Below are positions 1 to 64,000 of a stretch of DNA of 64,000 bases, piece by piece. Under the pieces are notes generated by a model. The model did not search any database. It saw only the letters and a list, made by a program, of their open reading frames with translations, and was not told the origin of the DNA. Numbering within the stretch: position 1 is the stretch's first letter; each line of letters opens with the position of its first letter. Where the stretch lies: NCBI GenBank assembly GCA_026625185.1, contig CP113000.1:2043124-2107123 (forward strand), given 5' to 3'. A program made the position numbers and the translations under genes. The DNA is from Thermodesulfobacteriota bacterium (GTDB lineage: Bacteria > Desulfobacterota > WTBG01 > JAGOGO01).

Positions 1-1
1 G

Positions 2-487
2 GTTACCCATGTGAAACACAATGTTTTAGATTATTCCAGTGGAACTAACACCTTCGAAAAAAAAGTTTTAAAATATGATTATAATGCCTTTAATACGAAT
101 TTTCAGTTAGGATTTATGCCCGAAGGATTTATCGTTCCCTATGCGGGGATATTTGGAGAATTTGTGTATAATCCTGATCTCCCGAAAAGCAATATGGGAT
201 GGCTTCTGGGCGCAAAATTTGGCGTTGAAAAAGTATCAGATAAAGGTCAGTGGCAGTTGCAATATAATTATCGTCGCCTGGGTAGAGACGCGGTTCTCGA
301 TATTTTGCCGGATTCTGATTTCTACGGCGGTGCTAAGGATGTTAGAGGCCATGAGGGGATATTCGAATACGGAATTTATAAAAATGTGAGTGTAGCACTG
401 GATTGTTACAATGCGCGAAGGCTCCATCAGCAGGAGACCAATAAAAAGGAGCGCCTTTTACAGCTTGATTGGAACCTGAAATTTTAG
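2..487 (+). CDS. Outer-membrane beta-barrel porin, C-terminal part. The gene starts upstream of the window. Possibly a phosphate-selective OprO/P-like porin.
   Basis: The ORF is open to the 5' edge of the window. It has a Tyr/Gly/Asn-rich alternating pattern and ends ...DWNLKF with a terminal Phe, as in OM beta-barrels. It lies immediately upstream of pstS. Confidence 0.4.
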   Translation, partial: VTHVKHNVLDYSSGTNTFEKKVLKYDYNAFNTNFQLGFMPEGFIVPYAGIFGEFVYNPDLPKSNMGWLLGAKFGVEKVSDKGQWQLQYNYRRLGRDAVLDILPDSDFYGGAKDVRGHEGIFEYGIYKNVSVALDCYNARRLHQQETNKKERLLQLDWNLKF

Positions 488-548
488 TTAAAATAAATAA
501 TAAAGAGAAAAACAAAAAACACCTTGATATCAAAATGGAGGGAACAAG

Positions 549-1397
549 ATGAAGCAGGCTATAACAATCTTTATTAAAAAATTCACAAAAATAGCTTTGG
601 TTTTACCGGTGCTCTTAGTAATAAGTATAAGTCTGCAGGAAGGGGCTTTGGCGAAGGATATTACGATAAAAGGCTCTACCACCGTTTTGCCCATAGCCCA
701 GATTACTGCCGAAGTTTTTATGGAGCGACATCCGGATGTCAAAATTTCCGTTCAGGGTGGCGGATCAGGAATAGGAATTGCCGGGATCATTGACGGAACC
801 TGCGATATTGGCGATTCTTCCCGCTCCATGAAAGAGCAAGAGCTAAGCAATGCGGTCAGCAAAAACGTCAACCCTAAGGCCAATTTAGTTGCCATGGACG
901 GCCTTGCGGTGGTTGTTCACCCGTCTAACAAACTTACCGGCCTCACCAAAAATCAGGTCAAAGATATTTATATTGGCAAAATTTCGGACTGGTCGGCATT
1001 AGGCGGTGGAACACAAAAGATAGTGGTTATCTCCCGCGATTCCGCCAGCGGTACCTTTGAATCGTTTGGAGAAATGGCTTTGGATAAACAAAAGGTTAGA
1101 CCAGATGCATTAATGCAGGCATCGAATCAGGCGGTTGCTTCTACCGTGGCAAAGACTCCGGGCGCAATTGGGTATGTGGGATTAGGGTACCTTTCTTCGC
1201 GAGTCAAAGCGTTAGCTCTTAATGGAGTCATGCCCTCAAGGGAAACTGTTCTTAATAACAAATATAAATTAGCCCGCCCTCTCTTTATGTACACCAATGG
1301 TTCACCGCAAGGGGTGGTAAAAGACTTTTTAGATTTTGTTTTAAGCGCCGAAGGCCAAAGGTTGGTTGAGGAAACAGGTTTTGTTGTCCTAAAATAA
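549..1397 (+). CDS. pstS: Phosphate ABC transporter substrate-binding protein PstS
   Basis: N-terminal signal or lipoprotein-like segment. PstS-family motifs: KGSTTVLPIAQ, SVQGGGSGIGI, GAIGYVGLGY. RBS GGAGGGAACAAG precedes the ATG. It is followed by pstCAB-phoU. Confidence 0.85.
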   Translation: MKQAITIFIKKFTKIALVLPVLLVISISLQEGALAKDITIKGSTTVLPIAQITAEVFMERHPDVKISVQGGGSGIGIAGIIDGTCDIGDSSRSMKEQELSNAVSKNVNPKANLVAMDGLAVVVHPSNKLTGLTKNQVKDIYIGKISDWSALGGGTQKIVVISRDSASGTFESFGEMALDKQKVRPDALMQASNQAVASTVAKTPGAIGYVGLGYLSSRVKALALNGVMPSRETVLNNKYKLARPLFMYTNGSPQGVVKDFLDFVLSAEGQRLVEETGFVVLK

Positions 1398-1427
1398 TTG
1401 TTTCATCCTTTATCCTCCTTAGTAAAA

Positions 1428-1470
1428 GCGGCAGGTCTTCCTGCCACATTTACTAAATATTTTTAAGCAA
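1428..1470 (+). terminator. Hairpin (GGCAGG-tctt-CCTGCC) followed by a T-rich tract after pstS
   Basis: Inverted repeat read directly in the sequence. Only moderately T-rich downstream. Confidence 0.35.
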
Positions 1471-1759
1471 CGTAAGGATGCTGGTTTTTTTATTCTTTTG
1501 TAACGTGAACTATGCTATAAAAAAGCTCTGGGAAAAAAATTAATAAAGATATCTTCGGAATCTTAGTTTTTTTCTCCTTATTGTTTGTGGTGATGAAGGG
1601 CATTATCTAAAGAGAAAAGCAAGCTGGAATTACCTCAGTGTTCTCTCAAAAGGTGGGTAGTAATGTTATGGGGTGTGAGTGGAACGAAAGAAGCCATCTA
1701 ACATCTTCGGTAAAGGGAGTTTTAAAAAATATTAACGACTTAATGAAAGGAGTAATCCA

Positions 1760-2065
1760 ATGCCGATTAAACCGACTGAAAAAGAAGAAGAGTATTTTGC
1801 GAGAATGGAATTAGAAAAACTGAAAAGGATTGAGTTGGAAAAACATAAAGCGCTTAAGGAGGAAGAAAAGCGAAGGCTTAAAGAACTCCATTTTATGAGA
1901 TGTCCGAAGTGCGGTATGGAGATTATCGAGGTCGATTATAAGGGGTTAAAAGTGGATAAATGTTCAGAATGTGACGGCGTCTGGCTCGACGCAGGAGAAC
2001 TTGAGGAAGTTGCGAAAATGGACAAATCGGGCATCGACAAACTTTTCAGTATTTTTGTCAAATAA
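1760..2065 (+). CDS. TFIIB-type zinc-ribbon domain protein (zf-TFIIB family)
   Basis: CPKCG...x17...CSECDGVWLDAGELE is a classic bacterial zf-TFIIB pattern. It has a charged coiled-coil N-terminus. RBS AAAGGAG is 7 nt before the ATG. Confidence 0.6.
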   Translation: MPIKPTEKEEEYFARMELEKLKRIELEKHKALKEEEKRRLKELHFMRCPKCGMEIIEVDYKGLKVDKCSECDGVWLDAGELEEVAKMDKSGIDKLFSIFVK

Positions 2066-2314
2066 CGGATAGTGAAGAAACTGTCACGAAAATACACAGG
2101 AAGCAGACCGGGTGTGATGAGAGGTGCGTTCATTTCATCGATCTCTTTTTTCACACTACTATCGCGGTCCGAATCCGGAATGTCGCTTGTTTTTTGAAGT
2201 AACAATTGTTCCCCTGACAGCAGAATATTGCAGAAATCTTGTCCGAACTGAAAACCTCTTTGTAGGGAATTTCCGGTGCTTGCTTTTTCTCTTGAGCCCG
2301 CTTAGGGAGAGGTT

Positions 2315-2770
2315 ATGAGCAGACCCCCACGACATCCCCAAGAAAGCATCTTTGCCCACGGACTGGGAGCTCATGTCCTGTGGGTTGGTCTTTTGATGGG
2401 CAGGATCGTTCTTTTTGTTCAATCCTGGTCACTTCAGACCCGTCATGCGCATGGGCAAACAATGGCGTTTACGGTGCGTTGCCTTACCCAGCTTGGAAAT
2501 GTCCTTGCCATAGGATCAGAGAAAGAATCATTATTCAAAATGGGAGAATGCTCCAATAAATACCTTCTAGGAGCAGTTTTATTTACCTTTACCCTTCAGA
2601 TGGCGACGGTCTACGTGCCAGCCTTAAATCCGATTTTTAAGACGAAACCGTTGCCCTTCAATGAATTGACTTTTACGCTTGCATTGTCATCCCTAGTGTT
2701 TTTTGCGGTAGAAATTGAGAAATTCATGCGACGGCAAAAAAAGGCGTACCATGATGCTTCGCTGGCCTGA
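2315..2770 (+). pseudogene. C-terminal ~150-aa remnant of a cation-transporting P-type ATPase. It is truncated at the N-terminus, where roughly 700 aa are missing.
   Basis: The translation PPRHPQESIFAHGLGAHVLWVGLLMG ... TMAFTVRCLTQLGNVLAIGSEKESLFKMG..NKYLLGAVLFTFTLQMATVYVPALNPIFKTKPL matches the conserved TM7-TM10 C-terminal domain of P-type (Ca/Mg-type) ATPases. No upstream ATPase sequence is present in any frame. Confidence 0.65.
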
Positions 2771-2806
2771 ATTGATACTATTCACAAATAAATCAATAAC
2801 TCTTTT

Positions 2807-3691
2807 TTGATTATGTTAAGGGAAAAACTTTACAAATTTATTTTCGGGATATTAGCTTTTTCCTCCTTACTGTTTTTAGTGGGGATTATGGTCATCCTTT
2901 TTACCGAAGGGTTGCCGATTTTTCATGCGACGGGAGTGGGGACTTTTATTTTTGGGAAGTCTTGGTATCCCACCTATGATCCCCCGGATTTTGGTATCTT
3001 GCCTTTAATGTTAGCTTCCTTCTGGGTAACCCTGGGAGCGTTGCTGGTAGGCGTGCCTTTGGGAGTGGGAAGCGCGCTTTTTATCAATGAATTGGCCGGG
3101 TCCAAAATAAAAACCATTTTAAAACCGCTGATTGAAATTCTGGCGGCTATTCCGTCAATTGTCTTCGGTTTTTTTGGCATGGTCCTTGTCGCTCCCTTCT
3201 TACAAAATCTTCTGGGTATTCCTACCGGTCTTTGTGCGTTTACCGGGAGTTTGATCCTGGGCATTATGGCTATCCCTACTATTTGCAGTATCGCAGAGGA
3301 TGCTTTGAGCTTTGTGCCCAAAAGCTTTCGGGAGGCGTCTCTGGCCTTGGGGGCAAACCGTTGGCAGACTTTGGTTAAGGTGGTGATCCCGGCGGCGGGA
3401 TCAGGCATCTCGACCGCGATTATACTGGGAATGAGCCGGGCAGTCGGCGAGACTATGACTGTTCTGATGGTTACCGGCGGGGCGGCTGTGATTCCTCATT
3501 CCTTTTTTGAGCCGGTGAGACCTATGACCGCTACCATCGCGGCGGAGATGGGAGAAGCAGTGATGGGAGGCGCCCATTACCACGCTTTGTTTGCCATTGG
3601 CCTTATCCTGTTTGTCATTACGTTTGTCTTTAATGTTGTTGCTGAAATGGTCAGTCGAAGATTTAGGATAAAACTGGGACTAAGTGGATGA
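2807..3691 (+). CDS. pstC: Phosphate ABC transporter permease PstC
   Basis: Polytopic protein with the ABC permease EAA-like motif ([13 protein letters not shown]). Stop and start overlap with pstA. Confidence 0.85.
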   Translation: MIMLREKLYKFIFGILAFSSLLFLVGIMVILFTEGLPIFHATGVGTFIFGKSWYPTYDPPDFGILPLMLASFWVTLGALLVGVPLGVGSALFINELAGSKIKTILKPLIEILAAIPSIVFGFFGMVLVAPFLQNLLGIPTGLCAFTGSLILGIMAIPTICSIAEDALSFVPKSFREASLALGANRWQTLVKVVIPAAGSGISTAIILGMSRAVGETMTVLMVTGGAAVIPHSFFEPVRPMTATIAAEMGEAVMGGAHYHALFAIGLILFVITFVFNVVAEMVSRRFRIKLGLSG

Positions 3692-4539
3692 AAAATAAAT
3701 CCACGCAGCATCTGGGGTTTTTGCTTTTATGGGTAGCAATCCTCCCTACTTTATTTTTCCTGGGAACCATTATTTATTTTGTTGGTGTTGAGGGGGTCGG
3801 CGTAATCTCCTGGGAGTTTTTGACCGAGGTGCCGCGAAGAGGGATGACCGAAGGAGGCGTTGCCCCGGCAATTGTGGGAACATTGTATTTAACCATGGGA
3901 GCCATTTTATTTTCCCTTCCGCTCGGGTTAGCGTGTGCAATCTATCTTTGTGAATACAGCCCGAAAAGCTATGTGGTAAATATCATTCGTATGAGCATCA
4001 ATAATTTAGCGGGTGTTCCCTCAGTGGTTTTCGGACTTTTCGGCTTGGGGATATTTGTCAAGTTTTTTGGCTTTGGTGTTTCCATCCTTTCCGGAAGCCT
4101 TACCCTCGGGATCATGGTTTTACCGCAAATTATCTCGGCCTCCCAGGAAGCGCTCATCGCAGTCCCGCAATCTTACCGGGAAGCTTCTCTTGCACTCGGA
4201 GCCACCCATTGGCAGACGATAAGGAAAATGGTCCTGCCCTCTGCTTTACCGGGGATCCTGACCGGAGTAATTTTAAGTATTGGCAGGGCAGCAGGTGAGA
4301 CCGCTCCGATTCTTTTTACCGCAGCAACCTTTTATACCCGAGGATATCCCGGCTCGATTTTCTCGGAGGTGATGGCGTTGCCGTATCATATTTATGCTCT
4401 TATGACCGAAGGGACTCATCCTGAAAAACAAACCGCGATTGCCTACGGGTGCGCTTTGATTCTTATGGTGTTGGTTTTATTGATGTCGGCATTGGCAATT
4501 TTCGTTCGACAGCGGCAGAGGAGCTTTTATGGAAAATAG
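3688..4539 (+). CDS. pstA: Phosphate ABC transporter permease PstA
   Basis: Second permease with [13 protein letters not shown]. Translationally coupled to pstC and pstB. Confidence 0.85.
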
Positions 4540-5290
4540 TATCGAAATCAAAGCCGAAGAAATTAATTTCTATTACGGGACTAAGCAGGCGCTCAAAAAT
4601 ATCCATTTAGTAATTTATGAAAAACAGGTAACCGCGCTTATCGGTCCTTCAGGATGTGGAAAATCCACCTTCATTCGATTGTTAAATCGGATGAACGACC
4701 TTATCCCGCACACCCGGGTAGAAGGGAAAATCTATTTTGAAGGACAAAACATCTTTGAAGAAAATGTTGATGTCGTGAGTCTTCGAAGACGAGTGGGCAT
4801 GGTTTTTCAAAAACCAAACCCCTTTCCCAAGACGATTTTTGAGAATGTGAGTTACGGACTGGAAGTCAATGGGATAAAGGACAAAAAATTCATCGAAGAG
4901 AAAGTAATCGAATCGCTCAACCAGGCAGCGCTATGGAAAGAGGTAAAAGACCGTCTCCATGACAGCGCTTTGGGACTTTCCGGGGGGCAGCAACAACGGC
5001 TTTGCATTGCCCGTTGTTTGGCGGTTGAGCCTCACGTGATTTTATTTGACGAACCATGCGCAAGCTTAGATCCGATTTCGACTCGAAGCATTGAAGAACT
5101 TATCTTGGAATTAAAAAAATACTATACGATTGTAATTGTAACCCACAACATGCAGCAGGCAGCACGCATTTCTGATTTTACCGCTTTTCTTTATTTGGGC
5201 GAGTTAATCGAATTCGGTCTTACCGAAAAATTATTTACGGTTCCCAAACAAAAAATGACCGAAGAATATTTAACCGGAAAATTTGGATAA
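4529..5290 (+). CDS. pstB: Phosphate ABC transporter ATP-binding protein PstB
   Basis: Walker [13 protein letters not shown] signature LSGGQQQRL, Walker B ILFDEP. Confidence 0.9.
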
Positions 5291-5304
5291 GGGAAGGAGA
5301 AACC

Positions 5305-5967
5305 ATGTTAGAAGAAGAAAAAGTTGCTCTTTTAAAGCGTGAACTTATCGAGTATGCTGCGCTGGTGGAAGCAATGATTGAGAAAAGCATAAAAGGGCTT
5401 GTCAATAAAGAGAGAGATGTGCTGATCGAAGTAATCGAAAAAGATGAGCCAAAGTCAAATAATTTTGAAATAAAGCTCGATGAACTGTGCACCGTGGTCA
5501 TCGCCCAGTACCAGCCAAAGGGCAAAGGGTTGCGGACGGTTCTTATGATACTAAAGATCAATAACGACTTGGAAAGAATGGCAGATCACTCGGTGAATAT
5601 CGCGGAGACGGCCCTTACGTTAATCGAAGTGCCGCCCATGGCTGATTATGTTAAGGACGTTTTAAAAATGGCGGAAATTTCTCGTGGCATGCTGAAGGAT
5701 AGCATTGACTCATTTGTTCATGAAGATTCCGCTTTAGCCAAGGATGTTTGTAAAAGAGACGACGTGGTTGATGATTTAAGAAGGGGTAACCGAAGGGAGA
5801 TAATCGGGTCGATGTGTGCTGACTGTTCCAAAATGGAAGCAGGGTTGGATGTTTTGCGAATCGCACGGAATTTAGAGCGGATTGCTGATTTGTCGACGAA
5901 CATCGGCGAGGATGTTATTTTTATGATTGAGGGAAAAGTAATAAAACACAAAATTGATAAGATGTAA
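5305..5967 (+). CDS. phoU: Phosphate signalling regulator PhoU
   Basis: Two PhoU repeats (DLERMADHSVNIAE and NLERIADLSTNIGEDV). Position after pstB. Confidence 0.85.
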   Translation: MLEEEKVALLKRELIEYAALVEAMIEKSIKGLVNKERDVLIEVIEKDEPKSNNFEIKLDELCTVVIAQYQPKGKGLRTVLMILKINNDLERMADHSVNIAETALTLIEVPPMADYVKDVLKMAEISRGMLKDSIDSFVHEDSALAKDVCKRDDVVDDLRRGNRREIIGSMCADCSKMEAGLDVLRIARNLERIADLSTNIGEDVIFMIEGKVIKHKIDKM

Positions 5968-5997
5968 TGCAAGAAATATACGTTGGGACAGATTTCC

Positions 5998-6025
5998 GTA
6001 GGGGCACGTTGCAACGTGCCCCTAC
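5998..6025. terminator. Perfect 28-bp palindrome GTAGGGGCACGTTGCAACGTGCCCCTAC between convergent phoU (+) and the YkgJ-like gene (-). Bidirectional terminator.
   Basis: Read directly in the sequence. GC-rich 12-bp stem. Confidence 0.6.
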
Positions 6026-6028
6026 CAT

Positions 6029-6403
6029 CTACGGTCTTATGCCGGGACATTCATTAACGAGTTCATCCTTGTACTTTTTGAAATATTCCCAAAATGGAAA
6101 GGTCCGGCACTGATGCGGCCTCACCGGATAGATTGAACAGCATTTTTGGCGGTGGTCGAAAAAAACACACTCCATGCCGTGTTCTCCAACTCGTTCTTTA
6201 ATGGAGAGACGGTTGTTAATGCGATTGAGATAAAGAGGGGTGAAATCAATGGGGTTGGTTTGCAGAAACCGGCACATGCTGAGAATATCTTCGTGGTTAA
6301 CCCAAATATTACCGGACTCACCACGGCAGCAATTGCCGGGACAACTCTTACAGGCATTGGGGTCAAAACCAAAATCAAATCCATCTTTTCTTATGATGTG
6401 CAT
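6029..6403 (-). CDS. YkgJ/UPF0153 family Fe-S or Zn cluster protein (CxxCxxCC motif)
   Basis: CKSCPGNCCRG plus CCSIYPVRPHQCRTFPFW matches the Cys arrangement of the YkgJ/FliB-like family. Confidence 0.55.
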   Translation of the reverse strand: MHIIRKDGFDFGFDPNACKSCPGNCCRGESGNIWVNHEDILSMCRFLQTNPIDFTPLYLNRINNRLSIKERVGEHGMECVFFDHRQKCCSIYPVRPHQCRTFPFWEYFKKYKDELVNECPGIRP

Positions 6404-7282
6404 GGGCGAGATTTGGTCTTTTTGTGTTCATGATTAAATAGTCGCGATGCTTTTGGAAACTGGTACCCAACGTTGAAATCAACGACGGCTGTAAGCCATC
6501 TGCTTATTTGTTTGTTATGCCATTATTGGTGCGCTACCGGACGGAGTTCGTAAATTCGCCCATATTTCCCCGCCGACTCCAAATCCCCCTGTCGCAGAGC
6601 ACTTCCCGTGCGCTCAGTCCATCCTCGGCTAACTCGTCATATCAGCGCTCAGATATCCTAACATCTCCGGTGCGTATCAGAGAACACCCTTTCTCGACAA
6701 ACTCACTCAAGCCTCATTCTCCATTTTGCTCAGCAGGTTTTTCATGGCATAAAAATGATTGATCCCTATAAGACCCAAATGCGTTATCCAATCCCTATAA
6801 GAAACCTAAAAACACTTTAAAATTTATCCGTAATGCTTTATAATTATAATCTATTTAAAATATACTCATTTTTGCCGAGGTATTATGCGGATCGGGATAA
6901 CCTCACCTTATCATAATTTTTAGATCGTATCAATTGGCCAAAAAATTCCACCCGGACCACGATTAAGGACATGGGTTTAAATCATTGTCGTATTCAAAAC
7001 AAAAAAGACCGCTCACCTTTATTTTCGGTGATTCGGCCGTTTTTTTATTAATCTTAAAAACCCATCCAATTAAAGCTACTCTTTTCATTTATCCCAATTA
7101 TCTTTATGTGTGTTTGATATTATTTTTTTAATTCTAACCGGATGAGAAGTCAATAAAAAAACTAAAAAATTATGTAGTTATATTAAATCGATAAAATTAT
7201 ATTGATAAATAATCCTCTCATCGAGTTTGCTTAAAGATTGGTTGAGAATTTGGCTGTGGTTTGGTATAATATTTGCTGAAAT

Positions 7283-7440
7283 TAACGGCTTCGTAAAAAG
7301 TCCATATGCGGCGTTGCGCTGCATCCTCAGTCATTGCGGCGTAGAAGTAAAGTACGCCTCATTCTGTCGGATTTGCGTGCCTTGCATCTGAAGCTTTTTA
7401 CTGTGCCGTCTGATTTTTGACCTTTTACGGCTTCAACAAA
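7283..7440 (+). repeat. Interspersed intergenic repeat, family 1, copy 1. About 160 bp, 70 nt upstream of hypF.
   Basis: Shares ACGGCTTCGTAAAAAGTYCATMTGCGGCGTTSCGCTGCATCC ... GCGGCGTASARGTAAGTAMGCCTCATTCYGTCGGATTTGCGYGCCTTGCATCTGAAGCTTTTTACTGTGC(C)GTCTGATTTTTGAC with 33276..33536. An extended -10 (TGGTATAAT) lies just 5' of it. Confidence 0.5.
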
Positions 7441-7511
7441 GTTGTTGTTATTTTGTTTCCTTGTAAAAAATCGCAGAACATCATTAAAAATAGATTTGGA
7501 ATGTTACGATT

Positions 7512-9833
7512 ATGACTTTGATAAAGGATGCTTCACTCCCCATTGAACCAATAAAGCGGGCAAAGATTAGTGTGCGGGGAATTGTTCAGGGGGTGGGGTT
7601 TCGACCTTTTGTTTACCAGCTCGCCTCTAAACACGGTCTGAAAGGATGGGTGTGTAATACTTCTGGTGATGTAAAAATTGAAGTGGAAGGTTCGACTGAT
7701 TCTCTTCAATTATTTTTGGAGCAGCTTAAAACCAAGGCGCCGCCGCTCGCTCTGATTGAAGAAGTAAATCAACTTTATTTACCGCCCGATGGTTATCAGC
7801 GTTTTGAAATCCGAGAGAGCAATCCGGAAAAAGGTAAATACCAGCGCATTTCGCCGGATATCGCCACGTGCCCCTTGTGCCTGCAAGAAATACTAGACAA
7901 AAACGACCGGAGGTATAGCTATCCCTTTACCAACTGTACCAACTGTGGTCCCCGGTTTACTATTATCCAAGATATTCCTTATGATCGACCGGAGACTACG
8001 ATGCGAACATTTAAAATGTGCCCGGAATGTCAAAAGGAGTATGACAATCCTGTTGACCGGCGCTTTCACGCGCAACCCAATTGCTGTCCCACCTGCGGTC
8101 CGAAACTTGCAATCATTGATCAGGCCGGAAAGATGATTGCTTCTCAGGATCCGGTTCGTGATGTTTGCGTTTTACTGAAGCAGGGGAAGGTGCTTGCTTT
8201 AAAGGGGTTGGGCGGTTTTTTGCTGGCGTGTGACGCCACGAACGAACCGGCGGTAATCACTTTAAGACAAAGGAAAAAAAGACCCTTTAAACCTTTTGGG
8301 GTCATGATGGCTTCGCTTGAGGAGGTAAAGAAGTGTTGTTTGGTATCACCGGAGGAGGAGAAGCTTCTTTGCTCCACGAAAGCGCCCATCGTTTTGTTAA
8401 AACTTAAAAATAAAAGCGTGATCGCATCGTCAGTAGCTCCAAACCTAAACTACTTAGGCGTGATGCTACCGTACACGCCCCTTCATCATTTAGTGATGCA
8501 CGGGGTTTCATTGCCCCTGGTGATGACGAGCGGCAATCTTAGCGAGGAACCGATCGCCAAGGATAATGAGGAAGCGTTAAGGAGGCTGTCAGGAATTGCC
8601 GATTATTTTATTGTGCATAACCGGGATATTCATGTCCAGTTTGATGATAGTGTGACGATGGTCGAAAATAATAAACTCCAGGTCTTACGGCGAGCGCGAA
8701 GCTATGCTCCGGATCCGATCCGACTCCCTTTTCATGCTCAAGAAGTCTTAGCGTGCGGAGCGGAACTTAAAAATACTTTCTGTATCACCAAGGACGAGTA
8801 CGCTTTTATAAGCCAGCACATCGGCGACCTGGATAACCTTGAAACCTTTGGTCAATTTGAAATGGTGTTGGATCATTATAAAAAGCTTTTTCGATTAAAC
8901 CCCCGGATCATCGTCTGTGATCAACACCCCGATTATCTTTCCAGCCGGTATGCGCAAAAGCTTAAAACCGCGAATGATGATCTCAACCTAATTTCCGTCC
9001 AGCATCATCATGCTCACATTGTAAGCTGTGTTACTGAAAATAAAGTCGCGCCGCCGGTTTTAGGCGTTGCGTTTGATGGCACCGGGTACGGCGAAGATGG
9101 ATGCATCTGGGGAGGAGAGTTCCTTGTGGTTGATTATGGCAAATTTCAACGGCTCGGACACCTGGAATATATACCAATGCCGGGAGGGGAGAAGGCGATT
9201 AAAAAACCTTTTCGTATGGCCATAAGTTATCTTGCACAGCTCTCAGGCACACAAACCTTAAACCGACGGCTCGCATTTCTTAAAACCGTGGAGGAGAGGG
9301 AGTTGGAACTTATCAAAAAACAAATCGAAAAAGGAATCAACACCCCTTTAACCTCAAGTTGCGGTCGTTTGTTCGACGGCGTATCAGCTTTATTAAATAT
9401 CCGGAATGAGGTTGACTATGAAGGTCAAGCTGCGATAGAATTGGAAATGATTGCCGGTGAGGGGAAAGATACGGGGAAGAGATATCCTTTTGAAATTGGC
9501 GAAGAGAACGGAATAAAAATTGTGCGGCTTCAGAAACTTTTTGCGGCAATTCTTGAAGACGTTGATCATGGCGTTACTAAAACCGAGATATCGTCTTGCT
9601 TCCATCATTCAGTCGCCCACATGGTTGGCCGCATGTGCCAAAACCTTGCTCGAGATACAGGTATAAAAAAAATAGCGTTAAGTGGAGGGGTATTTCAAAA
9701 CCGACTACTTCTCAGGCTGACCTCTTTTTATCTTAAAAAAGCAGGGTTAAAAGTCATTATCCACCGGGAAGTCCCCACCAATGACGGGGGAATTTCCTTG
9801 GGCCAAGCAGTGATTGGTAATTTTATTGCTTAA
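7512..9833 (+). CDS. hypF: [NiFe]-hydrogenase maturation carbamoyltransferase HypF
   Basis: Acylphosphatase N-terminus (VRGIVQGVGFRPFVY), two CxxC-x18-CxxC zinc-finger pairs, a YrdC-like domain and a Kae1/HypF C-terminal domain. 773 aa. Confidence 0.9.
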   Translation: MTLIKDASLPIEPIKRAKISVRGIVQGVGFRPFVYQLASKHGLKGWVCNTSGDVKIEVEGSTDSLQLFLEQLKTKAPPLALIEEVNQLYLPPDGYQRFEIRESNPEKGKYQRISPDIATCPLCLQEILDKNDRRYSYPFTNCTNCGPRFTIIQDIPYDRPETTMRTFKMCPECQKEYDNPVDRRFHAQPNCCPTCGPKLAIIDQAGKMIASQDPVRDVCVLLKQGKVLALKGLGGFLLACDATNEPAVITLRQRKKRPFKPFGVMMASLEEVKKCCLVSPEEEKLLCSTKAPIVLLKLKNKSVIASSVAPNLNYLGVMLPYTPLHHLVMHGVSLPLVMTSGNLSEEPIAKDNEEALRRLSGIADYFIVHNRDIHVQFDDSVTMVENNKLQVLRRARSYAPDPIRLPFHAQEVLACGAELKNTFCITKDEYAFISQHIGDLDNLETFGQFEMVLDHYKKLFRLNPRIIVCDQHPDYLSSRYAQKLKTANDDLNLISVQHHHAHIVSCVTENKVAPPVLGVAFDGTGYGEDGCIWGGEFLVVDYGKFQRLGHLEYIPMPGGEKAIKKPFRMAISYLAQLSGTQTLNRRLAFLKTVEERELELIKKQIEKGINTPLTSSCGRLFDGVSALLNIRNEVDYEGQAAIELEMIAGEGKDTGKRYPFEIGEENGIKIVRLQKLFAAILEDVDHGVTKTEISSCFHHSVAHMVGRMCQNLARDTGIKKIALSGGVFQNRLLLRLTSFYLKKAGLKVIIHREVPTNDGGISLGQAVIGNFIA

Positions 9834-9853
9834 CAAAAGAAGGATTTCAGGTC

Positions 9854-10066
9854 ATGTGTCTTGCAGTTCCATCCCAGGTTAAGTCAATTGAGGGACCGTA
9901 CGCTGAGGTAGAAATTGGCGGCGTCTCCCGGAATGTGAGCATTATTCTCACTCCGGATGTTAAGGTTGGGGACTATATTTTGGTACATACCGGATATGCC
10001 ATTGGAGTGGTAGATGAGGACGAAGCTCAAGCAACGATAAAGCTGTTTAATGAATTAAGCGGATAA
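9854..10066 (+). CDS. hypC: Hydrogenase maturation factor HypC
   Basis: Starts MCLAVP, the conserved Cys2 HypC signature. 70 aa. Confidence 0.85.
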   Translation: MCLAVPSQVKSIEGPYAEVEIGGVSRNVSIILTPDVKVGDYILVHTGYAIGVVDEDEAQATIKLFNELSG

Positions 10067-11166
10067 TGATAAAATTTCTTGATGAGTACCGCGATCCGGA
10101 ATTGGCTCAGCGTTTAGTTGAGAAAATCCGTAACCGTGCTATCCGGAGTTTGAGGCTTATGGAGTTTTGCGGCGGCCATACCGTAGCGATCATGAAATAT
10201 GGTCTTCGCCGGCTTCTTTTTCCCCCGGTGGAATTGCTTTCGGGGCCAGGCTGTCCGGTCTGTGTTACGGCCAATGTCGACATTGATAAAGCAATCGCTT
10301 TAGCCCAAAAACCGGAAATAATTTTAACTACCTTTGGCGATATGCTCAAAGTGCCGGGCAGTTATTCCAGCCTCCAAAAAACAAGGGCTGAGGGCGGTGA
10401 TATAAGGATTGTTTACTCGGCGCAAGATGCTTTAGAGATCGCCCAAGGAAATCCGGACAAAAAAGTTGTCTTTTTGGGTATTGGTTTTGAGACCACTGCC
10501 CCTACCATTGCTGCCTCGATTCTTGAGGCTAAAAGCCGGGAGATCAAAAACTATTATGTCCTGTCCCTGCATAAACTCTGCCCCCCGGTGATCAAAGCGC
10601 TTCTTGATTCAGGAGAAACTAGACTCGACGGTATCATCCTGCCCGGGCATGTAAGCGCTATTATCGGCTCCTATCCTTATGAATTTATCCCCTGCGATTA
10701 TGGTATTGGCGGTGTTGTTGCCGGGTTTGAGCCTTTGGACCTTCTGCTGGCAGTGGAAATGCTTATCGCTCAGATCGAAAACCAAAAACCCACGATCGAG
10801 ATCGCTTACCGGAGAGGAGTTAAAACCGAGGGAAATAAAAGGGCACGGGAGATAATGGAAATGGTATTTGATATTACCGAGGCTAACTGGCGGGGACTTG
10901 GCCGGGTGCAGGCAAGCGGTCTCACGCTTAAGCGGGAATATCAAGACTTTGATGCTGAAGCTTCTTTTGTTCTGGAAGCAGCTCCGGCAAAAGAACCCGA
11001 AGGATGCGTGTGCGGAGAAATTCTACGGGGCATTAAAACGCCGCTCAATTGTAAACTTTTCGGCAAACAGTGCACTCCTGAACAGCCGGTTGGACCCTGC
11101 ATGGTTTCTTCGGAAGGTTCTTGCGCGGCTTATTATTTATATGGCGGGTCAAACAATGGAAGATAG
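10066..11166 (+). CDS. hypD: Hydrogenase maturation factor HypD
   Basis: CGGHT, GPGCPVCV and FETTAP motifs. The C-terminal Cys cluster is CxxC...C. Confidence 0.9.
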   Translation: MIKFLDEYRDPELAQRLVEKIRNRAIRSLRLMEFCGGHTVAIMKYGLRRLLFPPVELLSGPGCPVCVTANVDIDKAIALAQKPEIILTTFGDMLKVPGSYSSLQKTRAEGGDIRIVYSAQDALEIAQGNPDKKVVFLGIGFETTAPTIAASILEAKSREIKNYYVLSLHKLCPPVIKALLDSGETRLDGIILPGHVSAIIGSYPYEFIPCDYGIGGVVAGFEPLDLLLAVEMLIAQIENQKPTIEIAYRRGVKTEGNKRAREIMEMVFDITEANWRGLGRVQASGLTLKREYQDFDAEASFVLEAAPAKEPEGCVCGEILRGIKTPLNCKLFGKQCTPEQPVGPCMVSSEGSCAAYYLYGGSNNGR

Positions 11167-12160
11167 AATAATCCTTGCACATGGAAGTGGCGGAAAACTG
11201 AGCCATGACTTAATAAAAGATTTATTGCTTCGGGAATTAGGAAATCCTTGCCTGAACCTTTTAGATGATGCCGCCACTTTAACACTCAATGGCCGCCTCG
11301 CCTTTACTACTGATAGCTATGTGGTTAGTCCGCTTTTTTTCCCGGGAGGAGATATTGGGAAACTGGCAGTCTGTGGAACGGTCAATGACCTCTCGATGGT
11401 GGGGGCTATTCCTAAGTATGTGAGCCTTTCGCTGATAATCGAGGAAGGATTTTTATTAAAGGAGCTGAAAAAAATAATTTCCTCCATTCATACTACCGCG
11501 CAAAAAGCAGGAGTGGAAGTGGTTACCGGCGATACAAAAGTGGTTAATCGCGGATCAGCCGATAAGCTTTTTATCAATACCGCGGGTATCGGGATTATTC
11601 CTGATGGGGTGGAACTCTCCGGATCAAATGCCAAGATTGGCGATAAAATAATCCTGAGCGGTCCCCTTGGCGATCATGGGATTGCAATTCTTTGTCAACG
11701 GGAGGGCCTTAAGTTTAAAACGTCCCTTGAAAGTGATTGTGCTCCCTTAAACACGCTGGTCGCTGATATGTTAGAAGCATCAAAAGAGATTCACGTTCTT
11801 CGTGATCCAACCCGGGGTGGTCTGGCAAGCACGCTTAATGAGTTTGCCGAAAGTTCTAAGGTAGGAATAAAAATCGCGGAAGATAAAATACCCGTTAGGG
11901 ACGCCGTGCGGGCAGCTTGCGAACTTTTAGGATTTGATCCGCTTTACGTAGCCAATGAAGGGAAATTGGTGGCAGTGGTTTGTTCTCAAGCTGCAGAAAA
12001 AGTTTTGTCTAAGATGCAAAAAAACGAACAGGCAACTCAAGCAGCAATAATTGGTGAAATTGTGGCTGACCACCCTGGAAAAGTGGTCATGAAGACCCAG
12101 TTTGGCTCCTCGCGGATTATTAGTATGTTGGCAGGAGAGTTGTTGCCCCGAATTTGCTGA
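11156..12160 (+). CDS. hypE: Hydrogenase maturation factor HypE
   Basis: AIR-synthase-like fold starting MEDRIILAHGSGGKLS. The track ORF 10868..12160 is an upstream extension in the same frame that overlaps hypD. The start at 11156 overlaps the hypD stop by 11 nt. Confidence 0.8.
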   Translation: MEDRIILAHGSGGKLSHDLIKDLLLRELGNPCLNLLDDAATLTLNGRLAFTTDSYVVSPLFFPGGDIGKLAVCGTVNDLSMVGAIPKYVSLSLIIEEGFLLKELKKIISSIHTTAQKAGVEVVTGDTKVVNRGSADKLFINTAGIGIIPDGVELSGSNAKIGDKIILSGPLGDHGIAILCQREGLKFKTSLESDCAPLNTLVADMLEASKEIHVLRDPTRGGLASTLNEFAESSKVGIKIAEDKIPVRDAVRAACELLGFDPLYVANEGKLVAVVCSQAAEKVLSKMQKNEQATQAAIIGEIVADHPGKVVMKTQFGSSRIISMLAGELLPRIC

Positions 12161-12417
12161 AACAGTTTAAGAAAATTTACCTGATAGAATTTTTACAGGT
12201 TGTCAAAAAAAGTTATAATTCTTCTTTTCCCCGATCTTATTATTCCCGTCCATAGAACTTTCTCGCCTGATTTACTCCTTTTTTGTAAGGAACCTAGTTG
12301 ACATTTTACTTTTGAAAATTTGTTTAATAATTATCTCGTTATAAAGTAAAAAAATTAGAAAATGGAATTATGACCCGGTCTCGGGAAAAATGAAAATGAA
12401 GGAGAAAAAATAGGGAG

Positions 12418-12448
12418 AATTTTACTGTTAGGTATAAATTATGCTTGT
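12418..12448 (+). promoter_or_regulatory. Conserved promoter-like motif AATTTTACTGTTAGGTATAAATTATGCTT upstream of the fdh operon. It has sigma-54-like GG-N10-GC spacing and alternatively reads as a -10-like GGTATAAA.
   Basis: Nearly identical to 22106..22136 upstream of the hydrogenase operon. GG and GC are 10 nt apart, as in TGGCAC-N5-TTGCW. Confidence 0.35.
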
Positions 12449-12959
12449 TGGAAAATGCTTGTTGGGGAAAAGAACAAAGCTGACACTGGATTTGGGTAAA
12501 TAATTAATCCGGAGTTGGCACATAGTCAAAGCGTAAAACGATGATTTTGTTTTCTGCCCGTGGTAAGGATGTCGGCTTCATGAAAAATCCCTCAGTACTG
12601 TCATTTTGGGCAACTTGACGATTTTTTTTATAAAACTTGTAAAAAGGATAAGGTTTCTTCCCGCAGCCGAAAAACCAGGGTCAGCAAAATCGGACTTTTT
12701 GCGAAGCTGTCGAGGGTAATTAATTTGGGAAAAATATGGGGCAGGGGTAGAGATTTCTTTGAATGCGGTAAAATTTATGATAACCTCGCCTACCAAGTTA
12801 AGTATTGCAGTTGAATAGAGCCATTAAGAGACAAAGTATAAAGAAGTCACTTTCGATAACCACCGATAAACCGAGAGAAAATTCGATTTATTAAGTGATA
12901 CTAATTTTTTTATATTTTTATAGTTCACTCTGATTCCAGGTAAAAAAAGGAGTTTAATT

Positions 12960-15659
12960 GTGCAAGAAATTAAGTTCACCATCAATGGAAAAGATGTGAC
13001 AGGGGGAAAGGGCCAAACTATTCTTGAGATTGCTTTGAAAAATGGATTTGATATCCCATACTTATGTTATCATCCCAAGATCAGCAAAACCGGTGCTTGT
13101 CGTATGTGTATTGTTCGGGTTAATGAGGTAATGTTAAAAACAGCCTGCACAGAGCCGGCAATGGAGGGGATGAAAGTAATTACTGAGGATGAAGAGATAA
13201 TAAAAATAAGAAAGGGGATTTTAGAACTCCTTCTTGCCGAAGGCGACCATAATTGCCTTTATTGTGATGCCAATGGTGCATGTGAATTACAGACCCTTGT
13301 ACACCGATATAATATTGATCAGGTAGCTTACGAATATCCTAAACGAAACCGCGAGATTGATTATGAATCGAGTGAGGGTCTGAAGAGAAATGAAAACAGA
13401 TGCATCCTCTGTGGAAGATGTGTGAAGGCATGTGGGGAGATCCAGTTATCAAATGTGTGGAGTTTTACTGATAGAGGAGGTCATACTCACCTTACCTCAG
13501 GTTTATATGAAAAGATCGGGGATTCGAGTTGTGTTAAATGCGGCGCATGTGTTCAGTTGTGTCCCACTGGTTCCCTTTCATTCCAGACGGTCCTTGGGAG
13601 AGGTGAAAATTGGGAACTCACAAAGGAATCAAGCATCTGTATTTACTGCGGGGTTGGATGTAAGATTGACTACTATAAAAACAAGGAGGGTCTACTTGTA
13701 AAGACTATTGGTCATGATGATGGACCCAACCGGGGACATCTCTGCGTTAAGGGAAGATTTGGATTTGATTTTATTCAGAACGGAAAGAGATTATCAAAAC
13801 CCCTTATCAAGCGAAACGGTGTATTCGAGGAGGCAAGCTGGGATGAAGCCCTCGATCTTGTTGCCAGTAAGTTTATTGAGATAAAAGACAAGTATGGTCC
13901 TGATTCTATTGCTGCACTATCTTCAGCGAAATGCACAAATGAAGAGAATTATTTGATGCAAAAAATTATGCGGGCAGTAATCGGGACGAATAATGTAGAT
14001 CACTGCGCTCGTCTCTGACACAGCTCAACCGTCGCCGGTCTGGCGGCTGTATTTGGTTCCGGAGCAATGACTAACTCTATCCGTGAGGTGCCTCTTTCAG
14101 AAGGTTTTCTGGTAATAGGTTCCAACACCACAGAAAACCACCCGGTCATCGGTTCGATGATAATGAAAGAAGTGATTAATCAGGGCAAGAAGCTGATAGT
14201 AGTCGACCCCCGTGAGATTGAGCTTTCCCGATATGCCGATTATTATTTTCAAATCAAGCCAGGTACAAATATCGCGATCCTCAACGGTTTTATGCATGTG
14301 CTGATTAAGGAAGGAATTTTCAATAAAGAATACGTCGAGAAGCGGTGCGAAGGCTTTGAGGCGATGGCGAAAATCCTTGAGAAATATAACCCTGAATTTG
14401 TCGCAGAGATTTGCGGAATTGATAATCCGGAAGATATTGTTAAAGCAGCGCGTCTCATGGCGCAGCTAAAACCTATGGCTCTCTATTATGCAATGGGGAT
14501 TACCCAGTTTGTCTCAGGGGTAAATGGCGTAAAGTCTACGGCAAACCTTCAGATGCTCCTCGGTAATTTAGGCATCCCGGGTGGAGGAGTTAATCCCTTG
14601 CGGGGACAGAATAATGTGCAAGGCGCATGCGATATGGGCGCGCTTAATGCGGTGTATCCCGCATATCAACCGGTTGCAAGTGAGGAGAATAAAGAAAAGT
14701 TTGAAAAGGCATGGGGTGTTTCAGGATTGCCTACCAAACCGGGTCTTACCATAGTTGAGATGTTTAATGCTGCAGTTGCCGGAAATTTAAAGGCAGTATA
14801 TGAGATGGGCGAGAACCCTGTGATGTCCGATCCCAATCAACACCATGTGATTGAAGCGCTTGAAGCTCTGAATTTTTTTGTTGTTCAGGATATTTTTTTT
14901 ACGGAGACAGCCCAGTATGCTGATGTGGTATTACCGGCATGTTCGTTTCTCGAAAAAGAGGGAACGGTAACCAATACCGAGAGAAGGATTCAACCCATGC
15001 ACAGGGTGCTTCCGCCCTGGGGTGACGCGAGGGATGATTGGTGGATCACCATGCAGATAGCCAATAGAATGGGCGCACAATGGGATTATAAAAAGCCTGA
15101 GGATATCTTTGAGGAGATAAGGATGGTTACTCCCTCCTATGCGGGAATCACGTATGAAAGGGTTGAGAAGGAACTGATACAGTGGCCATGCCCTGCGAAA
15201 GATCATCCGGGAACACAGTATCTGCACAAGGAAAAGTTTTCACGGGGACTTGGTTTACTTACGGGGATAGATTATACCCCGCCGGCAGAAGAAACCGACA
15301 CTGACTATCCTGTAATCCTGACGACCGGACGTATCCTCGAACATTTTCATACCGGAACCATGACCAGAAACTCAAAAATTCTTGATGAGATTGTGCCTGA
15401 GGGATTTGTGGAAATTCATCCCAACGATGCAAAAATTTATAACATCACGGATGGCGAAGTTATATCTATATCTTCGAGGAGGGGTAGCATCAGAATTAGG
15501 GCAAGGGTTACGGATAGGTCGAAACCCAATGTGGTTTTTATTCCATTTCATTTCTTCGAAGCGGCTGCGAACGAACTGACTATAGATGCTCTTGATCCGA
15601 CATGTAAGATCCCGGAGTACAAAGTGTGCTCTTGCAAGATTGAAAAAATTTATCTGTAA
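12960..15659 (+). CDS. fdhA: Formate dehydrogenase alpha subunit, a selenocysteine-containing molybdopterin enzyme with an N-terminal 2Fe-2S/4Fe-4S NuoG-like domain. Single gene read through the in-frame TGA at 14016..14018.
   Basis: The track splits it into 12960..14018 and 14067..15659 in the same frame. The sequence around the TGA reads [31 protein letters not shown], matching the FdhF active-site context CARV-U-HGPSVAGL. The N-terminus has ferredoxin-type Cys clusters. The C-terminus is MopB_CT-like. GTG start with an AAGGAG RBS. Confidence 0.85.
14016..14060 (+). promoter_or_regulatory. Sec codon (UGA) plus downstream SECIS-like hairpin GUCGCC-GGUCU-GGCGGC
   Basis: The hairpin starts about 13 nt 3' of the UGA. 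The GGUCU apical region resembles the E. coli fdhF SECIS loop. Confidence 0.5.
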
Positions 15660-15674
15660 AGGCGGTGATGGGAG

Positions 15675-17498
15675 ATGTTAACAACAGAGGACATTAAAGG
15701 CGTAATCGAGAAAAGAGGAAGCTCAAAAGAACATCTTATGTTTATATTGCGGGATCTCGAGAATATTTCTGGTAATAATCAACTTGAAATTGATGTGTTG
15801 GAGAAAGTAGCTGAGATAACAAAAATCCCAAAGAGCACCATTGCAGGTTTTGTGGGCTTCTACACCATGTTCAAGACAAATCCCAGGGCACCCTTTATTA
15901 TAAGGGTTTGCAAGTCAGGGCCTTGTCATGTTATGGGGGCAAGAACAATTTTTGATGCAGTAGAGCGAAATTTAGGCATTAAGCCTGGAGAAGCAACCCC
16001 TGATGGTCTGTTTTACCTTGAACAGTGTGAATGCCTTGGTGTTTGTTCGGTAGCCCCTGCTATGATGATAAACTACGATATCCATGGTAACCTTACTGAG
16101 AAAAAAATAAAACAAATTTTAGAGTCTTATAAATCCCAAAAGGCAATTTTTGGAGAAAAATGCGGGCCGGAGGTAGAAGGAAAGGCTTGCGTTATTGATG
16201 ATGATAGACAGACAAAGAGACTTTTAGTCATGGTCGGCAAAGTCGACCCTCTTAGCATTGACAGTTATATAAAAAATGGCGGTTATGCCGCGATAAGAAA
16301 GGCCATCAGAGAATATTCTTCAGATGATGTGATCAATATTGTGAAGGATTCAGGGCTCAGTGGCAGAGGTGGCGCGGGATTCCCGGCAGGGTTAAAGTGG
16401 TCATTTATGCCGAAGGGGGATATGCAAAAGTACGTAATTTGTAATGCCGACGAAGGGGAACCGGGAACTTTTAAAGACAGGGTTCTGATGGAGGAAAATC
16501 CTCACTTGATTATTGAGGGGATGCTGCTTTGCGGATATGCGACCGGCGCCACCGTTGGTTATATTTACGTGCGAGGGGAATTCAGGCGCGCTATTGAAAG
16601 ACTTCAAAGAGCCATTGACCAGGCAAGAGAAAGCCGAATGTTGGGGAAGCACCTTTCCGGTTCGACATTCAGCTTTGATATTTTCATCAAAGAAGGTGGT
16701 GGGGCGTATGTATGCGGTGAGGAATCATCGCTTATGAATTCAATGGAAGGCAAGCGGGGTTTTCCGCGGTTCAGACCACCATTTCCCGCGGGTGCTGGTT
16801 TTATGGGGATGCCGTCGAACGTCAATAATGTTGAGACATACGCATCGGTCCCGATGATTATTGAGCATGGTGCCACGTGGTATAAGTCACTGGGCACAGA
16901 AAAGTGCTCTGGAACAAAACTTTACTGCCTATCCGGTAAGCTGAACAGAACAGGGCTGGTTGAACTGCCCATGGGGACAACCCTTCGTGAACTCATTGAT
17001 ATATATGGTAAAGGCATTAAAGATGGAAAAACCTTTAAATTTGCCCAGGTGGGCGGTTCAGCTGGGGGCGTTTTTGGTGAGGATTTGCTTGACCTCCCTC
17101 TTGATATAGATCAGACAATAAAAGCTGGTGTTACGCTTGGTTCCGGAGTTGTGCTTGCGTGCGATAAGGATACCTGTGCGGTTGATTTTCTTCTAAATAT
17201 AATCAGTTTTTTTGCGCACGAATCCTGTGGTCAGTGTGTCCCTTGCAGGGTCGGGACATCACAGTTACACTTTCTTGCAAAGAAATTTGCAATGAGGACA
17301 GCAGTAGAAAAGGATATTGATTCTATGATTGAAAAAGCACAGTTGATGAAGCAGGCTTCTCTTTGTGCGCTCGGGCAATCACCTATATTACCTATTACAA
17401 CCACATTGAAATATTTCAGGGAGGAGTTTTTGAATCACTGTAATACAAGATACAGTTGCCCTGAGTGTGACATGACGTTGGAAAGGTTTTACAGGTAA
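15675..17498 (+). CDS. fdhB: Formate dehydrogenase beta (diaphorase) subunit, a NuoE-like 2Fe-2S domain fused to a NuoF-like FMN/NAD(H)-binding 4Fe-4S domain
   Basis: The N-terminal thioredoxin-like 2Fe-2S Cys pattern is CKSGPC...CECLGVC. It is followed by GRGGAGFPAGLKW and CNADEGEPGTFKDR (NuoF 51-kDa signatures) and a C-terminal CGQCVPCR. Confidence 0.8.
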   Translation: MLTTEDIKGVIEKRGSSKEHLMFILRDLENISGNNQLEIDVLEKVAEITKIPKSTIAGFVGFYTMFKTNPRAPFIIRVCKSGPCHVMGARTIFDAVERNLGIKPGEATPDGLFYLEQCECLGVCSVAPAMMINYDIHGNLTEKKIKQILESYKSQKAIFGEKCGPEVEGKACVIDDDRQTKRLLVMVGKVDPLSIDSYIKNGGYAAIRKAIREYSSDDVINIVKDSGLSGRGGAGFPAGLKWSFMPKGDMQKYVICNADEGEPGTFKDRVLMEENPHLIIEGMLLCGYATGATVGYIYVRGEFRRAIERLQRAIDQARESRMLGKHLSGSTFSFDIFIKEGGGAYVCGEESSLMNSMEGKRGFPRFRPPFPAGAGFMGMPSNVNNVETYASVPMIIEHGATWYKSLGTEKCSGTKLYCLSGKLNRTGLVELPMGTTLRELIDIYGKGIKDGKTFKFAQVGGSAGGVFGEDLLDLPLDIDQTIKAGVTLGSGVVLACDKDTCAVDFLLNIISFFAHESCGQCVPCRVGTSQLHFLAKKFAMRTAVEKDIDSMIEKAQLMKQASLCALGQSPILPITTTLKYFREEFLNHCNTRYSCPECDMTLERFYR

Positions 17499-17533
17499 AA
17501 AAATAACATTTAATTCTTGATAAGGAGAAAGAG

Positions 17534-18352
17534 ATGGCTCATAAACCTGTAGAAATTGTTGAGTTGGCTGGAGATGCTGGGAAATACAAGGGAAATCTGA
17601 CGCCGGGAAACTGGTTGATAAGGAGTTTCATGGCGGGACTTTTTATTGCGGTGGGCGGAGCCCTTGCCACGGTCTGTTCCACCGGGACAACAATTCCGGG
17701 CATTAAATCCCTCATTGCCGGGGCGGTCTTCCCGGTCGGCCTCATCGCGATTGTTATTACTGGTATGTCGCTTTTTACCGGTGATACCATGCTGATTCCC
17801 ATGGCGGTATTTCAGAAAAAAACCACCTGGGGAAAAGTTTTTAACGGGTGGTTATGGGTTTATATCGGAAATTTCATCGGTTCGCTTTTCTGGGCTTATA
17901 TAATGGCGGTTGGGCCTTTCTGCAAGGGGGGTGGTTCGGAGCTAACCATTTTCGGTCAAAGTGCGATTGCAATATCCGAAGCAAAAACATTACCTTATAT
18001 GACGGTCGGCGGTATGGGACTCTGGTCGGCATTCATGAAGGGCATCGCCTGCAACCTGCTCGTGAACGTTGCCATCTTGCTGGCACTTTCATCGAAGAGT
18101 ATGGTGGGTAAGTTTTTCGGGATCTGGTTCCCGATCATGGCCTTCGTATCATCAGGCTTTGAACACTGCGTGGCCAATATGTATTTTATTCCTGTGGGAA
18201 TAATGATGGGTGCAAATGTTAGTTGGGGTCAGTTCATCCAATGGAACCTGATCCCGGTTACTCTCGGCAATATCGTCGGAGGGTTCGTATTTATCGGTGC
18301 GGTCTATTTCTGGTCATTTAAGAAGGAACTATCCACTGTAGCTCAAACCTAA
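17534..18352 (+). CDS. focA: Formate/nitrite transporter family channel (FocA/NirC-like)
   Basis: Six-TM protein with FNT-family signatures (GMSLFTGDTM, NLLVNVAI, FEHCVANMYFIP). Directly follows fdhB. Confidence 0.8.
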   Translation: MAHKPVEIVELAGDAGKYKGNLTPGNWLIRSFMAGLFIAVGGALATVCSTGTTIPGIKSLIAGAVFPVGLIAIVITGMSLFTGDTMLIPMAVFQKKTTWGKVFNGWLWVYIGNFIGSLFWAYIMAVGPFCKGGGSELTIFGQSAIAISEAKTLPYMTVGGMGLWSAFMKGIACNLLVNVAILLALSSKSMVGKFFGIWFPIMAFVSSGFEHCVANMYFIPVGIMMGANVSWGQFIQWNLIPVTLGNIVGGFVFIGAVYFWSFKKELSTVAQT

Positions 18353-18421
18353 ACAATGCCCGGCCGAAAATGATCGGTTTGTATCATGTGCTTGAAAGTG
18401 GGAACAAAATTTAAATAACGT

Positions 18422-18463
18422 AAACAAATGCCCCGACCACCAAATGGTCGGGGCATTTGTTTT
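18422..18463. terminator. Perfect hairpin AAACAAATGCCCCGACCA-ccaaa-TGGTCGGGGCATTTGTTT followed by TTATT, between convergent focA and the CBS gene
   Basis: Read directly in the sequence. 18-bp stem. Confidence 0.7.
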
Positions 18464-18551
18464 ATTCTGTCAAATATCAAAAAGACGCTTCCTACCACCA
18501 GGGCGTAAGCCCGTGGGCATCTACATCTCTTAAGGTTGTACAGGAGGTTAT

Positions 18552-19312
18552 ACGTACTTTCCTGCAATTTAGTCACTTAGTTGTGCGATAAGACTTTCTT
18601 TTTCATAGATGATTGCCTTTATCGCATCCCCGATAGAAATTAATCCAACCAACTTATTTTTGTCAAAAACAGGTAGATGTCTTACATGCTTACCCGTCAT
18701 AAGCACCATGCATTCTTCAACGGTGTTTTCAGGTTTTACAATGAGCGGAGGTGAGGTCATGATTTCTTGAACGAGGGTATCTCTTGACGTTCTCCCTTTC
18801 AGAATAATCTTCCTCGCGTAATCTCGTTCTGAGACGATACCGATTATCTTTCCCTTTTCTATAACTACTAAAGCCCCGATGTCCTTTTCCCCCTTGATAT
18901 GCAGTGCCTCAAACACCGTGGCAGTTGGTGAGATTGACCAGACCTCATTTTTTTTTCTCTTTCAGAATGTCGTTGACGGTTTTCATAATTTGCCTCCTTC
19001 TCAAAAAAATATTGTTATATTGTCAAGATGTTTTGCAGTCATTATTAAGTCCATCGGGCGATACACATATTAAAAACCTAAAAAAGTACCTCCGCGCAAA
19101 AAAGTATTTTATTTTAAAAACTTACCTATCTTAAAATCATTGCTTTACGGAGTTTATTTTTCAAGTCAGATTTTTTTACAGAACCTCAAACAAGAGGTCC
19201 TTAAAATGTTTGCATTTTTTCCCTATTTTGCTCGAAGACCTTAGTTTTTTATGCAAAAGATGATTTTATAGGGTGGAAAAAATATTGTTTTTTTGTATTC
19301 TTAAAATAAAAA
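18552..19312. repeat. Segmental duplication, copy 1: the 3' end of the CBS gene plus its about 300-bp upstream AT-rich region
   Basis: 18552..18660 aligns with 21650..21740 and 19025..19312 aligns with 21770..22092, at roughly 80-85% identity. Confidence 0.6.
18569..18916 (-). CDS. CBS-pair domain protein
   Basis: Two CBS motifs (IMTSPPLIVKPENTV..HLPV and KLVGLISIGDAIK). On the minus strand upstream there is TTGACA..., a GGAGG RBS, then the ATG. Confidence 0.75.
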   Translation of the reverse strand: MFEALHIKGEKDIGALVVIEKGKIIGIVSERDYARKIILKGRTSRDTLVQEIMTSPPLIVKPENTVEECMVLMTGKHVRHLPVFDKNKLVGLISIGDAIKAIIYEKESLIAQLSD

Positions 19313-19870
19313 TATAAAAAAAATATGGGTAAAGTTTAAAATTCCGGACCAACAATGGGGAAAACATCAAGTAGGAATTAAATTACACTGTCAGAAATGT
19401 TCAAGTGCGAGATACCTGTCTCTTGTTGACGTTTTTCATTACGATAACTGTAAGTTCTCATTAAAACTTCAACTCTATTGAAAGAAAAATTTGTTTCGAG
19501 TGATTGGATATATTATCATGAGCTTTACAGCTAAATTATGGACGGGGTATTAGTACTAATGATTTTGATATGGGGAATGTCGGTTAATACTCTTTCTTAA
19601 GAGTGATTACCAAGGGATATTGGTTTAATCTGTACCCCCATTTTTTAACCCGCTTCTTCTCAGACCTGATTGGCCACTTTCAAAAGAAGGACCGATAATC
19701 GGGATTGGGACAATTGGGCCATCTATTTGTTATTCTTTAAATTACGAAGCATATGTCCTGACCGAGAGTTCACCAATTGCCTGTTACAACCATGAAATCC
19801 GCTTTTAAATTGTTTCAACCTATTATAAAAACTGATAAAATTACAAACGGTTTTTTACGGTGTAGTCTCA

Positions 19871-20488
19871 ATGTGTAGCCTCAATAATTTTAGAAACACC
19901 ATGGCCAGTGTTATTCTTGCGGGCGGTGAAAGCTCTCGAATGGGTAAAAATAAGGCTTTTATTGAGGTTAACGGCGTCCGTATGATAGATCGTACGGTAT
20001 CCCTTTTAAAAGAAATTTTTGACGAAGTTATACTGGTTACCAATTCACCTTTTGAATTCCTAGATCTCGACATCAAGATAGTAAAAGACCTTATCCCAAA
20101 GATAGGTCCTCTGGGAGGCATTTATACGGGTCTTTTTTTCTCATCTTCACCGAAAGCCTTTTTTGTTGGCTGTGATATGCCATTCCTTAACAAAGAAGTT
20201 ATCCAATATTTCCTTGACTTAGCTGAGACAGCGGAGATTGTAGTTCATCGACTAAATGACTATTGGGAGCCCCTCCATGCGGTTTATTCCCGCAGTTTTA
20301 TGAAATCAATTGAAAGACTTATTGAGCTAGGTGAACGAAAAATAATAAAAGGCTATAAATGGACAAAAGTGCATGAAGTAACGAGAGAAGAACTTACGCT
20401 CTTGGACCCGGACTTGCGCTCGTTGCTTAATTTTAATACCCCCGAGGAGTTAAAAAAACTTTTGGATATATACACACCATATGGGTAG
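19871..20488 (+). CDS. mobA: Molybdenum cofactor guanylyltransferase MobA-like nucleotidyltransferase
   Basis: VILAGGESSRMGKNKAF at the N-terminus, about 195 aa, MobA-like fold. The start may be the internal ATG at 19901. Confidence 0.7.
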   Translation: MCSLNNFRNTMASVILAGGESSRMGKNKAFIEVNGVRMIDRTVSLLKEIFDEVILVTNSPFEFLDLDIKIVKDLIPKIGPLGGIYTGLFFSSSPKAFFVGCDMPFLNKEVIQYFLDLAETAEIVVHRLNDYWEPLHAVYSRSFMKSIERLIELGERKIIKGYKWTKVHEVTREELTLLDPDLRSLLNFNTPEELKKLLDIYTPYG

Positions 20489-21212
20489 CCAGGTTACCAG
20501 CCGGGAGTTTACTGACAGTCTGGAACACCCCGTCATCCATCAAATTAGATTTTTTCTCTTCTATTCTGTGTACGCCAAGCGATTTAAAGGAGTTAGCAGT
20601 GGGATGGCTATTTAACCAAGGGTATATCGAATCGGTAAGTGATATGGCCGTCTTGGTTTTCTGCGAGGATATGAACGACATTAGCATGCAACTTACCAAT
20701 TTCCGGTACAAGGAAAGGGAAAGGGAACAGATTATCAAAACCTCGGCATGCATGGGCGGTGAGATTTCTTACCGGCAGTTTTTCAAAGACACACCAAAGT
20801 TAAGCGGGGACCTAGGTTAACGATTCGGCTTCTCAAATCTCTTACGAAGAAAGCGTTATCCATGGCACACCATTACAAGGCCACGGGGGGACTCCACTTA
20901 TGCCACCATCGCCTCAGCAAGCAGTCAACAGATTGATACATTTTTCGAGGACGTAGGCCGACACAATGGGGTAGATAAGGCTATGGGAAGGATGCTTCTC
21001 ACCAGCGGCAGGATTTCTTCTGAAATGGCGCTCAAGGCGGTTCACGGAAATATTAGTATTGTAGCCAGCCTAACACCTGTACGAATCTCGGCGCCCAAAT
21101 AGCGGAGGAAGCAGGTCTGACCCTTGTATGCCGTGTACTGAGAGCCTGGCCTGTTCTTTGGTGCGGCGCACAAAGGATCGTAGCTGATGATGAAGGAAAA
21201 GGTGCCCAGTAA
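20461..21212 (+). pseudogene. fdhD: fdhD (formate dehydrogenase accessory sulfurtransferase) pseudogene, with at least three frameshifts and an internal stop
   Basis: FdhD-like peptides lie in alternating frames: CTPSDLKELAVGWLFNQGYIES..KTSACMGGE (frame 1, stop at 20818), then ATGGLH (frame 0), then EDVGRHNGVDKAMG..LLTSGRISSEMALKA..ISIVASLTPVRISAP (frame 1, stop), then IAEEAGLTLV (frame 0). No in-frame start codon. Confidence 0.6.
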
Positions 21213-21320
21213 ATTGCCACCTGACCGTGGTCCAAATATCGGGTTTGTAAATTGACCTTTCGAAATAATATTTCTGGGATAAGAAATGGCCTAATGAAAA
21301 GATCTCAGGGTGAAAAACTA

Positions 21321-21368
21321 AATGCGGCGTGTTTGATTCTGGCGGGAGGAGAGGGTAAGAGCCTATGA
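21321..21368 (+). pseudogene. 16-codon fragment resembling the MobA N-terminus (NAACLILAGGEGKSL*)
   Basis: Nucleotide-level similarity to 19910..19950 (ATTCTTGCGGGCGGTGAAAGC versus ATTCTGGCGGGAGGAGAGGGT). It stops after 16 codons. Confidence 0.3.
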
Positions 21369-21430
21369 AAATCACGACCTCGGTTGACAACCTATGTTAT
21401 CATAGGAAACTACTTTATAGGAGGTCGTGT

Positions 21431-21626
21431 TATGACAAAAGCCCAAAGGGATATTGCAAGAAAGATCCGGGTTCTTCAGTATGCGCAAGACGGTATGTTG
21501 GTTGTGGGTCTCGTGATCGTCTTGGTCTACAAAAAAAACCGGAGAAAAAAGCCGCTTAAGATACGTTCGCTTCCAATCTGCGGTGTCCCATTCAAGTCCA
21601 TTGCGGCAATCCATCCTACTCGTTAA
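21431..21626 (+). CDS. Hypothetical small membrane protein (65 aa)
   Basis: A GGAGG RBS is 6 nt upstream of the ATG. One hydrophobic helix then a basic tail. No recognisable family. Confidence 0.25.
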
Positions 21627-21649
21627 TGTTTATTAAACTTCTTTTTCTG

Positions 21650-22092
21650 CAATTTAGTCGCTTAGTTGTGTGAGAAGACTCTCTTGTTCAGAAATGATTG
21701 TTTTTTTTATTACCTCCCCAATAGAAATTAATCCACCTAACTTTTGTTTTCTTTATTTTCAATAGTCATTAATAAGCCCATCAGTCGAAACGCATATTAA
21801 AAACCTAAAAAAATACCCCCGCGCAAAAAGTATTTTATTTTAAAAATTTACCTATCTTAAAATCATTGCTTTACGGAGTTTATTTTGCTGGCCAGATTTT
21901 TTTACAGGATGTCAAATAAAAGATTCTTAAGATGTTTATATTTCTATTCCCCTTTTACTCGAAGGGATTATTTTTTTGCAAATGAAAATTTTGTTAGGGT
22001 GAAACATATTGATTTTTTTTGTATTATTAAGATAAAATTTCATTATGGTGAAAAAAATATTGTTTTTTTGTATTATTAAGATAATATTTAAT
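21650..22092. repeat. Segmental duplication, copy 2. It lacks the CBS gene body, retains about 90 bp of the CBS 3' end as a remnant, and has an internal tandem duplication near its end.
   Basis: Aligned by eye to 18552..19312. GGTGAAA(A/C)ATATTG(A)TTTTTTTTGTATTATTAAGATAA occurs twice in tandem at about 21995..22085. Confidence 0.6.
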
Positions 22093-22105
22093 TTCGGGAG
22101 GAAGA

Positions 22106-22136
22106 AATTTTTACTGTTGGTATAAGTTGTGCAATC
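22106..22136 (+). promoter_or_regulatory. Conserved promoter-like motif AATTTTTACTGTTGGTATAAGTTGTGCAAT upstream of the hydrogenase operon (GG-N10-GC, extended -10-like TGGTATAAG)
   Basis: Matches the motif at 12418..12448. About 75 nt upstream of the 22213 start. Confidence 0.35.
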
Positions 22137-22212
22137 TCCAAAATCAATTATGGTTTAACTTCAATTAATTTTATTTAAAAAAGATAAGGTTAAATTCAGT
22201 AGGAGGCAGATT

Positions 22213-23262
22213 ATGGAATTAAAGAAAATTGATAAGCCTGATCTAGGTCTCTTTCTTCAGAATCTTATCAAGGATTTTCAGGTGGAGGGGGTTAAAAGAA
22301 AAGGGCAGTCTGTTTATGGCCAGTCCTTTTTTTATGGTTCAATCAATGCTCCCGATGAGCTATGCTTGGATTTTGACTGTACGACCATGCCTCCCAAAAA
22401 GTATTTTATCCCCCCCAAAGAAGAATTGCTTAAATTCACTATCGCCCCTAAACCGGAAGTTGCTGAGGTGATCGAAAGCAAACCGCTTATAATCTTTGGC
22501 GTCCATCCTTATGACCTTAAGGCTGTTAATCAAATGGATAAAATCTTTAGCGAAGGGAACCCGGATCCCAATTATTTAAAACGAAGAGAAGGAATTTTAC
22601 TTATTGGGGTTGATCCGACAAAGGTTTCCCCTCGTTCTTTCTGGAACTCCATGGAGGCAGCTTCAGTATCATCAGGCTTTGATTTGATGCTCACGGATAT
22701 CGGCGAAAGCTATCTGGTAGAGGTAGGAACCGATAAGGGCGGCAATCTTCTCAAAAAGTATGCAAAGGTTAGCTCAGTTACTAAGGAAGAAGAACAAAAG
22801 CGAATCGACGTCAGATCTAAGATCTGGAATATGTGTAAAAAAAGAGCGCTGAACTTTCCTATGCGAGAACTGCCTTCTTTGTTGGTTAATTCTCTGAATA
22901 GTCCTCTTTGGGATGAAAAAGCGAGCAAATGTCTTAGTTGTGTGACCTGTAATATGGTTTGCCCGACGTGCTACTGTTTCGATGTATGGGATGATGTTGA
23001 GCTTGACCTTACCCATGGGCAACGTTATCGCCGTTGGGACGGATGCTTAGCTTCTGATTTTGCAAAAGTTGCCACCGGAGAGAATTTTCGCGAGACTCGG
23101 GCTGCAAGATACCGTCATCGTTTTCTCCGCAAAGGACAATACCTGTTTTCTAAATTAAATGATGCTGCGTGTGTGGGGTGTGGCCGATGTGCGGCATATT
23201 GTCTCCCTGATATTGCCGATCCGGTGGATGTCTTTAATAGATTAAAGGAAGCTGTGAAATAA
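22213..23262 (+). CDS. Sulfhydrogenase-type [NiFe] hydrogenase beta subunit (4Fe-4S, HydB/AsrA-like)
   Basis: CLSCVTCNMVCPTCYC and CVGCGRCAAYC ferredoxin-like clusters. Architecture typical of group 3b/3d beta subunits. Confidence 0.7.
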   Translation: MELKKIDKPDLGLFLQNLIKDFQVEGVKRKGQSVYGQSFFYGSINAPDELCLDFDCTTMPPKKYFIPPKEELLKFTIAPKPEVAEVIESKPLIIFGVHPYDLKAVNQMDKIFSEGNPDPNYLKRREGILLIGVDPTKVSPRSFWNSMEAASVSSGFDLMLTDIGESYLVEVGTDKGGNLLKKYAKVSSVTKEEEQKRIDVRSKIWNMCKKRALNFPMRELPSLLVNSLNSPLWDEKASKCLSCVTCNMVCPTCYCFDVWDDVELDLTHGQRYRRWDGCLASDFAKVATGENFRETRAARYRHRFLRKGQYLFSKLNDAACVGCGRCAAYCLPDIADPVDVFNRLKEAVK

Positions 23263-23276
23263 GGAGGGAATCTATC

Positions 23277-24113
23277 ATGAATCATTCGATGCCAGACGGT
23301 TCTCCTTATGTACCCAAGTGGGCGGAGATTTCCCGAATCGAGAAGCTTACGGAAAGTGAGAAACTTTTTGAATTACGCCTCTCGAATGGGCAGCCGTTGG
23401 GTCATAAGCCCGGTCAGTTTGTAGAAGTATCTGTTCTGGGGATTGGAGAGGCTCCCATATCAATTTCTTCTCCCCCAATAAATGATAATTCTTTTGAACT
23501 GGCAGTTCGAAAGGTAGGGAATGTTACCAATGCGATGCACAACCTTGGGGTTGGGGGCAAGCTTGGAATTCGAGGACCTTTTGGCACCAATTTTCCAATT
23601 GATGAAGCTAAGGGGAAAGATATTTTATTTGTGGCTGGAGGAATCGGGTTGGTTCCCTTACGGTCCTTTATCAAATTTGTGCTGGAAAATAGAAAAGACT
23701 ATGGAGAGGTTACGGTCTTATTCGGTGCCCGTAATCCCTCGGAGCAGCTTTTTCTCAGCGAACTTGAGCAATGGAGGGGGAGAAAGGATATCTCGTACCT
23801 GGAGACAGTAGATCGAGCCGACGAAAATTGGAAAGGAAACGTTGGGGTTATCACCACCCTTTTTCCTAAAGTTCAAGTTGATCCTGCTAAAACGATATGT
23901 GTTGTGGTTGGCCCTCCGGTAATGTATCGATTTGTTATCATGGAGACAAAAGCGAAGGGCATACCGGACAAGCAAATTTTCCTTTCCCTCGAAAGAAGAA
24001 TGAAGTGTGGACTGGGGAAATGCGGTCATTGCCAGATCAATAATATTTATGTCTGTCAGGATGGTCCGGTGTTAAGGTATTCGGATATCTTTGCTTTAGA
24101 GGAGGCGCTGTGA
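23277..24113 (+). CDS. Hydrogenase gamma subunit: FNR-like FAD/NAD(P)-binding oxidoreductase with a C-terminal 2Fe-2S motif
   Basis: FAD-binding RLSNGQP/GHKPGQFV, NAD-binding GGIGLVPLRS, C-terminal CGLGKCGHCQ. Confidence 0.7.
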   Translation: MNHSMPDGSPYVPKWAEISRIEKLTESEKLFELRLSNGQPLGHKPGQFVEVSVLGIGEAPISISSPPINDNSFELAVRKVGNVTNAMHNLGVGGKLGIRGPFGTNFPIDEAKGKDILFVAGGIGLVPLRSFIKFVLENRKDYGEVTVLFGARNPSEQLFLSELEQWRGRKDISYLETVDRADENWKGNVGVITTLFPKVQVDPAKTICVVVGPPVMYRFVIMETKAKGIPDKQIFLSLERRMKCGLGKCGHCQINNIYVCQDGPVLRYSDIFALEEAL

Positions 24114-24853
24114 TGGATAAACCAAGAGTAGCTTTTTTTGATTTTGCGAGCTGCGAGGGTGATCAGCTCCAAATCGTAAACCTGGAAGAGGACCTCTTGA
24201 AGGTAGTTGGGGCGGTAGATGTTGTGAGTTTCAGGGAAGCCATGAAAGGGCACTCGGACAATTATGACATCGCCTTTGTTGAGGGTTCGATTACTCGTCG
24301 CTCAGATGAACCGAGGCTTTTGGAAATTCGTAAAAATGCAAAAATTTTAGTAGCAATTGGAGCATGCGCTACGATAGGGGGCGTTAACTTGCTCAAAAAT
24401 TTTCAGGACCTGGAAAGCGTAAGAAAATTTGTTTATGGAGATAAGTTTTTCCAGTATGAGACCTACCCGGCCCGACCTATCAAAGCAGTGGTTCCGGTAG
24501 ATCTCGAAATCCATCAATGTCCTATAAATCGGGATGAATTTGTCATGGCATTTAAAGCGCTTCTTATGGGGAAAAAACCGGAATTTCCCAATTATCCGGT
24601 ATGCGAGGACTGTAAAAAAGCTGAAAATATTTGCGTTTTCGAAATGGGGATGACCTGCATGGGACCGGTTACCCGAGCAGGTTGCGGAGCTTGTTGCGTT
24701 GTGGAAGGAAGCGTGTGCTGGGGATGCCGTGGATTTATTGATCATCCCAATGCGGACTCGGAAAGAGAAGTCTTGGCTAAGTATGGTCTGAGTGTAGGCG
24801 ACATTCTTAAAAAATTTCGACTTTACACTGGCTTTTCGGAGGTGTCAAAATGA
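24110..24853 (+). CDS. [NiFe] hydrogenase small (delta) subunit, Oxidored_q6/NuoB-like
   Basis: VAFFDFASCEGDQLQ, GACATIGGV, and a distal cluster CPINRDEF...CEDCK..C. Confidence 0.75.
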   Translation: MMDKPRVAFFDFASCEGDQLQIVNLEEDLLKVVGAVDVVSFREAMKGHSDNYDIAFVEGSITRRSDEPRLLEIRKNAKILVAIGACATIGGVNLLKNFQDLESVRKFVYGDKFFQYETYPARPIKAVVPVDLEIHQCPINRDEFVMAFKALLMGKKPEFPNYPVCEDCKKAENICVFEMGMTCMGPVTRAGCGACCVVEGSVCWGCRGFIDHPNADSEREVLAKYGLSVGDILKKFRLYTGFSEVSK

Positions 24854-26124
24854 ATGGTAAAAAAGTCATACAGATTCACCATGTTACCCGCATAGAGGGT
24901 CATGGAAATATCGATATTCAAATTAAAGACGGTAAGGTAGATAAATGTCAGTGGCAGATAGTTGAGGCTCCTCGATTTTTCGAAGCCGCGCTTCGGGGAC
25001 GAAAATGGAATGAAGCCGCCCACATTACCTCGAGGATCTGTGCAATTTGTTCCATTGGCCACACCCTCTGTTCGTTAAAAGCTACTGAGGCAGCCCTGGG
25101 CATCACAATATCCGAACAGACCCTTAAACTCCGCAAACTGTTGATAAATGGCGAGACTCTTCAGAGCCACATTCTTCACTTGGGATACCTGGTAGTTCCT
25201 GACCTTGTAGGAGCGCCGAGCGTTATTCCTCTCGCTTCCACCCATCCGGCAGAAGTGCTTCTCGTTGTCCGACTTCATCGCTTGGCTAATGAAATGTCCG
25301 ACCTGATCGGGGGTCGCACCATTCACCCCCAGCGTCCGGTGGTAGGAGGATTTGCCAAGTGGCCGACCGTGGCCGAATTGGAGAACCTATACCAAAAATT
25401 AGAATCAGCGCAATCTGATGTCATGACATTGGCAGGTTTTGTCAAAGGTCTTGCCCCGAATTTTCCAAAATTTTCTCGGGAGACTGAATATATTGGACTC
25501 ACTCACCCTACTGAATATGCGTTCTACGAAGGAGAGATCGCTTCTACCGATGGAGGAAAATGGCCGGTAGATAACTATAAGAGCATTGTTAATGAATACT
25601 TAGTTCCGCATTCTACTGCCAAGTTTGCCCGGCACAAACGGGATGCTTATATGGTGGGTGCTCTTGCTCGTTTCAATTTGAACTATAACAAACTTCTCCC
25701 CGGAGCCAAGAAGCTTGCTGATGATGTTGGTCTTAAACCCATCAACTTCAATCCCTTTATGAATAATGTGGCCCAGCTGGTGGAAGTAGCTCATGCTTTT
25801 GAAGACTCAATGCAATTAACAAAAAAACTTTTAGAGAAATGGGATCCAGAAGAAAAACCGATTGTTTCTGTTAAAGCAGGACTGGGTTCCGGATCTGTTG
25901 AAGTGCCCAGAGGAATCCTTTTTCATGAATATGAATATAATAAAGATGGTGAGATTGTTTGGGCTAATTGTGTAATCCCCACCAACCAGAACCATGCAAA
26001 TATCCAAAAGGACATGGAAGCTCTGGTGGAGGAGATTAAAGAACGTCCACAAGAAGAAATTGAATTAATGGTGGAGATGCTGGTGCGGGCTTATGATCCC
26101 TGTGTTTCATGTTCCACCCATTAA
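24850..26124 (+). CDS. [NiFe] hydrogenase large (alpha) subunit
   Basis: N-terminal RIEGHG, RICAICSIGHT (the L1 CxxC motif) and C-terminal DPCVSCSTH (DPCxxCxxH). The ORF stops immediately after the His. Confidence 0.85.
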   Translation: MNGKKVIQIHHVTRIEGHGNIDIQIKDGKVDKCQWQIVEAPRFFEAALRGRKWNEAAHITSRICAICSIGHTLCSLKATEAALGITISEQTLKLRKLLINGETLQSHILHLGYLVVPDLVGAPSVIPLASTHPAEVLLVVRLHRLANEMSDLIGGRTIHPQRPVVGGFAKWPTVAELENLYQKLESAQSDVMTLAGFVKGLAPNFPKFSRETEYIGLTHPTEYAFYEGEIASTDGGKWPVDNYKSIVNEYLVPHSTAKFARHKRDAYMVGALARFNLNYNKLLPGAKKLADDVGLKPINFNPFMNNVAQLVEVAHAFEDSMQLTKKLLEKWDPEEKPIVSVKAGLGSGSVEVPRGILFHEYEYNKDGEIVWANCVIPTNQNHANIQKDMEALVEEIKERPQEEIELMVEMLVRAYDPCVSCSTH

Positions 26125-26174
26125 TGGAAATATTTAAAATATTTTAATCTTATCGAAGAAAAAGGAGAATGTAA

Positions 26175-26585
26175 GTGATGGATAAGCCAAAAATCCTTAT
26201 CATCGATGACGATGCCGATGCCGTTGAGCTCATTCGCATTGCCTTAGAAGCCAATAATTATGATGTTTTTAGTGCTGGGAATGGGACTGAGGGACTCGCG
26301 TTAGTTAAAAAAATCCGTCCGGATCTTATTATTCTTGACGTAATGATGGATAGTGCCACTGAAGGTTTTCAAGTTTCCTATCAGATCAAGAGCAATGACC
26401 CAAAATCTGAATACCGAGACTTCTGCCGGACCCCGATTATTATGATGACCGGGATATCTCAACAGATGCATATGAAATTTTCCCCAACCCAAGATGGTGA
26501 TTACCTTCCGGTAGAGGAATTTTTAGAAAAACCTGTCCGGGTTGATCCGTTGTTGGAAAAGATCAGAAAATTGTTGAAGCGGTAA
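26175..26585 (+). CDS. Standalone response-regulator receiver (REC) domain protein
   Basis: ILIIDDDADAVELI..DLIILDVMMD. CheY-like, with no output domain. Confidence 0.75.
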   Translation: MMDKPKILIIDDDADAVELIRIALEANNYDVFSAGNGTEGLALVKKIRPDLIILDVMMDSATEGFQVSYQIKSNDPKSEYRDFCRTPIIMMTGISQQMHMKFSPTQDGDYLPVEEFLEKPVRVDPLLEKIRKLLKR

Positions 26586-26829
26586 AGATAAATAGAAATG
26601 TGGGATGGTTGAGAGACCTGCGAAGAATATTTCCCTTTCTTACATCACAAACATATATCGTGCTGCGGATCAGCGGGCTGACGGACACGCGAGCAAGTTC
26701 GCGGGGTCAGCTGTCCGTTGCAACCGCTTGATGGCCAGGCGCGAAGCGTCAGCGTCATCGTTGATTATAAAACGAACCCCCCCTCAAATGAATATCTTAA
26801 TGGTCTACCCAAAATTCGGCTCATAACAA

Positions 26830-28686
26830 ATGGATGAGCATCAGGAAATAAAAGCTCTTTTTTATGAGAAGGGAAGGGAAGAACCACTTTCGAAAGTTGG
26901 GTGGTGGATCCTGCTAAGGTGGATTTTGCTGGGCGTGACCATTCTTGCCGGCCTTACCGGCAACTTTCTCCTTAATTTAAAGCTTCCTCTCGCCCACATC
27001 TTATTGCTTTGTTGTTTAACTGCTTTTTTGAATGCCCTTCTCCATTATCAACTCTTCACTCTTAAAAAAGCTCCTTCCTTTGAGTTTAATCTCGTTGACC
27101 GGATTACGTATATTCAGTTTGGAACCGATCTCGTATTTATTGCCGGGATTTTTAACGATACCGGAGGAATTGCCAGCCCGTTATTATTTTACTTCCTTTT
27201 CCATGTTATCCTCAGTGGGGTTTTGCTGGAGCGATGGGCCTGCTTCCTTTATGTCAGTTTGGTGGCCCTGATGATTCTCACCTTATCCTTTTTTGAATTT
27301 ATCGGCTTTGTCCCCCATGTTTACAGGGCCTCGTTTATATCCAAAGACCTCCAGGATAACCCTTTTTTTGTTTTTTTTCTCCTTTTTTTCTTTCTCATGG
27401 TGCTTTTCATTTCCAGCTCCCTGATCTCTACCCTGCTTAAGCGTTTGCGAGAAAGAATATCGCAGCTCACCGAACTTGAAGAAAAATTGGAGGATACCAA
27501 CCACAGGTTGGAAACCCTAAATCTGATTGCTGTAAAAACTGCTACCACCCTTGGGCTTACCCCGAGGCTGGATTTGATTTGTGGGAGCGTCAGGGAGCTC
27601 ATGGGAGTTAAAGGAGTCCTTATCCGACTGTTGGACGAGAGGACGAATCGGCTTGAAATAGTGTCATCCTGTGGTTTAAGTGATGCTTATATTAAAACCG
27701 GCCCTATCGATTTGGACAAAAGCTATTCACGAACTTTAAAAGGAAAACCGCACGTCGTGTTAGATATTACTTCTGAACCTTCGTTACAGTATCCGGAAGA
27801 GATTAAGAAAGAAGGTATTGTGAGCATGCTTGCTGTTCCCTTGCAGGGGAGGGAAAAAGTCATCGGCACGTTGCGTCTTTTTACTAGTGAAAGAAGAGAA
27901 TTTACCCAAGAAGAAATTGACTTTGTTTCGGCCTTGGCCAGTCAAGGAGCTATCTCCATAGAAAATGCGAGGTTTTACGACGTGTTGAAGCGGCAAGATG
28001 AGGCAAAAAATGATTTTATTATTTTAATGACTCATGAGTTGAAAGCTCCCTTGAGCGCGATTCAGGGACTTCTGGATGTTATGCGTAAAGGTTACGTGGG
28101 AGCCATTACTGATAAACAAAAAGAACTGATTGAACGGATGCAAAAGCGAATTGACTCGGTTTTAGAGCTCTCGGCTGAATTGCTTGATATTTATAAATGG
28201 CAGTCAAAGGGGGTTATTGATATGGCATTGACGTCGGTATCCCTAAAAGATCAAATTCAAAAAGCAGAAGACCTTTTTAAACTAATTGCTCAGAAAAAAA
28301 GCATAAAAATATCTTACGAAGTGCCCGACGAGCAGGTAAATGTAAAAGCTGGAGAGGAAGAGCTGGAGAAAGTGCTCAATAACCTGATCAGTAACGCTAT
28401 AAAATATACGCCTATTGGAGGGAATATCTCCGTTGTCCTTAGATTGGTGGATAAGCAGGTGACCCTTCGCGTTAAGGATAACGGGATTGGGATTTCCTCC
28501 GAGGATGTGCCGAAGATATTTAATGAATTTTTCCGCACCAAGGAAGCAAAGGTGATTGATCCGGAAGGAAGTGGTTTGGGATTGCCTTTTGTGAAAAAAA
28601 TTGTGGAATCCCTTGGTGGTACGATCCGAGTGAAAAGCGAAAAAGGGCAGGGAACAGAATTTATGGTAACCCTTCCTAGAATTTAA
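26830..28686 (+). CDS. Sensor histidine kinase: N-terminal multi-TM domain, GAF domain, HisKA and HATPase_c
   Basis: Six or more hydrophobic helices in the first 190 aa. The GAF-like middle region is followed by an H-box (LMTHELKAPL), N-box (NLISNAIKYT) and G-boxes (DNGIGI, GSGLGL). Confidence 0.75.
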   Translation: MDEHQEIKALFYEKGREEPLSKVGWWILLRWILLGVTILAGLTGNFLLNLKLPLAHILLLCCLTAFLNALLHYQLFTLKKAPSFEFNLVDRITYIQFGTDLVFIAGIFNDTGGIASPLLFYFLFHVILSGVLLERWACFLYVSLVALMILTLSFFEFIGFVPHVYRASFISKDLQDNPFFVFFLLFFFLMVLFISSSLISTLLKRLRERISQLTELEEKLEDTNHRLETLNLIAVKTATTLGLTPRLDLICGSVRELMGVKGVLIRLLDERTNRLEIVSSCGLSDAYIKTGPIDLDKSYSRTLKGKPHVVLDITSEPSLQYPEEIKKEGIVSMLAVPLQGREKVIGTLRLFTSERREFTQEEIDFVSALASQGAISIENARFYDVLKRQDEAKNDFIILMTHELKAPLSAIQGLLDVMRKGYVGAITDKQKELIERMQKRIDSVLELSAELLDIYKWQSKGVIDMALTSVSLKDQIQKAEDLFKLIAQKKSIKISYEVPDEQVNVKAGEEELEKVLNNLISNAIKYTPIGGNISVVLRLVDKQVTLRVKDNGIGISSEDVPKIFNEFFRTKEAKVIDPEGSGLGLPFVKKIVESLGGTIRVKSEKGQGTEFMVTLPRI

Positions 28687-29117
28687 GCAAAGATAATCTA
28701 TTTATATTATTCCGTTTGAGATAATCCCCGGTTACCCCTGAGTTTTTATTTTTTACCTCGTTTTGTGAGTTCGTTACCCCTTTATAGATTTTTCATGACT
28801 TCCTGATTCAGTTTTCAGCAGAAAAGTTTCCCCAGTACGGAGAAGGACCAATAGGCGTGTTTTTCGTTTAAAAAAGATGAAAAGTTTTTACAGGCTGTAA
28901 AAGTTGGAGAAAAATATTTTCTTTTTCCTTTTAAAAAATTGTCGCAAGGTTTAATGAACGAAAAATGACTTTAGAACTTCAAAAAATAAACGAGGTTTTT
29001 TTTTATTGCCGCCTGAAAAACCTGATGAATTTATTGTTTTCCGTTAAAAGATGATCGGAAAGTAATTAACGAAAAAAATTAGTAATAATTAACCCCTGAA
29101 AATCGTGTTGCTTTATA

Positions 29118-29135
29118 TTGGCATAACCTTTGCTT
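29118..29135 (+). promoter_or_regulatory. Sigma-54 (-24/-12) promoter TTGGCATAACCTTTGCTT
   Basis: TGGCAT-N5-TTGCT with correct GG-N10-GC spacing. It is about 35 nt upstream of the receiver gene that heads the REC-HK-NtrC operon. Confidence 0.55.
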
Positions 29136-29167
29136 TCCCTTTAGATTAGTTTTTAAAGGTGGTGCTA

Positions 29168-29551
29168 ATGAAAGAAAAATTTACTCTTTTAATTGCCGAC
29201 CGCAATCGAAATATCCGAGATTTTTTACAACGAGAACTTATTACGGATGGCTATCGGGTTCTCTTAGCCTGTGATGGCCGGCAAGTATTGAAAATCATAG
29301 AGAACGAAACTCCTGATCTTTTAATCATTGATCTTGACATTCCCTATGCGGATGAATTAAGAGTATTTGAACGACTCCAATCCGCGCATCAAGTGATCCC
29401 GGTACTCGTGCATACCTTGCCCTCTGCTGAAACGATCAACGGGTTTGTTCAGAGAGCGGCCGGGTTTGTAGAAAAAGACGGTAATAATATAACTAACCTT
29501 AAAGATACTATAATTCAAGTATTACGGAAGCATTATCCTCATCGGTTTTAA
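29168..29551 (+). CDS. Standalone receiver (REC) domain protein
   Basis: FTLLIADRN..DLLIIDLDIP. The track ORF starts three codons earlier at a GTG. The ATG at 29168 has an AAAGG RBS. Confidence 0.65.
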   Translation: MKEKFTLLIADRNRNIRDFLQRELITDGYRVLLACDGRQVLKIIENETPDLLIIDLDIPYADELRVFERLQSAHQVIPVLVHTLPSAETINGFVQRAAGFVEKDGNNITNLKDTIIQVLRKHYPHRF

Positions 29552-29717
29552 GTTGTAAACGCATATCGAAAACAAAGGCTTATTTCTCACGAGAACAAAC
29601 AAGACAAACATATATTAAAATTAAGGAGATATACTTTCTCCGAAAAATACGGGCAGAGACTTTACCCCCGGCTACTCTTATGATAAACTTTAGCGGGGGT
29701 AGTTTTTTTAATGAAAA

Positions 29718-31166
29718 ATGGTTGTTTTCAAGGGGCATACGATGATTTTAAACAAGATTAGTCTGCGTGCCCGGGTTTTTTTGAATTTAATAGTTTTGTT
29801 AGGTATAATATTAGGCGGCGGCCTGGTGATGATTTGGTATACCTATAGTATAGAGGCGCTCTTTACCAATCTCATTGATAAGGATGTAGGGGCACTTCGG
29901 GCAGCAGGAGCTTTAGAATTAAATTTAGCAAATCAAAAAGGATTAGTCTCTTTTTATTTTCTTGACAAAGATTCGAAATGGCTTAGCCAACTTAACCGAT
30001 ATCGCCGGAATTTTAAAACCGGGCTTTCTAAGGCAAAACAATACATTTTTAGTGACATTGATAAGGGGTATATTGACCAAATCGAGTCTGAATATAATAG
30101 CTACTTAAAGATTAAAGACCACGTGATTGAACTTTTCATGGCCCAGGAAAAGGAGGCGGCTTTAAAACTTAACCAGGATGCCCGGTTAGAATTCTTTAAA
30201 ATAATGGAGTTGCTCAATCAATATAAAACGTTCTGTGAGGCCAGAATAAATTCGGCCCAAAATGAGAGCCGCACCCAGGCAGAGCGTCTGCGGATTATTG
30301 CAGTGACTGCTATGTCGATAGCGGTAATTCTCAGTGTTACCTTAACCGTTTTCTTTATGACCAAGATCCTTGATCCGCTTCGAAAGCTGGCCTTAGAAAC
30401 CGACCGGTCAGGCGAGTGGGGGAAACCAGGAAATGAGGTGATGGCTCTCAGTCATCAGGTTCGGGGCATTATTAAAGACATGGAAAAATTCGCTTTAGTG
30501 GGTAATCTTGCTGCCGGGGTTGCTCACAGTATTCGAAATCCCCTTACTTCTGTGAAAATGCGCCTTTTCTCCTTGGAGCGCAACCTCGAACTTTCTCTCA
30601 CCCAAAAAGAAGATTTCGCAGTTGTTTCCGAGGAGATTCGTCATATTGACACTATTGTTCAGAATTTTCTTGAATTTTCACGTCCACCGAAACTCAAAAT
30701 GCAGATGGTGAGCCCTTCTGATATCGTGGACAATGCTCTCCAGCTTCTCCGTCACCGGGTCGAAGCTTATGAGGTGACCATTACCGTGAATCGACAAAAA
30801 AAACTACCGGAGATCCTGGCTGATCCGGAACAGTTAAAAGAGGTAATGGTTAATTTAATTGTCAATGCCTGTGAGGCTATGGTGAGTGGCGGTTCCATCA
30901 TGATTTCGGAGGAAGAGATTGAAAGGAAGGATTTGAGTAGAATCCTGGTGCTTACCCTGAGTGATAATGGGCCGGGCATTCCGACATCGATCCAGGAAAA
31001 AGTATTTCAACCTTTTTTTAGTTGTAAAGAAGAAGGTACCGGGCTAGGATTAACCATTGCCGAAAGGATTGTGACCGAACATGGAGGATGGCTGGATTTG
31101 CAATCCCGCGAAGGGGAAGGGGCAAGGTTCATCATTAACCTCCCGATAGCCAAAGGGGAACAATGA
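29718..31166 (+). CDS. Sensor histidine kinase (NtrB/AtoS-like: TM, sensor/HAMP, HisKA, HATPase_c)
   Basis: N-terminal TM helix and a second TM at about residue 200. H-box AAGVAHSIRNPL, N-box NLIVNACEAM, DNGPGI and GTGLGL. Confidence 0.75.
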   Translation: MVVFKGHTMILNKISLRARVFLNLIVLLGIILGGGLVMIWYTYSIEALFTNLIDKDVGALRAAGALELNLANQKGLVSFYFLDKDSKWLSQLNRYRRNFKTGLSKAKQYIFSDIDKGYIDQIESEYNSYLKIKDHVIELFMAQEKEAALKLNQDARLEFFKIMELLNQYKTFCEARINSAQNESRTQAERLRIIAVTAMSIAVILSVTLTVFFMTKILDPLRKLALETDRSGEWGKPGNEVMALSHQVRGIIKDMEKFALVGNLAAGVAHSIRNPLTSVKMRLFSLERNLELSLTQKEDFAVVSEEIRHIDTIVQNFLEFSRPPKLKMQMVSPSDIVDNALQLLRHRVEAYEVTITVNRQKKLPEILADPEQLKEVMVNLIVNACEAMVSGGSIMISEEEIERKDLSRILVLTLSDNGPGIPTSIQEKVFQPFFSCKEEGTGLGLTIAERIVTEHGGWLDLQSREGEGARFIINLPIAKGEQ

Positions 31167-32593
31167 GCAATATATTGATCGTTGACGATGATTTTAATTT
31201 GCGACAGAGTTTTGAAAAGATTCTGGCAGAAGAAGGTCATGTGGTCTTGTCTGCCTGTACGGGTGAAGCGGGAATTGAGGTGATTAAAAAACGTATCCCT
31301 GAATTGGTGATCATGGATATACGCCTGCCCGGGATGAATGGCCTGGAAGCGTTCCGGACAATTCGGGATATTGACTCTAAGATTCCGGTGATCGTTATGA
31401 CTGCCTTTGGGACCACGGAAACAGCGATTGAAGCTACCAAACTGGGGGCATTCGACTATATGCTCAAACCGTTTGAAATTCCCGCAATGCTTAATTTAAT
31501 TGATCAAGCGCTTGAGGCAGGGAAGTTTGTTCGTTCCAAAGTGGAGATGGATGGTTACCCAGCTCCCGGAGCTTCAGAGACTATCATCGGAAAACATCCT
31601 CTGATGCAGGATTTGTATAAAGCGATTGGCCGGGTGGCTTCAACTGATGCCACCGTTTTAATCCGCGGTGAATCAGGAACCGGAAAGGAGTTGGTTGCGC
31701 GCGCTGTTTACCAGCACAGCCTCCGGGTCAATAAACCTTTTTTGGTTATTAATTGTGTGGCCATACCGGAAACACTGCTCGAAAGTGAGCTTTTTGGGTA
31801 TGAAAAAGGAGCGTTCACCGGGGCGATAAATCGCCGGGTTGGGAAGATTGAACAGGCCCATGGTGGAACTCTGTTCCTTGATGAGATCGGCGATATGCCT
31901 TTAAGCATTCAGGCTAAAATATTGCGTCTTCTCCAAGAGCGAAGCATCGAACGTCTGGGGGGTCGAGAACCTATTCCGGTTGACGTTCGGATACTTGCTG
32001 CTACCAACAGGGATTTAGAGGCGGCTCTGACCGAGGGTCGTTTCCGGGAAGATCTTTATTATCGTCTTAAAGTGGTTACCCTGTGGCTCCCCCCGCTTCG
32101 TGATCGGAAAAGCGATGTTCCGTTGCTTGCGGAATATTTTCTTTCCCGGTTTGCCAAAGGAATGAAGATTAATAACTTAGGCTTGTCGGATGAGGTAAAA
32201 AACACTCTGACTAACTACCAGTGGCCGGGAAATGTTCGGGAGTTGAGCAATACCATTCAAAAAGCATTGATTTTTAATCGGGGGGGGCCGATCCGGCAGG
32301 AAGAAATCTCCCAGGCCCTTCATGGTGAGGGGATGAAAAAGGATGTCGCTGACCAATCAGCGATGGAGACGATTCGACAATGGGTGCGGCAAAACCTGGT
32401 TTCTGGCATGAATGAGAATATGTTTGATTATTGTATGGAGCACTTTGCGAGCGTCCTAATAAGCGAAGCTCTTTCGATCACGAGTGGTAATCGTGTCCGG
32501 GCGGCTAAAGTTCTCGGCCTTTCTCGTCCGACCCTCCAGTCTAAAATTGAAAAATATAAAATCAAAATCGAGACTTCAATAAAAAATAATTAA
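31163..32593 (+). CDS. Sigma-54-dependent response regulator (NtrC family: REC, AAA+ sigma-54 activator, Fis-type HTH)
   Basis: REC domain with DIRLPGMNG. Walker [15 protein letters not shown] motif (EKGAFTGA). C-terminal HTH with [15 protein letters not shown]. Confidence 0.85.
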
Positions 32594-32774
32594 ACCTGTT
32601 TTGCAGTAAAGGATTAACCGAAAAAGGAATGAAGATAGAGGAGGTAAGATAAAAAAGAGGGAGGCTTCGTGTAAACGAGTGGGTTGATTTCATAAAACAA
32701 ACCCTTTGATCAAGCATGTCCTATGATCTGATCACTGGTTTAGAAGGACAGAGGATAGAACCTATCCTTCTCCC

Positions 32775-33175
32775 AGACAGTGTCATTCCCCGATTTAATC
32801 GGGGAATCCAGTTATTAACTCCTCATGCAAATCCTTCCAATTCGGATTTACCTTTTCAATAAAATCGATTTTCATGCGCGGTTATATTTTTTCAGTCTTT
32901 TCTCTCTTCTGATAGCATAAAATTGCTCATAATATATCAGCTTATCAACCCCATATCTTTCTGTAAATTATTCGACTAATTTATTCTTATGCTCCCATGC
33001 TTGCTTTATTAAGTTTGAAGTTACTCCTATATATAAAGTGCCATTCCGCTTGCTCTAAAATAGGTAGACATAAAAACCTTTTTCCATATAGCTCTGGATT
33101 ACCCGGTCAAGCCCGACAATGACTAATATCCTTATGCAGAATTACCCACTTGTTTACACGAAGATCCAAAATATA
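32775..33175 (+). repeat. Interspersed intergenic repeat, family 2, copy A. It is interrupted by an AT-rich insertion of about 204 bp at about 32878..33081.
   Basis: The flanks match 39566..39775. They include the 23-bp palindrome ATTCCCCGATTTAATCGGGGAAT, then CCAGTTATTAA..CAAATC(C/T)TTCCAATTCGGATTTACC(T/A)TTTCAATAAAATCGATTTTC, and after the insertion CATATAGCTCTGGATT...AATGACTAATATCC..TTACCCA(C/T)TTGTTTACACGAAGA. Confidence 0.5.
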
Positions 33176-33275
33176 AAGAAGACTACTTCCTGAACCCACC
33201 TGATTATCTCTTCGAAAAATCACAAATATCTTGACCCAATTTGTCTTATTTGGTAAATCAAAACCACACCAAATT

Positions 33276-33536
33276 GACGGCTTCGTAAAAAGTTCATCTG
33301 CGGCGTTCCGCTGCATCCCCTGCCCCGTTAAATGTTTGCTTCGAGAGGCAGAGAAGCTAACCTAAGGATTTCGGGTTCTGACTTACCGATCCCCAAAATT
33401 CATTATTTAACGGGGTGAATAATTGCGGCGTACAGGTAAGTAAGCCTCATTCCGTCGGATTTGCGCGCCTTGCATCTGAAGCTTTTTACTGTGCGTCTGA
33501 TTTTTGACTTTTTACGGATTCATCAAATTTCATAAA
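33276..33536 (+). repeat. Interspersed intergenic repeat, family 1, copy 2, upstream of ftsY. It carries an internal hairpin insertion of about 90 bp (CCCCGTTAAAT...ATTTAACGGGG) at about 33318..33410.
   Basis: Aligned by eye to 7283..7440. Confidence 0.5.
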
Positions 33537-33632
33537 AATATAAAAAGTAACGCCATGCTTTTGGCATGCTTGCACTAGTTTATTGAAAGAATGCTTCCAT
33601 GAGGCAATCGGCTTCATGACGCGGGAGGGTTA

Positions 33633-34655
33633 ATGGATAATAAATCGAAGTCAAAAGGTTTTTTGGGACGGTTTTCTTTTGGGAAAAAGGAGAACAATGC
33701 GGGAGAAAATAATAAAGAACATGACCAGGCCGGGAAGGAGAAGGCGGGTTTTTTTGAAAGGCTCAAATCAAGCCTCAGAAAAACTCATGAGATTCTGGTA
33801 ACTCCGGTTGATGAGCTGATTCTGGGCCGGAAAAAAATTGATGAAGATACTTTTGAAAGTCTTGAGGAAATTCTGCTTACCTCTGATGTGGGGCCGCAGA
33901 CGGCATTCAGTTTAATACAGAAAGTTCAGAAAAAGGTGGGCTATGGGGAATATGATAAAAAGAATCTCCTGCGGGAGTATTTAAAAGAAGAAATTCTTAC
34001 CATCCTGGCAGAGCGGCAGGATCCTCTCGATATTTCTCAGTCGAAACCCTTTGTCATCATGGCGATCGGGGTAAATGGATCTGGAAAGACCACCACCATT
34101 GCCAAGCTTGCTCATCAGATGCACTCTCAGGGAAAAAAAGTCCTTTTAGCGGCAGCAGACACCTTTCGGGCGGCAGGGATCGAACAGCTGGAGATATGGG
34201 GAGAAAGGGTGGGATGCGAAATGATAAAGCAGAAAAAAGGTTCCGACCCTTCAGCAGTTGCCTATGATGCGATCCATGCGGCCTTAGCCCGGAGTGTTGA
34301 TGTGCTGATTGTGGATACTGCGGGAAGGTTGCATACAAAAGTAAACCTGATGGAAGAACTCAAAAAGATAAAAAGGATTATGGGAAGGGAGTATCCGGGC
34401 TCTCCTCATGAGGTATTACTGGTGTTGGATTCTACTACCGGACAAAATGCGATTGCGCAAGCCACGATGTTTAAAGAAAACCTCGGCTACACGGGGATTG
34501 TGCTTACCAAACTCGATGGTTCGGCCAAGGGGGGGGTGATTGTAGGGATAAGTAATGAGCTTAAAATCCCCATCCGTTTTATCGGCATTGGGGAGAAGAT
34601 GGAAGATCTTCGGGAGTTTAATGCTCAGGAATTTGTGGAAGCGTTGTTTGAATAA
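33633..34655 (+). CDS. ftsY: Signal-recognition-particle receptor FtsY
   Basis: SRP54-type GTPase: GVNGSGKTTT, DTAGR, TKLDG. Acidic and basic N-terminal A-domain. Confidence 0.9.
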   Translation: MDNKSKSKGFLGRFSFGKKENNAGENNKEHDQAGKEKAGFFERLKSSLRKTHEILVTPVDELILGRKKIDEDTFESLEEILLTSDVGPQTAFSLIQKVQKKVGYGEYDKKNLLREYLKEEILTILAERQDPLDISQSKPFVIMAIGVNGSGKTTTIAKLAHQMHSQGKKVLLAAADTFRAAGIEQLEIWGERVGCEMIKQKKGSDPSAVAYDAIHAALARSVDVLIVDTAGRLHTKVNLMEELKKIKRIMGREYPGSPHEVLLVLDSTTGQNAIAQATMFKENLGYTGIVLTKLDGSAKGGVIVGISNELKIPIRFIGIGEKMEDLREFNAQEFVEALFE

Positions 34656-34657
34656 AC

Positions 34658-34760
34658 TTGACGGCTTCGTCAACCCCCTTAGAAAATTTTCTAATGGAAT
34701 TAAATGCCCCGGGTGAAATCTTTCTAACGGGGCGTCTGATTTTCGATTTTTCGCTGAAGA
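34658..34760 (+). repeat. Diverged partial copy of repeat family 1 immediately after the ftsY stop
   Basis: The 5' end shares GACGGCTTCGT and the 3' end shares CGTCTGATTTTCGA with the other copies. It begins with the palindrome TTGACGGCTTCGTCAA. Confidence 0.3.
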
Positions 34761-34923
34761 AGAGAAGTTAAATTAACTTTTTTTTCCTCTTGGATAATGG
34801 TATCTTTAAAAAATAAGGGTTTGGTAGGAGAGGTCAGGTGCAAGAGTCAGGGGCTAGGGGGATTATGGTAAGACGGTAAACTGATCTCAGGTAACTCACC
34901 TTTTTCGCAAAGGAGAGGAAAAC

Positions 34924-36354
34924 ATGAAGCCTAACGAAATACCTGAAAAAAACATCCGTCAGCCGGTGGTGGCCGGGTCATTTTACACTGCTGGTCCAAA
35001 AGCTTTAGCTCAAGAAATTAAGGGTTATTTTAATAATGTGCCGGCCGGTCAAATTATCTCGGAAAAACCGCTCGGCCTTATTTCTCCCCATGCAGGGTAC
35101 CTGTATTCAGGACAGGTTGCGGCTTTTGCTTATAAGCAAATAGAGGGAAGGCACTATGAAACGATCATGATACTCGCGCCGAGCCACCAAGTCTATTTTC
35201 CAGGAGCATCGGTTGATACAAAAGATGGATATCGCACTCCTTTAGGAGTTGTGCCGGTGGCAAAAGAGATCGTTAACCACATTTTTGGCAAAAGTCCCTT
35301 GATCACTCATTATCCTCAGGCTCACATCCAAGAGCATTCTTTAGAGGTTCAACTTCCTTTTCTACAAACGGTTCTCAAGGATTTTAAGCTCGTTCCGATA
35401 GTTATGGGAGACCAAGCTATTGAGACATGTGAGGCGGTTGCCCGAGCCTTAGCTGATGTTGTTAAAAACTATGATGTTTTGGTTGTTGCCAGCTCCGACC
35501 TTTCTCATTATCACCACCTAAATATAGCGCAAGATTTAGATCAGAAAGTAATAGACCGGATCAACGCTTTTGACTTCCAGGGGTTAGCGTCAGATTTGAA
35601 GCTTCATAAGACTGAGGCTTGCGGCGGTGGCCCAATCATCACCGCGTTACTTATTGCCCGACACCTCGGAGCAAACAAGGCCAAGGTAGTGAAGTATGCC
35701 AACTCCGGAGATGTCAGTGGAGACTATAGCGGTGTTGTGGGGTACGCTGCCGGGGTTATATACAAAGAAGACAAAAAGGGTGCCAAAAAACCGGGGGTGG
35801 GAAAAGTGGGTGTTGACCTGGGGTTGAATGAAAAAGAAAAAGAGCTTCTCCACCGGATCGTAAAGGAAACGATCAAAAACCATTTGGATGGCAAACCTAT
35901 CCCTGCTTTTCAAGTTGATTCCTCAACCTTACAAGAGCCGCGCGGCGCTTTTGTCTCGCTTCACAAGGAAGGTATGCTTCGGGGATGTATCGGGCATATC
36001 CGTGCTGACCATCCTCTCCATGAAACTATAAAAGACATGGCGGTTGCGGCAGCTTTTGAAGATCCCCGTTTTCCTCCCCTCAGTCGGAAAGAGTTTGACA
36101 AAATAGATATTGAAATTTCTGTGCTGACCCCTTTTAAAAGAATTACGGACATTAATGAAATTGAGGTGGGCCAACATGGGCTTTATATGGTAAAGGGTTT
36201 CTATTCCGGTCTTCTTCTCCCACAGGTGGCCACAGAATATGGGTGGGACAGGGTTACGTTTTTGGAACATACCTGCAATAAAGCGGGTCTATCCAAAGAT
36301 GCGTGGAAGGACAAGGACACGGAAATTTATCTTTTTTCAGCCGATGTATTTTAG
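34924..36354 (+). CDS. Fusion protein: Memo-like domain (AmmeMemoRadiSam system protein B) plus a C-terminal AMMECR1 domain (system protein A)
   Basis: The N-terminal ~275 aa is Memo1-like (PVVAGSFY, ISPHAGYLYSG, ILAPSH, HSLEVQLPFLQ). The C-terminal ~180 aa has the AMMECR1 signature RGAFVSLHKEGMLRGCIGHI. Confidence 0.7.
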   Translation: MKPNEIPEKNIRQPVVAGSFYTAGPKALAQEIKGYFNNVPAGQIISEKPLGLISPHAGYLYSGQVAAFAYKQIEGRHYETIMILAPSHQVYFPGASVDTKDGYRTPLGVVPVAKEIVNHIFGKSPLITHYPQAHIQEHSLEVQLPFLQTVLKDFKLVPIVMGDQAIETCEAVARALADVVKNYDVLVVASSDLSHYHHLNIAQDLDQKVIDRINAFDFQGLASDLKLHKTEACGGGPIITALLIARHLGANKAKVVKYANSGDVSGDYSGVVGYAAGVIYKEDKKGAKKPGVGKVGVDLGLNEKEKELLHRIVKETIKNHLDGKPIPAFQVDSSTLQEPRGAFVSLHKEGMLRGCIGHIRADHPLHETIKDMAVAAAFEDPRFPPLSRKEFDKIDIEISVLTPFKRITDINEIEVGQHGLYMVKGFYSGLLLPQVATEYGWDRVTFLEHTCNKAGLSKDAWKDKDTEIYLFSADVF

Positions 36355-36393
36355 GCTGGATATCACCCTCACGGCTTTAGGGGTGTAAGATTT

Positions 36394-37623
36394 ATGGAAT
36401 ATCCAAAGCTCAGAAATATTGAAGCGTTTCCCGTGAAAATGCAAGGGCAGGACCTCATCTGCTTTCGCGATCCTCAGAGGATTACCGAAAGCATTGTCTT
36501 CCTTCCCCGGAGCGCTTATTTTATAGTCAGCCTTTTTGACGGCGGACATTCTATCCTGGATATCCAAGCAAAGTATATGCGGATTTTTGGGGAACTCATT
36601 TACCGTGACCAGATCATTGAGGTAATGGAAAAGCTGGATCAGTCTTTACTGTTGGATAGTGATCGCTTTCGTGAATACCGAAATAAATTAGAAGAGGAAT
36701 CTTTTCAAACATCTATCCGTAAACCCATGCTTGCCGGAGGCGGGTATGAAAGTGTTCCTGAAAAATTATGCATGCAGATTGAGAGCTTTTATTTTTTGGA
36801 AGGAGGACCAGGACAAGGTCCGCACCCTCAGGTTTCAGTAAATGGCCTCCTGGGATTCATTGCGCCTCATATCGATTATATGCGGGGAGGTCACTGCTAT
36901 GCCTGGGCTTATAAGGAGGTAGCGGAACATTCCGACCATGATGTTTTTATACTTTTAGGCACCTCCCATCTGCCGACCCAAAAGTATTTTGTGCTTACCA
37001 AAAAAGACTTTGAAACCCCGTTTGGCATTCTCAAAACCGACCGGGATATTTTAAGCCGGCTGGAAAATGACGTGGGGAGAAATTTTTTTATTGATGAATT
37101 TGTTCATCGCAGCGAACACTCCCTCGAATTGCAAACAGTTTATCTTCACAATCTGTTTGGAAAGAACCCCAATCTGCGTATTGTCCCCATTCTCTGCGGA
37201 TCTTTTTATGAAATTATTTCCCGTGGTGGTCATCCCCGCGAAAGCGAGGAGCTCAATGGTTTTATTGAGGCTTTGGGCAAGACAATTTGCGACGATGGCC
37301 GGAAGATATGCCTTGTGGCCAGTGCCGACCTGGCGCATGTAGGGCGACAGTTTGGACATCAGTTTGTGGTATCTGAGTCTGTTATGGCGGATATTAAGAG
37401 GAAAGACATGGAGATGTTGAATTGGGTTCTAAAGGGTGATGCTGATGGATTTTTCAATTACATCTTAAAAGAACGTGATCAGCGGAATATCTGTGGGCTT
37501 CCACCGATTTATGCTCTTCTGCGTCTCCTCGAAAACAGTGAAGGAAAACTCCTCAATTATAGCCAATGGAAGGACCCTGCCGGCAATGGCGCGGTTACTT
37601 TTGCCAGTATTGTTTTTCATTAG
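36394..37623 (+). CDS. Second Memo-like (MEMO1 family) protein with a ~140-aa N-terminal extension of unknown function
   Basis: FIAPHIDYMRGG, ILLGTSH, HSLELQTVYL, ASADLAHVG. The Memo dioxygenase-like motif order is present. Confidence 0.6.
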   Translation: MEYPKLRNIEAFPVKMQGQDLICFRDPQRITESIVFLPRSAYFIVSLFDGGHSILDIQAKYMRIFGELIYRDQIIEVMEKLDQSLLLDSDRFREYRNKLEEESFQTSIRKPMLAGGGYESVPEKLCMQIESFYFLEGGPGQGPHPQVSVNGLLGFIAPHIDYMRGGHCYAWAYKEVAEHSDHDVFILLGTSHLPTQKYFVLTKKDFETPFGILKTDRDILSRLENDVGRNFFIDEFVHRSEHSLELQTVYLHNLFGKNPNLRIVPILCGSFYEIISRGGHPRESEELNGFIEALGKTICDDGRKICLVASADLAHVGRQFGHQFVVSESVMADIKRKDMEMLNWVLKGDADGFFNYILKERDQRNICGLPPIYALLRLLENSEGKLLNYSQWKDPAGNGAVTFASIVFH

Positions 37624-37688
37624 AGAAGGTTTAACCGGCGCAAGCAAGAAAATGTAAGGGTGTATTTGTCTGCCATGGGAGAAGTTTT

Positions 37689-39011
37689 TCAGAGACAGCG
37701 GCGTTGCTCTGCTTTAAATATCTTATAATATGAGGCCATATCTTTACCGACCACTATTTTGACCTTAATATTTCGGTTTTTAAACCCAGTAACCTTAACC
37801 ACATCCTGGCGTTGGGGTATTTGTTTAGCCAAAGAGTAAGCATCCTGAAGATACCCGTCACAATAATAAATGGTTGTTTTCAGGTTATTGAACCGGGGTT
37901 CGTTTTTCAAAGAGGAAACTTTAAAACCTTTTTTGCCTAAATAAAAGGCCACACTTCGGGCAAAATGCCTAATCCCATTTCCATTCGAGACTTCTATACC
38001 TTTTGGCACCACCGGTAGCTTCTGTAAAAGCGGACGGTTATCGGATAAGGTTTTTGCTTTTATAGCTGAAGATGACGGCCGGGTTGATGCTCCAATATTT
38101 TTAGAAAACAGTACGTCTTTAGTCTTGTCTTTAGGCTTTCCACAGTACTTTTTCTGTTCCGAGAGGAGGTTGCCTGATGGAGAAGCCACAAGTTTTTCTT
38201 CATGGATACTTTTATCAATCGGCGCATCTTGCGAAAGCTTTTCTTCATTATTCTCATTATTATTATTCGGAGGAAAATTCTTCGCCACTAAAGTTTTATT
38301 GGGGTAAAGATTTGGGTTTTGATTAAACAGGTCAGCCATGTAACGACGCGCTTTTTCTTCATTGCCGGCGCTTTTAAACTCGTTAAACGCAAGCTCATAT
38401 TTCCCTTGCTGGCCGTAAGCCAGACCCAGGTTATTATGGTATTGCCGGTTTTCTTTATCGAGGGCGACTGCTTGCTGAAAGGCGTTAACCGCGGAATCGA
38501 GTTTCTTTTGGAGCAGGTAAGAGTACCCGAGATTATTGTAGATATAAGCAAGGTTTGGGTTTAAACGCAAAGCCCCTTCATAGGCGTTAACTGCCCGGGG
38601 AAACTCTCCCAATAAATCGTATGAGACTCCGAGCCCATTGTAGGCCTTCACATATCCCGGATCATTCTGAAGGGTTTTTTTAAACTCTTTGATGGCGAGC
38701 TGGTGTTTTTTTCTTTCCTGGTAGAAACAAGCGAGGCGGTAATGCGACTCGGCATCATTGTTGGTGGGTTTTATGGTGCGCGTGAATTCTTCTATCTTTT
38801 TATCGGTGAGAGCATACTGGGATTTTTCCTTGTCCTGGAACGGCAACCAGCTTACCATCTTTTTCCATGGAGAACACCCGGCAAGAAAACACAACAAAAA
38901 GACCCCGATAGCGCCTCTTAACATTGCAGAGTTTATTTTTTTTCTCATTTCTCCCTCCTTTGCCAAAAAGCGAAAAGCTTTTTCCCTAATCCCCGGGTTC
39001 CACCCAGACAA
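37689..39011 (-). CDS. TPR-repeat lipoprotein with a C-terminal LytR_C-like domain
   Basis: Lipobox LLCFLAGCS. Six or more TPR units (AIKEFKKTLQNDPGYVKAYNGLGVSY...). The C-terminus (GNGIRHFARSVAFYLGKKGFKV..TTIYYCDG) is LytR_C-like. Confidence 0.55.
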   Translation of the reverse strand: MSGWNPGIREKAFRFLAKEGEMRKKINSAMLRGAIGVFLLCFLAGCSPWKKMVSWLPFQDKEKSQYALTDKKIEEFTRTIKPTNNDAESHYRLACFYQERKKHQLAIKEFKKTLQNDPGYVKAYNGLGVSYDLLGEFPRAVNAYEGALRLNPNLAYIYNNLGYSYLLQKKLDSAVNAFQQAVALDKENRQYHNNLGLAYGQQGKYELAFNEFKSAGNEEKARRYMADLFNQNPNLYPNKTLVAKNFPPNNNNENNEEKLSQDAPIDKSIHEEKLVASPSGNLLSEQKKYCGKPKDKTKDVLFSKNIGASTRPSSSAIKAKTLSDNRPLLQKLPVVPKGIEVSNGNGIRHFARSVAFYLGKKGFKVSSLKNEPRFNNLKTTIYYCDGYLQDAYSLAKQIPQRQDVVKVTGFKNRNIKVKIVVGKDMASYYKIFKAEQRRCL

Positions 39012-39228
39012 TATGGTTTTTGTTTATCATGACCACCCTCTCCGGGGAATCCCGAAAAACCACATCAACCAATACGACGAATTGTTCACAGGGAGTTTTA
39101 AAAAGGTCCGATATTCTTTTATTATGGCCTAAATTTATTTTTCCCGCAAAGGTTGAGCCATCTGTAGTTCGGATAGTAACTCCTCGGTACTCCCTCATCC
39201 AAGTATCGGAATCTTTAAATTCTTCCAC
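38986..39228 (-). CDS. Hypothetical 80-aa protein
   Basis: Its 26-bp end overlaps the start of the TPR gene. No recognisable family, so it may be spurious. Confidence 0.25.
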   Translation of the reverse strand: MEEFKDSDTWMREYRGVTIRTTDGSTFAGKINLGHNKRISDLFKTPCEQFVVLVDVVFRDSPERVVMINKNHIVWVEPGD

Positions 39229-39565
39229 CTCCTCGCCCCCTTTCTGATGAATACCTCCAGCGAATAATTTAAAAAAACAGTCTAAACCCTAACCCCCTAT
39301 AACCAAAAGGTTAAATGATCCTAAGAACAAATCCGGGCGTCTTGCCGGGCTTTTTTGCAATAAGAGAATCAGTGCTTCACAGAATGAGCAACGAGTCGAA
39401 AGGAATGAAGGTAAAATTTAATTTTTTCTCATTATATTACTAATTTCATATAAATAAAAGCTTTTTTTAACCGATATTCTAGGAAGTTTGGAGAAAAAGT
39501 TTGTCTTTACCCTTTTATTGACCAATTTAAGTAATTTTGCTAATAAAAATAGTAATTTCCCGCAC

Positions 39566-39775
39566 CACATAGTGTCATTTCCCGATTCAATCGGGGAATC
39601 CAGTTATTAAACCCCCATACAAATCTTTCCAATTCGGATTTACCATTTCAATAAAATCGATTTTCCATATAGCTCTGGATTCCGAGCCTGTCCCGTACTT
39701 AATACGGGAGTCAAGCCGGAGAATGACTAATATCCCTTAATCTGTATTACCCATTTGTTTACACGAAGACCCATT
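39566..39775 (+). repeat. Interspersed intergenic repeat, family 2, copy B (contiguous form)
   Basis: Matches the flanks of 32775..33175. It contains ATTTCCCGATTCAATCGGGGAAT and an extra hairpin CCCGTACTTAATACGGG. Confidence 0.5.
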
Positions 39776-39893
39776 ATTTGAAAAAGCTATAAGCAGTAAG
39801 TTTATTATTCCCCTTTTATTTGTCGTATTTTTTTGTTTTTTCACACCCCAAAAACCTCTCTCCTTGCGCCCAGTGCACGCTTTGCACAACCCC

Positions 39894-39975
39894 CTCGCTC
39901 GTATAACGGCCAACAGAACACGGTAAACGGATTACGGTCCACAGTTAACGGAGAACTGACAACGGATAACTATCT
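39894..39975 (+). repeat. Degenerate heptanucleotide array 1, about 11 x NAACGGN (TAACGGC CAACAGA ACACGGT AAACGGA TTACGGT CCACAGT TAACGGA GAACTGA CAACGGA TAAC)
   Basis: 7-bp periodicity read directly in the sequence. It begins CTCGTATAAC like arrays 4 and 6. Confidence 0.6.
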
Positions 39976-40204
39976 ATTTAGACTCAAAGCATTTTTGGGT
40001 AAAAATATACCCAGGCAGAATGAAATTTTGAGAAGTATTATGGAAAGATTATTGAAATACTAAAAAAAAATAAATGAGTTAGGGATTGGAAAATTTAGGG
40101 ATTGAAAAAATTCAATGAGAATGAAAAAAATATTTTTATTGCGGAATTGCGGAAATTCGTATATTCTGTTATTATGGAGGTATGAATTTTTGCAGGAGAA
40201 AATT

Positions 40205-40456
40205 ATGAAAGAAAACGTCATGGTATCCGGCCGCGGACAAATTACCCTGCCGGCGGCGATTCGAAAGCGCTTAGGGATTAAGCCCGGAGGTATGGTGGTT
40301 TTAGAAGAAAAAAACGGCGAGGTAGTGTTACGCCCCGGAGTGGTAGTGGAAATTGAGACCTACACCGATGCCGACATCGCCCAATGGGATGAAGAGGACC
40401 GATTAGACAAAACTGAACGCGCAGCACTACTCAAACGCCTGGGTAAAAAGACTTGA
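40205..40456 (+). CDS. SpoVT/AbrB-type antitoxin (VapB/MazE-like)
   Basis: GQITLPAAIRKRLGIKPGGMVVLEE. AGGAG RBS. Overlaps the PIN toxin gene by 4 nt. The track ORF is extended upstream. The operator-like direct repeat TTGCGGAATTGCGGAA lies upstream. Confidence 0.7.
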   Translation: MKENVMVSGRGQITLPAAIRKRLGIKPGGMVVLEEKNGEVVLRPGVVVEIETYTDADIAQWDEEDRLDKTERAALLKRLGKKT

Positions 40457-40857
40457 AACGATTGTTTCTTGACGCCAATGTGCTTTTTACCGCAGCACAA
40501 AACCCAGCAGGCAAGGCAGCACTGGTGATTGAATATGGAGGAAAGGGATATTGGGAGATCGTGACCAATACTCTCGCCGTTGAAGAAGCCCGAAGAAATT
40601 TTGCCTTAAAATTTCCGGATTGTTTGACGAAATTTGAAATGCTTTTGTCGGATGTCTTGGTTTTGCCTTCCCAGATAGAAGGGTCATGTTCTTTTTCCCT
40701 TTCTCCTCAAGACCGAATAATCTTTCTTTCTGCGCTCACATGCAAGGCAACTCACCTGCTAACCGGCGATATCAAACATTTCGGCCCGTTTATAAATAAG
40801 CCGAAGATTACATCAGGAATAATTATTCAGACCGTTCCCGAATTCCTGCGGGGATAA
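40453..40857 (+). CDS. PIN-domain toxin (VapC family)
   Basis: N-terminal LFLDANVL with Asp6 and downstream acidic residues (LTGD). 134 aa. Confidence 0.7.
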   Translation: MKRLFLDANVLFTAAQNPAGKAALVIEYGGKGYWEIVTNTLAVEEARRNFALKFPDCLTKFEMLLSDVLVLPSQIEGSCSFSLSPQDRIIFLSALTCKATHLLTGDIKHFGPFINKPKITSGIIIQTVPEFLRG

Positions 40858-40900
40858 GCGCACTGCTTTACCCATTTTCGCTTTAAGCAGTTTTGGGTAA

Positions 40901-40966
40901 GTCAATGGCCAACGGTGAACTGACCACATAACGGCCAACCCTGAACGGAAAACGGATAACGGATCA
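40901..40966 (+). repeat. Degenerate heptanucleotide array 2 (...TAACGGC CAACCCT GAACGGA AAACGGA TAACGGA TCAAAGG)
   Basis: Same 7-bp periodicity and same orientation as array 1. Immediately downstream of vapC. Confidence 0.55.
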
Positions 40967-41192
40967 AAGGAATTTGCTTAATAATTGAGGCTTTATTTTA
41001 ACCCCGGAGGTGTAAATAGTTAGAAAAGTCTTGATAATTATATAACTTATTGATATAAAAGGAAATATTTATCAAATTGGGATTCAATGCAGGCTTGGAA
41101 ATGGTGAAGTGGAAAAAATATCGGGTGTAATGAAATTTTTTGTGTTTGTATTATTGGTACCACGACAAGTTTGATGAACTGACAACAAAGAT

Positions 41193-41603
41193 ATGAACAC
41201 GAAGTCGACTTGGGATAAGGCAAATGATACGATTGCTCAATTAGTTCGTTATACCTTGGTTGGCGGCTTAGCGTTTGTATTCGATTTTGGGTCTTTATTT
41301 ATCCTTACGGAATATTTAAATATTCATTATCTGGTTTCGGCTGCGTTCGCTTTTTTATTGGGCCTGACGATAAACTATACCTTAAGTATAATCTGGGTTT
41401 TTGAAAAACGTACCCTGTCAAATCAGAGGATAGAGTTTTTCATCTTTTCTTTAATCGGCATGGTTGGATTGGGATTGAATGAGTTTATCATGTGGCTTTT
41501 TACGGATATTCTAAATTGTTTCTATTTGCTATCGAAAATTGTTTCTACTGTATTTGTATTTCTGTGGAATTTTTTCGTAAGAAAATTCGTTTTATTCAAT
41601 TAA
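41193..41603 (+). CDS. GtrA-family small polytopic membrane protein (putative Und-P-sugar flippase)
   Basis: [52 protein letters not shown] is the GtrA signature. Four TM helices. Confidence 0.7.
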
Positions 41604-41613
41604 GAGAAATACC

Positions 41614-43203
41614 ATGCACCGGAAAACGGCGGTTATAATAGGCGCAGGACCGGCGGGTCTTACCGCCGCTTATGAATTACTCCATAGAACAGAAATAAAA
41701 CCAATTATCTTTGAGAGCACATCTGATATCGGCGGCATATCAAAGACAGTTAATTACAAGGGAAACCGCATAGACATTGGGGGGCACAGGTTCTTTTCAA
41801 AATCAGACAGGATAATGCGATGGTGGCAGCACATAATGCCGGTGCAAGACGACCCTGCACGAGATGAATTCAAACGGAGCTATGAAAATCAGGAAAGGGG
41901 GATAACATTTGCCTTAAATCACAGCGGACCTGATCCTGAAAAAAATGACCGGGTAATGCTTATCCGCCACCGCCTTTCAAGGATATTCTTTTTGCGAAAA
42001 TTTTTTGATTATCCGGTATCCCTGAATCTCAATACCTTATCCAACCTGGGAGTCACGAGAATATTTAAAATTGGTTGTAGCTATGCCAAAATAAAGATTC
42101 TCCCAAAAAGAAAAGAACTCTCTCTGGAAGATTTCTTTATTAATCGCTTTGGAAAGGAATTATACCTTACTTTCTTTAAGGACTATACTGAGAAGGTATG
42201 GGGGATTCCCTGCACGGCAATAAAACCCGAATGGGGTGCGCAAAGAATTAAAGGTCTGTCTCTTACCAAGACATTCATCCATGCTTTTAAAAAAATATTT
42301 AAAAAAAAATCGTCTATTGGTCAAAAAAATACAGAAACAACTTTAATCGAGCGGTTTTTATATCCAAAATATGGACCAGGTCAAATGTGGGAGACGGTAG
42401 CACAAATTATCAAGGAAAAAGGCGGAGAAATATACACCAATCAGATGGTCAAAGGCCTCATGGTTGATCGTGAAAAAGTGGTTTCAGTAGAAGTTGATGA
42501 TCTGCGTGAAAAGAGAACATATCAGGTAACCGGGGATTTCTTTTTTTCAACGATGGCGGTGAAAGATTTGGTAGCCGCAATTAAAGGTTATGTTCCCGAT
42601 CATGTTCGTAATGTGGCAGCCGGTTTAGTCTATCGCGATTTTATTACCGTGGGACTTCTTCTGAAAAAATTACTTGTGAAGAATGAATCCAAGATGACTA
42701 CGCTCGGCACTTTAATCCCTGATAACTGGATCTATATTCAAGAAAAGGACGTTAAAGTTGGAAGGCTTCAGATTTTCAATAATTGGAGTCCCTACCTGGT
42801 AGCGAATAAAGATACTGTCTGGATCGGGATGGAATATTTTTGCAATGAAGGTGATGAGCTGTGGAATAAATCGGATGAGGAGTTTAGTGTATTCGCGGTT
42901 GATGAATTAGCGAGGATTGACATTATCGACAAAGAAGACGTCATGGATAGCGTGGTCATCAGAATGGGGAAAACCTATCCCGCCTATTTCGGAACGTATG
43001 ATCGGTTTAACGAAATTAGAGAATTCATCGATACCTACGAAAATCTTTTTTTAATCGGAAGAAACGGAATGCACCGATACAACAATATGGATCATTCCAT
43101 GCTGACGGCCATGGTTGCGGTGGATAATATTCTGAACAAAATATTCACAAAAGATAATATCTGGTCGGTCAATACCGAGCAGGACTATCACGAAGAACGA
43201 TAA
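41614..43203 (+). CDS. FAD-dependent oxidoreductase (amine-oxidase/Glf-like Rossmann fold)
   Basis: N-terminal dinucleotide fold [26 protein letters not shown]. 529 aa. Confidence 0.55.
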
Positions 43204-43259
43204 ATCTTCTCATATGTTTCATAGAGCCCGGTGGCAGGAATAGGCGAAGGGCATGTCGT

Positions 43260-45221
43260 TCATCTACTATCGAGAGATCTGATACGTTTACAACTGTAGA
43301 GGTACCAATCAAAATCCTGATATTTTAAAATAGCTATATAATTATAGACACGGATGTTTTTTCGCGAAAGAATTTTTTTCGGTTGATATTCCGGCACCTC
43401 ATACTGAGCAATGATAAAATCCAAATTCTGAGCCTTGCTACAGCATTTTTTAATCTCGTTTGCGTAGAAAACCTTCATCTTTATCAGTTGGTCTTTAGTG
43501 GAAACTATGATGGGATTCTCAACTGATTCCAATAATCCGATATTATTCATTCTCTTATCTAATTCCAGAGCTTTTTCACGAGAAAAGACAATACCGGATT
43601 CTTGCAAACGAGATACATAATTTGTGCGGTTTAATAGAAACCATGATAACTCAGGATGCCCAAGCCACAGTATTTCTGAGTTTTTCGGTATATTCTCAGC
43701 CCCGAATGATTGCTCAACTCCGATTGTTTTCGCAAACAATTTTTCACACTCGAGCCTCTGGTCCCATAACCCCAGCGAAATAAAAAAGAAAGTCCCTGAA
43801 AGCGCGATCAAAAGTTTATTTTTTTGCCGCAGGTGATAGTATAAAAGCGGAATACCGGCAAAGATCAAAAGTAAGTTGGAAATTATCGCGTTATAATCCG
43901 GCACTAAATGGATCAATGAAAGAGAGTGGTTAAGCTTAAATATGGCAAAATAAAATAATAGGATATCAGTTAACAGTAGGACAACAGAAAGGATTACCAG
44001 AATGGTATCCAGCTTTATCCTGAAATCCTCGGTAAAAGGATTTTTTTTAAAGACCGTCCATTGCGATAAATATTTATTTTTCTTACTGTAGCTTATTAAT
44101 ACCAGGAAGAATTCAATGATGATAAGGACTATATAATGTAGTGAAAACACCGTGGTGTATAAACAAAGCCAGGCCGCGCAATATACGGCTGCAAAGGATT
44201 TCGCGAAATTTGAATAGTTCCTGATTTTGATATATATCGAGGGCAGGGATAGATAGGAAAAGAATAACAGCAGCCAGCAAGTTCGCCAGGTTTGAACCTG
44301 CAAAACCATTACGTTTTTAAGGAAATCACCCAAACACAAAGACAGGAGGAAGGATATCCCAATGGAAGCGAGGAGGGATATGGCTACCTTGCGTCTCTTC
44401 CCTCTATTGATAACCGCGTAAAGCAGTACTACTAAGAAAGATGCTAAGATCGGCAGAATATCCCTTAAGGTCCAGTTGCTCAGAAAAAGAACAGACGGAG
44501 ATTTTTGAATGATACCTGCCCAGTCCGCGTCCATAGATTGAAATATTCTGACAAAGGGAGAGATACTAAATAGAGCTAATAATACGACAATTACTGACAG
44601 TATGAGACCGATAATAATGGTAGGTCTACGGCGTTCGAAAAAAAAATAGACGTATAAAAAGATTGCTCCGGTGCCCGCCATAATGGGGTGCAGAAGAAAA
44701 CTCATGGCCAAGGTAACCGGGCATAAAACAAACCTTCTTTTCAGGGCAAAAAATAGGGAAAACAGGACAAAAGCTTCGGCATATATTCTCGGGGTAAGAA
44801 AAGGCTCTCCAAAAGAAAATACGTGGTTGGCTCCATAAAAGGCCGGCATAGCGATAGCAAAGGCGAAAGAAAGGAATTTCAGCGCCCCTTTATAAAATAT
44901 ACCCGCCAGCAGATAGGCGGACACGAACCAGAGAACGTGACCGAGAATAAAAAGAATAATGTTTGCGGTAATGGGATTGGTCAGCTTGATGATGAACGCG
45001 TATGGATAAGAAAAAACCGTATAATTTTCCTGAGAGTCAAAGCGGAGAAAAAGATCATTTTTGAAAATCTCCGGTTTTATATGACTCATGGCCTGTAAGG
45101 TGTAAAGTTTTGCATCATAAACGATGCCTTTATAAGGATGACTAAGGATCCAGATTGATACCAAAGCCAGGAAGATTGAAATGATAAAGAGTAAATTTTT
45201 ATGTGTTACCTTATTCATCAA
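43260..45221 (-). CDS. Large polytopic membrane protein, putative GT-C-fold glycosyltransferase or polymerase
   Basis: At least 13 hydrophobic helices. It sits in a GtrA/GtrB context. No confident family match by eye. The start is TTG at 45221 or the ATG at 45218. Confidence 0.4.
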   Translation of the reverse strand: MMNKVTHKNLLFIISIFLALVSIWILSHPYKGIVYDAKLYTLQAMSHIKPEIFKNDLFLRFDSQENYTVFSYPYAFIIKLTNPITANIILFILGHVLWFVSAYLLAGIFYKGALKFLSFAFAIAMPAFYGANHVFSFGEPFLTPRIYAEAFVLFSLFFALKRRFVLCPVTLAMSFLLHPIMAGTGAIFLYVYFFFERRRPTIIIGLILSVIVVLLALFSISPFVRIFQSMDADWAGIIQKSPSVLFLSNWTLRDILPILASFLVVLLYAVINRGKRRKVAISLLASIGISFLLSLCLGDFLKNVMVLQVQTWRTCWLLLFFSYLSLPSIYIKIRNYSNFAKSFAAVYCAAWLCLYTTVFSLHYIVLIIIEFFLVLISYSKKNKYLSQWTVFKKNPFTEDFRIKLDTILVILSVVLLLTDILLFYFAIFKLNHSLSLIHLVPDYNAIISNLLLIFAGIPLLYYHLRQKNKLLIALSGTFFFISLGLWDQRLECEKLFAKTIGVEQSFGAENIPKNSEILWLGHPELSWFLLNRTNYVSRLQESGIVFSREKALELDKRMNNIGLLESVENPIIVSTKDQLIKMKVFYANEIKKCCSKAQNLDFIIAQYEVPEYQPKKILSRKNIRVYNYIAILKYQDFDWYLYSCKRIRSLDSR

Positions 45222-45228
45222 TTAGTTA

Positions 45229-45292
45229 GCCGTTATCTGTTGACCGTTTCCCGTTGGCTGTTATCCGTTCACCGTTGTTCGTTTAATTGAGT
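45229..45292 (-). repeat. Degenerate heptanucleotide array 3. It is in CCGTT orientation on the plus strand, so it reads NAACGGN on the minus strand.
   Basis: TTAGCCGTTATCTGTTGACCGTTTCCCGTTGGCTGTTATCCGTTCACCGTTGTTCGTTTAA. It lies between the microprotein stop and the start of the downstream membrane-protein gene. Confidence 0.6.
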
Positions 45293-45380
45293 TTTTAAGA
45301 GCGCTTATTTTGGCTGAGATTTTATGCAAGTGTTCGATTAACTCACTAAACGATTTATGATTAATATAATCTTGCTTCAT
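45261..45380 (-). CDS. Conserved 39-aa microprotein (MKQDYINHKSFSELIEHLHKISAKISALKNSIKRTTVNG). The track ORF extends to 45467 from a TTG start.
   Basis: A paralog at about 47180..47299 differs by 5 synonymous and about 6 nonsynonymous substitutions. The stop lies inside heptad array 3. Confidence 0.4.
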   Translation of the reverse strand: MKQDYINHKSFSELIEHLHKISAKISALKNSIKRTTVNG

Positions 45381-45534
45381 CGAAATCTCGAGAAGCGGAA
45401 CACATTCATGTGAGGAATCCAAAGCAATGCTAAGGAAATTTTGTTGTTTTATAAATTTGGTCAGCAAATTCGATAGCGTCTTTATATACTTCTAATCTTT
45501 CAAAATTGAATTGCATCTATTAATTCCCTCTCTC

Positions 45535-45592
45535 GTATAACCGATAACGGCGAACGTTGAACGGTAAACGGAAAACGGTCAACGGACAACAA
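45535..45592 (+). repeat. Degenerate heptanucleotide array 4 (TAACGGC GAACGTT GAACGGT AAACGGA AAACGGT CAACGGA CAAC). It abuts the stop of the 45599..47122 gene.
   Basis: 7-bp periodicity. Inverted relative to array 3. Confidence 0.6.
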
Positions 45593-45598
45593 TTAATA

Positions 45599-47122
45599 TT
45601 ATTTTCTCACAAAAATAGTTCCCGCCTCATCCTCATAAACCTTCTTCCATCCCGGGCTGTCACCGATAAATTCAATAATTCTCTTGTTGTCTTTTTTACT
45701 GAGTACCACGAAAGAGATTTTGTATTTATCCAGGATTTTTTCCCAATCTCCCATGCCGAAGTGCACGTCGCTGCAGTCTTTCCAGATCTCTTCCGGGACC
45801 AGGTGCAGCCGGGTATCGGCGAATACCTTGTATTCCGGCCACAGTTTCCAGATCAGATAGCTTCCCCAGTTGATATCATTAAACATATTTCCCTTCAGGC
45901 CTTGTTTTTTTATATATTGCGCTATTGCCACCGGCTCGGATTTGGGATTAATAAAATTTCGCACGCTTTTGATGGGAAGATAAGGCCTGAACCAAGGGAG
46001 AAACGATATCGCGGTTATTAACAGAATAATGAAAAAGATGATGTTCAACGTCAGGCATTCGCTTTCGGTTTCTTCTTTTTTCCCCCCTGATATTTTTTGC
46101 CGCACCAGTTCTATCGAGCAAAAATGTGCGGCCAGGATCGGGGCGGAGACAATCCCCCACCACATGACCATTCGCTCCGCCTTAAAACCGACAAACAGAA
46201 AAACAAGAAGCAGCAAGGCTTCGGTAAAAGTAATTTTTCGTGTGCTGAATTTAAGGATGATGCCGGCAAGCACAACGGAGACAATAAAGCAATAGCCTAA
46301 ACCATCCTTCATGGCGGTCGGCTGCCATTCGGCGGAGCGTGCTGCCGAACTTGATGCGTTCACCCATACGTCTTCCCAGATGTTTATACCGTAAGGATTT
46401 ATTAAGGTGACCAGCGTCAGCATTATCAGCAAAAAAAGAAGCCGTCTCAATCTTGAATCTTTGGTCAGTCTCCTGAATCTTTCCTTTGCAGTAACAGAAT
46501 ATCCGGCTCTATTATAATATTCATCGGCTGCTCTTCCCACTAAAAAGATGCCGGCCAATATAATGGCAAGCGGGAAGCTGTTGTGAAGATTGACCCACAG
46601 TATCATTAACAGTGACAACAAAAGGATTAAAGAATTGCCTATTTTTTCTTTTTGAAAAAGCTGACGGTAGAAAAAGACAAACAGGGGGATGGTAAACAAC
46701 TGGGGACGCATATACCAGTTGGTAAATCCGAGGACCGCGGCAAACACTATAAAAAGGAGAGTGACCTTATAATGCTTCGTTAGAATTTGGATAAGGTGAT
46801 AAAAGATGGACATGGCCAGAAGCAAAAGGCCGACTCTCAGAATGATAAGCGATTCGAGGCTCCCCATTTTCTCGCAAACTGCAAGCGCTACCTGCGAAAG
46901 CCAGCCGGAATTGATATACTGGAGGCCAAAAAAGGTATGGGTAAAGAGGTCATGGCTGATAATAGCCCTTTTTTCGATCATTGCTTGGCCGAGTTTAAGG
47001 TAATAGCCAAGGTCATTGGAAATTACATCACCCCCCAGGCCCAAGATGGCGGTCAGCCAGAAAGGAAGGATATAATAAATAGTTTTAAGCCTGAAAAGGG
47101 GAGGTATCTGGTCGGTTTTCAT
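45599..47122 (-). CDS. Second large polytopic membrane protein, putative GT-C-fold glycosyltransferase
   Basis: At least 11 hydrophobic helices. It is preceded by the second microprotein-and-array unit. Confidence 0.4.
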   Translation of the reverse strand: MKTDQIPPLFRLKTIYYILPFWLTAILGLGGDVISNDLGYYLKLGQAMIEKRAIISHDLFTHTFFGLQYINSGWLSQVALAVCEKMGSLESLIILRVGLLLLAMSIFYHLIQILTKHYKVTLLFIVFAAVLGFTNWYMRPQLFTIPLFVFFYRQLFQKEKIGNSLILLLSLLMILWVNLHNSFPLAIILAGIFLVGRAADEYYNRAGYSVTAKERFRRLTKDSRLRRLLFLLIMLTLVTLINPYGINIWEDVWVNASSSAARSAEWQPTAMKDGLGYCFIVSVVLAGIILKFSTRKITFTEALLLLVFLFVGFKAERMVMWWGIVSAPILAAHFCSIELVRQKISGGKKEETESECLTLNIIFFIILLITAISFLPWFRPYLPIKSVRNFINPKSEPVAIAQYIKKQGLKGNMFNDINWGSYLIWKLWPEYKVFADTRLHLVPEEIWKDCSDVHFGMGDWEKILDKYKISFVVLSKKDNKRIIEFIGDSPGWKKVYEDEAGTIFVRK

Positions 47123-47139
47123 AGTAGTCGTTTACTGTG

Positions 47140-47200
47140 ATCCGTTAACCGTTATTTGTTGACCGTTTTCCGTTGGCAGTTATCGGTTCATCGTTGTTCG
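47140..47200 (-). repeat. Degenerate heptanucleotide array 5 (CCGTT orientation on the plus strand)
   Basis: TCCGTTAACCGTTATTTGTTGACCGTTTTCCGTTGGCAGTTATCGGTTCATCGTTGTTCG. It shares GTTGACCGTTTYCCGTT with array 3. Confidence 0.6.
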
Positions 47201-47299
47201 TTTAAGTGAGTTTTTAAGGGCGCTTATTTTTGCTGATATTTTATACAATTGTTCGATTAACTCACTGAAGGATTTATGATCAATATATTTTTGTTTCAT
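47180..47299 (-). CDS. Paralogous 39-aa microprotein (MKQKYIDHKSFSELIEQLYKISAKISALKNSLKRTTMNR)
   Basis: See 45261..45380. Coordinates are accurate to about 1 nt. Confidence 0.35.
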   Translation of the reverse strand: MKQKYIDHKSFSELIEQLYKISAKISALKNSLKRTTMNR

Positions 47300-47467
47300 C
47301 GAAATCTCTAAAATTTTCCTTCATTGTTTTTCCTCTCGTCCCCATTTTTTTACCCCTCACCTAAATCCTCTCCCCGGCGGGGAGAGGAAGGAAAGGACGG
47401 AACACATTCATATGAGGAGCCAAGAGCAAGAAGAAAATTTAATTGCATCTATTAATTCCTTCCCTCC

Positions 47468-47540
47468 TATAACCGTTAACGGTGAATGGTTAACAGAAAA
47501 CGGTAAACAGATAACGGTTAACGGAGAACAAAGAACGTTT
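47468..47540 (+). repeat. Degenerate heptanucleotide array 6 (TAACCGT TAACGGT GAATGGT TAACAGA AAACGGT AAACAGA TAACGGT TAACGGA GAACAAA GAACG). It abuts the stop of the GT2 gene.
   Basis: 7-bp periodicity. Begins CTCCTATAACCG like arrays 1 and 4. Confidence 0.6.
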
Positions 47541-48283
47541 TATATTCTGTATTTTCCGGTTAAATAACGTGTCCGTATTCTCACCAAATCAATCAACATA
47601 CTAAAAGAATCCTTCACCATATGAACCCGGGAGTCGGGAGAATTAATCCATTTTATGGGAACCTCCTTTATCCGGTATCCGTTTTTGTCTGCTATAAAAA
47701 GCAGTTCCACATCAAAACCAAATCCCCAAACAGTCTGTTTTGCAAACAGTACGTTGGCTGCCTCTTTTTTGAAGAGTTTGAAACCGCACTGGGTATCCTT
47801 GATCCCGGATAACGTGAGAAGCTGTACCAGCTTGTTGAAGGTCTTTCCCATAAACTCCCTTGGCCATGGCTGCCTCTCCAAAATATCCGACCCGGGCAAT
47901 GCCCGGGATCCGATAGCAATATCATAGCCTTGGTCGAGCCAGTCTGCCAGTTTATCAACTTCCTGGATAGGAGTGGATAGATCAGCATCGGAAAAAAGAA
48001 TAATCCTTCCTTGGGAATGCAATACCCCGGCTCTTACCGAATATCCTTTCCCACGATTGACCTTATTTCCCAATAACCGGACAGAGGAAAACTCCCCGGC
48101 AAATTTTCTGATCACCTTGCGAGTGTTGTCACTGCTTCCATCATCCACCACAATGATCTCAGAGCGATAATCCCTGGTCAGTAAAAATTCGTGGATTTTT
48201 TGTAAGGTGGCGCCGATTCTTTCGGCTTCATTAAATGCAGGGATAACCACCGAAAGATGGATATTATTCAAGGATTCAACCAC
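47540..48283 (-). CDS. Family-2 glycosyltransferase (GtrB / polyprenyl-phosphate sugar synthase-like)
   Basis: LSVVIPAFNEAERIGATL...IIVVDDGSSDNT and a DxD region (SDADLST). 247 aa. Confidence 0.8.
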   Translation of the reverse strand: MVESLNNIHLSVVIPAFNEAERIGATLQKIHEFLLTRDYRSEIIVVDDGSSDNTRKVIRKFAGEFSSVRLLGNKVNRGKGYSVRAGVLHSQGRIILFSDADLSTPIQEVDKLADWLDQGYDIAIGSRALPGSDILERQPWPREFMGKTFNKLVQLLTLSGIKDTQCGFKLFKKEAANVLFAKQTVWGFGFDVELLFIADKNGYRIKEVPIKWINSPDSRVHMVKDSFSMLIDLVRIRTRYLTGKYRI

Positions 48284-48343
48284 TAACGGCCCCTGTTCGT
48301 TATTGCTTTTAATTATTTTGACTCCTGTCTCCTCATTCCGAAT

Positions 48344-48694
48344 TTAGCTCCTGCCTACCATAATCACTCCCAGACAGATGCAAAGCACCCCCATGAGCCT
48401 TAAAAAAGAAAGATTTTCATTAAAGATCAGCCAGGAAGCAAGAACTATAAACACATAACTGAGACTGAGCATTGGATAGGCATAGCTCAAATCCACCCTT
48501 GAAAGGATAGACAGCCAAAGAAACATGGCTATGCCGTAAAGAACCAGACCCAGAAAGATATAAGGGGTGAAAATGACTTTTATCAAGCTGAGGTTTAAAC
48601 CGGCAGAGCCGGAAAGCAACATCCCCTTCTTTAACGAAACCTGTCCCACGACTCCCAGTGCCACGGCAGCGAAGATCATGAAAATATCTCTCAT
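48344..48694 (-). CDS. Small four-TM EamA/SMR-like protein (ArnE/ArnF-like flippase subunit)
   Basis: 116 aa, four hydrophobic helices, conserved Gly/Gln pattern (VVGQVSLKKGM). Confidence 0.5.
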   Translation of the reverse strand: MRDIFMIFAAVALGVVGQVSLKKGMLLSGSAGLNLSLIKVIFTPYIFLGLVLYGIAMFLWLSILSRVDLSYAYPMLSLSYVFIVLASWLIFNENLSFLRLMGVLCICLGVIMVGRS

Positions 48695-49663
48695 CTAACG
48701 TGTCTCCTTATAATTTTTTGCCCCATCACTCCTTTTAACCTGCGATATAATGTGTCATTGATAATATCACGGCTATGGCCATAAATACATCCCTGTTTGG
48801 AGGTGGAGCGACCGGGTGAAAAAATGCTATAGTAAAAAGTTGTTGATATTCTTAAAAAAATTACAATTAAAATTATATAAAATAACATAGTGGAAATTAT
48901 GAATAAAAAATAAAAGCTAATGTTAATTAGCCATTCAATTCTTTTATCGCATGCCGATAATTGTCCATAGTGTGCCAAAAATTTTCTTATTTTTTTAAAC
49001 AATTTTCTGCAAATTTTTTATTTGGGCAATTTTAAAAATAAATTTTGCAAAATAGTAAAGAAAAAAATCTAATATTTTACTTGAAATTAAACTTATTACG
49101 TATTATTATTTCAAAAAATTTCTTTTTTCAAAAAAATGGCTTTATCTTTTGGCATTATAGTTGCTTGGAAGTTGAATAAGTTCAGACAATATTGATCCTT
49201 AGGAAAAAGCCACACCAGTGGTGAGGCTGGGCCGGAAAGCCACGGGTCTTAATTAATCGAAAGATATCCGGGTTGCCAAAAAAGGTAACCGGCTATTTTT
49301 TGGTATTAATCCCCCTCACCTCAATCCTCTCCCCGGCGGGGAGAGGATTGAAAGATTTGAAGTCTATCCTGATGGGGAGAGGAAGGTAAAGTAAAAAATC
49401 CTCCAAAAGGGAGGGAAAGGCAACGTAGTAAAAGCTCTCCTCAAAGGAAGAGAAAGGGACTAAATAAGCAAGTAAATACTTTTTTGTAGTTATATAGATT
49501 AAATACCCTATTTACTAACTTGCTTCATTATGAAATAATTTTTTCAAATAACTTTTTTGAAAGGAGGAAAAGCCAAGAAAGAACATCAATAAATCATTAG
49601 AAACAAATGGGTTAAAATTTTTTTAAAACCTAATTGTTATTTTTTTATTAAAGGAGGTAACAG

Positions 49664-49837
49664 ATGGAAAAGTTAAAAAAATTTTTTAAAGAGGAGGAGG
49701 GCGTGACCGCACTTGAATACACAGTGCTCGCCGCACTTATAATTATCGTGATAATTATATTTTTTACCCCGATACGAAATGCCGTTAGTAAGATATGGTC
49801 AGAAATTAATAGTGCAATGACGGCTGCAACATCATAA
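49664..49837 (+). CDS. flp: Flp/Fap family type IVb pilin (57 aa, below the track cutoff)
   Basis: MEKLKKFFKEEEGVTALEYTVLAALIIIVIIIFF carries the Flp motif G-(V/A)-T-A-(I/L)-E-Y and a hydrophobic stretch. AAAGGAGG RBS is 6 nt upstream. Confidence 0.7.
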   Translation: MEKLKKFFKEEEGVTALEYTVLAALIIIVIIIFFTPIRNAVSKIWSEINSAMTAATS

Positions 49838-50013
49838 TCACCGGGCAATCACCCAATCATAAATAAGAAGAAATTTCTTTTCAAAACTTATGAGGGAAAC
49901 ATAATATAATTCGCCTTATAGGAAAGAGAAGAAAAATTAGTTATTGACGCGAAGCGAGGGCTTTTTATTTCGCTCCGTCCTCAATAACGAGAGAAAAAAG
50001 GAAAGCCGGTAGC

Positions 50014-50547
50014 GTGATCAGTGATGTTTATCTGTCCACATTTTTAGCCATAATTCTTTTGATTGCGGCAATATACGACATTTGGGTTGCTAAAATTCCC
50101 AATGTGATCACGTTCTCCGGTATGATAACCGGCATTATATATCATGGGGCAGCTCAGGGTTTGAGCGGGGCCGGGCTGAGTATTGCCGGCCTGCTGGCAG
50201 GGAGCGCGGTATTTTTCCCTTTTTACCTGCTGAAAGGAATGGGAGCCGGGGATATAAAGCTGATGGGAGCGGTGGGCTCCTTAGTGGCCTGGAAAGGAAT
50301 AATCCCGGCTATTGTTTTTACCGCGCTGGCCGGAGGCATTTATGCGTTTGCGCTTATTTTTTGCAATCCCAGTACCTGCAAGAGATTGATCTTTGGATCA
50401 ATATCAATGTTTAAGACTCTTGCGCTGACCGGGCAGATTGTTCTTCCCTCCTTATTTGAAAAGGAGAAAAAGCCGCAGGTGCGTTATGGGGTGGCGATCG
50501 CCGCGGGAACTTTATTTTCGCAGTGGTGGTGGCCGCTGCTTAAGTAG
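50014..50547 (+). CDS. cpaA: Prepilin peptidase CpaA/TadV (A24 family)
   Basis: Polytopic protein with conserved catalytic Asp residues (IYDIWVAKIPN and GMGAGDIKLMGAVG). Confidence 0.7.
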   Translation: MISDVYLSTFLAIILLIAAIYDIWVAKIPNVITFSGMITGIIYHGAAQGLSGAGLSIAGLLAGSAVFFPFYLLKGMGAGDIKLMGAVGSLVAWKGIIPAIVFTALAGGIYAFALIFCNPSTCKRLIFGSISMFKTLALTGQIVLPSLFEKEKKPQVRYGVAIAAGTLFSQWWWPLLK

Positions 50548-50827
50548 TTTTGGGGAACGCTCATTAATTTCTCTCCAACCAAATTTTTCCTTTTACCACC
50601 CCTTTGAAAATGGGTAGAATTGGTTTATTTCTCTTTTTTAAAGTGGAAAATCAAGTTTTCCTCTTTAATTAATGGAAAAAAAACAAATTTTTCTTGAAAT
50701 TTTTCTTGAAATAAATAAAAAACATTGTAAAATATATTTCAAATTGCTTATTTTTATCCCATGAGAAAATTTTCTAACGGCTAAAGTAAAGAAAAATTCT
50801 CATCAGATAAAGAAAGGGGTGAATCTT

Positions 50828-51673
50828 ATGGAGAGATGGAAAGCATTTTTACCGATTCTGATAGCGGTGATTATTGCCTTGATCGGGGCTTTTGCGGCCA
50901 ACAAATGGCTAAAAAAGCAGGCGATTGTAAAGGGGAAACCAACCATTGGGGAAACCGCCCAGATTGCCGTGGCCAAGGTGGATTTGCCCTGGGGAACGAA
51001 GCTGACCTCTGAAGCCTTGACCTCCGCAAGGTTTATTAAAAATAGTTTGCCCACAGGCTATTTTACTGATCTTGCTGCTCTCAACAACCGGGTGCTTCTC
51101 AGTCCGGTTAGTAGGAATGAACCTATTTTAGAATCGCGATTAGCTCCGGTCAGCATTGCTACGGGCGGCGTTTCCGCGGTTATTCCGAGCGGCAAACGGG
51201 CGATAGCGGTCAAAGGCGACAAAGTCATCGGATTATCCGGACTGATCCAGCCTGGCAACCGGGTTGATGTTCTGTTCAGCATAACCAACCCGGAGACACA
51301 AACCGAGATCACCAAAATCGTGCTTCAGGATATTCTGGTGCTGGCCGCCAACACCCAAATAGAGAAAGGCAAGAAAGAAGGCGAAGCAGCTCCGGTGGAT
51401 GTTTATACCCTCGAGGTAACACCGGAAGATGGTGAGAAGCTTGCGCTCGCCGCTACCCAGGGAAGACTTCAGTTCGCTTTAAGAAACCCCATGGATTTGG
51501 AAATGGTGGTTACCAGAGGAGCGACCATACCGGATACGCTCGGTATGTTGTATATACCCGGCAACAAAAAAAGCCCGGAACCCATGGCAACAAGAGGCCC
51601 TTCCGCTGTCCATGAGTCCGAGGTTACCATTATTAACGGCTCTAAGGCAACGGTCGTTAAACATGCGCTGTAA
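50828..51673 (+). CDS. cpaB: Flp pilus assembly protein CpaB/RcpC
   Basis: N-terminal TM anchor, then SAF-like and RcpC beta-rich domains. Position between cpaA and the secretin. Confidence 0.65.
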   Translation: MERWKAFLPILIAVIIALIGAFAANKWLKKQAIVKGKPTIGETAQIAVAKVDLPWGTKLTSEALTSARFIKNSLPTGYFTDLAALNNRVLLSPVSRNEPILESRLAPVSIATGGVSAVIPSGKRAIAVKGDKVIGLSGLIQPGNRVDVLFSITNPETQTEITKIVLQDILVLAANTQIEKGKKEGEAAPVDVYTLEVTPEDGEKLALAATQGRLQFALRNPMDLEMVVTRGATIPDTLGMLYIPGNKKSPEPMATRGPSAVHESEVTIINGSKATVVKHAL

Positions 51674-51696
51674 TTATTTAATGAGAGGGCGGAATT

Positions 51697-51977
51697 CACC
51701 CTCACCCCGGCCCTCTCCCTCAAGGGAGAGGGAGTTTTGAATTGATTCTCTCCCTCAAGGGAGAGGGAGTTTTGAATTGATTCTCTCCCTCAAGGGAGAG
51801 TGGGGTGGTTGCTTCTCTCTCCATTAAGGGAAAAAATGTTTTTTGGTTTCTTCTCTCCGTTAAAGGGGAGATAGAAATTTTGGTTTGATTCTCTCCCTTA
51901 AGGGAGAAGGAAAATTTGGAGTGGATTTTGAAACGTTACCTCCTCTCCCCTGCGGGGAGAGGATTGAGGTGAGGGGG
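51697..51977 (+). repeat. Tandem array of about 7 hairpin units (about 36 bp each: CTCTCCCTCAAGGGAGAG plus GGAGTTTTGAATTGATT). It degenerates distally and ends with an inverted copy of the CCTCACC..GGGGAGAGGA element.
   Basis: The first three units are near-identical. Read directly in the sequence between cpaB and cpaC. Confidence 0.6.
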
Positions 51978-52046
51978 CTTATCGCATCTTATTTTTGCTC
52001 TGATTAATATGTTTCCCCCCCGTAAGAAGGCACGGGGTAAAAGAAA

Positions 52047-53477
52047 GTGAGGAGAAGAATGAGGCTTACAACCACGGCAATAATGAAAGGATATGGACTC
52101 GCTTTTGTTATTCTCGCTTTGTTGCTGACCCTCTCGGGCAGAGCATTTTCTCAAACCATTATCGTGCTGGGAGATAAAAAAACGACTAAGCTTGACCTGG
52201 TCGTCGGGAAATCAGTGATATTTAAAAGCTCTCAGGAAATAAAATCCGCCAGTATCGCTGACCCGGAGATCGCGGAATGCGTTTCTCTATCTCCCAGTGA
52301 AATTTACGTTGTTGCCAAAGCTCCCGGCGCGACCCGCCTTATTATTTCCCAGGCCGGAAAGGCGATGTTTACCTATGATTTAACTGTTGCCTACGATATC
52401 GCGGGGTTGAAGCAGAAGCTCAACGAGATGTTGCCGGACGAGAATAATATTCAGGTAACGGCCACGAATAAATCCCTTACCTTGAGCGGCCGGGTTTCGA
52501 GCACGGTCAAGCTTTCTCAAGCGCTCGCGATTGCTGAGGGCTTCGCTCCCAAGGGGGGAATCAATAATCTCCTTGAGGTCGCCGGAGTACATCAGGTGAT
52601 GCTGGAAGTGCGGGTGGCGGAGATGTCAAAGAGTTTAGGTCAAAAGCTGGGTTTTAATTTTGCTTACACCAACGGGCAAGACTTCGCCCTTACCCATTTG
52701 GCACAACTTACTTCCTTCGATTCCGCGACCGCAGGCGGGCCATTGGGCATTGCGGTCTCTTCCGCGGTTAACGCCCTTTTTCGTTTTAAGAAGGGCAACT
52801 CCACCTGGACCAATTTTATTGACGCCTTAAAAGAAGACGGCTTGGTCCACGTTCTGGCGGAGCCGACCCTGATCGCTTTAAGCGGCCAGTCAGCAAACTT
52901 TCTCGCCGGAGGGGAGTTTCCGATCCCGGTTCCCCAGGGACTCGGAACGGTCGGCATTGAATATAAATCATTCGGCGTCGGCCTTACCTTCACGCCGATT
53001 GTTCTCGATGATAAAAAGATTAATATAAAGGTGTCCCCTGAGGTTTCACAGTTGGATTATTCCATCGGTATCAATATAATAGAAGGACTTCCAGTTCCCG
53101 GAATAACCACCCGGAGGGCCTCGACCACCGTAGAGCTGGGGGACGGCCAGAGCTTTGGTATTGCCGGCCTTCTGCAAGATAGCACGCGCAACGCTATTTC
53201 CAAGTATCCGTTCCTCGGAGAGATGCCGGTGCTGGGAGCTTTGTTCCGCAGCAGCGACTATCAAAGAAGTGAGACGGAGCTGATCATTATTGTTACACCG
53301 CATATTGTAAAGCCCCTTGATATGGCCAAACAGTCTTTGCCGACCGATTATTATGTGGAGCCGAACGCGTGGGAGTTTTACGGCCTGGGTCTCCTGGAAG
53401 GAAGGAGCAAGCCTTTGTCTCCGGTCGCAACCGGTGAGCTCGATGGAGAGTTCGGGCACGCGGTGCCTATGCCGTAG
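52047..53477 (+). CDS. cpaC: Tad/Flp pilus secretin CpaC/RcpA
   Basis: Signal peptide, BON-like N-domain, secretin domain (VHVLAEPTLIALSGQSANFLAGGEFPIPV..GVGLTFTP). Confidence 0.8.
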   Translation: MRRRMRLTTTAIMKGYGLAFVILALLLTLSGRAFSQTIIVLGDKKTTKLDLVVGKSVIFKSSQEIKSASIADPEIAECVSLSPSEIYVVAKAPGATRLIISQAGKAMFTYDLTVAYDIAGLKQKLNEMLPDENNIQVTATNKSLTLSGRVSSTVKLSQALAIAEGFAPKGGINNLLEVAGVHQVMLEVRVAEMSKSLGQKLGFNFAYTNGQDFALTHLAQLTSFDSATAGGPLGIAVSSAVNALFRFKKGNSTWTNFIDALKEDGLVHVLAEPTLIALSGQSANFLAGGEFPIPVPQGLGTVGIEYKSFGVGLTFTPIVLDDKKINIKVSPEVSQLDYSIGINIIEGLPVPGITTRRASTTVELGDGQSFGIAGLLQDSTRNAISKYPFLGEMPVLGALFRSSDYQRSETELIIIVTPHIVKPLDMAKQSLPTDYYVEPNAWEFYGLGLLEGRSKPLSPVATGELDGEFGHAVPMP

Positions 53478-53667
53478 GGGAAAAAGGAAGGGGATTTTCT
53501 CCTCACCCTGTCCCTCTCCCCCGAGGGGGAGAGGGGAGCTACTTTAAAAATAATCCTCCCCTTTGGTAAAGGGGAGTTAGAGGAAATTTTAACGTAAGAA
53601 TGAAACGTGACCTCAATCACGTTGTCGGATTTAATAGAATCGGCGACAAATTGTAACAAAAACGGCG

Positions 53668-53867
53668 ACAAATTAATGAAATCGGGCACAATTTCCCAGG
53701 GGTATTTTTCAGGCAACACAAAACCTGTCTGATTTTTGACTTCAAAATCAGCAGGTATTTTATCCCCACAAATTAATGAAATCGGGCACAATTTCCCAGG
53801 GGTATTTTTCAGGCAACACAAAACCTGTCTGATTTTTGACTTCAAAATCAGCAGGTATTTTATCCCC
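53668..53867 (+). repeat. Perfect 2 x 100-bp tandem direct duplication. Each unit contains the hairpin CTGATTTTTGACTTCAAAATCAG.
   Basis: Units 53668..53767 and 53768..53867 appear identical by eye. They are preceded by the partial related motif CGGCGACAAATT (twice). Confidence 0.7.
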
Positions 53868-53938
53868 AAAATTCTTATGGCCGAAGCCGATTTTTCCCCT
53901 AAAAAAACAAATTCATTAAGGCATAAAAACCTTCTTTT

Positions 53939-54697
53939 TTAAAAATTACTAATTAACAATTCTTTCCCTTCGCTGTGATTACCCCTATTTAGAGTATAAA
54001 TTGTCGATACCGGCTTAATTTTAAATCCTTTAAATATTTCCCTGATCTCCTGCGCATCATTGATACTCAGAACGAATTGCGCTTTGATTTTGGCCAGCTT
54101 ATCCGCCATCTCTTTATAATCAGGCAGTTCCATATTAAACTTATACCAGGGAGCCTTCCAATAGGGCGGATCGAGATAAAAAAAGGCCTCAGCACGATCA
54201 TAACAAACCAAAAATTTCTGGTACGGGAGATTTTCAATCGTAACCTGAGACAACCTCAAATGGACTTCTGATAACTCCTCTTCCAGCCGAAGCAGATTAA
54301 TCCCGGGTCTATGCAAGGGTCTCATCCCAAAGTTTCTACCCACCACCTTTGCGCTGAACGCGTGCCGCTGGAGATAATAATAATGGGCTGCTCGTTGGAT
54401 ATCAGTCAAACCCCCGGCAACTTGCTGCCGCTTAAAATCCTCGAACCATTCTCTCGATGATAAAATCCATTTAAATTGTTTTAAAAACTCCTCTAAATGA
54501 TGCTGTAATACACGGTAAAAGCAAATCAGATCGCTATCCAGATCATTGATAACTTCAAATTTAGAGGGTTCTTTGCGAAAAAATACCCACGCTGCCCCGG
54601 CAAAGACCTCACAGTACATTTTGTGCTCCGGGATCATCTCAATTATTGTTTTTGCCAGCTTACTTTTGCCGCCGATGTACGCTAATGGACTGTCCAC
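53939..54697 (-). CDS. dam: DNA adenine methyltransferase (Dam-like, D12 class N6-adenine MTase)
   Basis: YIGGKSKLA (motif X/I AdoMet-binding region), FAGAAWVFF, and catalytic DPPY (FYLDPPYW). Confidence 0.85.
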   Translation of the reverse strand: MDSPLAYIGGKSKLAKTIIEMIPEHKMYCEVFAGAAWVFFRKEPSKFEVINDLDSDLICFYRVLQHHLEEFLKQFKWILSSREWFEDFKRQQVAGGLTDIQRAAHYYYLQRHAFSAKVVGRNFGMRPLHRPGINLLRLEEELSEVHLRLSQVTIENLPYQKFLVCYDRAEAFFYLDPPYWKAPWYKFNMELPDYKEMADKLAKIKAQFVLSINDAQEIREIFKGFKIKPVSTIYTLNRGNHSEGKELLISNF

Positions 54698-54857
54698 TGG
54701 ACACCTCCTTGTGCAGAAAAATAACTTGTGTTATTATTCCCACACCATCTTTTCTCATCCCGATGGTGGAGAGTTTCCGCATTATGCGGACTGCGCTGGG
54801 TGGTGCCAGTGCGGCGGTGGCAGAGATCCATCACAATCTCTGCCCCGAACTTTCCTT

Positions 54858-55289
54858 TTATTTTAATGATTGATCTGATTGAGTTATAGTGGCCTGCGGC
54901 GTCGAAACCAATGGTGCAGGAGTCGCAACCGTCTGAGAATCCGGTATCACTGGAGCGGTTGCGGGAACGCCTTGAGTCTTAGCTGCCACTGCGCCATAAG
55001 CTGCCGCCGCATTCAAGATATTGGTCATAAAACCGCTCAACTGTGTGCTTGTGTCGGCATTATACGTGCCGAGTAAATCACTCCAGGTTATTACCTGGTT
55101 TACAAAAGGCGGTTTTTTGGCCGTTATATCCATTTTTGCAATCACTATTTTCCCCGTACTATCGTACTGTTCTTTGTGGATGGTCATGGTGGTACACCCA
55201 CTTGAAAAAATCAACCCCCAAACAACCAAAACAGTAATAAAATAAACACAAAACAGTTCGAACTCAAAATAATAGAATATTTTTTTCAT
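54858..55289 (-). CDS. Hypothetical secreted or lipoprotein with a Thr/Pro/Ala-rich C-terminus
   Basis: N-terminal hydrophobic helix plus SSGC lipobox-like motif. Confidence 0.3.
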   Translation of the reverse strand: MKKIFYYFEFELFCVYFITVLVVWGLIFSSGCTTMTIHKEQYDSTGKIVIAKMDITAKKPPFVNQVITWSDLLGTYNADTSTQLSGFMTNILNAAAAYGAVAAKTQGVPATAPVIPDSQTVATPAPLVSTPQATITQSDQSLK

Positions 55290-55301
55290 GCGAACTCCTT
55301 T

Positions 55302-55808
55302 CTATTTGAGCCGTACCGGCTCGTTTAAAACATCCCATTTGGCGATATCGCCCGGCCGGGGAGCGGTTTTACCTTCCACCAGCCCGGCGGCTCGATACGC
55401 CAGAAAAACAAACTCGCTGCAAAAATACCTCGTGCAATCCGCCGAGACCCGGCCAAAAATATTTTTAATTACCGAGCCAAAATCATACGGCGTGCCGACC
55501 TGATCAAGCGCCCAGGTGACGATTTGTTCACGCGCGCCACAATATTCTTTTTTGAGCGGCAGCCACCAGGCTTCACCGTCATATTTTTTAACCCTCCACG
55601 ATAAAATACGCAGCTCAATGCCTGACGCGTTGGCTTCAAGAATAAACCGGCGATCGGTCAAGCCTTTAAACTCTTCCAGCCGGATCACCAGCGAAGCGTG
55701 GCTGTAACCGCCGTAAAGCCGGATCAGGCGCGAGATCGCTCCCGTGCCCTTCCAGAGGATCACGTCTCCGGACTTGATAGCCTCACGATGTTGAGAATAA
55801 TTATTCAT
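55302..55808 (-). CDS. Permuted papain-fold (NlpC/P60 superfamily, YiiX-like) amidase, putative phage cell-wall hydrolase
   Basis: The His-containing segment (GDVILWKG..YSHASLVI) precedes the Cys segment (GTPYDF..DCTRYFCSEFV). This is the circularly permuted order. Confidence 0.45.
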   Translation of the reverse strand: MNNYSQHREAIKSGDVILWKGTGAISRLIRLYGGYSHASLVIRLEEFKGLTDRRFILEANASGIELRILSWRVKKYDGEAWWLPLKKEYCGAREQIVTWALDQVGTPYDFGSVIKNIFGRVSADCTRYFCSEFVFLAYRAAGLVEGKTAPRPGDIAKWDVLNEPVRLK

Positions 55809-56188
55809 CAGCTCGGGTCCCTGATCTCCAATATATCAAATGGATTAAGAGGACATTCTACTTCATCTATCACCGGGATATTACAGGTGCTGATTGCCTT
55901 AATCTCCGAATTTACCGAATCAGAAATTACCACATGTGTTGCCGTGTTTGTCCCGGTCCCCGTAATCGTCTGTGCCGCAACTGTCAGCTTTCTTCCACTT
56001 GTATCCCCATCGCCGATAGTATAGTCACCGTTACCGTCTCCGGTGGTCAGCGTTACTTGGCCGAGAGAAACCGCGGCTATTCCGGCATAGTTAGCAGGCT
56101 GGGCAGAACAGAGGTCGAGCTTATTACCATTGTCGGCAATGTCCGCCAATAGTAAGTCTTTTTCATCATCGGGTATTAATTTCCCCAT
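55808..56188 (-). CDS. Hypothetical Gly/Thr-rich protein (phage structural?)
   Basis: No recognised family. Lies within the tail module. Confidence 0.25.
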   Translation of the reverse strand: MGKLIPDDEKDLLLADIADNGNKLDLCSAQPANYAGIAAVSLGQVTLTTGDGNGDYTIGDGDTSGRKLTVAAQTITGTGTNTATHVVISDSVNSEIKAISTCNIPVIDEVECPLNPFDILEIRDPS

Positions 56189-56197
56189 TTTTTCTCC

Positions 56198-56716
56198 TTA
56201 TCTAAATAATATAATTCTTAGTTTAAATGGCTTAGGTTCATAAATTCCTTGAGTATTTTTCTGTCTCATCCCAGTAGCGTAAGGGACCGGTAGGTTCATT
56301 ACCTGAATGCCTAATTGAAGTTGAATTATTCTACCGCCTATTTGCGTGGTAGATTTACCGACCAATTTGTCCAGTATGTCATTTCCTAAATCATTTTTTA
56401 ATTGCACTTTCCAGCCATAGCAACCATCAACTGCCACTTCTACTTGAGAAATGTATTCACAGAATGTCCACATGGCAGTATCAACCCACTCCAAAAGAAC
56501 AGGACTATCTATCTTCTTAACCACATCGGCAGCAGAAATATTAAGAGTCCCATTTGCGTCAGGTACACAATCCCACTGTAAGCATGTCTGAGTTGGTTCT
56601 GTACCTATCATGTCAGCAGTCCTTGACCAGTAGACGGAAAGCTCCGCTGTTCCTGCTGCAAAAGTTCGTAACGCAAAAAGAAAAACGAAAACTAAAGAGA
56701 AAAATATTTTTTTCAT
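56198..56716 (-). CDS. Hypothetical secreted protein
   Basis: N-terminal signal peptide (MKKIFFSLVFVFLFALRTFAAG). Confidence 0.3.
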   Translation of the reverse strand: MKKIFFSLVFVFLFALRTFAAGTAELSVYWSRTADMIGTEPTQTCLQWDCVPDANGTLNISAADVVKKIDSPVLLEWVDTAMWTFCEYISQVEVAVDGCYGWKVQLKNDLGNDILDKLVGKSTTQIGGRIIQLQLGIQVMNLPVPYATGMRQKNTQGIYEPKPFKLRIILFR

Positions 56717-56725
56717 AAAACCCTC

Positions 56726-59110
56726 CTAAAAAACTAAAAACATTAAATAATCACCGCCACTTACTTTAGTGACAACATCACAAATCAACTCACAGATAAT
56801 TTCATCGACATTATAAATTGAGCTGGTTACCTCATCACAAACCGGCTGAATAACCATTTCATCGACGTCATTGCCGACCGAGTAGATACTATCCTTCTCA
56901 ATTTTGGGCTGACCCCATGTCCAAGTATTATTGGATGATGCTCTGGTTTTATTAAATGTGAGCATGTAAAAGTGCCCACCGAATAAAAACACCATCGGCC
57001 AAGGGCTGGTATCCGGGTCGCCGTCAAAGGTGGCGACTAAAGTAGAGATCAAAAGATTCATTCCAACATCATAGACCAATGAACTATTAGCCTTATAGGT
57101 TTGAGCGATAATCCAAAAAGTACCGTCAAAATTTTGTAGACATGTTCCCTCTGCCCTGTTATTGGTATCAATGCTAATTGAGGTAAACGAACTTAAATCT
57201 GTTGAATAAGCCAAGGCAGGCCGTTGGCTCCCTCCAGAATCCCAAGTGGTGTATGCAATTAACCATCGGGAATTTGCGCTATCGTAGGCGGACATGAGAT
57301 CGAAGGCGCCGGCCCCTCCGCTGGTTGTCGGAAGGCTTAGGGCAGACAATCCACTAACCACATTCGTGCCGGAAAGGATATCTCCGGTAGTAAATAGTTT
57401 ATGGTCAGCGGTGATTGTGGTTAAAAGTCCGTCACCCCATCGTGAAATAAACAGCCTCCTGTCACCATTGTTATGCCTTATAATATGGGCTGCATGGTCG
57501 TTCATGATTTTGCTACTTCGAGAAACCATAATTACAGCCAATTGGGTAATGGTATAGTCACCGAGATCAAGAGAGAAAACTCCGCAATATCCAGAAGGTG
57601 TGGTTTGAGATGTAAAAGAATCATAATATGACCCTGCTGGGTCAGAAGCAGTGGCAGTAAAAAGAATGGTGGTTCCATCTATATAAGGCGTACCGTCTTC
57701 ATTTGTGACAACCCGCGTATCTCTAAGCCCGACTCCCCCAAACCTGCCACATTTGAAATTTGAAAAAGCAATAGTGGATGTCCCACTGGTTTTTAAGGCA
57801 AAAAATCCCGCCATGTAGCCCGACAACGCAGTTGATCCTCTTAAATCTGTTGTCGAAGAAGCCTGTTTGCAAGCATACGTCCATCCCGATCCGGAATCGT
57901 ACCATGCACACAATGAATTCCCCACAATACTCAATCCGATTTTAAACGGAGGAGTTAATGTTATGCTGAAAGAGGCTGTCCCTGAAGAACCACTTCCCCC
58001 AAATTTCCATGTTATATGGACGTAAGTGTTATCGCTTTCATAAACAACTTTCACAAAGTTATCTGCATCCTTAATCAAAACAACCCCGGCTCGCCAGTTG
58101 GCGGAATCTCCTGAAAATGAGTCGATTTGAGCTTCTATAAATGCCTGCGGCATCGAAAAAGAACTGGTATTTTCTGCTACATAATCGCTTTGTGGTGATC
58201 CCGAAGTGGTCTGTGCAATGGTAAATTTATTGTTTGCAATAGACGTGGAACCAGCATTGTTTTCGGTAAATTTAGTGAATTGTCCGTTATCGGCGGAAAA
58301 GTTTTCAGAAAAATCATTCAAACCTGAGGGATCTGGGTCAAAATAAGTAGGAGACCCAACTACAGAAAGATTCATTGCGGTAGGAATATACCCAATCCCG
58401 GAAAATGTTCCTCCCCGAATTGCATCTATCTCAGCTATTACTAAATTTCGGTTAAACAAAACCAACTCATCAACCAGTACGGGAACGGAATTTGGGCTAT
58501 CCGTGGGATCGCAACCGATATAAAAAGAATTGCTTGACCGGACGGTAAGGGTATTGGAAAAAGTATGAGTGTAAGTTGTAGCGGTTTGAGCGGTATCATC
58601 CCAAATACGCACGACCATCTTTTTGGTTACCCCATCGAGTACCAATCCAACATGATACCACCGTCCTGTGCTTAAGGTAGCCACCACCCATTCTTCCTGT
58701 TGTTGAACGGTTCCATATCCCCAAGCGACCCTAAACTGAGTGGTCGAATTTTTAAACCCCACAAAGAGGCAACTCCCAACTCCATTCCATTCAGCATTCC
58801 CGAAAAGAAGTGGATAACCGGAGGGCGTTCCGCTGAGATAAAACCAGCAACACCCCGAAAATCTCTTTACCGTATCGCCACTTTTAAGCGGGAACCCGGC
58901 GCATTGATTTGCGCTGGAAATTGAAAGTCTATTTTTTGCAGCCGTATCATTAAGTTTGGCAGAATCTGAACCTTCCTTATAGCTGGTTGTAGAATTAACC
59001 ACCCCGGTATTTGATAGCGTGTTCGTGCTTATGGAATCTACGGTAAGGGCCCCGTTTTCCATGCGCCAAAGAGCCTTACAAAAAATATCCTGAGAAAAAT
59101 CGTTACCCAC
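56726..59110 (-). CDS. Large tail-fiber/receptor-binding-like protein with a LamG/ConA-like lectin domain
   Basis: 794 aa, Ser/Thr/Gly/Asn-rich beta composition. The N-terminal region is LamG-like (LVDELVLFNRNL). It lies adjacent to the host-specificity protein. Confidence 0.45.
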   Translation of the reverse strand: MGNDFSQDIFCKALWRMENGALTVDSISTNTLSNTGVVNSTTSYKEGSDSAKLNDTAAKNRLSISSANQCAGFPLKSGDTVKRFSGCCWFYLSGTPSGYPLLFGNAEWNGVGSCLFVGFKNSTTQFRVAWGYGTVQQQEEWVVATLSTGRWYHVGLVLDGVTKKMVVRIWDDTAQTATTYTHTFSNTLTVRSSNSFYIGCDPTDSPNSVPVLVDELVLFNRNLVIAEIDAIRGGTFSGIGYIPTAMNLSVVGSPTYFDPDPSGLNDFSENFSADNGQFTKFTENNAGSTSIANNKFTIAQTTSGSPQSDYVAENTSSFSMPQAFIEAQIDSFSGDSANWRAGVVLIKDADNFVKVVYESDNTYVHITWKFGGSGSSGTASFSITLTPPFKIGLSIVGNSLCAWYDSGSGWTYACKQASSTTDLRGSTALSGYMAGFFALKTSGTSTIAFSNFKCGRFGGVGLRDTRVVTNEDGTPYIDGTTILFTATASDPAGSYYDSFTSQTTPSGYCGVFSLDLGDYTITQLAVIMVSRSSKIMNDHAAHIIRHNNGDRRLFISRWGDGLLTTITADHKLFTTGDILSGTNVVSGLSALSLPTTSGGAGAFDLMSAYDSANSRWLIAYTTWDSGGSQRPALAYSTDLSSFTSISIDTNNRAEGTCLQNFDGTFWIIAQTYKANSSLVYDVGMNLLISTLVATFDGDPDTSPWPMVFLFGGHFYMLTFNKTRASSNNTWTWGQPKIEKDSIYSVGNDVDEMVIQPVCDEVTSSIYNVDEIICELICDVVTKVSGGDYLMFLVF

Positions 59111-59112
59111 GG

Positions 59113-59766
59113 TTAATACCCTTTATTGATCGCCACAAAATCATATTTTGAGTCCGTTCCGTTATAGACGTAACCGAGACGGTCAAGTTTATTCGCCCCG
59201 GATGATAATGTCGGCGGTGACGGCAGGTCGTCACTGCCGCGCACCTCAGCGCCGAATGTGACCGTCCGTCCTCCAGTGGCATCCTGTTTTAAAAGAAGTT
59301 GGCATTTTTGCCCATCAGCCGCGCCGGAAAAAGTAAAGGCTACCGTCGCCCGGTCGAAGGTCATTTTGCCGATCCCGCCGAGAGACCAGTCAATGGTGAC
59401 ATTGTCGGCGCAGGTAATTGTCTGCACGACTTTTTCCGGATGTTTTAGTTTCCACGCGCTGCCATTGTAATTAATTTCAACATCCTCATCCTGCACGAAT
59501 GCCCGCCAACCCTCTGCCGGTAAAAGAAAAATCCAGCCGTTATCGTAAATCGCCACGTAATTTTCTTTCCCGGCCCATGCTCCGGTGGCAGTGGCCTTGG
59601 GGATATATACCTGGCCATTGCTGGGGCTGCCCGGAGGAGCCGTTAAATCGCGGTCAATCACACATATCTGTGCCATGACTGCCAGCCGGTGATTTGCCTG
59701 GTTGTGGGTTAAATATTTCGAGGCCTGGCTTTCGACCATGTCGGTTATTTGCAAAAAATCGGTCAT
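59113..59766 (-). CDS. DUF2793-like phage tail-associated protein
   Basis: The pattern LTAPPGSPSNGQVYIP..ATGAWAGKENYVAIYDNGWIFLLPAEGWRAFVQDE is recalled as characteristic of DUF2793 proteins found in GTA/prophage tail clusters. From memory only. Confidence 0.4.
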   Translation of the reverse strand: MTDFLQITDMVESQASKYLTHNQANHRLAVMAQICVIDRDLTAPPGSPSNGQVYIPKATATGAWAGKENYVAIYDNGWIFLLPAEGWRAFVQDEDVEINYNGSAWKLKHPEKVVQTITCADNVTIDWSLGGIGKMTFDRATVAFTFSGAADGQKCQLLLKQDATGGRTVTFGAEVRGSDDLPSPPTLSSGANKLDRLGYVYNGTDSKYDFVAINKGY

Positions 59767-59822
59767 AATAAACTCATAAATAAAATGTTAGCGGTTTAAC
59801 CGGTTTAAACAGTTCAAGCGGT

Positions 59823-62800
59823 TCAAATTGTTGCTGACGCCCCATAACCCCGGTCAACGGTCGCTGAAATTTGATAGGCTATCAAATTTACCGGGCTGCC
59901 TGGGGTTATCCCGTCTGCGGTCTGCTGGGCAGCTGTATAGCTCGCCGATTCGGTAGTTGCGGTAATTGTCCGCACAACTGATCCGCTTTTGTAAATATCT
60001 ATTTTAAAAGACTTGGTTGTCTCTCCCAACGGCACATCTGAGTTGTCCCGCCATTCTCCTCCGATTCGGGTACGGCGAATCCAGGTAATAGTCAGGTTAT
60101 TGCTCCCATCCCGTGTGCCCGTAACATGACAGGGTGCATAAGGTTTTTTGCCTACCGCATCGCAGACAAACGGTATGATTTGATGATCACCCAGATCAGC
60201 ATCCGGTGGCATCACCACATAAAATCTCGTTTGTTCTATATCCTCCGATTGCAGCTTGATCCGATCGTATTTTTTCGAGTCATTCAGTATAACAAACCGC
60301 TCGCCCGTAGTATGTCCCCCGACTGCCCATTCCGTTCCCCGAAGCCCTCTCATCAGGGCTGAGATCGTCCAGCTTCCGCTCCCGTTGTCGGTCGCATTCA
60401 TAAACCGTATAATTTCATCACCCACTAAGCATAGGTTTACTCCGTTTAGTACGTCCGCTTCCGTCGCGTCCTCTAAAATAGAATCTGCATCGTAAAGTTG
60501 GATGGTAAGGGAATTTATCAGGTCAAATGATCCCACGCTCCCAACCGACCCGAGGACGGACAGACAGCGGCCAATCACAGACTCATCTTCGATGTTGCCT
60601 ACACGGTCAAAATTTCTGATGCCGTCGTTGGATTCTAATATCTTAGCCCCATACCAATAATATGAAGAGCGTGCCGCCAGGTAAAAGCCACAATCATCAT
60701 CCCGGTCATCGACCAGCGGAATATCCAAAAAATACGGATCAAGCTGACCCTTGGAATTTTTTAGACTTTCGTCTTCTTGCCCGGAAACGGATGTTTGTTC
60801 TGTTCCTGTTGCGTTGGATACGTAACAATAATCAGCATCCGGCAGGGCTTTACATTCCATCAGCAGGTTAGCTCCAATCTGGATCTCATTCAGCAGCAAC
60901 AAAAAACTATTATCTTTGTACGGAATGGTTAGCACGTCCGTGGGATCATATTTCAGGTATTTCCAGGGGATCGCGAATTCGTATTCACCCTCTTTTTGTT
61001 TCCAGGCGAGGTAAAGCATTTTTTCGGATATCTGCTTTGCCAAATCTTTGTCCATCACTACCGCAATATCTATCGTCTCTTTGTTGCGGCTGTTCATGGT
61101 GGTTGGGACGCGGGTGGAAAATTGGGTTCTGGACTCGTGGCTCTGGTCGACGTCGATGTATTTCACCTCTATGGTCTGAGGAATATCCATGTCGATCTCA
61201 CGATTGGTGAGCAGAGGTACTGGCCGGGAGTCGCCGAACACATGTGCCCCCAGTTCATCTTCATCAATCGTTCCATCGGATATTCCAGTTCGCAACGGAA
61301 ATTTTAGTTTCCAGTCGCTTTCCACCGCATCGAAAAAAAATGCGGATTGAAGGGTCTCGATGGCGCTTCTCCCGGTAGAATCACCGGTGACCGAAATCCC
61401 GTCAATATTGATGCCTGACAAATCGGAGACATCTATATCCGACGAGGTTAAAGACATCTGCTCGGCAATGTCCGTTATAATGCTTGATAAGGTAACTTTA
61501 TCGGCGCTAACTCGGTCAATGTACATCACCCAACCACTATTTGTTCCGCGCCCCCACAATGCTAACCCTTCATCATCGATAAGTAATTGAGAAGGAGTGC
61601 CCGTAAATTCCAAACTACTGCAGGTTACTTGCCGTAATATCGTGAGGGTTTTACAATCAACTTCGCACGCGTACCCGCTTTCTAAAACCAACCAAAAAAT
61701 TCCCCCCGAGCTGGGACCATTTTTAAAAGCGGCAGAGTTACCACCCCTTAAAGTAGATGAAAAATCAAGCGTGGAAATTACTGTTTTAGAATTGAGTGAG
61801 TATTTAATCAGCCGCCCGACACCACTATGTTGACCGCCGACGATGAGGAAATCATCCCCTGTTTTATTTTGGAAATAAGTTATGTAAAGAGGATATTCCA
61901 GATCGGAGGGAGAAATATCAAATTTTTCATTGCCAAAATATGGGATAAAGAGGGCATCCAATAATTCCACAACCGGCGGGATCATACAGTGTATTAAAAA
62001 CCCTCCTGTATGCCCCATTGATGGCACCCCGCAAACAGCCCAGCAATCACCATTTTTGTCCACCGCGCCCTGTAAAACCTCGCAGCCGTAACCAGTTGTC
62101 GCCGGGTTAGGAATAGGATTTAATAGATAGGTCAACCACATATCACCGTCTAAAATAAGCGTTTTGCCCCCCATAAGACTTTGCCCAAAAATAAACGGCT
62201 GCACCCCTTCAATTACGGTTCCCGATATTCCCCCTAAAATCCAAATGTAGGGCAATGATACTCCCATGTAATCGACAAATGATACGCAGTAACCACCACT
62301 GGGTTGATCTGTCCCGGCTTTATTGCCCTGATAATCAACTGTCCACCCCAGGTATTTAAAGTCTTTGCTGTACTTTACAAGGGGGACGGTCACAAAACCA
62401 TAGGCTCCAAACCCCCAGGCGTAAGCGTACCCAAAAAAATCGAAACACCAATCACCCCCTCCAATGTCACTTTCAGAAGCCGGAAAATATTTTTGAACGG
62501 ACTGATCGTAAATATCCACCACAATTACTGTTGAACCACCTATAGCATATATAATTTCCGGCATGCCCCACGGTTTAAAATATATCGCATCTGTATTCGG
62601 ATTCTCAGGCAACTCAAAAATATCCAAATCATTAACTATGTCGCCCGATGCCACCACTTCGGCCTCGACTTTAGACGGTAATTGGCTGCCAAAATCGTCT
62701 AAACGGACATTTTTAAACAACGTGTAAGCCTGGCCTCGATAAGACGGGACTTTGCCGATGCCTTCAACGCTTTCCATGTAGGGGTCAGTCTCTTGGGTTT

Positions 62801-63197
62801 GGTCTCCAAGGTAATGGGTCATGCTGTCAACTATTTTTTTTGCCACTTTTTTATTGTCGGGCATAACATTATAGACCAGCTTATCATTGAGCCAAATCCG
62901 CCGTATGGCGGTAATCGGCCCGGACCCCCATGACACCGCGAAGGTCGCATAGTAATGGTAGGTAACTGTCGTTACCCCGCCGCTGGTCTTCGATTTCTTT
63001 TTTTCCCTTAATTGATTTCCTTCCACCCATATATATTTACCCTCCCAGCGATTTGCCCCCCATCCGCGCCTAATCGGTTCCCCATACGTTTTCGCGGTTA
63101 CTCGCCGGTCTTCCAGGCGCGGGCCGTATTGTTTAACCGGCTTGTTAAAAAGCTTTCCTAAAAATGAAAGCCCTATCGCAAAAAGGAAACCCCACAT
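59823..63197 (-). CDS. Phage host-specificity / distal tail protein (Phage-tail_3 family, RcGTA g15-like)
   Basis: The N-terminus GPRLEDRRVTAKTYGEPIRRGWGANRWEGKYIWVEG...GGVTTVTYHYYATFAVSWGSGPI matches the conserved start of lambda-J-like and GTA host-specificity proteins. 1124 aa. Confidence 0.7.
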   Translation of the reverse strand: MWGFLFAIGLSFLGKLFNKPVKQYGPRLEDRRVTAKTYGEPIRRGWGANRWEGKYIWVEGNQLREKKKSKTSGGVTTVTYHYYATFAVSWGSGPITAIRRIWLNDKLVYNVMPDNKKVAKKIVDSMTHYLGDQTQETDPYMESVEGIGKVPSYRGQAYTLFKNVRLDDFGSQLPSKVEAEVVASGDIVNDLDIFELPENPNTDAIYFKPWGMPEIIYAIGGSTVIVVDIYDQSVQKYFPASESDIGGGDWCFDFFGYAYAWGFGAYGFVTVPLVKYSKDFKYLGWTVDYQGNKAGTDQPSGGYCVSFVDYMGVSLPYIWILGGISGTVIEGVQPFIFGQSLMGGKTLILDGDMWLTYLLNPIPNPATTGYGCEVLQGAVDKNGDCWAVCGVPSMGHTGGFLIHCMIPPVVELLDALFIPYFGNEKFDISPSDLEYPLYITYFQNKTGDDFLIVGGQHSGVGRLIKYSLNSKTVISTLDFSSTLRGGNSAAFKNGPSSGGIFWLVLESGYACEVDCKTLTILRQVTCSSLEFTGTPSQLLIDDEGLALWGRGTNSGWVMYIDRVSADKVTLSSIITDIAEQMSLTSSDIDVSDLSGINIDGISVTGDSTGRSAIETLQSAFFFDAVESDWKLKFPLRTGISDGTIDEDELGAHVFGDSRPVPLLTNREIDMDIPQTIEVKYIDVDQSHESRTQFSTRVPTTMNSRNKETIDIAVVMDKDLAKQISEKMLYLAWKQKEGEYEFAIPWKYLKYDPTDVLTIPYKDNSFLLLLNEIQIGANLLMECKALPDADYCYVSNATGTEQTSVSGQEDESLKNSKGQLDPYFLDIPLVDDRDDDCGFYLAARSSYYWYGAKILESNDGIRNFDRVGNIEDESVIGRCLSVLGSVGSVGSFDLINSLTIQLYDADSILEDATEADVLNGVNLCLVGDEIIRFMNATDNGSGSWTISALMRGLRGTEWAVGGHTTGERFVILNDSKKYDRIKLQSEDIEQTRFYVVMPPDADLGDHQIIPFVCDAVGKKPYAPCHVTGTRDGSNNLTITWIRRTRIGGEWRDNSDVPLGETTKSFKIDIYKSGSVVRTITATTESASYTAAQQTADGITPGSPVNLIAYQISATVDRGYGASATI

Positions 63198-63203
63198 GTA
63201 AAA

Positions 63204-64000
63204 TTAGTCCTCTGCATCCGGAGATTGATTTATAACGCTTTCGGGAGGCACAAACGGCTCACCCCTAAAATTTATTACATTGTCGTATTTATCTTCACAG
63301 GTGCTCACTTTTTTATCACATCCGGGATAGGCCTCGTAGGTATCGCCGATTTGAATCGTTTTCGGCATCGCGAGGAATAGAGTAAACGTTGTCGTACTTA
63401 AACCCCAATCTTTAACCTCCATTGACAGCCCGGCGTTATCACCCGTGAGCCAATGAATATAACCGTAATTAAAATAATCGTTAGCCTCGGTGCGAGAACT
63501 GTCGGCAAATACCCGGTTGTCCGTCACGCCGGTCACCGCGCCGGTGACTTTGAGGGCAGTCAGATTAACGCCGCACCGGGAATCACCCAGATCCGCCCGG
63601 CATTCCGCGCTGTATGCCTCGCACATTTTTTTGGAAAAATAATCCGTCATGCTGGTGATGGAGGCGGTATATTTACCTTGTTCTATTTTAACCTTTCCGA
63701 ACCGCCCGCGCCGCAGCTTGATGATCCCCATGCCGGTGTTCATGAAGTTGATCAGGAATAACCAGATCTCGGCGTAGTCGTATTTGCCCTCGCGCAAATC
63801 GTTCTCCAAAACCCCATCTCCCTCATCAAATAATAATCCTTCCAAATCAACTTGGTCAGGATTCATTTGGGAGGTTGTTGAAATGGCCGTACGGTCTCCG
63901 CCGGTAGCCGCTTCATAGGTCACGCCGTCATAAACAATGTCTTTATCGTTCGAGGTAAAACCGAGAGTTACCCCGTCCTGCCGGGTGATTTTCCAACAGA
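63204..64000 (-). CDS. DUF2163 (BR0599/TIGR02218-like, RcGTA g13 N-domain-like) phage protein. The 5' end is outside the window.
   Basis: The C-terminus YPGCDKKVSTCEDKYDNVINFRGEPFVP matches the family hallmark GC..K....C..K..N..NF.GFP..P. The reading frame stays open to the window edge (..WKITRQDGVTLGFTSNDKDIVYDGVTYEA). Confidence 0.6.
   Translation of the reverse strand, partial: CWKITRQDGVTLGFTSNDKDIVYDGVTYEAATGGDRTAISTTSQMNPDQVDLEGLLFDEGDGVLENDLREGKYDYAEIWLFLINFMNTGMGIIKLRRGRFGKVKIEQGKYTASITSMTDYFSKKMCEAYSAECRADLGDSRCGVNLTALKVTGAVTGVTDNRVFADSSRTEANDYFNYGYIHWLTGDNAGLSMEVKDWGLSTTTFTLFLAMPKTIQIGDTYEAYPGCDKKVSTCEDKYDNVINFRGEPFVPPESVINQSPDAED

Follow-up and report, generated by a model that had tools for sequence, protein, structure and literature searches.

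Repeats upstream of hypF and ftsY very probably represent a family of MITEs in uncultured Thermodesulfobacteriota

The repeats located upstream of hypF and ftsY in the 64,000-nucleotide stretch of DNA analyzed here (the window) are very probably copies of a MITE family, that is, of a DNA transposon that is non-autonomous; it has become dispersed among sulfate-reducer-like, uncultured Thermodesulfobacteriota (formerly Deltaproteobacteria). Its architecture is a known one: the family belongs to a common type of selfish DNA rather than to the regulatory RNAs. As is characteristic of MITEs, the elements are shorter than ~500 bp, are non-coding, end in terminal inverted repeats, are flanked by a target-site duplication, and occur in multiple dispersed copies. 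A preliminary description of this DNA had considered a MITE-like nature, promoter donation, and small structured RNAs or 5' leaders. The first of these is borne out by the end repeats, the 6-bp duplication, empty sites, and unrelated interiors with the same ends, and the reclassification as mobile-element remnants that had been allowed for is essentially what resulted. The copies in the window, with their borders and flanking sites, are as follows.

7284..7437, + strand: MITE copy 1, short form, 154 nt (nhmmer family profile, E=5e-47)
7284-7302: left end repeat of copy 1, AACGGCTTCGTAAAAAGTC, first base mutated
7419-7437: right end repeat of copy 1, GACCTTTTACGGCTTCAAC
7278..7283 and 7438-7443: decayed target-site duplication of copy 1, left GAAATT and right AAAGTT, 4/6 match
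33276..33524, + strand: MITE copy 2, long form, 249 nt (nhmmer matches 2e-11 and 8.6e-30)
33276-33294 and 33506-33524: left and right end repeats of copy 2
33321..33417, + strand: optional 97-nt hairpin module of copy 2, basal stem CCCCGTTAAAT / ATTTAACGGGG
33271-33275 and 33525..33530: target-site duplication of copy 2, left AAATT (one base short) and right AAATTT
12630..12711, - strand: decayed 82-nt miniature member, both end repeats GACAGCTTCGCAAAAAGTC ... CCTTTTTACAAGTTTTAT

The two copies reported previously are thus present, with borders refined to 7284-7437 and 33276-33524; their identity is 90% inside the element (137/152) and 85%, the value given earlier, once the flanks included at that time are counted. 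Both are insertions into intergenic DNA shortly upstream of plus-strand genes, as had been stated, with 75 nt between the end of copy 1 and the hypF ATG (7512) and 109 nt between the end of copy 2 and the ftsY ATG (33633). The hairpin insertion of roughly 90 bp noted in copy 2 was found to be 97 nt long and does fold as a long hairpin. In the window, the two end motifs gave 3 and 5 matches, vs 0.05 and 0.16 expected by chance. Two further members had escaped the preliminary description: the 82-nt member, which has a different short interior and no recognizable duplication left, and a long-form copy outside the window, ~3 kb before its first position (L148 6283-6553). Three intact copies occur in ~73 kb of the source genome, including DNA beyond the window start.

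The element proper runs from GAYGGC to TTCATC, measures ~153 nt in its short form, and is bounded by imperfect 19-bp terminal inverted repeats, GAYGGCTTCGTAAAAAGTC ... GACTTTTTACGRNTTCATC; in a sister 133-nt family the two ends match each other perfectly over 19 bp. Copy length varies between 58 and 321 nt (mode 153-155 nt), and mini-forms of 58 nt (in L041) and 90-92 nt (in L119 and L117) were found elsewhere. Hairpin modules are optional and occupy three fixed internal positions, internal deletions occur too, and the size classes of ~58 to ~320 nt are explained by these two kinds of change. Comparison of the copies revealed no conserved reading frame, every frame being disrupted by indels and modules, and the element encodes nothing. 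Inward of the true right end, at a distance of ~27 nt, there is a second right-end-like segment, CTTTTTACTGTGCCGTC, at which some variants stop. The 97-nt module was found only inside family copies (12/12 BLAST hits), and a homologous 52-nt module of another subfamily, which shows two compensatory stem changes, was likewise found inside family copies in all hits but one, the exception being at a locus end. Modules as independent nested mini-elements were rejected, since the hits of both modules, apart from that one, lie inside family copies. Column conservation was 0.90 for the interior vs 0.96 and 0.87 for the ends, and hence the interior is about as conserved as they are, which counts against the MITE identification. 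The three module positions, the compensatory changes in the module stem, and the second inner right end are the features behind a reading that we regard as distinctly improbable, namely that a structured RNA, or single-stranded DNA, specified by the interior may aid the element's own transposition or regulate its transposase; the dispersed copies would then serve as many small RNA genes or decoys.

By two pattern scans of public genomes and metagenomes, the element was recovered in 6 species-representative MAGs and more than 120 metagenome contigs among the matches listed. In both, the copies have sharp borders and unrelated flanks, and contigs assembled from short reads end within the element. 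The target-site duplication is 6 bp long and of the type AANNTT; it is perfect (6/6) at 43 of 78 unique sites, compared with a mean of 2.2 and a maximum of 8 in shuffled controls, and each of positions 1-5 was significant (p<0.0005). In a register test, the 4 nt before the 5' end equaled the 4 nt after ...CATCAA at 48/81 sites, with other registers giving 0-6. The imperfect duplications at both window copies (4/6 for copy 1, one base missing for copy 2) count against the MITE identification. Insertions are intergenic, only 4/79 falling within ORFs of 100 aa or more. The 133-nt family and a 143-nt element carry the same end repeats and AANNTT duplication around unrelated interiors, and their likeness to the present family does not extend beyond the outermost 12-22 nt on either side; several cargoes are therefore mobilized by one transposition machinery.

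Orthologous sites in relatives show presence/absence polymorphism at both loci. The site upstream of ftsY is cleanly empty in relatives L138-L141, reading ...ACACC AAATTT CATAAG..., and copy 2 must be a recent insertion, as relatives whose FtsY is 94% identical lack it; upstream of hypF, relative L146 has an empty site. These empty sites also bear on the possibility that the repeats are vertically inherited, non-mobile small structured RNA genes or riboswitch-like cis-regulatory leaders, which we consider very improbable. High sequence conservation across species, a predicted multi-stem fold, and the position of the window copies upstream of genes would suit such RNAs, whereas flanking target-site duplications, empty orthologous sites, and the same ends on unrelated interiors would not. 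Furthermore, orientation relative to neighboring genes is unbiased (13, 8, 10, and 10 in four classes; 41 scorable sites), the genes next to the insertions are unrelated to each other, and no conserved promoter is found at a fixed upstream distance. The Rfam scan suggested earlier gave no match in the element with Rfam 15, either at the gathering threshold in the window or at E up to 10 in two element-carrying loci, and a tRNA/tmRNA scan found nothing. Together with sparse covariation, these results leave the structured-RNA and 5'-leader proposals without support.

In an alignment of 41 copies, 89% of cells in the predicted stems were paired and 7 pairs changed on both sides, a number equaled in 138/500 shuffles. 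Most prominent among the covarying pairs are those between the left end and the inner right-end-like segment, and the covariation, which is weak, would mostly be explained by co-evolving ends; compensatory changes in a few stems could hint at constraint beyond transposition. The hairpin TGCGGCG/CGCTGCA, proposed by eye, was contradicted (23/41 and 11/41 unpaired cells).

Donation of promoters by the element is not borne out. The TGGTATAAT reported to precede copy 1 is indeed present, and it forms part of a promoter-like site outside the element.

7242..7270, + strand: host promoter-like site TTGAGA-17-TATAAT with TG extension (extended -10), 11/12

This is the sole promoter-like site, none having been found inside copy 1 or copy 2, and its sequence is also kept at the empty site in L146; the promoter therefore belongs to the host, and donation is not supported. 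Copy 1, just downstream of this site, probably lies within the hypF 5' UTR.

This location raises a reading in which the copies are MITEs with a co-opted interior, the RNA structure of which, in the hypF and ftsY 5' UTRs or in operons, would modulate mRNA stability, processing, or translation; RNA-level modulation has been reported for the Correia elements. We judge this reading unlikely. Copy 1 has a strong host promoter before it and the hypF start codon after it, both window copies share the orientation of the downstream gene, and another family copy is flanked by a response-regulator gene on one side and a histidine-kinase gene on the other. Single copies also fold better than shuffles (z ~ -2.9), and pairs 3-128, 5-126, and 46-89, as well as the module stem, show compensatory changes. 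However, the 41 scorable sites show no orientation bias, and the same sites in relatives do without the element; covariation events are few, those between the left end and the inner right end are also expected from co-evolving transposase sites, and numerous mismatches contradict the hairpin at alignment columns 25-30/34-39. Under the MITE interpretation, if expression of hypF or ftsY is affected at all, this would be a putative by-product of co-transcription.

We also considered a REP/BIME-type element or an IS200/IS605-derived palindromic element (PATE), which would be moved by a Y1 (HUH) transposase acting on single-stranded hairpins. The element is hairpin-rich, and one distant relative, L144, has a Y1_Tnp-domain gene near ftsY. 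However, neither REP/BIME nor IS200/IS605-derived PATE sequences are known to have terminal inverted repeats or target-site duplications, and here both terminal inverted repeats and a 6-bp duplication are present; moreover, elements of at least 153 nt with 19-bp end repeats are unlike 20-40-nt REPs. This origin is extremely improbable.

A shorter third copy had been described after ftsY (34658..34760), as had recurrence of a motif of the element in a 100-bp tandem repeat. The matching pieces at these places are given below.

34660..34670, + strand: left-end fragment of 'copy 3', 11 nt, GACGGCTTCGT
34733..34755, + strand: right subterminal-tail fragment of 'copy 3', ~23 nt, CGTCTGATTTTCGATTTTTCGCT
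53727..53742 and 53827-53842, + strand: 16-mer GTCTGATTTTTGACTT, identical to the MITE tail, in both units of a 100-bp perfect tandem duplication

Two short end-like pieces thus exist in the region after ftsY, but a full derivative does not, and the nhmmer profile built from 41 copies did not detect the region. Directly before the left fragment stands AAACTT, a sequence compatible with the AANNTT target; the right fragment agrees with the canonical tail at ~21/23 positions with two 1-nt gaps (manual comparison) and lacks the terminal end-repeat bases. Part of the sequence between the pieces is also present in relatives without the ends, and the region is variable in relatives, with deletions. 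The recurrence in the tandem repeat was confirmed, and 0/100 shuffles gave any match to the 16-mer.

For the MITE family, a transposase supplied in trans would bind both ends and then excise or copy the element, which would be inserted at AT-rich, roughly palindromic AANNTT targets via a cut staggered by 6 bp, the repair of which would give rise to the 6-bp duplication. Because no mobilizing enzyme was found, the transposase step is one that we infer. A search of ~0.9 Mb of loci plus the window turned up no autonomous, transposase-encoding element bounded by these end repeats, which likewise counts against the MITE identification. End-repeat pairs 0.06-6 kb apart were only MITEs, no pair 0.4-6 kb apart had a matching duplication, and all unpaired end repeats proved to be more MITE copies or mini-forms. 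ORFs of at least 220 aa that clustered across loci were only housekeeping families (alanine dehydrogenase, radical SAM, GcpE), and no transposase domain was seen in the ten window ORFs examined. An end-repeat scan of viral contigs yielded 5 additional MITE copies and one probable chance match, a blastn search of a plasmid collection in distant mode gave no match to the element, and the end-repeat sequence string had no match in a literature text search. The ISDol1 group (ISNCY, Desulfococcus species), with duplications of 6-7 bp, is a candidate lead, but its reported end bases differ.

Several known systems resemble this family. Correia elements (CREE/NEMIS) of Neisseria are non-coding, ~100-160 bp long, and bounded by terminal inverted repeats (see PMC3184786 and PMC10969869). 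Similar size, lack of coding capacity, end repeats, and long and short forms differing by an internal segment are shared with them, as is an intergenic position, often between promoter and gene and hence co-transcribed. Correia elements differ in their 26-bp end repeats and TA duplication, compared with 19 bp and 6-bp AANNTT here; the sequences are not similar, the hosts belong to another phylum, and promoter, terminator, and RNase III effects are Correia features. Chunjie, a MITE from Geobacter uraniireducens Rf4, is 178-235 bp long; its end repeats measure 21 bp and its direct repeats 9 bp (PMC3184786). It is likewise a deltaproteobacterial MITE with variable length classes, intergenic or intra-operon positions, and a predicted stable RNA fold (PMC3184786), whereas the present family has a basic unit of ~153 nt, 19-bp repeats, and a 6-bp duplication, features that set it apart by the published description of Chunjie. 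Because sizes, end repeats, and duplication differ, it is not the Chunjie family and probably uses a different transposase. With IS-derived MITEs (RUP with IS630-Spn1, Nezha, and Pseudomonas R0/R2) it shares end repeats, target duplication, absence of an ORF, and inferred mobilization in trans; those have a known parent IS whose ends correspond to their own (the R0/R2 repeats are those of resident ISs), whereas none was found here in ~0.9 Mb of loci and the window.

The family explains a class of intergenic repeats and of assembly breaks in MAGs of uncultured Thermodesulfobacteriota, and such repeats should not be annotated as small RNAs or riboswitch candidates. Its presence or absence at a site also serves as a clean marker for telling closely related populations apart. 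The transposition signature of the element, 19-bp ends with a 6-bp AANNTT duplication, is carried by at least three non-coding cargo families and should help to locate the transposase. Finally, the insertions at hypF, between promoter and start codon, and within a two-component operon, between its genes, lend themselves naturally to testing how expression depends on MITE RNA structure.

We found that the repeat upstream of hypF and ftsY is well supported as a further family of bacterial miniature elements (MITEs), short non-coding mobile repeats: it displays end repeats, duplication, empty sites, common ends with differing cargo, and no coding capacity. The window, which belongs to a JGI metagenome contig of 1.6 Mb, has a G+C content of 43%, its nearest named relatives are metagenome-assembled genomes (MAGs) labelled Thermodesulfobacteriota, and MITE end motifs are much commoner in it than in shuffled sequence. 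The following features were located (window coordinates, except for the last):

7284-7437, MITE copy 1, upstream of the HypF gene
7512-9833, HypF gene, 3' of copy 1
12630-12711, minus strand, decayed MITE member of 82 nt, both end repeats present
33276-33524, MITE copy 2, long form, upstream of the FtsY gene
33321-33417, hairpin module of copy 2, a 97-nt insertion
33633-34655, FtsY gene, 3' of copy 2
34660-34670, 11-nt left-end fragment of 'copy 3'
34733-34755, 23-nt tail fragment of 'copy 3'
L148 6283-6553, further long-form copy some 3 kb before the window begins, immediately 3' of a response-regulator stop codon and before a histidine-kinase gene

The two full copies of the preliminary description are real and align over their whole length, with 90% identity within the element; its figure of about 85% was reproduced when its flanks were counted in, and the insertion that it noticed in copy 2 does fold into a long hairpin. 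Its third copy, placed 3' of the ftsY stop, was retained only in part: the two end pieces are present, but there is no full copy; within the window, a profile built from 41 short forms matches only copies 1 and 2, and the sequence between the fragments is partly common to relatives that lack them. The L148 copy has an extra hairpin inserted into the otherwise invariant core, and intact copies number three within approximately 73 kb (window plus upstream stretch).

The element proper spans GAYGGC...TTCATC, with imperfect 19-bp terminal inverted repeats (GAYGGCTTCGTAAAAAGTC and GACTTTTTACGRNTTCATC), and is bordered by a 6-bp target-site duplication. Among the matches listed, the 4 bases 5' of the element equal the 4 bases 3' of ...CATCAA in 48 of 81 sites (0-6 in shifted registers), and a perfect 6/6 duplication occurs at 43 of 78 unique sites (shuffles: mean 2.2, maximum 8), and each of duplication positions 1-5 scored higher than any of 2000 shuffles. 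AANNTT is the consensus target; T at -8 and A at +8 are also favoured, though less strongly, so that it is roughly palindromic. A second segment resembling the right end, CTTTTTACTGTGCCGTC, is located about 27 nt inward of it and finishes with an exact complement of the left terminus; some variants, L031 and L041 among them, end at this inner position.

Two other elements have these end repeats and AANNTT duplications as well:

133-nt sister family, end repeats pairing perfectly over 19 bp: L058 519-651, L069 6107-6239, L071 1242-1374, L092 6504-6636, L095 3799-3931, L118 3174-3306, L123 6864-6996
143-nt third element: L100 7240-7382

Their interiors are unrelated, pairwise similarity being limited to the terminal 12-22 nt per end. 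Common ends with unrelated interiors would be the signature of several non-coding cargoes moved by one transposase.

Empty sites document the insertions. The ftsY-upstream site is empty in four MAGs and contigs (L138-L141; FtsY 94% identical), which read ...ACACC AAATTT CATAAG... where the window reads ...acacc aaatt[249-nt element]aaattt cataaa.... DATEXU01, a MAG from this group, has the MITE at another place (L006), so that the difference at ftsY reflects mobility rather than absence of the family. The hypF-upstream site is empty in L146 (HypF 82% identical), and L145 and L147 (86-89% identity) hold at this position an element with only the right end in common. The hypF insertion is thus older and has since been reworked, in keeping with the mutations at both ends of copy 1 and a duplication that matches at 4/6 positions.

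Outside the window, a 26-base gapped pattern from the 3' part of the element, scanned against species-representative MAGs, was found at 7 places in 6 of them (labelled Deltaproteobacteria, Thermodesulfobacteriota or Desulfobacterales), and a 20-base core pattern matched at least 120 metagenome contigs. All matches listed have identity above about 85-90%, sharp borders and wholly unrelated flanks, and fall into these size classes:

about 153-155 nt, 45 copies among the matches listed
about 207 nt, 16 copies among the matches listed, carrying a 52-nt hairpin module
175-181 nt, hairpin added in a different loop
250-280 nt, 95-97-nt module as in copy 2, with or without other modules
58-92 nt, deletion forms

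Length differs even at shared insertion sites in different samples: a 36-nt tandem unit is present three times in L013 7507-7767 and twice in L063 3024-3248, and L006 5459-5611 (155 nt) is reduced by internal deletion to 92 nt in L117 5941-6032; MITE size therefore still changes after insertion. Short-read contigs with ftsY break off within the element, as expected of a genomic repeat. Copies also occur on IMG/VR contigs (L132-L135, L137), one of which has a radical-SAM/B12-binding gene; these contigs, classified as viral, are a possible path for horizontal spread.

A structured RNA or 5' leader had also been proposed. The element has no match in Rfam, and the orientation classes relative to neighbouring genes number 13, 8, 10 and 10 (41 sites with callable neighbours, among the matches listed). 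The RNAalifold structure is rod-like, and covariation contributes little to it (-0.87 kcal/mol); in a hand-refined structure 89% of cells are paired and 7 pairs alter on both sides, a number reached by 138 of 500 shuffles. Covariation is clearest at pairs 3-128 and 5-126, which connect the left terminus with the inner right-end-like segment, and is there explained by co-evolving transposase-binding ends. A hand-proposed hairpin (alignment columns 25-30/34-39) was contradicted by the same structure test. In the module stem, subfamilies differ by two compensatory double changes (CCCCGTTAAAT/ATTTAACGGGG versus CCCGGTTGAAT/ATTCAACCGGG); the 97-nt and 52-nt modules were found in this MITE family only, and hence are optional domains, not independent elements. 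Among the matches listed, 4 of 79 copies lie within an ORF of at least 100 aa, and no reading frame is conserved among the copies compared.

Promoter donation was the other suggestion. The TGGTATAAT noted 5' of copy 1 is indeed there, within a promoter-like site at 7242-7270 (11/12, extended -10), and this site is kept at the empty L146 locus; no promoter-like site was found within copies 1 or 2. With a promoter that is the host's own and none found inside the copies, donation by the MITE is not supported. Copy 1 is plausibly co-transcribed with hypF.

Other repeats and features were observed in the window:

19037-19300 / 21764-22025, two-copy intergenic repeat family, unrelated to the MITE
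32773-32873 / 39565-39665, likewise
45225-45394 / 47144-47313, likewise
39903-39970, 40928-40974, 45544-45590, 47469-47543, both strands, intergenic arrays of 7-nt (A/T)AACGG(N)-like units
47353-47395, 49312-49354, 51928-51970, GC-rich palindromic repeats CCTCTCCCC(N)GGGGAGAGG, with a 35-nt tandem array at 51700-51911
49199-49280, plus strand, c-di-GMP-I riboswitch aptamer (56.6 bits; gathering score 35), the sole Rfam match in the window
53668-53867, 100-bp unit duplicated perfectly in tandem, with a secretin gene on one side and a minus-strand gene on the other

Copies within the three two-copy families are 83-90% identical, and these families were not found in the other loci compared. The 7-nt arrays flank two large ORFs without Pfam domains (43260-45221, 45599-47122), and units resembling the palindromic repeats are nested within some MITE copies (L049, L145). 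The earlier-noted recurrence of an element motif in the tandem duplication at 53.7 kb is an exact 16-mer match to the MITE tail, set in its own hairpin in each 100-bp unit, and is beyond chance. In relatives, a CheY-like response-regulator gene (140-148 aa; L139 1911-2289) lies between the sigma-54 regulator and ftsY; the window instead has about 510 nt of unrelated non-coding DNA (32655-33167) that holds one of the two-copy families (32773-32873).

A transposase would mobilize the MITE in trans, cutting AANNTT with a 6-bp stagger; no such gene was found in the window or in approximately 0.9 Mb of compared loci. In its way of working the element resembles Correia, Chunjie, RUP and other bacterial MITEs, but it stands outside those families. 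Correia elements duplicate TA, in contrast to the 6-bp AANNTT duplication here. Chunjie, with 21-bp end repeats and 9-bp direct repeats (PMC3184786), is set apart by description from the 19-bp ends and 6-bp duplication of the present family. No description of this 19-bp end repeat was found in the searchable literature, and the identification of the element as a MITE is useful for annotation.

What the first reader, a model, noticed from the sequence alone, without database searches (positions are those of the whole stretch)
12418..22136. Near-identical promoter-like 29-nt motif upstream of both the formate-dehydrogenase and hydrogenase operons
The two motifs are AATTTTACTGTTAGGTATAAATTATGCTT at about 12418 and AATTTTTACTGTTGGTATAAGTTGTGCAA at about 22106. 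Both contain GG and GC separated by exactly 10 nt, as in sigma-54 promoters (TGGCAC-N5-TTGCW).

A much better sigma-54 consensus, TTGGCATAACCTTTGCTT, lies at 29118..29135 in front of the REC-HK-NtrC operon. This shows the organism uses sigma-54 promoters.

The shared motif suggests co-regulation of formate oxidation and H2 metabolism. Candidate regulators are the neighbouring NtrC-family activator (31163..32593) and its kinase. The alternative reading is a sigma-70 extended -10 (TGGTATAAG). The fdh motif is about 520 nt from its start codon, so any leader would be long.
Basis: partly seen in the sequence, partly recalled or inferred. Interest (0 to 1): 0.5.

Follow-up and report, generated by a model that had tools for sequence, protein, structure and literature searches.

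The report
Shared sigma-54 promoter for fdh and hydrogenase
The two look-alike motifs are most likely weak variants of a conserved sigma-54 promoter which, paired with a conserved upstream palindrome, puts the formate dehydrogenase and hydrogenase operons under one neighbouring NtrC-type activator; this is a familiar kind of regulation seen here in an uncultured syntroph-like bacterium.

Summary
TTTTACTGTT[A]GGTATAA[A/G]TT[A/G]TGC occurs only at 12420-12444 and 22109-22132, with GG-N10-GC in both.

- In seven 86-91% relatives, eight ~62% relatives and a 67% Desulfobacterales genome, the hydBGDA operon carries a sigma-54-type promoter: (G/A)GGCACAATTTATGC, TGGCACAGGGATTGCT or GGGCATGATTTATGT.
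- MAFFT aligns both window motifs onto the promoter of the close relatives.
- I found a second shared element, the palindrome TTTAC-N5-GTAAA. It lies 217-238 nt upstream of the fdh motif, the hyd motif and the canonical promoter of the REC-HK-NtrC operon.
- The palindrome-plus-promoter pair also accompanies NtrC orthologues (85, 75, 72% identity), in two cases with no hydrogenase nearby. It is absent from 0.85 Mb of control loci. This points to the NtrC-type activator at 31163-32593 as the binder.
- fdh clusters of other lineages lack the module, so the fdh copy was recruited in this lineage.

Caveats:
- The window motifs (GGTAT instead of GGCAC) score below validated promoters.
- Pairwise similarity alone is only modestly significant.
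- A third GGTATAA hit, before hypF, is better read as sigma-70.
- No transcription start data exist.

Verdict: new member of a known kind; moderate interest.

The parts
12192..12206 (+). Upstream palindrome (candidate activator-binding site) of the fdh module: TTTACAGGTTGTCAA
   Evidence: It starts 238 nt before the 18-nt promoter window that begins at 12430. It overlaps a sigma-70-like TTTACA-16-TATAAT.
12418..12446 (+). fdh motif as reported. The -24/-12 core is AGGTATAAATTATGCT at 12430-12445; the predicted start site, about 12455, is inferred.
12960..18352 (+). fdh operon: selenocysteine-containing FdhA (12960-15659, TGA at 14016-14018), NuoE/F-like subunit (15675-17498), FocA (17534-18352)
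19175..19189 (+). Decayed paralogous palindrome TTTACAGAACCTCAA inside the duplicated segment 18548-19307. No promoter motif follows it.
21901..21915 (+). Upstream palindrome of the hyd module: TTTACAGGATGTCAA
   Evidence: It starts 217 nt before the promoter window that begins at 22118. It aligns with TTTACAGA(C/T)TGTCAA of relatives.
21985..22082 (+). Tandem 49-nt duplication between palindrome and promoter; a single copy in relatives
22106..22134 (+). hyd motif as reported. The -24/-12 core is TGGTATAAGTTGTGCA at 22118-22133; the predicted start site, about 22144, is inferred.
22213..26124 (+). Group-3b-like (sulfhydrogenase-like) NiFe hydrogenase operon hydBGDA
26175..28686 (+). Single-domain receiver protein (26175-26585) and GAF histidine kinase (26830-28686). 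Both stay next to hydA in all relatives.
28887..28901 (+). Perfect palindrome TTTACAGGCTGTAAA upstream of the REC-HK-NtrC operon
   Evidence: Conserved in L060, L062, L089, L091, L092.
29119..29134 (+). Canonical sigma-54 promoter TGGCATAACCTTTGCT of the REC-HK-NtrC operon
   Evidence: top-scoring site of the window.
29159..32593 (+). Receiver protein (29159-29551), histidine kinase with a four-helix-bundle sensor (29718-31166), and NtrC-type activator with GAFTGA and a Fis-type helix-turn-helix (31163-32593)

Best explanation
Each motif is the -24/-12 core of a sigma-54-dependent promoter. The core belongs to a two-part module: a palindromic upstream activating sequence, TTTAC-N5-GTAAA, about 220-240 bp upstream, plus a GG-N10-GC promoter.

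Proposed mechanism:
1. The NtrC-type response regulator at 31163-32593 is phosphorylated through the adjacent kinase and receiver proteins.
2. It binds the palindrome, loops to RNA polymerase-sigma-54 held in closed complex at the motif, and uses ATP to open the promoter.
3. One signal therefore switches on the NAD-linked formate dehydrogenase/FocA operon, the NAD(P)-linked group-3b-like hydrogenase operon, and the regulator's own operon (positive autoregulation).

The module is ancestral in front of hydBGDA. The copy in front of fdhA arose in this lineage when the fdh gene block came to lie between hypE and hydB.

Shown: the sequence elements, their conservation, their collinearity, and their association with NtrC orthologues.
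Inferred: binding, sigma-54 dependence, start sites at about 12455 and 22144, and the nature of the signal (H2, formate or redox state).
For: Promoter conservation in relatives:
- Both motifs have GG-N10-GC.
- In relatives with 86-91% HydB identity (L060-L065, L091) the same position reads (G/A)GGCACAATTTATGC(T/C). MAFFT aligns both window motifs to it column for column.
- Relatives at ~62% carry TGGCACAGGGATTGCT about 300 nt before hydB. A 67% Desulfobacterales genome carries GGGCATGATTTATGT.

The palindrome:
- TTTAC-N5-GTAAA sits 217, 238 and 232 nt upstream of the hyd, fdh and NtrC-operon promoters.
- In relatives the distance is about 230 nt, 165 nt, or 116-123 nt.
- NtrC orthologues at 85, 75 and 72% identity have perfect palindromes 119-184 nt upstream of canonical sigma-54 promoters. 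In L093 and L094 no hydrogenase is nearby. One of these promoters reads TGGTATACGATTTGCT, showing the GGTAT variant in a bona fide context.
- In 0.85 Mb of control loci (L001-L059) no palindrome is followed by a sigma-54 site scoring 10 bits or more.

The activator:
- It has GAFTGA, a Walker A motif and a receiver aspartate.
- Its helix-turn-helix is nearly invariant across orthologues.

Selective conservation:
- Between palindrome and motif, the fdh and hyd regions are no more alike than background (64%). Relatives are about 90% alike over the same interval.
- A duplicated copy of the hyd upstream region that has no hydrogenase operon behind it (19175) has lost the right half-site and has no motif.

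Literature (PMC3844500):
[quoted passage not shown] Both are kept in GGTA.
- ChIP-enriched Salmonella ORFs have best predicted sites such as CGGTATAAATAATGCACG and TGGTACGTAAAATGCACG. Those assignments are in silico and partly low-scoring.
Against: - By position-weight matrices the window motifs are weak. With 27 Salmonella sites over 16 nt they score 9.5 (hyd) and 4.4 (fdh) bits, against a training minimum of 15.5. With 43 combined sites they score 11.9 and 8.7, against a minimum of 12.5. Several coding-region hits score as well.
- Both copies share the derived GGTATAA, which also resembles a -10 box.
- The pairwise similarity is only marginally significant under flat scoring.
- In L085 and L072/L074 no activator gene lies within the fetched flanks (about 6-10 kb each side), so the link to this NtrC rests on association, not adjacency everywhere.
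- rpoN is not in the window.
- The palindrome at 12192 overlaps an 11/12 sigma-70 match.
- There are no transcript data.
Confidence: 0.62

Rival explanations
1. In this lineage the ancestral sigma-54 promoter has been converted into a sigma-70 promoter, or now works mainly as one. It would use the TATAA(A/G) created by the two C-to-T changes (extended -10 TGGTATAAG at hyd). The palindrome would be a relic, or a -35-like element or repressor site.
For: - Both copies share the derived GGTATAA, and hyd has TG one base upstream of TATAAG.
- Sigma-54 matrix scores are below those of validated promoters.
- The similar GGTATAAT site before hypF is best read as sigma-70: TTGAGA-17-TATAAT. L061 keeps its -35 and -10 but loses TGC.
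- 12192-12219 is an 11/12 sigma-70 match.
Against: - TATAAA and TATAAG both lack the highly conserved final T of the -10 hexamer.
- There is no acceptable -35 at 16-18 bp, and the fdh copy lacks the TG.
- The consensus scan does not call either site.
- GG and GC at 10-nt spacing are kept in both copies, and the palindrome is kept in both.
Confidence: 0.15
2. The motifs are non-functional. They would be decaying remnants of a duplicated promoter, or a chance resemblance in AT-rich DNA. The operons would then be driven from other promoters, for example a proximal sigma-70-like site at 12895-12924 for fdhA.
For: - Flat-scoring alignment gives p about 0.05-0.14.
- Matrix scores are comparable to hits inside coding regions.
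- The region is heavily rearranged, with pseudogene fragments and duplications.
- The fdh leader would be about 500 nt long and shows no sign of structure.
Against: - Two collinear islands (palindrome and motif) are retained, while the DNA between them is at background similarity.
- The copy of the region that has no operon behind it has lost both elements.
- The hyd motif is positionally orthologous to a promoter conserved down to ~62% HydB identity.
- Long leaders (about 280-300 nt) are normal for this promoter in relatives.
Confidence: 0.13
3. The shared 10-mer TTTTACTGTT, just upstream of GG, is the functional part. It would be an operator for a separate transcription factor, for example a repressor that overlaps the promoter. 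In that case the GG/GC spacing would be incidental.
For: - The 10-mer is identical in both copies and lies outside the region that sigma-54 normally constrains.
- It contains TTTAC, which resembles a half-site of the palindrome.
Against: - It is not conserved in any relative. The relatives read AAATTTTGATCGT(G/A) at that position.
- Its register relative to GG differs by 1 nt between the two copies.
- Its identity is explained simply by recent common descent of the two copies.
Confidence: 0.05

Closest known systems
FhlA / sigma-54 formate regulon of E. coli and Salmonella (fdhF, hyc, hyp, hydN)
   Same: One sigma-54 activator co-activates a formate dehydrogenase and a hydrogenase from -24/-12 promoters with upstream activating sequences. 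Salmonella fdhF (TGGCATAAAACATGCA) and hycA (TGGCATGGAAAATGCT) even share the ATGC -12 element seen here.
   Different: - FhlA is a one-component GAF-AAA+-HTH activator that senses formate. Here the activator is a receiver-domain (two-component) NtrC-type protein. Its FhlA model hit covers only the AAA+/HTH part (273.6 bits against a cutoff of 830).
- The enzymes differ: NAD-linked FdhA/NuoEF and a group-3b-like hydrogenase, not FDH-H with Hyd-3.
- The upstream site differs.
HoxA/HoxJ (Cupriavidus necator) and HupR/HupT type control of NiFe hydrogenase genes
   Same: From my own knowledge of this literature: an NtrC-family response regulator with a cognate histidine kinase, encoded beside hydrogenase genes, activates them. 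In C. necator this runs through sigma-54 promoters, and HupR binds a short palindrome.
   Different: - No regulatory (H2-sensing) hydrogenase HoxBC/HupUV is seen in the window.
- The hydrogenase class differs.
- Orthology was not tested.
- HupR acts with sigma-70.
Predicted activator regulons of Desulfovibrio vulgaris Hildenborough (Kazakov et al. 2015, PMC4641369)
   Same: Same phylum-level setting and same logic. Activator genes lie next to sigma-54 promoters that have palindromic upstream sites, usually about 100 nt upstream and sometimes more than 300 nt. Autoregulated two-component activators are common there.
   Different: That paper's text reports no hydrogenase or formate dehydrogenase regulon and no TTTAC/GTAAA motif. 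Its supplementary files were not checked.

Membership tests
sigma-54 (-24/-12) promoter | GG and GC dinucleotides separated by exactly 10 nt | tested here: met
   GG 12431-12432 / GC 12443-12444; GG 22119-22120 / GC 22131-22132.
sigma-54 (-24/-12) promoter | Overall match to TGGCAC-N5-TTGCW at the level of validated promoters | tested here: not met
   Scores over 16 nt are 9.5 and 4.4 bits (Salmonella matrix, training minimum 15.5) and 11.9 and 8.7 bits (combined matrix, minimum 12.5). Ranks are 5-50 of 128,000 positions. With a matrix built from relatives only, the scores are 10.0 and 11.1, against a minimum of 10.3.
sigma-54 (-24/-12) promoter | Orthologous sites in relatives conserve the -24/-12 elements | tested here: met
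   (G/A)GGCACAATTTATGC, TGGCACAGGGATTGCT and GGGCATGATTTATGT upstream of hydB in about 16 loci. Both window motifs align to the close-relative form.
sigma-54 (-24/-12) promoter | Upstream activating sequence for an enhancer-binding protein | tested here: met
   Palindrome TTTAC-N5-GTAAA 217-238 nt upstream. It is conserved in relatives and associated with NtrC orthologues.
sigma-54 (-24/-12) promoter | Organism encodes sigma-54 and an activator with GAFTGA | tested here: inconclusive
   An activator with GAFTGA is present. rpoN is not in the window. The canonical promoters at 29119 and 49150 imply that it exists.
sigma-54 (-24/-12) promoter | Start site about 12 nt downstream of GC; dependence on rpoN and on the activator | not testable with these tools
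   Needs 5'-end mapping and genetics or in vitro transcription.
sigma-70 extended -10 promoter | TGnTATAAT with conserved A at position 2 and T at position 6 | tested here: not met
   hyd reads TGGTATAAG (no final T). fdh reads AGGTATAAA (no TG, no final T). Neither is called by the scan. Relatives have GGCACAAT at this position.
FhlA formate regulon | FhlA-type activator (GAF domains, no receiver domain) | tested here: not met
   The activator is REC-AAA+-HTH. The FhlA model scores 273.6 bits against a cutoff of 830 and matches only residues 140-469.

The most novel reading that the evidence does not exclude
A widely conserved but uncharacterised two-component activator of Desulfobacterota may act as a master switch for the cytoplasmic H2- and formate-handling enzymes used in interspecies electron transfer. 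Its components are a kinase with a four-helix-bundle sensor, an NtrC-type regulator and small receiver proteins; hundreds of homologues at 70-72% identity appear. It would recognise TTTAC-N5-GTAAA. In this lineage the formate route would have been wired into the hydrogenase regulon by copying the enhancer-promoter module. In addition, the shared GGCAC-to-GGTAT change may make the two promoters dual sigma-54/sigma-70 sites.
Probability: 0.3. Interest if true: 0.6.

Novelty: new member of a known kind. Interest (0 to 1): 0.4.

Why it matters
Syntrophic and fermentative Desulfobacterota dispose of reducing power as H2 or formate. How they choose and regulate the two routes is poorly known, because most are uncultured. 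This work gives a concrete, testable regulon: one activator, one 15-bp binding site, and three target promoters. It also gives an example of a metabolic operon being recruited into an existing regulon by duplication of an enhancer-promoter module. The general mechanism, sigma-54 with an NtrC-type activator controlling hydrogenase and formate dehydrogenase genes, is already well established in Proteobacteria. The value is therefore as a lead, not as a surprise.

Tried and rejected
- Genome relatives of FdhA (59 loci, at most 81% identity) show neither nucleotide similarity nor synteny with hyp/hyd in the fdh upstream region.
- Closer fdh relatives (L079 at 91%, L095 at 84%, L083 at 81%) lack the module. 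One further look-up returned no DNA.
- Rfam at gathering and at permissive thresholds found nothing in the 800-nt hypE-fdhA spacer.
- The 521-nt predicted fdh leader folds no better than shuffles (z = +0.97), so I dropped the idea of a riboswitch or leader RNA.
- A strict IHF consensus is absent between palindrome and promoter in the window.
- The hypF site (TGGTATAATATTTGCT at 7262) first looked like a third member. I rejected it: TTGAGA-17-TATAAT is what is conserved, L061 loses the TGC, and there is no palindrome.
- The 18-nt Salmonella matrix proved misleading at its 3' end. It gave only 6.0 bits to a perfect TGGCACAGGGATTGCTGC, so I recomputed 16-nt matrices.
- A 10-nt overlap (TTTTTACTGT) between the hyd motif and a repeated element at 7279-7443 / 33271-33527 was judged coincidental.
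- The D. vulgaris regulome paper has no matching motif in its text.
Full report
**1. Observation**

The two motifs are at the stated coordinates. They share TTTTACTGTT[A]GGTATAA[A/G]TT[A/G]TGC, which is 22 of 25 positions with one indel. GG and GC are exactly 10 nt apart in both. The core TTTACTGTT-N0-1-GGTATAA occurs nowhere else in the window on either strand.

- hypF, hypD and hypE (7512-12160);
- an 800-nt spacer;
- a selenocysteine-containing FdhA (12960-15659, TGA at 14016-14018 within HCARL-U-HSS), a NuoE/F-like subunit and FocA;
- a rearranged stretch (18353-22212) holding a CBS-domain gene, mobA and pseudogene fragments;
- a group-3b-like hydBGDA hydrogenase operon (22213-26124);
- a receiver protein, a GAF kinase, a second receiver, a second kinase, and an NtrC-type activator (31163-32593).

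The best FdhA matches in genomes are Syntrophorhabdaceae, Syntrophus and Syntrophales MAGs at 74-81% identity.

**2. Is it more than chance?**

Taken alone, only modestly.
- Local alignment of the two AT-rich spacers against 1000-2000 dinucleotide shuffles gives p about 0.05-0.14 with flat scoring.
- Composition-weighted scoring gives p about 0.0015-0.003 for the motif.
It is a second island, TTTTTACAGG(T/A)TGTCAA at 12190 and 21899 (p about 0.001-0.05).
- That island lies upstream of and collinear with the motif, 238 and 217 nt from the promoter window.
- Between the two islands the spacers are at background similarity (64%). Relatives are about 90% alike over the same interval.

This is the pattern expected if two short elements are under constraint.

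**3. Comparative evidence for a sigma-54 promoter**

A metagenome scan with HydB gave relatives at 86-91% (L060-L066) and at about 62% (L067-L074).
- In the close group, hypFCDE is followed directly by hydBGDA and the receiver/kinase genes. There is no fdh block, except in L064.
- All close relatives carry (G/A)GGCACAATTTATGC(T/C) about 285 nt before hydB.
- The distant group carries a textbook TGGCACAGGGATTGCT about 300 nt before hydB (126 nt in L071). In L068, L071, L072 and L074 a second promoter, TGGCAT(A/G)AGGATTGCT, faces the other way.
- A complete Desulfobacterales MAG (CP070697, HydB 67%) has GGGCATGATTTATGT.
- MAFFT aligns both window motifs onto the close relatives' promoter, GG under GG and GC under GC.

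What is conserved is GG-N10-GC, not a -10 hexamer: relatives read GGCACAAT where the window reads GGTATAA. The window motifs are therefore lineage-specific variants (two C-to-T changes) of a conserved sigma-54-type promoter.

**4. The upstream palindrome and the activator**

The second island is a palindrome, TTTAC-N5-GTAAA.
- It is perfect (TTTACAGGCTGTAAA) at 28887, 232 nt upstream of the canonical TGGCATAACCTTTGCT promoter of the REC-HK-NtrC operon.
- It has one mismatch (TGTCAA) at 12192 and at 21901.
- It is conserved upstream of hydB in every relative with enough sequence: about 230 nt from the promoter in the close group, 116-117 nt in the distant group, and 165 nt in L085.
- Where a divergent promoter is present, it has its own palindrome at 121-123 nt.

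I then fetched orthologues of the NtrC-type protein at 96, 85, 75 and 72% identity. Each locus has perfect palindromes 119-232 nt upstream of canonical sigma-54 promoters next to the kinase-NtrC-receiver genes.
- In L093 and L094 no hydrogenase lies within 10 kb.
- In L092 the same signalling genes follow a group-4 hydrogenase.
- One of these promoters reads TGGTATACGATTTGCT (L093), so GGTAT occurs in a convincing context.
- Among 0.85 Mb of unrelated control loci (L001-L059), no palindrome was followed by a sigma-54 site of 10 bits or more.

The activator has a receiver aspartate, a Walker A motif and GAFTGA. Its Fis-type helix-turn-helix is nearly invariant across the orthologues. This makes it the best candidate for the protein that binds the palindrome, and it implies positive autoregulation.

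**5. Origin of the fdh copy**

The block fdhA-nuoEF-focA-CBS occurs in other genomes in other contexts (L079 at 91%, L095 at 84%, L083 at 81%). There it has neither palindrome nor sigma-54 promoter upstream.

In the window and in L064 the block lies between hypE and the hyd module. The window has a palindrome-plus-motif pair both right after hypE (now serving fdhA, with a leader of about 500 nt) and before hydB. The two window motifs share derived states (ACTGTT, GGTATAA) that the relatives lack. They are therefore paralogues by duplication or conversion within this lineage.

The region shows further rearrangement:
- a segmental duplication, 18548-19307 versus 21633-22082;
- a CBS gene remnant;
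- frameshifted fdhD-like and mobA-like fragments.

The duplicated copy that has no hydrogenase operon behind it has lost the right half of the palindrome (19175) and has no motif. This serves as an internal control for selective maintenance.

**6. Weaknesses**

- A matrix from 27 ChIP-supported Salmonella sites (PMC3844500) gives 9.5 and 4.4 bits over 16 nt for hyd and fdh, against a training minimum of 15.5.
- Adding 16 sites from the relatives gives 11.9 and 8.7 bits, against a minimum of 12.5. Ranks are 5-50 of 128,000 positions, comparable to some coding-region hits.
- The sites are at best attenuated sigma-54 promoters. Alternatively they have shifted toward sigma-70 use.
- Against sigma-70: TATAAA and TATAAG lack the final T, no -35 is present, and the scan tool calls neither site.
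- For tolerance of GGTA: the cited paper states that sigma-54 contacts GG and the T opposite the A, both of which are kept. It also lists best predicted sites such as CGGTATAAATAATGCACG for ChIP-enriched ORFs.
- The GGTATAAT site before hypF (7262) is not part of the system. TTGAGA-17-TATAAT is conserved there, L061 loses TGC, and no palindrome is present.
- rpoN itself is outside the window.
- In L072, L074 and L085 no activator gene lies in the fetched flanks.

**7. Mechanism, comparison and verdict**

The most likely mechanism is classical enhancer-dependent activation. The phosphorylated NtrC-type regulator binds the palindrome, loops over about 220-240 bp of AT-rich DNA, and remodels the sigma-54 closed complex at the motif. 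This would co-induce the formate dehydrogenase/FocA operon, the hydrogenase operon and the regulator's own operon.

The logic matches the FhlA formate regulon of enterobacteria. Salmonella fdhF and hycA even have ATGC -12 elements. From my own knowledge, it also matches HoxA-type control of hydrogenases. The activator here is a receiver-domain protein, not FhlA, and no sensor hydrogenase is present.

Surveys already report sigma-54 control of NiFe hydrogenases and formate dehydrogenases, and activator genes in hydrogenase neighbourhoods (PMC12316311, PMC12727194). I therefore rate this a new member of a known kind. Its added value is a newly defined binding motif, a candidate regulon for an uncharacterised and widespread activator, and a clear case of an operon recruited into that regulon. 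Interest 0.4.

Noticed in passing
window 49150-49280 and 49665-53477: A good sigma-54-type promoter (TGGCATTATAGTTGCT, 49150-49165) lies 34 nt before a c-di-GMP-I riboswitch (49199-49280, 56.6 bits). A flp pilin ORF and tad-type genes (RcpC, secretin) follow. This would combine enhancer-dependent transcription with a c-di-GMP riboswitch on a pilus operon.
   Followed up: partly
window 14016-14018: In-frame TGA within HCARL-U-HSS of FdhA. This is a selenocysteine codon, and gene callers split the protein into 352-aa and 530-aa products here and in all relatives.
   Followed up: partly
window 7279-7443 and 33271-33527: Two copies (~90% identical) of a short repeated element, one in the hypF leader and one upstream of ftsY. 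Relatives lack it at hypF. It may be a miniature mobile element.
   Followed up: partly
window 18548-19307 vs 21633-22082; 20481-21370: A segmental duplication covers a CBS-domain gene and its upstream region. The second copy is a gene remnant. Between the copies lie frameshifted fdhD-like and mobA-like fragments. This marks a rearrangement hotspot between the fdh and hyd operons.
   Followed up: partly
window 7233-7270: The hypF promoter is best read as sigma-70 (TTGAGA-17-TATAAT with TG), although it also matches TGGTAT-N5-TTGCT. L061 keeps the -35 and -10 but loses TGC.
   Followed up: yes
window 32594-33632; L089 4141-4572: Relatives encode a small receiver protein directly after the NtrC-type gene. 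In L093 and L094 that gene has its own palindrome and sigma-54 promoter. The window lacks the gene and has about 1 kb of non-coding sequence containing the repeated element.
   Followed up: partly
L072 891-2171 (-): This ORF encodes a receiver domain fused to a FocA-type formate/nitrite channel. It sits in an operon transcribed divergently from hydB from a sigma-54 promoter with its own palindrome.
   Followed up: no
L072 5583-5609; L094 4536-4562 and 11727-11753: In distant relatives the palindrome is followed by a further conserved element, TTTAC-N5-GTAAAAA-N3-4-(C)TGACAG. This suggests a longer, composite binding site.
   Followed up: no
window 21985-22082; L091 537-780: The spacing between palindrome and promoter is plastic. 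The window has a 49-nt tandem duplication there. L091 has an insertion of about 200-250 nt, giving 435 nt between the two elements.
   Followed up: partly
window 53939-63923 (-): A cluster of phage-tail-like proteins (Phage-tail_3, Rcc01698_C, a laminin-G-like domain) and a D12 adenine methyltransferase. This may be a prophage remnant or a gene-transfer-agent-like region.
   Followed up: no

Follow-up and report, generated by a model that had tools for sequence, protein, structure and literature searches.

Two adjacent open reading frames (ORFs) in an uncultured Thermodesulfobacteriota bacterium raise a question: do they encode two proteins, or the remains of one, or a single formate dehydrogenase (FDH) whose in-frame UGA specifies selenocysteine (Sec)? 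The ORFs lie at 12960..14018 (352 amino acids, with a GTG start) and at 14067..15659 (530 amino acids) of the window, by which we mean the whole 64-kb stretch of DNA that we analyzed. A reading of this DNA from the sequence alone had proposed that they are one Sec-containing FdhA divided by the ORF caller. Our analysis confirms that the two ORFs are one ordinary soluble FDH gene with a selenocysteine UGA. Genes of this kind are well known, and automatic gene callers routinely split them. We consider it very likely that 12960..15659 is a single fdhA whose UGA is decoded as Sec353, and that it encodes part of a cytoplasmic, NAD(P)-linked, non-bifurcating FdhAB enzyme, with FocA providing formate transport. 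The features of the locus are:

12948..12952, + strand: Shine-Dalgarno sequence AGGAG of fdhA, 7 nt 5' of the GTG start (read directly from the sequence)
12960..15659, + strand: fdhA, a single 899-codon gene for the catalytic alpha subunit (Pfam, NCBIfam and PDB matches)
14013..14071, + strand: match to SECIS_3 (RF01989); the fold of the window adds lower helices GCUC/GAGC and AACC/GGUU
14016..14018, + strand: selenocysteine codon UGA, residue 353, predicted Mo/W ligand (alignment to Cys386 of FdsA and to the X of 9t1s_L)
14031..14047, + strand: apical SECIS hairpin, 6-bp stem GUCGCC/GGCGGC with loop GGUCU, -8.9 kcal/mol
15675..17498, + strand: fdhB, a 607-amino-acid diaphorase subunit (Pfam, NCBIfam and PDB matches)
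17534..18352, + strand: focA-like channel of the formate/nitrite family, 272 amino acids (PF01226, 259 bits)
18422..18462, no strand assigned: bidirectional intrinsic terminator, an 18-19 bp GC-rich palindrome with T runs on both sides
19871..20488, + strand: mobA, molybdenum cofactor guanylyltransferase (PF12804, NF001457)

One gene across an in-frame UGA

The two ORFs share a frame and only the TGA at 14016-14018 parts them, as the sequence-only reading had it; the flanking translation is also exactly as given there. The DNA at the site is GAT CAC TGC GCT CGT CTC TGA CAC AGC TCA ACC GTC GCC GGT CTG GCG GCT. If the TGA is read through, then 12960..15659 encodes 899 amino acids, with no second stop in the 900 codons. 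Nowhere else in the window, on either strand, does a TGA connect two long open stretches (here of 364 + 546 codons), so we consider the pairing to be more than chance. The other TGA-joined candidates have under 310 codons each in total and look like out-of-frame noise, and a scan for further long in-frame TGAs found no second selenoprotein in the window.

The two pieces also complete each other as a protein. The family model TIGR01591 (Fdh-alpha, of the DMSO-reductase superfamily) matches at profile positions 2-128 before the TGA and at positions 130-672 after it, with the TGA itself at position 129. The C-terminal piece alone scores 682.3 bits, which is above the cutoff for the family (666.25 bits), and the N-terminal piece contributes a further 170.7 bits on positions 2-128. 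FdhA matches the solved structures 6tg9_A, 7vw6_A, 9t1s_L, and 1aa6_A with E values from 1e-175 to 1e-217. The UGA codon aligns to Cys386 of FdsA from R. capsulatus (CARVCHSPT) and to the X of the F420-dependent FDH 9t1s_L (CARLXHSATV), which puts U353-H354 opposite Cys386-His387 and X-H, respectively. The position of U that had been proposed from the sequence is borne out by alignment to FdsA, along with the match to 1aa6_A. The catalytic arginine is found in PLR548GQNNVQG, which aligns to an identical motif in 6tg9_A. Judging by these motif positions, the key residues are Sec353, His354, and Arg548.

FdhA contains a 2Fe-2S domain, a NuoG-type 4Fe-4S domain, two ferredoxin-type 4Fe-4S clusters, a Molybdop_Fe4S4 domain, and the Mo/W-bis-PGD domains; its Pfam matches also include Molybdopterin and Molydop_binding. 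The N-terminal part is a NuoG-like extension (matches to Fer2_4, NADH-G_4Fe-4S_3, and a Fer4 dicluster), and TIGR01973 (NuoG) matches residues 7-350 with 252 bits. No twin-arginine leader precedes the 2Fe-2S domain, with which the protein begins, and the operon has no membrane or cytochrome subunit. Both observations agree with the earlier claim that this enzyme is soluble rather than membrane-bound.

Among related loci, the codon at the Sec site was TGA in 67 of the 78 resolvable species representatives and TGC or TGT in the other 11. In the database, all 115 full-length homologs among the matches listed have Cys at this site. The closest of the full-length homologs is from a Syntrophorhabdus metagenome-assembled genome (79% identity) and has Cys within an otherwise identical 23-residue context, while relatives that are 83-89% identical to FdhA are split at the same place. 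An in-frame UGA where homologs have either Cys or UGA is the pattern of a selenoprotein. Together with the coverage of TIGR01591 and the structural alignments, this supports the view that one Sec-containing FdhA gene was divided at its UGA.

The two ORFs might instead be a truly split gene, with an N-terminal Fe-S protein and a separate catalytic protein that starts at ATG 14067 and assembles with it non-covalently. There is a GGAG directly 5' of this ATG, and modular Fe-S and catalytic subunits do exist, such as HylA with FdhF2 (PMC5736913). However, the GGAG is just 2 nt from the ATG, and both are part of a conserved Gly-Ala-Met coding sequence. A split at this place would cost the product the metal ligand, His354, and 15 more residues with strict conservation in the protein sequence. 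Also, the Cys-containing homologs are continuous across the site, and the two ORFs part within the Molybdopterin domain (positions 81 and 97 of the Pfam profile) and not at a domain boundary. We give a truly split gene almost no chance of being correct.

We also noted a different codon in one of the relatives. At the Sec site, the Cloacimonadota locus L035 has TGC, and its tRNA-Sec carries the anticodon GCA. In that organism, the active-site Sec of FdhA appears to be encoded by UGC and read by this tRNA-Sec (Mukai et al. 2016, cited through PMC8124441).

The SECIS hairpin and the decoding of the UGA

A stem-loop GUCGCC-GGUCU-GGCGGC had been reported about 13 nt past the UGA, and we find it there: GUCGCC at 14031-36, GGUCU at 14037-41, and GGCGGC at 14042-47. 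The hairpin starts at the 13th nucleotide 3' of the UGA, that is, after a 12-nt spacer. The bSECIS criteria that Zhang and Gladyshev are said to have set out in 2005 call for 16-37 nt between the UGA and the apical loop, with G or U in the loop. Here the distance from the U of the UGA to the start of the GGUCU loop is 21 nt, which is within that range.

The evidence that this hairpin is real is comparative and not thermodynamic. The folding energy is not significantly different from that of shuffled sequences (z = -0.35 for the 60 nt at 14016-14075 and z = +1.29 for 100 nt), so z-scores were uninformative and we turned to the related loci. Across 68 sequences, 99.0% of the cells in the apical hairpin are paired, as compared to at most 61% if the register is slid and just 62.5% for the same columns in the loci with Cys codons. 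The stem shows Watson-Crick covariation at synonymous positions, and all four Watson-Crick combinations occur at the third positions of the Val and Ala codons. Specifically, pair 21:33 is GC in 43 sequences, CG in 13, UA in 6, AU in 5, and GU in 1, and pair 24:30 is CG in 60 and AU in 7. The covariation score was 0.360, versus 0.150 for shuffled alignments, and none of 500 shuffles reached 0.360. The apical loop is GGUCU in 64 of 69 sequences. One of the loci with both the TGA and the hairpin is from the Moorellales (L079).

Searching Rfam at the gathering threshold did not identify any SECIS, and the match to SECIS_3 emerged only in an E-value scan. The score is 42.8 bits (E = 1e-8, from a search of 301 nt), whereas the gathering score is 63; the UGA is aligned, and part of the score is due to the conserved coding sequence. 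Of the proposed check by folding and by comparison to SECIS models, the model comparison gave a match below threshold, and the folding energy was uninformative. With the 99% pairing and the covariation, the claim of a SECIS at the expected position holds. We also considered a single consensus lower stem, as in the minimum-free-energy fold of the window, and rejected it: in that register, the relatives are only 53-65% paired. Since the lower helices pair poorly across the relatives, we claim only the apical helix.

These results bear on the possibility that fdhA is a pseudogene, due to a nonsense mutation or a sequencing error, in which case at most a 352-residue Fe-S fragment would be made. 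In every public copy of this gene, the callers have cut it in two (IMG labels the pieces as 'YjgC-like oxidoreductase' and 'formate dehydrogenase alpha subunit'), and FdhA lacks a GenBank protein accession in the series that covers its neighbors (WAC06535-06539). Furthermore, none of selA, selB, selC, or selD was found in the 64-kb window or in the 10-kb left flank: Pfam and NCBIfam identified no sel genes among the roughly 50 window ORFs, ARAGORN found no tRNA genes in the window, and phmmer was negative for the window ORFs with E. coli SelA, SelB, and SelD queries (83 loci were searched as well). All of this would fit a broken gene. But a TGA at the same codon in 67 species-level loci does not, and the 546 codons 3' of the TGA are fully open and are 83-89% identical to those of relatives. 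Between the TGA and the caller's ATG there are 16 codons, which differ from those of a related locus (L004) by five synonymous changes and no nonsynonymous ones, and the hairpin covaries. A sequencing error is hard to reconcile with four independent assemblies that have the identical sequence (no mismatches in 2700 nt between ours and the three others). We view the pseudogene as effectively refuted, with a negligible probability.

The right flank of the window is a prophage.

Alternatively, the UGA could be read as something other than Sec: as Cys or Trp by near-cognate suppression, by way of a recoded genetic code, or as Cys carried on tRNA-Sec if selenium is scarce. Cys does work as a substitute, as seen in the 11 related loci and the 115 database homologs among the matches listed. 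Yet TGA is the normal terminator of 12 of the 51 other supported ORFs in the window, and fdhA is the one in-frame case. Also, a conserved and covarying hairpin of the SelB type with a GGUCU loop would be pointless without SelB-dependent decoding. Non-Sec read-through is thus quite improbable, though it is a little less so than the pseudogene or the split gene.

Returning to Sec, and by analogy to the paradigm of E. coli fdhF, we infer that the UGA is decoded by SelB. The complex of SelB, GTP, and Sec-tRNA(Sec) would bind the hairpin at 14031-47, 12 nt 3' of the UGA, and would bring the tRNA to the UGA, where release factor 2 competes with it.

The FdhAB-FocA operon and its neighbors

The sequence-only reading placed a NuoE/NuoF-fusion subunit and a FocA channel downstream of fdhA, and matches to Pfam and NCBIfam domains agree. 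fdhB starts 16 nt past the end of fdhA. FdhB is a fusion of a NuoE-like 2Fe-2S part (amino acids 8-153) to a NuoF-like module with FMN, NAD(P)H, and 4Fe-4S sites (amino acids 190-588); its domains are 2Fe-2S_thioredx, Complex1_51K, SLBB, and NADH_4Fe-4S, and TIGR01959 scores 509 bits. For the channel, membership in the family is secure, and formate as the substrate is predicted, since TIGR04060 (formate_focA) scores 162 bits, below its cutoff of 290. The terminator at 18422..18462, which a terminator scan detected on both strands, closes the fdhA-fdhB-focA operon. The three genes make up an operon for a cytoplasmic, NAD(P)-linked FdhAB together with FocA. There is no ORF for FdsD or for the sulfurtransferase FdsC/FdhD in the window, which differs from the operon of R. 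capsulatus. Those genes are specific to the proteobacterial fds operon, and FDHs of the two-subunit FdhAB type do not require them. The mobA gene is in a separate transcription unit and is plausibly an accessory gene for the bis-MGD cofactor; a mobA homolog is near fdhA in 13 of 80 related loci.

Could this enzyme be an electron-bifurcating or confurcating FDH, similar to Bfu or HylABC-FdhF2, that couples NADH and ferredoxin? The nearest solved relatives of FdhB are HydB proteins of bifurcating hydrogenases (7t2r_B at E = 1e-139 and 7q4v_B at E = 4e-134; FdsB is at E = 1e-82), and this possibility was raised for the two-subunit architecture (PMC5736913). On the other hand, there is no separate HylC/HydC gene, as the NuoE-like part is fused, and FdhB has no C-terminal 2x[4Fe-4S] domain: the protein ends 19 residues past the NuoF 4Fe-4S domain, and its match to 7t2r_B stops at residue 532 of 597. 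Losey et al. 2020 (PMC7311640) give three marks of the bifurcating type: Ala/Glu..Met in the loop for NADH, a Phe close to FMN, and a GGPSG in the SLBB region. FdhB shows the non-bifurcating state of all three motifs, with ADEGEPGTFKDR and GGGAYVCGEE but no GGPSG (PMC7311640). The diagnostic residues are Thr and Lys in PGTFKDR and Tyr in GAYVCGEE; these positions were mapped by motif rather than by a complete alignment with HydB of T. maritima. So, FdhB has neither the subunit layout nor the diagnostic residues of the bifurcating type. Moreover, the beta subunit of HydAB from S. aciditrophicus is a similar NuoE-NuoF fusion and was found experimentally to be non-bifurcating (PMC7311640). Given that FdhB is closest to HydB and not to FdsB, our assignment rests on the motif criteria of one paper. 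We think that bifurcation is unlikely.

We propose that Sec353 would be the sixth ligand of the metal (Mo or W) in FdhA, and that Sec353, His354, and Arg548 would form the site for formate and CO2. Electrons would travel along the NuoG-like Fe-S chain in the N-terminal 220 residues of FdhA to FdhB, which, with its 2Fe-2S, 4Fe-4S, and FMN centers, would exchange them with NAD(P)+/NAD(P)H without electron bifurcation. FocA, which is co-transcribed and followed by the strong terminator, would move formate across the membrane. As FdhA is closest to FdhA from Syntrophorhabdus, the most likely role of FdhAB is to interconvert NADH + CO2 and formate for exchange with partner organisms. The choice of NAD over NADP, the identity of the metal, and the physiological direction are inferred.

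The hypFCDE genes end 0.8 kb upstream of fdhA, and, 6.5 kb downstream, the same strand encodes a hydrogenase. This had been described as a group-3 hydrogenase, and we can be more specific: it is of the sulfhydrogenase type (HydBGDA, group 3b). Its large subunit ends with DPCVSCSTH and has Cys, not Sec. The closeness of these genes to fdhA had suggested that FdhAB, FocA, the hyp genes, and the hydrogenase are one dedicated soluble module that converts formate to H2. A pyridine nucleotide would serve both enzymes, and the closest Cys-containing homolog (L087) also adjoins a [NiFe] hydrogenase, although of a different type. But synteny gives this idea no support: hypF, hypD, hypE, or subunits of a group 3b hydrogenase were within 6 kb of fdhA in none of 80 related loci. 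Also, the strong terminator, a CBS gene on the opposite strand, and mobA stand between the units, and coupling through a shared pool of NAD(P)H requires no dedicated module. We doubt that there is such a module. Slightly more doubtful still is the bolder proposal that the clustering of Sec-FdhAB, FocA, the hyp genes, and the NAD(P)-linked hydrogenase within 19 kb is functional, as a dedicated cytoplasmic unit for formate/H2 interconversion in a Syntrophorhabdus-like syntroph. If that were so, then the cluster would resemble formate hydrogenlyase in function, but as a soluble analogue that works via NAD(P)H.

Relevance and comparison with known systems

The main value of this finding is for annotation quality. 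Because fdhA is called as two proteins in the public copies, reconstructions could miss a functional FDH or score it incorrectly. The merged gene model implies that the organism depends on selenium, that it has a soluble, probably NADH-linked, and non-bifurcating FDH, and that it has a dedicated formate channel, all of which are relevant to interspecies electron transfer via formate. The locus does not challenge the current understanding of Sec decoding or of FDH biochemistry. The alignment of 68 species shows with unusual clarity how a SECIS covaries at synonymous codon positions.

The UGA of fdhA is similar to UGA140 of E. coli fdhF (which encodes FdhH). Both have Sec in the context CAR(V/L)-U-H..(S/T)VAGL, and in both, a hairpin with a GGUC(U) loop begins 11-12 nt past the UGA and overlaps Val-Ala-Gly-Leu codons (as in the SECIS_2 consensus). 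The stem in E. coli fdhF has a bulged U, while in the window a U.G or U-A pair is possible at that place. With the E. coli-type model SECIS_2, the score of the window is just 20.9 bits. The match to SECIS_3 is full-length (model positions 1-59), but four pairs of the model are missing from the window: two on either side of the bulged U and two in the lower stem. FdhH itself (1aa6_A) matches FdhA at E = 3e-175. Unlike FdhA, it is a 715-amino-acid monomeric subunit on the membrane-bound hydrogenase-3 complex and lacks the NuoG-like extension.

Heterodimeric NAD(P)-dependent FdhAB enzymes, with Sec and Cys variants, were described from the deep-sea Chloroflexi DscP3 and An-B22 (PMC5736913). As in the window, the alpha subunit has 2Fe-2S, 4Fe-4S, and molybdopterin domains, and the beta subunit has thioredoxin-like 2Fe-2S, FMN, NAD(P), SLBB, and 4Fe-4S domains. 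The 78% identity between the Sec form (An-B22) and the Cys form (DscP3) mirrors that of FdhA and its 79%-identical Cys homolog. The Chloroflexi enzymes are from another phylum, are predicted only and were never purified, and were reported without a focA alongside (PMC5736913).

FDH1 of M. extorquens AM1 (MeFDH1; 7e5z/7vw6) and FdsGBAD of R. capsulatus (6tg9) are NAD+-linked, cytoplasmic, and non-bifurcating, and their alpha subunits align end to end with FdhA (residues 4-894, E about 1e-208 to 1e-211). In contrast to FdhA, the metal ligand is Cys in both. R. capsulatus also differs in having separate FdsG and FdsB, plus FdsD and FdsC. FdhB is less similar to the beta subunits of both enzymes (E = 1e-82 to 1e-89) than to the HydB-type proteins. 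MeFDH1, like FdhB, reportedly has NuoE and NuoF fused in its beta subunit (Laukel et al. 2003); our comparison to FdhB covered the NuoF part.

The FDH of Moorella thermoacetica (Moth_2312-2314) is an NADP-dependent enzyme with Sec and W; like FdhAB, it is cytoplasmic, two-subunit, and linked to a pyridine nucleotide (PMC5736913). Its beta subunit is not a NuoE-NuoF fusion, according to PMC5736913: unlike FdhB, it has 4Fe-4S, ferredoxin-binding, and NADP-binding domains. The beta subunit of HydAB from Syntrophus aciditrophicus does have the same design as FdhB, with a NuoE-like part (amino acids 15-152) and a NuoF-like part (amino acids 177-585). That enzyme is NADH-dependent and non-bifurcating, and its partner is a [FeFe] hydrogenase instead of a molybdopterin FDH (PMC7311640).

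The fdhA reading frame and its in-frame TGA

The sequence-only reading had proposed that two neighbouring ORFs form a single formate dehydrogenase alpha subunit gene (fdhA), split by the ORF caller at a TGA that encodes selenocysteine (Sec). Translation and a six-frame scan confirm every detail of this split:

12960..14018, + strand: first piece of fdhA (352 aa, GTG start), in the same frame as the second; Shine-Dalgarno AGGAG 7 nt upstream of the GTG
14016-14018: the in-frame TGA
14067..15659, + strand: second piece of fdhA (530 aa)

The codons in window 13996-14075 are GAT CAC TGC GCT CGT CTC TGA CAC AGC TCA ACC GTC GCC GGT CTG GCG GCT GTA TTT GGT TCC GGA GCA ATG. The translation of 12960-15659 has 899 codons, a single stop, and the context [26 protein letters not shown]. 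The TGA links open stretches of 364 and 546 codons, and the six-frame scan found no comparable case elsewhere in the window.

The first piece matches the Pfam families Fer2_4, NADH-G_4Fe-4S_3, 4Fe-4S dicluster, Molybdop_Fe4S4 and the start of Molybdopterin; the second matches the remainder of Molybdopterin, then Molydop_binding. The Molybdopterin profile positions on either side are 81 and 97, so the break lies inside a domain. The NCBIfam model TIGR01591 (Fdh-alpha) covers profile positions 2-128 on the first piece and 130-672 on the second, with the TGA at position 129. (The second piece alone passes the curated cutoff, with 682 vs. 666 bits.) In PDB searches, the read-through protein aligns end to end with FdsA from R. 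capsulatus (6tg9_A, 4e-211) and with the alpha subunit of the tungsten enzyme FDH1 from M. extorquens (7vw6_A/7e5z_A, 2e-208). Its catalytic part matches an F420-dependent formate dehydrogenase (9t1s_L, 3e-217), and also HDCR FdhF (7qv7_S) and E. coli FdhH (1aa6_A, 3e-175). In these alignments, the catalytic motif PLRGQNNVQG is kept, and the TGA lies opposite the FdsA cysteine in CARVCHSPT and opposite the "X" in the 9t1s_L motif CARLXHSATV, in line with the active-site position that the sequence-only reading had assigned to it.

Among the matches listed in a whole-database protein search, all 115 full-length homologs have cysteine at this site. The best full-length match among them, from a Syntrophorhabdus MAG (79% identity), has an identical 23-residue context with cysteine. 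The matches listed also include five 530-aa fragments (83-89% identity) that are split like fdhA in the window. We also scanned related loci, with one genome per species, which gave 80 loci, 78 of them resolvable at the aligned codon. This codon is TGA in 67 of the 78 and TGC or TGT in the other 11. Across the 16 codons from the TGA to the ATG chosen by gene callers, the closest species-level relative has five synonymous and no nonsynonymous differences. For practical purposes, a pseudogene and a truly split gene are both excluded. The same can be said of a sequencing error, as fdhA is matched by three other assemblies (a contig of a JGI metagenome, a MAG at NCBI, and one from Logan) with 0 mismatches in 2700 nt. 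Finally, of the window's 51 family-supported ORFs, 12 end in TGA; the genetic code is therefore standard, and a reassigned stop codon is excluded for practical purposes as well.

Proteins from the window are on record as WAC06535-06539 and WAC06551 (from a complete MAG of 3,300,546 bp), and also in GCA_029216075.1 and several JGI metagenomes. The consecutive WAC series has no accession for FdhA, and both fragments are recorded without an NCBI protein accession; IMG names them "YjgC-like" and "formate dehydrogenase alpha subunit". The practical lesson of this locus is the merged gene model for fdhA.

The hairpin after the UGA and the Sec machinery

A candidate SECIS (the RNA hairpin that directs decoding of UGA as Sec) lies at 14031-14047. 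It begins at nucleotide 13 after the UGA (a 12-nt spacer) and is present in the minimum free energy structure of 14016-14075. Shuffled sequence folds about as well (z = -0.35), so energy alone proves nothing. The hairpin's loop opens with GG, 21 nt from the U of the UGA, and its stem folds with -8.9 kcal/mol, a geometry that fits the bacterial SECIS model. The Rfam model SECIS_3 (RF01989) matches 14013-14071 over its full length with the UGA aligned (42.8 bits, E = 1e-8 in an E-value scan of 301 nt), but this falls short of the model's gathering score (63), and shared coding sequence contributes some of the bits. The E. coli-type SECIS_2 scores 20.9 bits in the same scan.

The evidence that decides is comparative, not energetic. 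In a gap-free alignment of 68 distinct TGA-containing sequences, the 6-bp helix (14031-36/14042-47) has standard pairs in 99.0% of cells. Between Val and the second Ala, the third codon positions pair as GC in 43 sequences, CG in 13, UA in 6, AU in 5, and GU in 1, and are never unpaired; the closing pair (third positions of Ala and Leu) is CG in 60 and AU in 7. The covariation score of the helix is 0.360 vs. 0.150 for shuffled alignments (0 of 500 shuffles reach it), and slid registers are all at most 61% paired. The GGUCU loop is found in 64 of 69 sequences. Pairing in the helix columns drops to 62.5% in the 12 Cys-codon loci. These results uphold a SECIS at the expected distance after the UGA. 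The lower helices of the fold are 53-65% paired across relatives and are not kept in a single register, so we claim only the apical element.

Neither the 64-kb window nor the 10 kb on its left side contains a sel gene (selA, selB, selC, selD) or a tRNA; the region to its right is a prophage tail module. The selABCD genes predicted by the sequence-only reading would lie elsewhere in the genome. At a related locus, in a Candidatus Cloacimonadota MAG (JAXHUB010000281.1), fdhA has TGC at the aligned Sec codon (2768-2770), and the hairpin (2783-2799) is intact, with 6/6 pairs and 43.4 bits to SECIS_3. That locus also contains:

4961-5050: tRNA, 90 nt, 560 nt 3' of fdhA, anticodon GCA; 53.7 bits to the Rfam tRNA-Sec model, above the threshold of 47
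7070-8473: selA, 2 kb beyond the tRNA (TIGR00474, 548 bits)

No selB was found within this locus. Together, these features resemble the recoding of UGC as Sec that was reported by Mukai et al. 2016 (cited in PMC8124441).

In Syntrophorhabdus sp. PtaU1.Bin058 (MVRS01000219.1), which has the closest full-length homolog among the matches listed (79% identity), the Sec site is TGT (7057-7059) and the hairpin, GTCGCC-GGTCT-GGCGGC, is identical to the window's (6/6 pairs). The hairpin is gone from most Cys-codon loci. Its retention here could reflect chance (about 10% expected), a recent switch from Sec to Cys, or continued use of the hairpin. There is no tRNA within 6 kb, and fdhAB adjoins an HdrA/MvhD-type [NiFe] hydrogenase and HypA. 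At another related locus (L013), a single open frame of 746 codons (11050-13287, + strand), 2.4 kb 3' of a Sec-type fdhA, encodes a NifS-type cysteine desulfurase (aa 16-388) and SelD (aa 400-744). The frame is either one fused NifS-SelD gene or a pair of genes that abut.

The operon, its electron acceptor and neighbouring genes

7512-12160: hypF, hypC, hypD and hypE, upstream of fdhA
15675..17498: fdhB, 16 nt after fdhA; 607-aa NuoE-like/NuoF-like fusion (Pfam, NCBIfam), with a NuoE-like 2Fe-2S domain, complete, at aa 8-153, followed by Complex1_51K, SLBB and NADH_4Fe-4S as a NuoF-like module (aa 190-588)
17534..18352: focA, after a 35-nt gap (PF01226, 259 bits)
18422-18462: terminator palindrome, 18-19 bp, GC-rich, with T tracts on both strands, closing the fdhA-fdhB-focA unit
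beyond the terminator: a CBS-pair gene on the opposite strand, then mobA
22213-26124: four-subunit [NiFe] hydrogenase, sulfhydrogenase-type HydB/G/D/A, group 3b

The domain matches agree with the proposed diaphorase subunit and FocA channel downstream of fdhA. The enzyme had also been described as NAD(P)-linked rather than membrane-bound. A soluble enzyme is supported, as FdhA opens straight into its 2Fe-2S domain without a twin-arginine leader. An electron-bifurcating FdhAB is suggested by the best solved relatives of FdhB, which are HydB of electron-bifurcating hydrogenases (7t2r_B, 1e-139; 7q4v_B, 4e-134); FdsB (6tg9_B, 4e-82) and the MeFDH1 beta subunit (7e5z_B, 4e-89) are weaker matches. 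However, FdhB has no C-terminal 2x[4Fe-4S] domain, carries its NuoE-like part as a fusion and not as a separate subunit, and shows the non-bifurcating state (PG-T-F-K-DR, GA-Y-VCGEE, no GGPSG) at each of the three diagnostic motifs that Losey et al. proposed (PMC7311640). Its layout is that of the beta subunit of HydAB from S. aciditrophicus, which is experimentally non-bifurcating. Because of these features, bifurcation seems unlikely and FdhAB is probably a simple NAD(P)-linked enzyme; either nucleotide (NAD or NADP) and either metal (Mo or W) would be possible.

The hydrogenase large subunit ends in DPCVSCSTH, so it is not of the [NiFeSe] type. The sequence-only reading had suggested a formate-to-H2 module, and the hyp genes and group 3 hydrogenase are indeed nearby, but hyp or group 3b genes are near fdhA in 0 of the 80 related loci, so their adjacency is not a conserved feature. 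(Near fdhA in these loci are a NuoF-like gene in 45, mobA in 13, and focA in 9.) A module that works via the NAD(P)H pool is a possibility, not a finding. We note that the closed genome's HypD is recorded with 365 aa and an out-of-series accession (WAC09119), while the window encodes 366 aa (10066-11166), and that the longest hypE ORF (TTG at 10868, to 12160) overlaps hypD by 300 nt; gene callers start it at 11156.

Other features in or beside the window are:

11-487 (+) and 8990-9939 of flanking locus L084: two consecutive 158-aa ORFs, each a partial Porin_5, just 5' of pstS; perhaps one porin gene interrupted by a frameshift or stop
1755-4952 of L084/L085, left of the window start: small defence/toxin-antitoxin islet with ParE/PhdYeFM, a CopG-like gene, a CAP12-PCTIR TIR-domain protein and an HTH_3 regulator
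2315-2770 (+): 151-aa ORF with only the C-terminal domain (Cation_ATPase_C) of a P-type cation ATPase, flanked by a zinc-ribbon ORF and pstC; called alike in all assemblies; may be a gene remnant
34924-36354 and 36394-37623 (+): tandem Memo-family genes, the first with a fused AMMECR1 domain
49199-49280 (+): c-di-GMP-I riboswitch (RF01051, 56.6 bits, above the gathering score), upstream of the same-strand Flp/Tad pilus cluster
50014-50547, 50819-51673 and 52047-53477 (+): prepilin peptidase, CpaB and secretin of that cluster; the Flp pilin is from flanking locus L088
53939-63923 (-), continuing past the window end (L088 1-9944): prophage or GTA-like tail module with a Dam methylase, C92 peptidase, Laminin_G_3 protein, DUF2793 protein, 1124-aa Phage-tail_3/Rcc01698_C protein, DUF2460, a 923-aa probable tape measure, tail tube protein and Mu Gp37-like protein

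The tail-module proteins are on record only on contigs of 50-200 kb, and not on the contigs of >1 Mb that bear the fdh operon, so the module may be strain-variable.

Comparison with known formate dehydrogenases

The textbook bacterial case is fdhF of E. coli, in which UGA encodes Sec in the alpha subunit and the SelB-binding hairpin lies in the V-A-G-L codons. The NAD-linked relatives with solved structures (6tg9 and 7e5z/7vw6) have cysteine at the site. Two-subunit FdhAB have been described from single-cell genomes of Chloroflexi, in both Sec and Cys versions, and their beta subunit has exactly the architecture of FdhB (PMC5736913). The locus in the window is thus unremarkable, as this kind of gene is already known.
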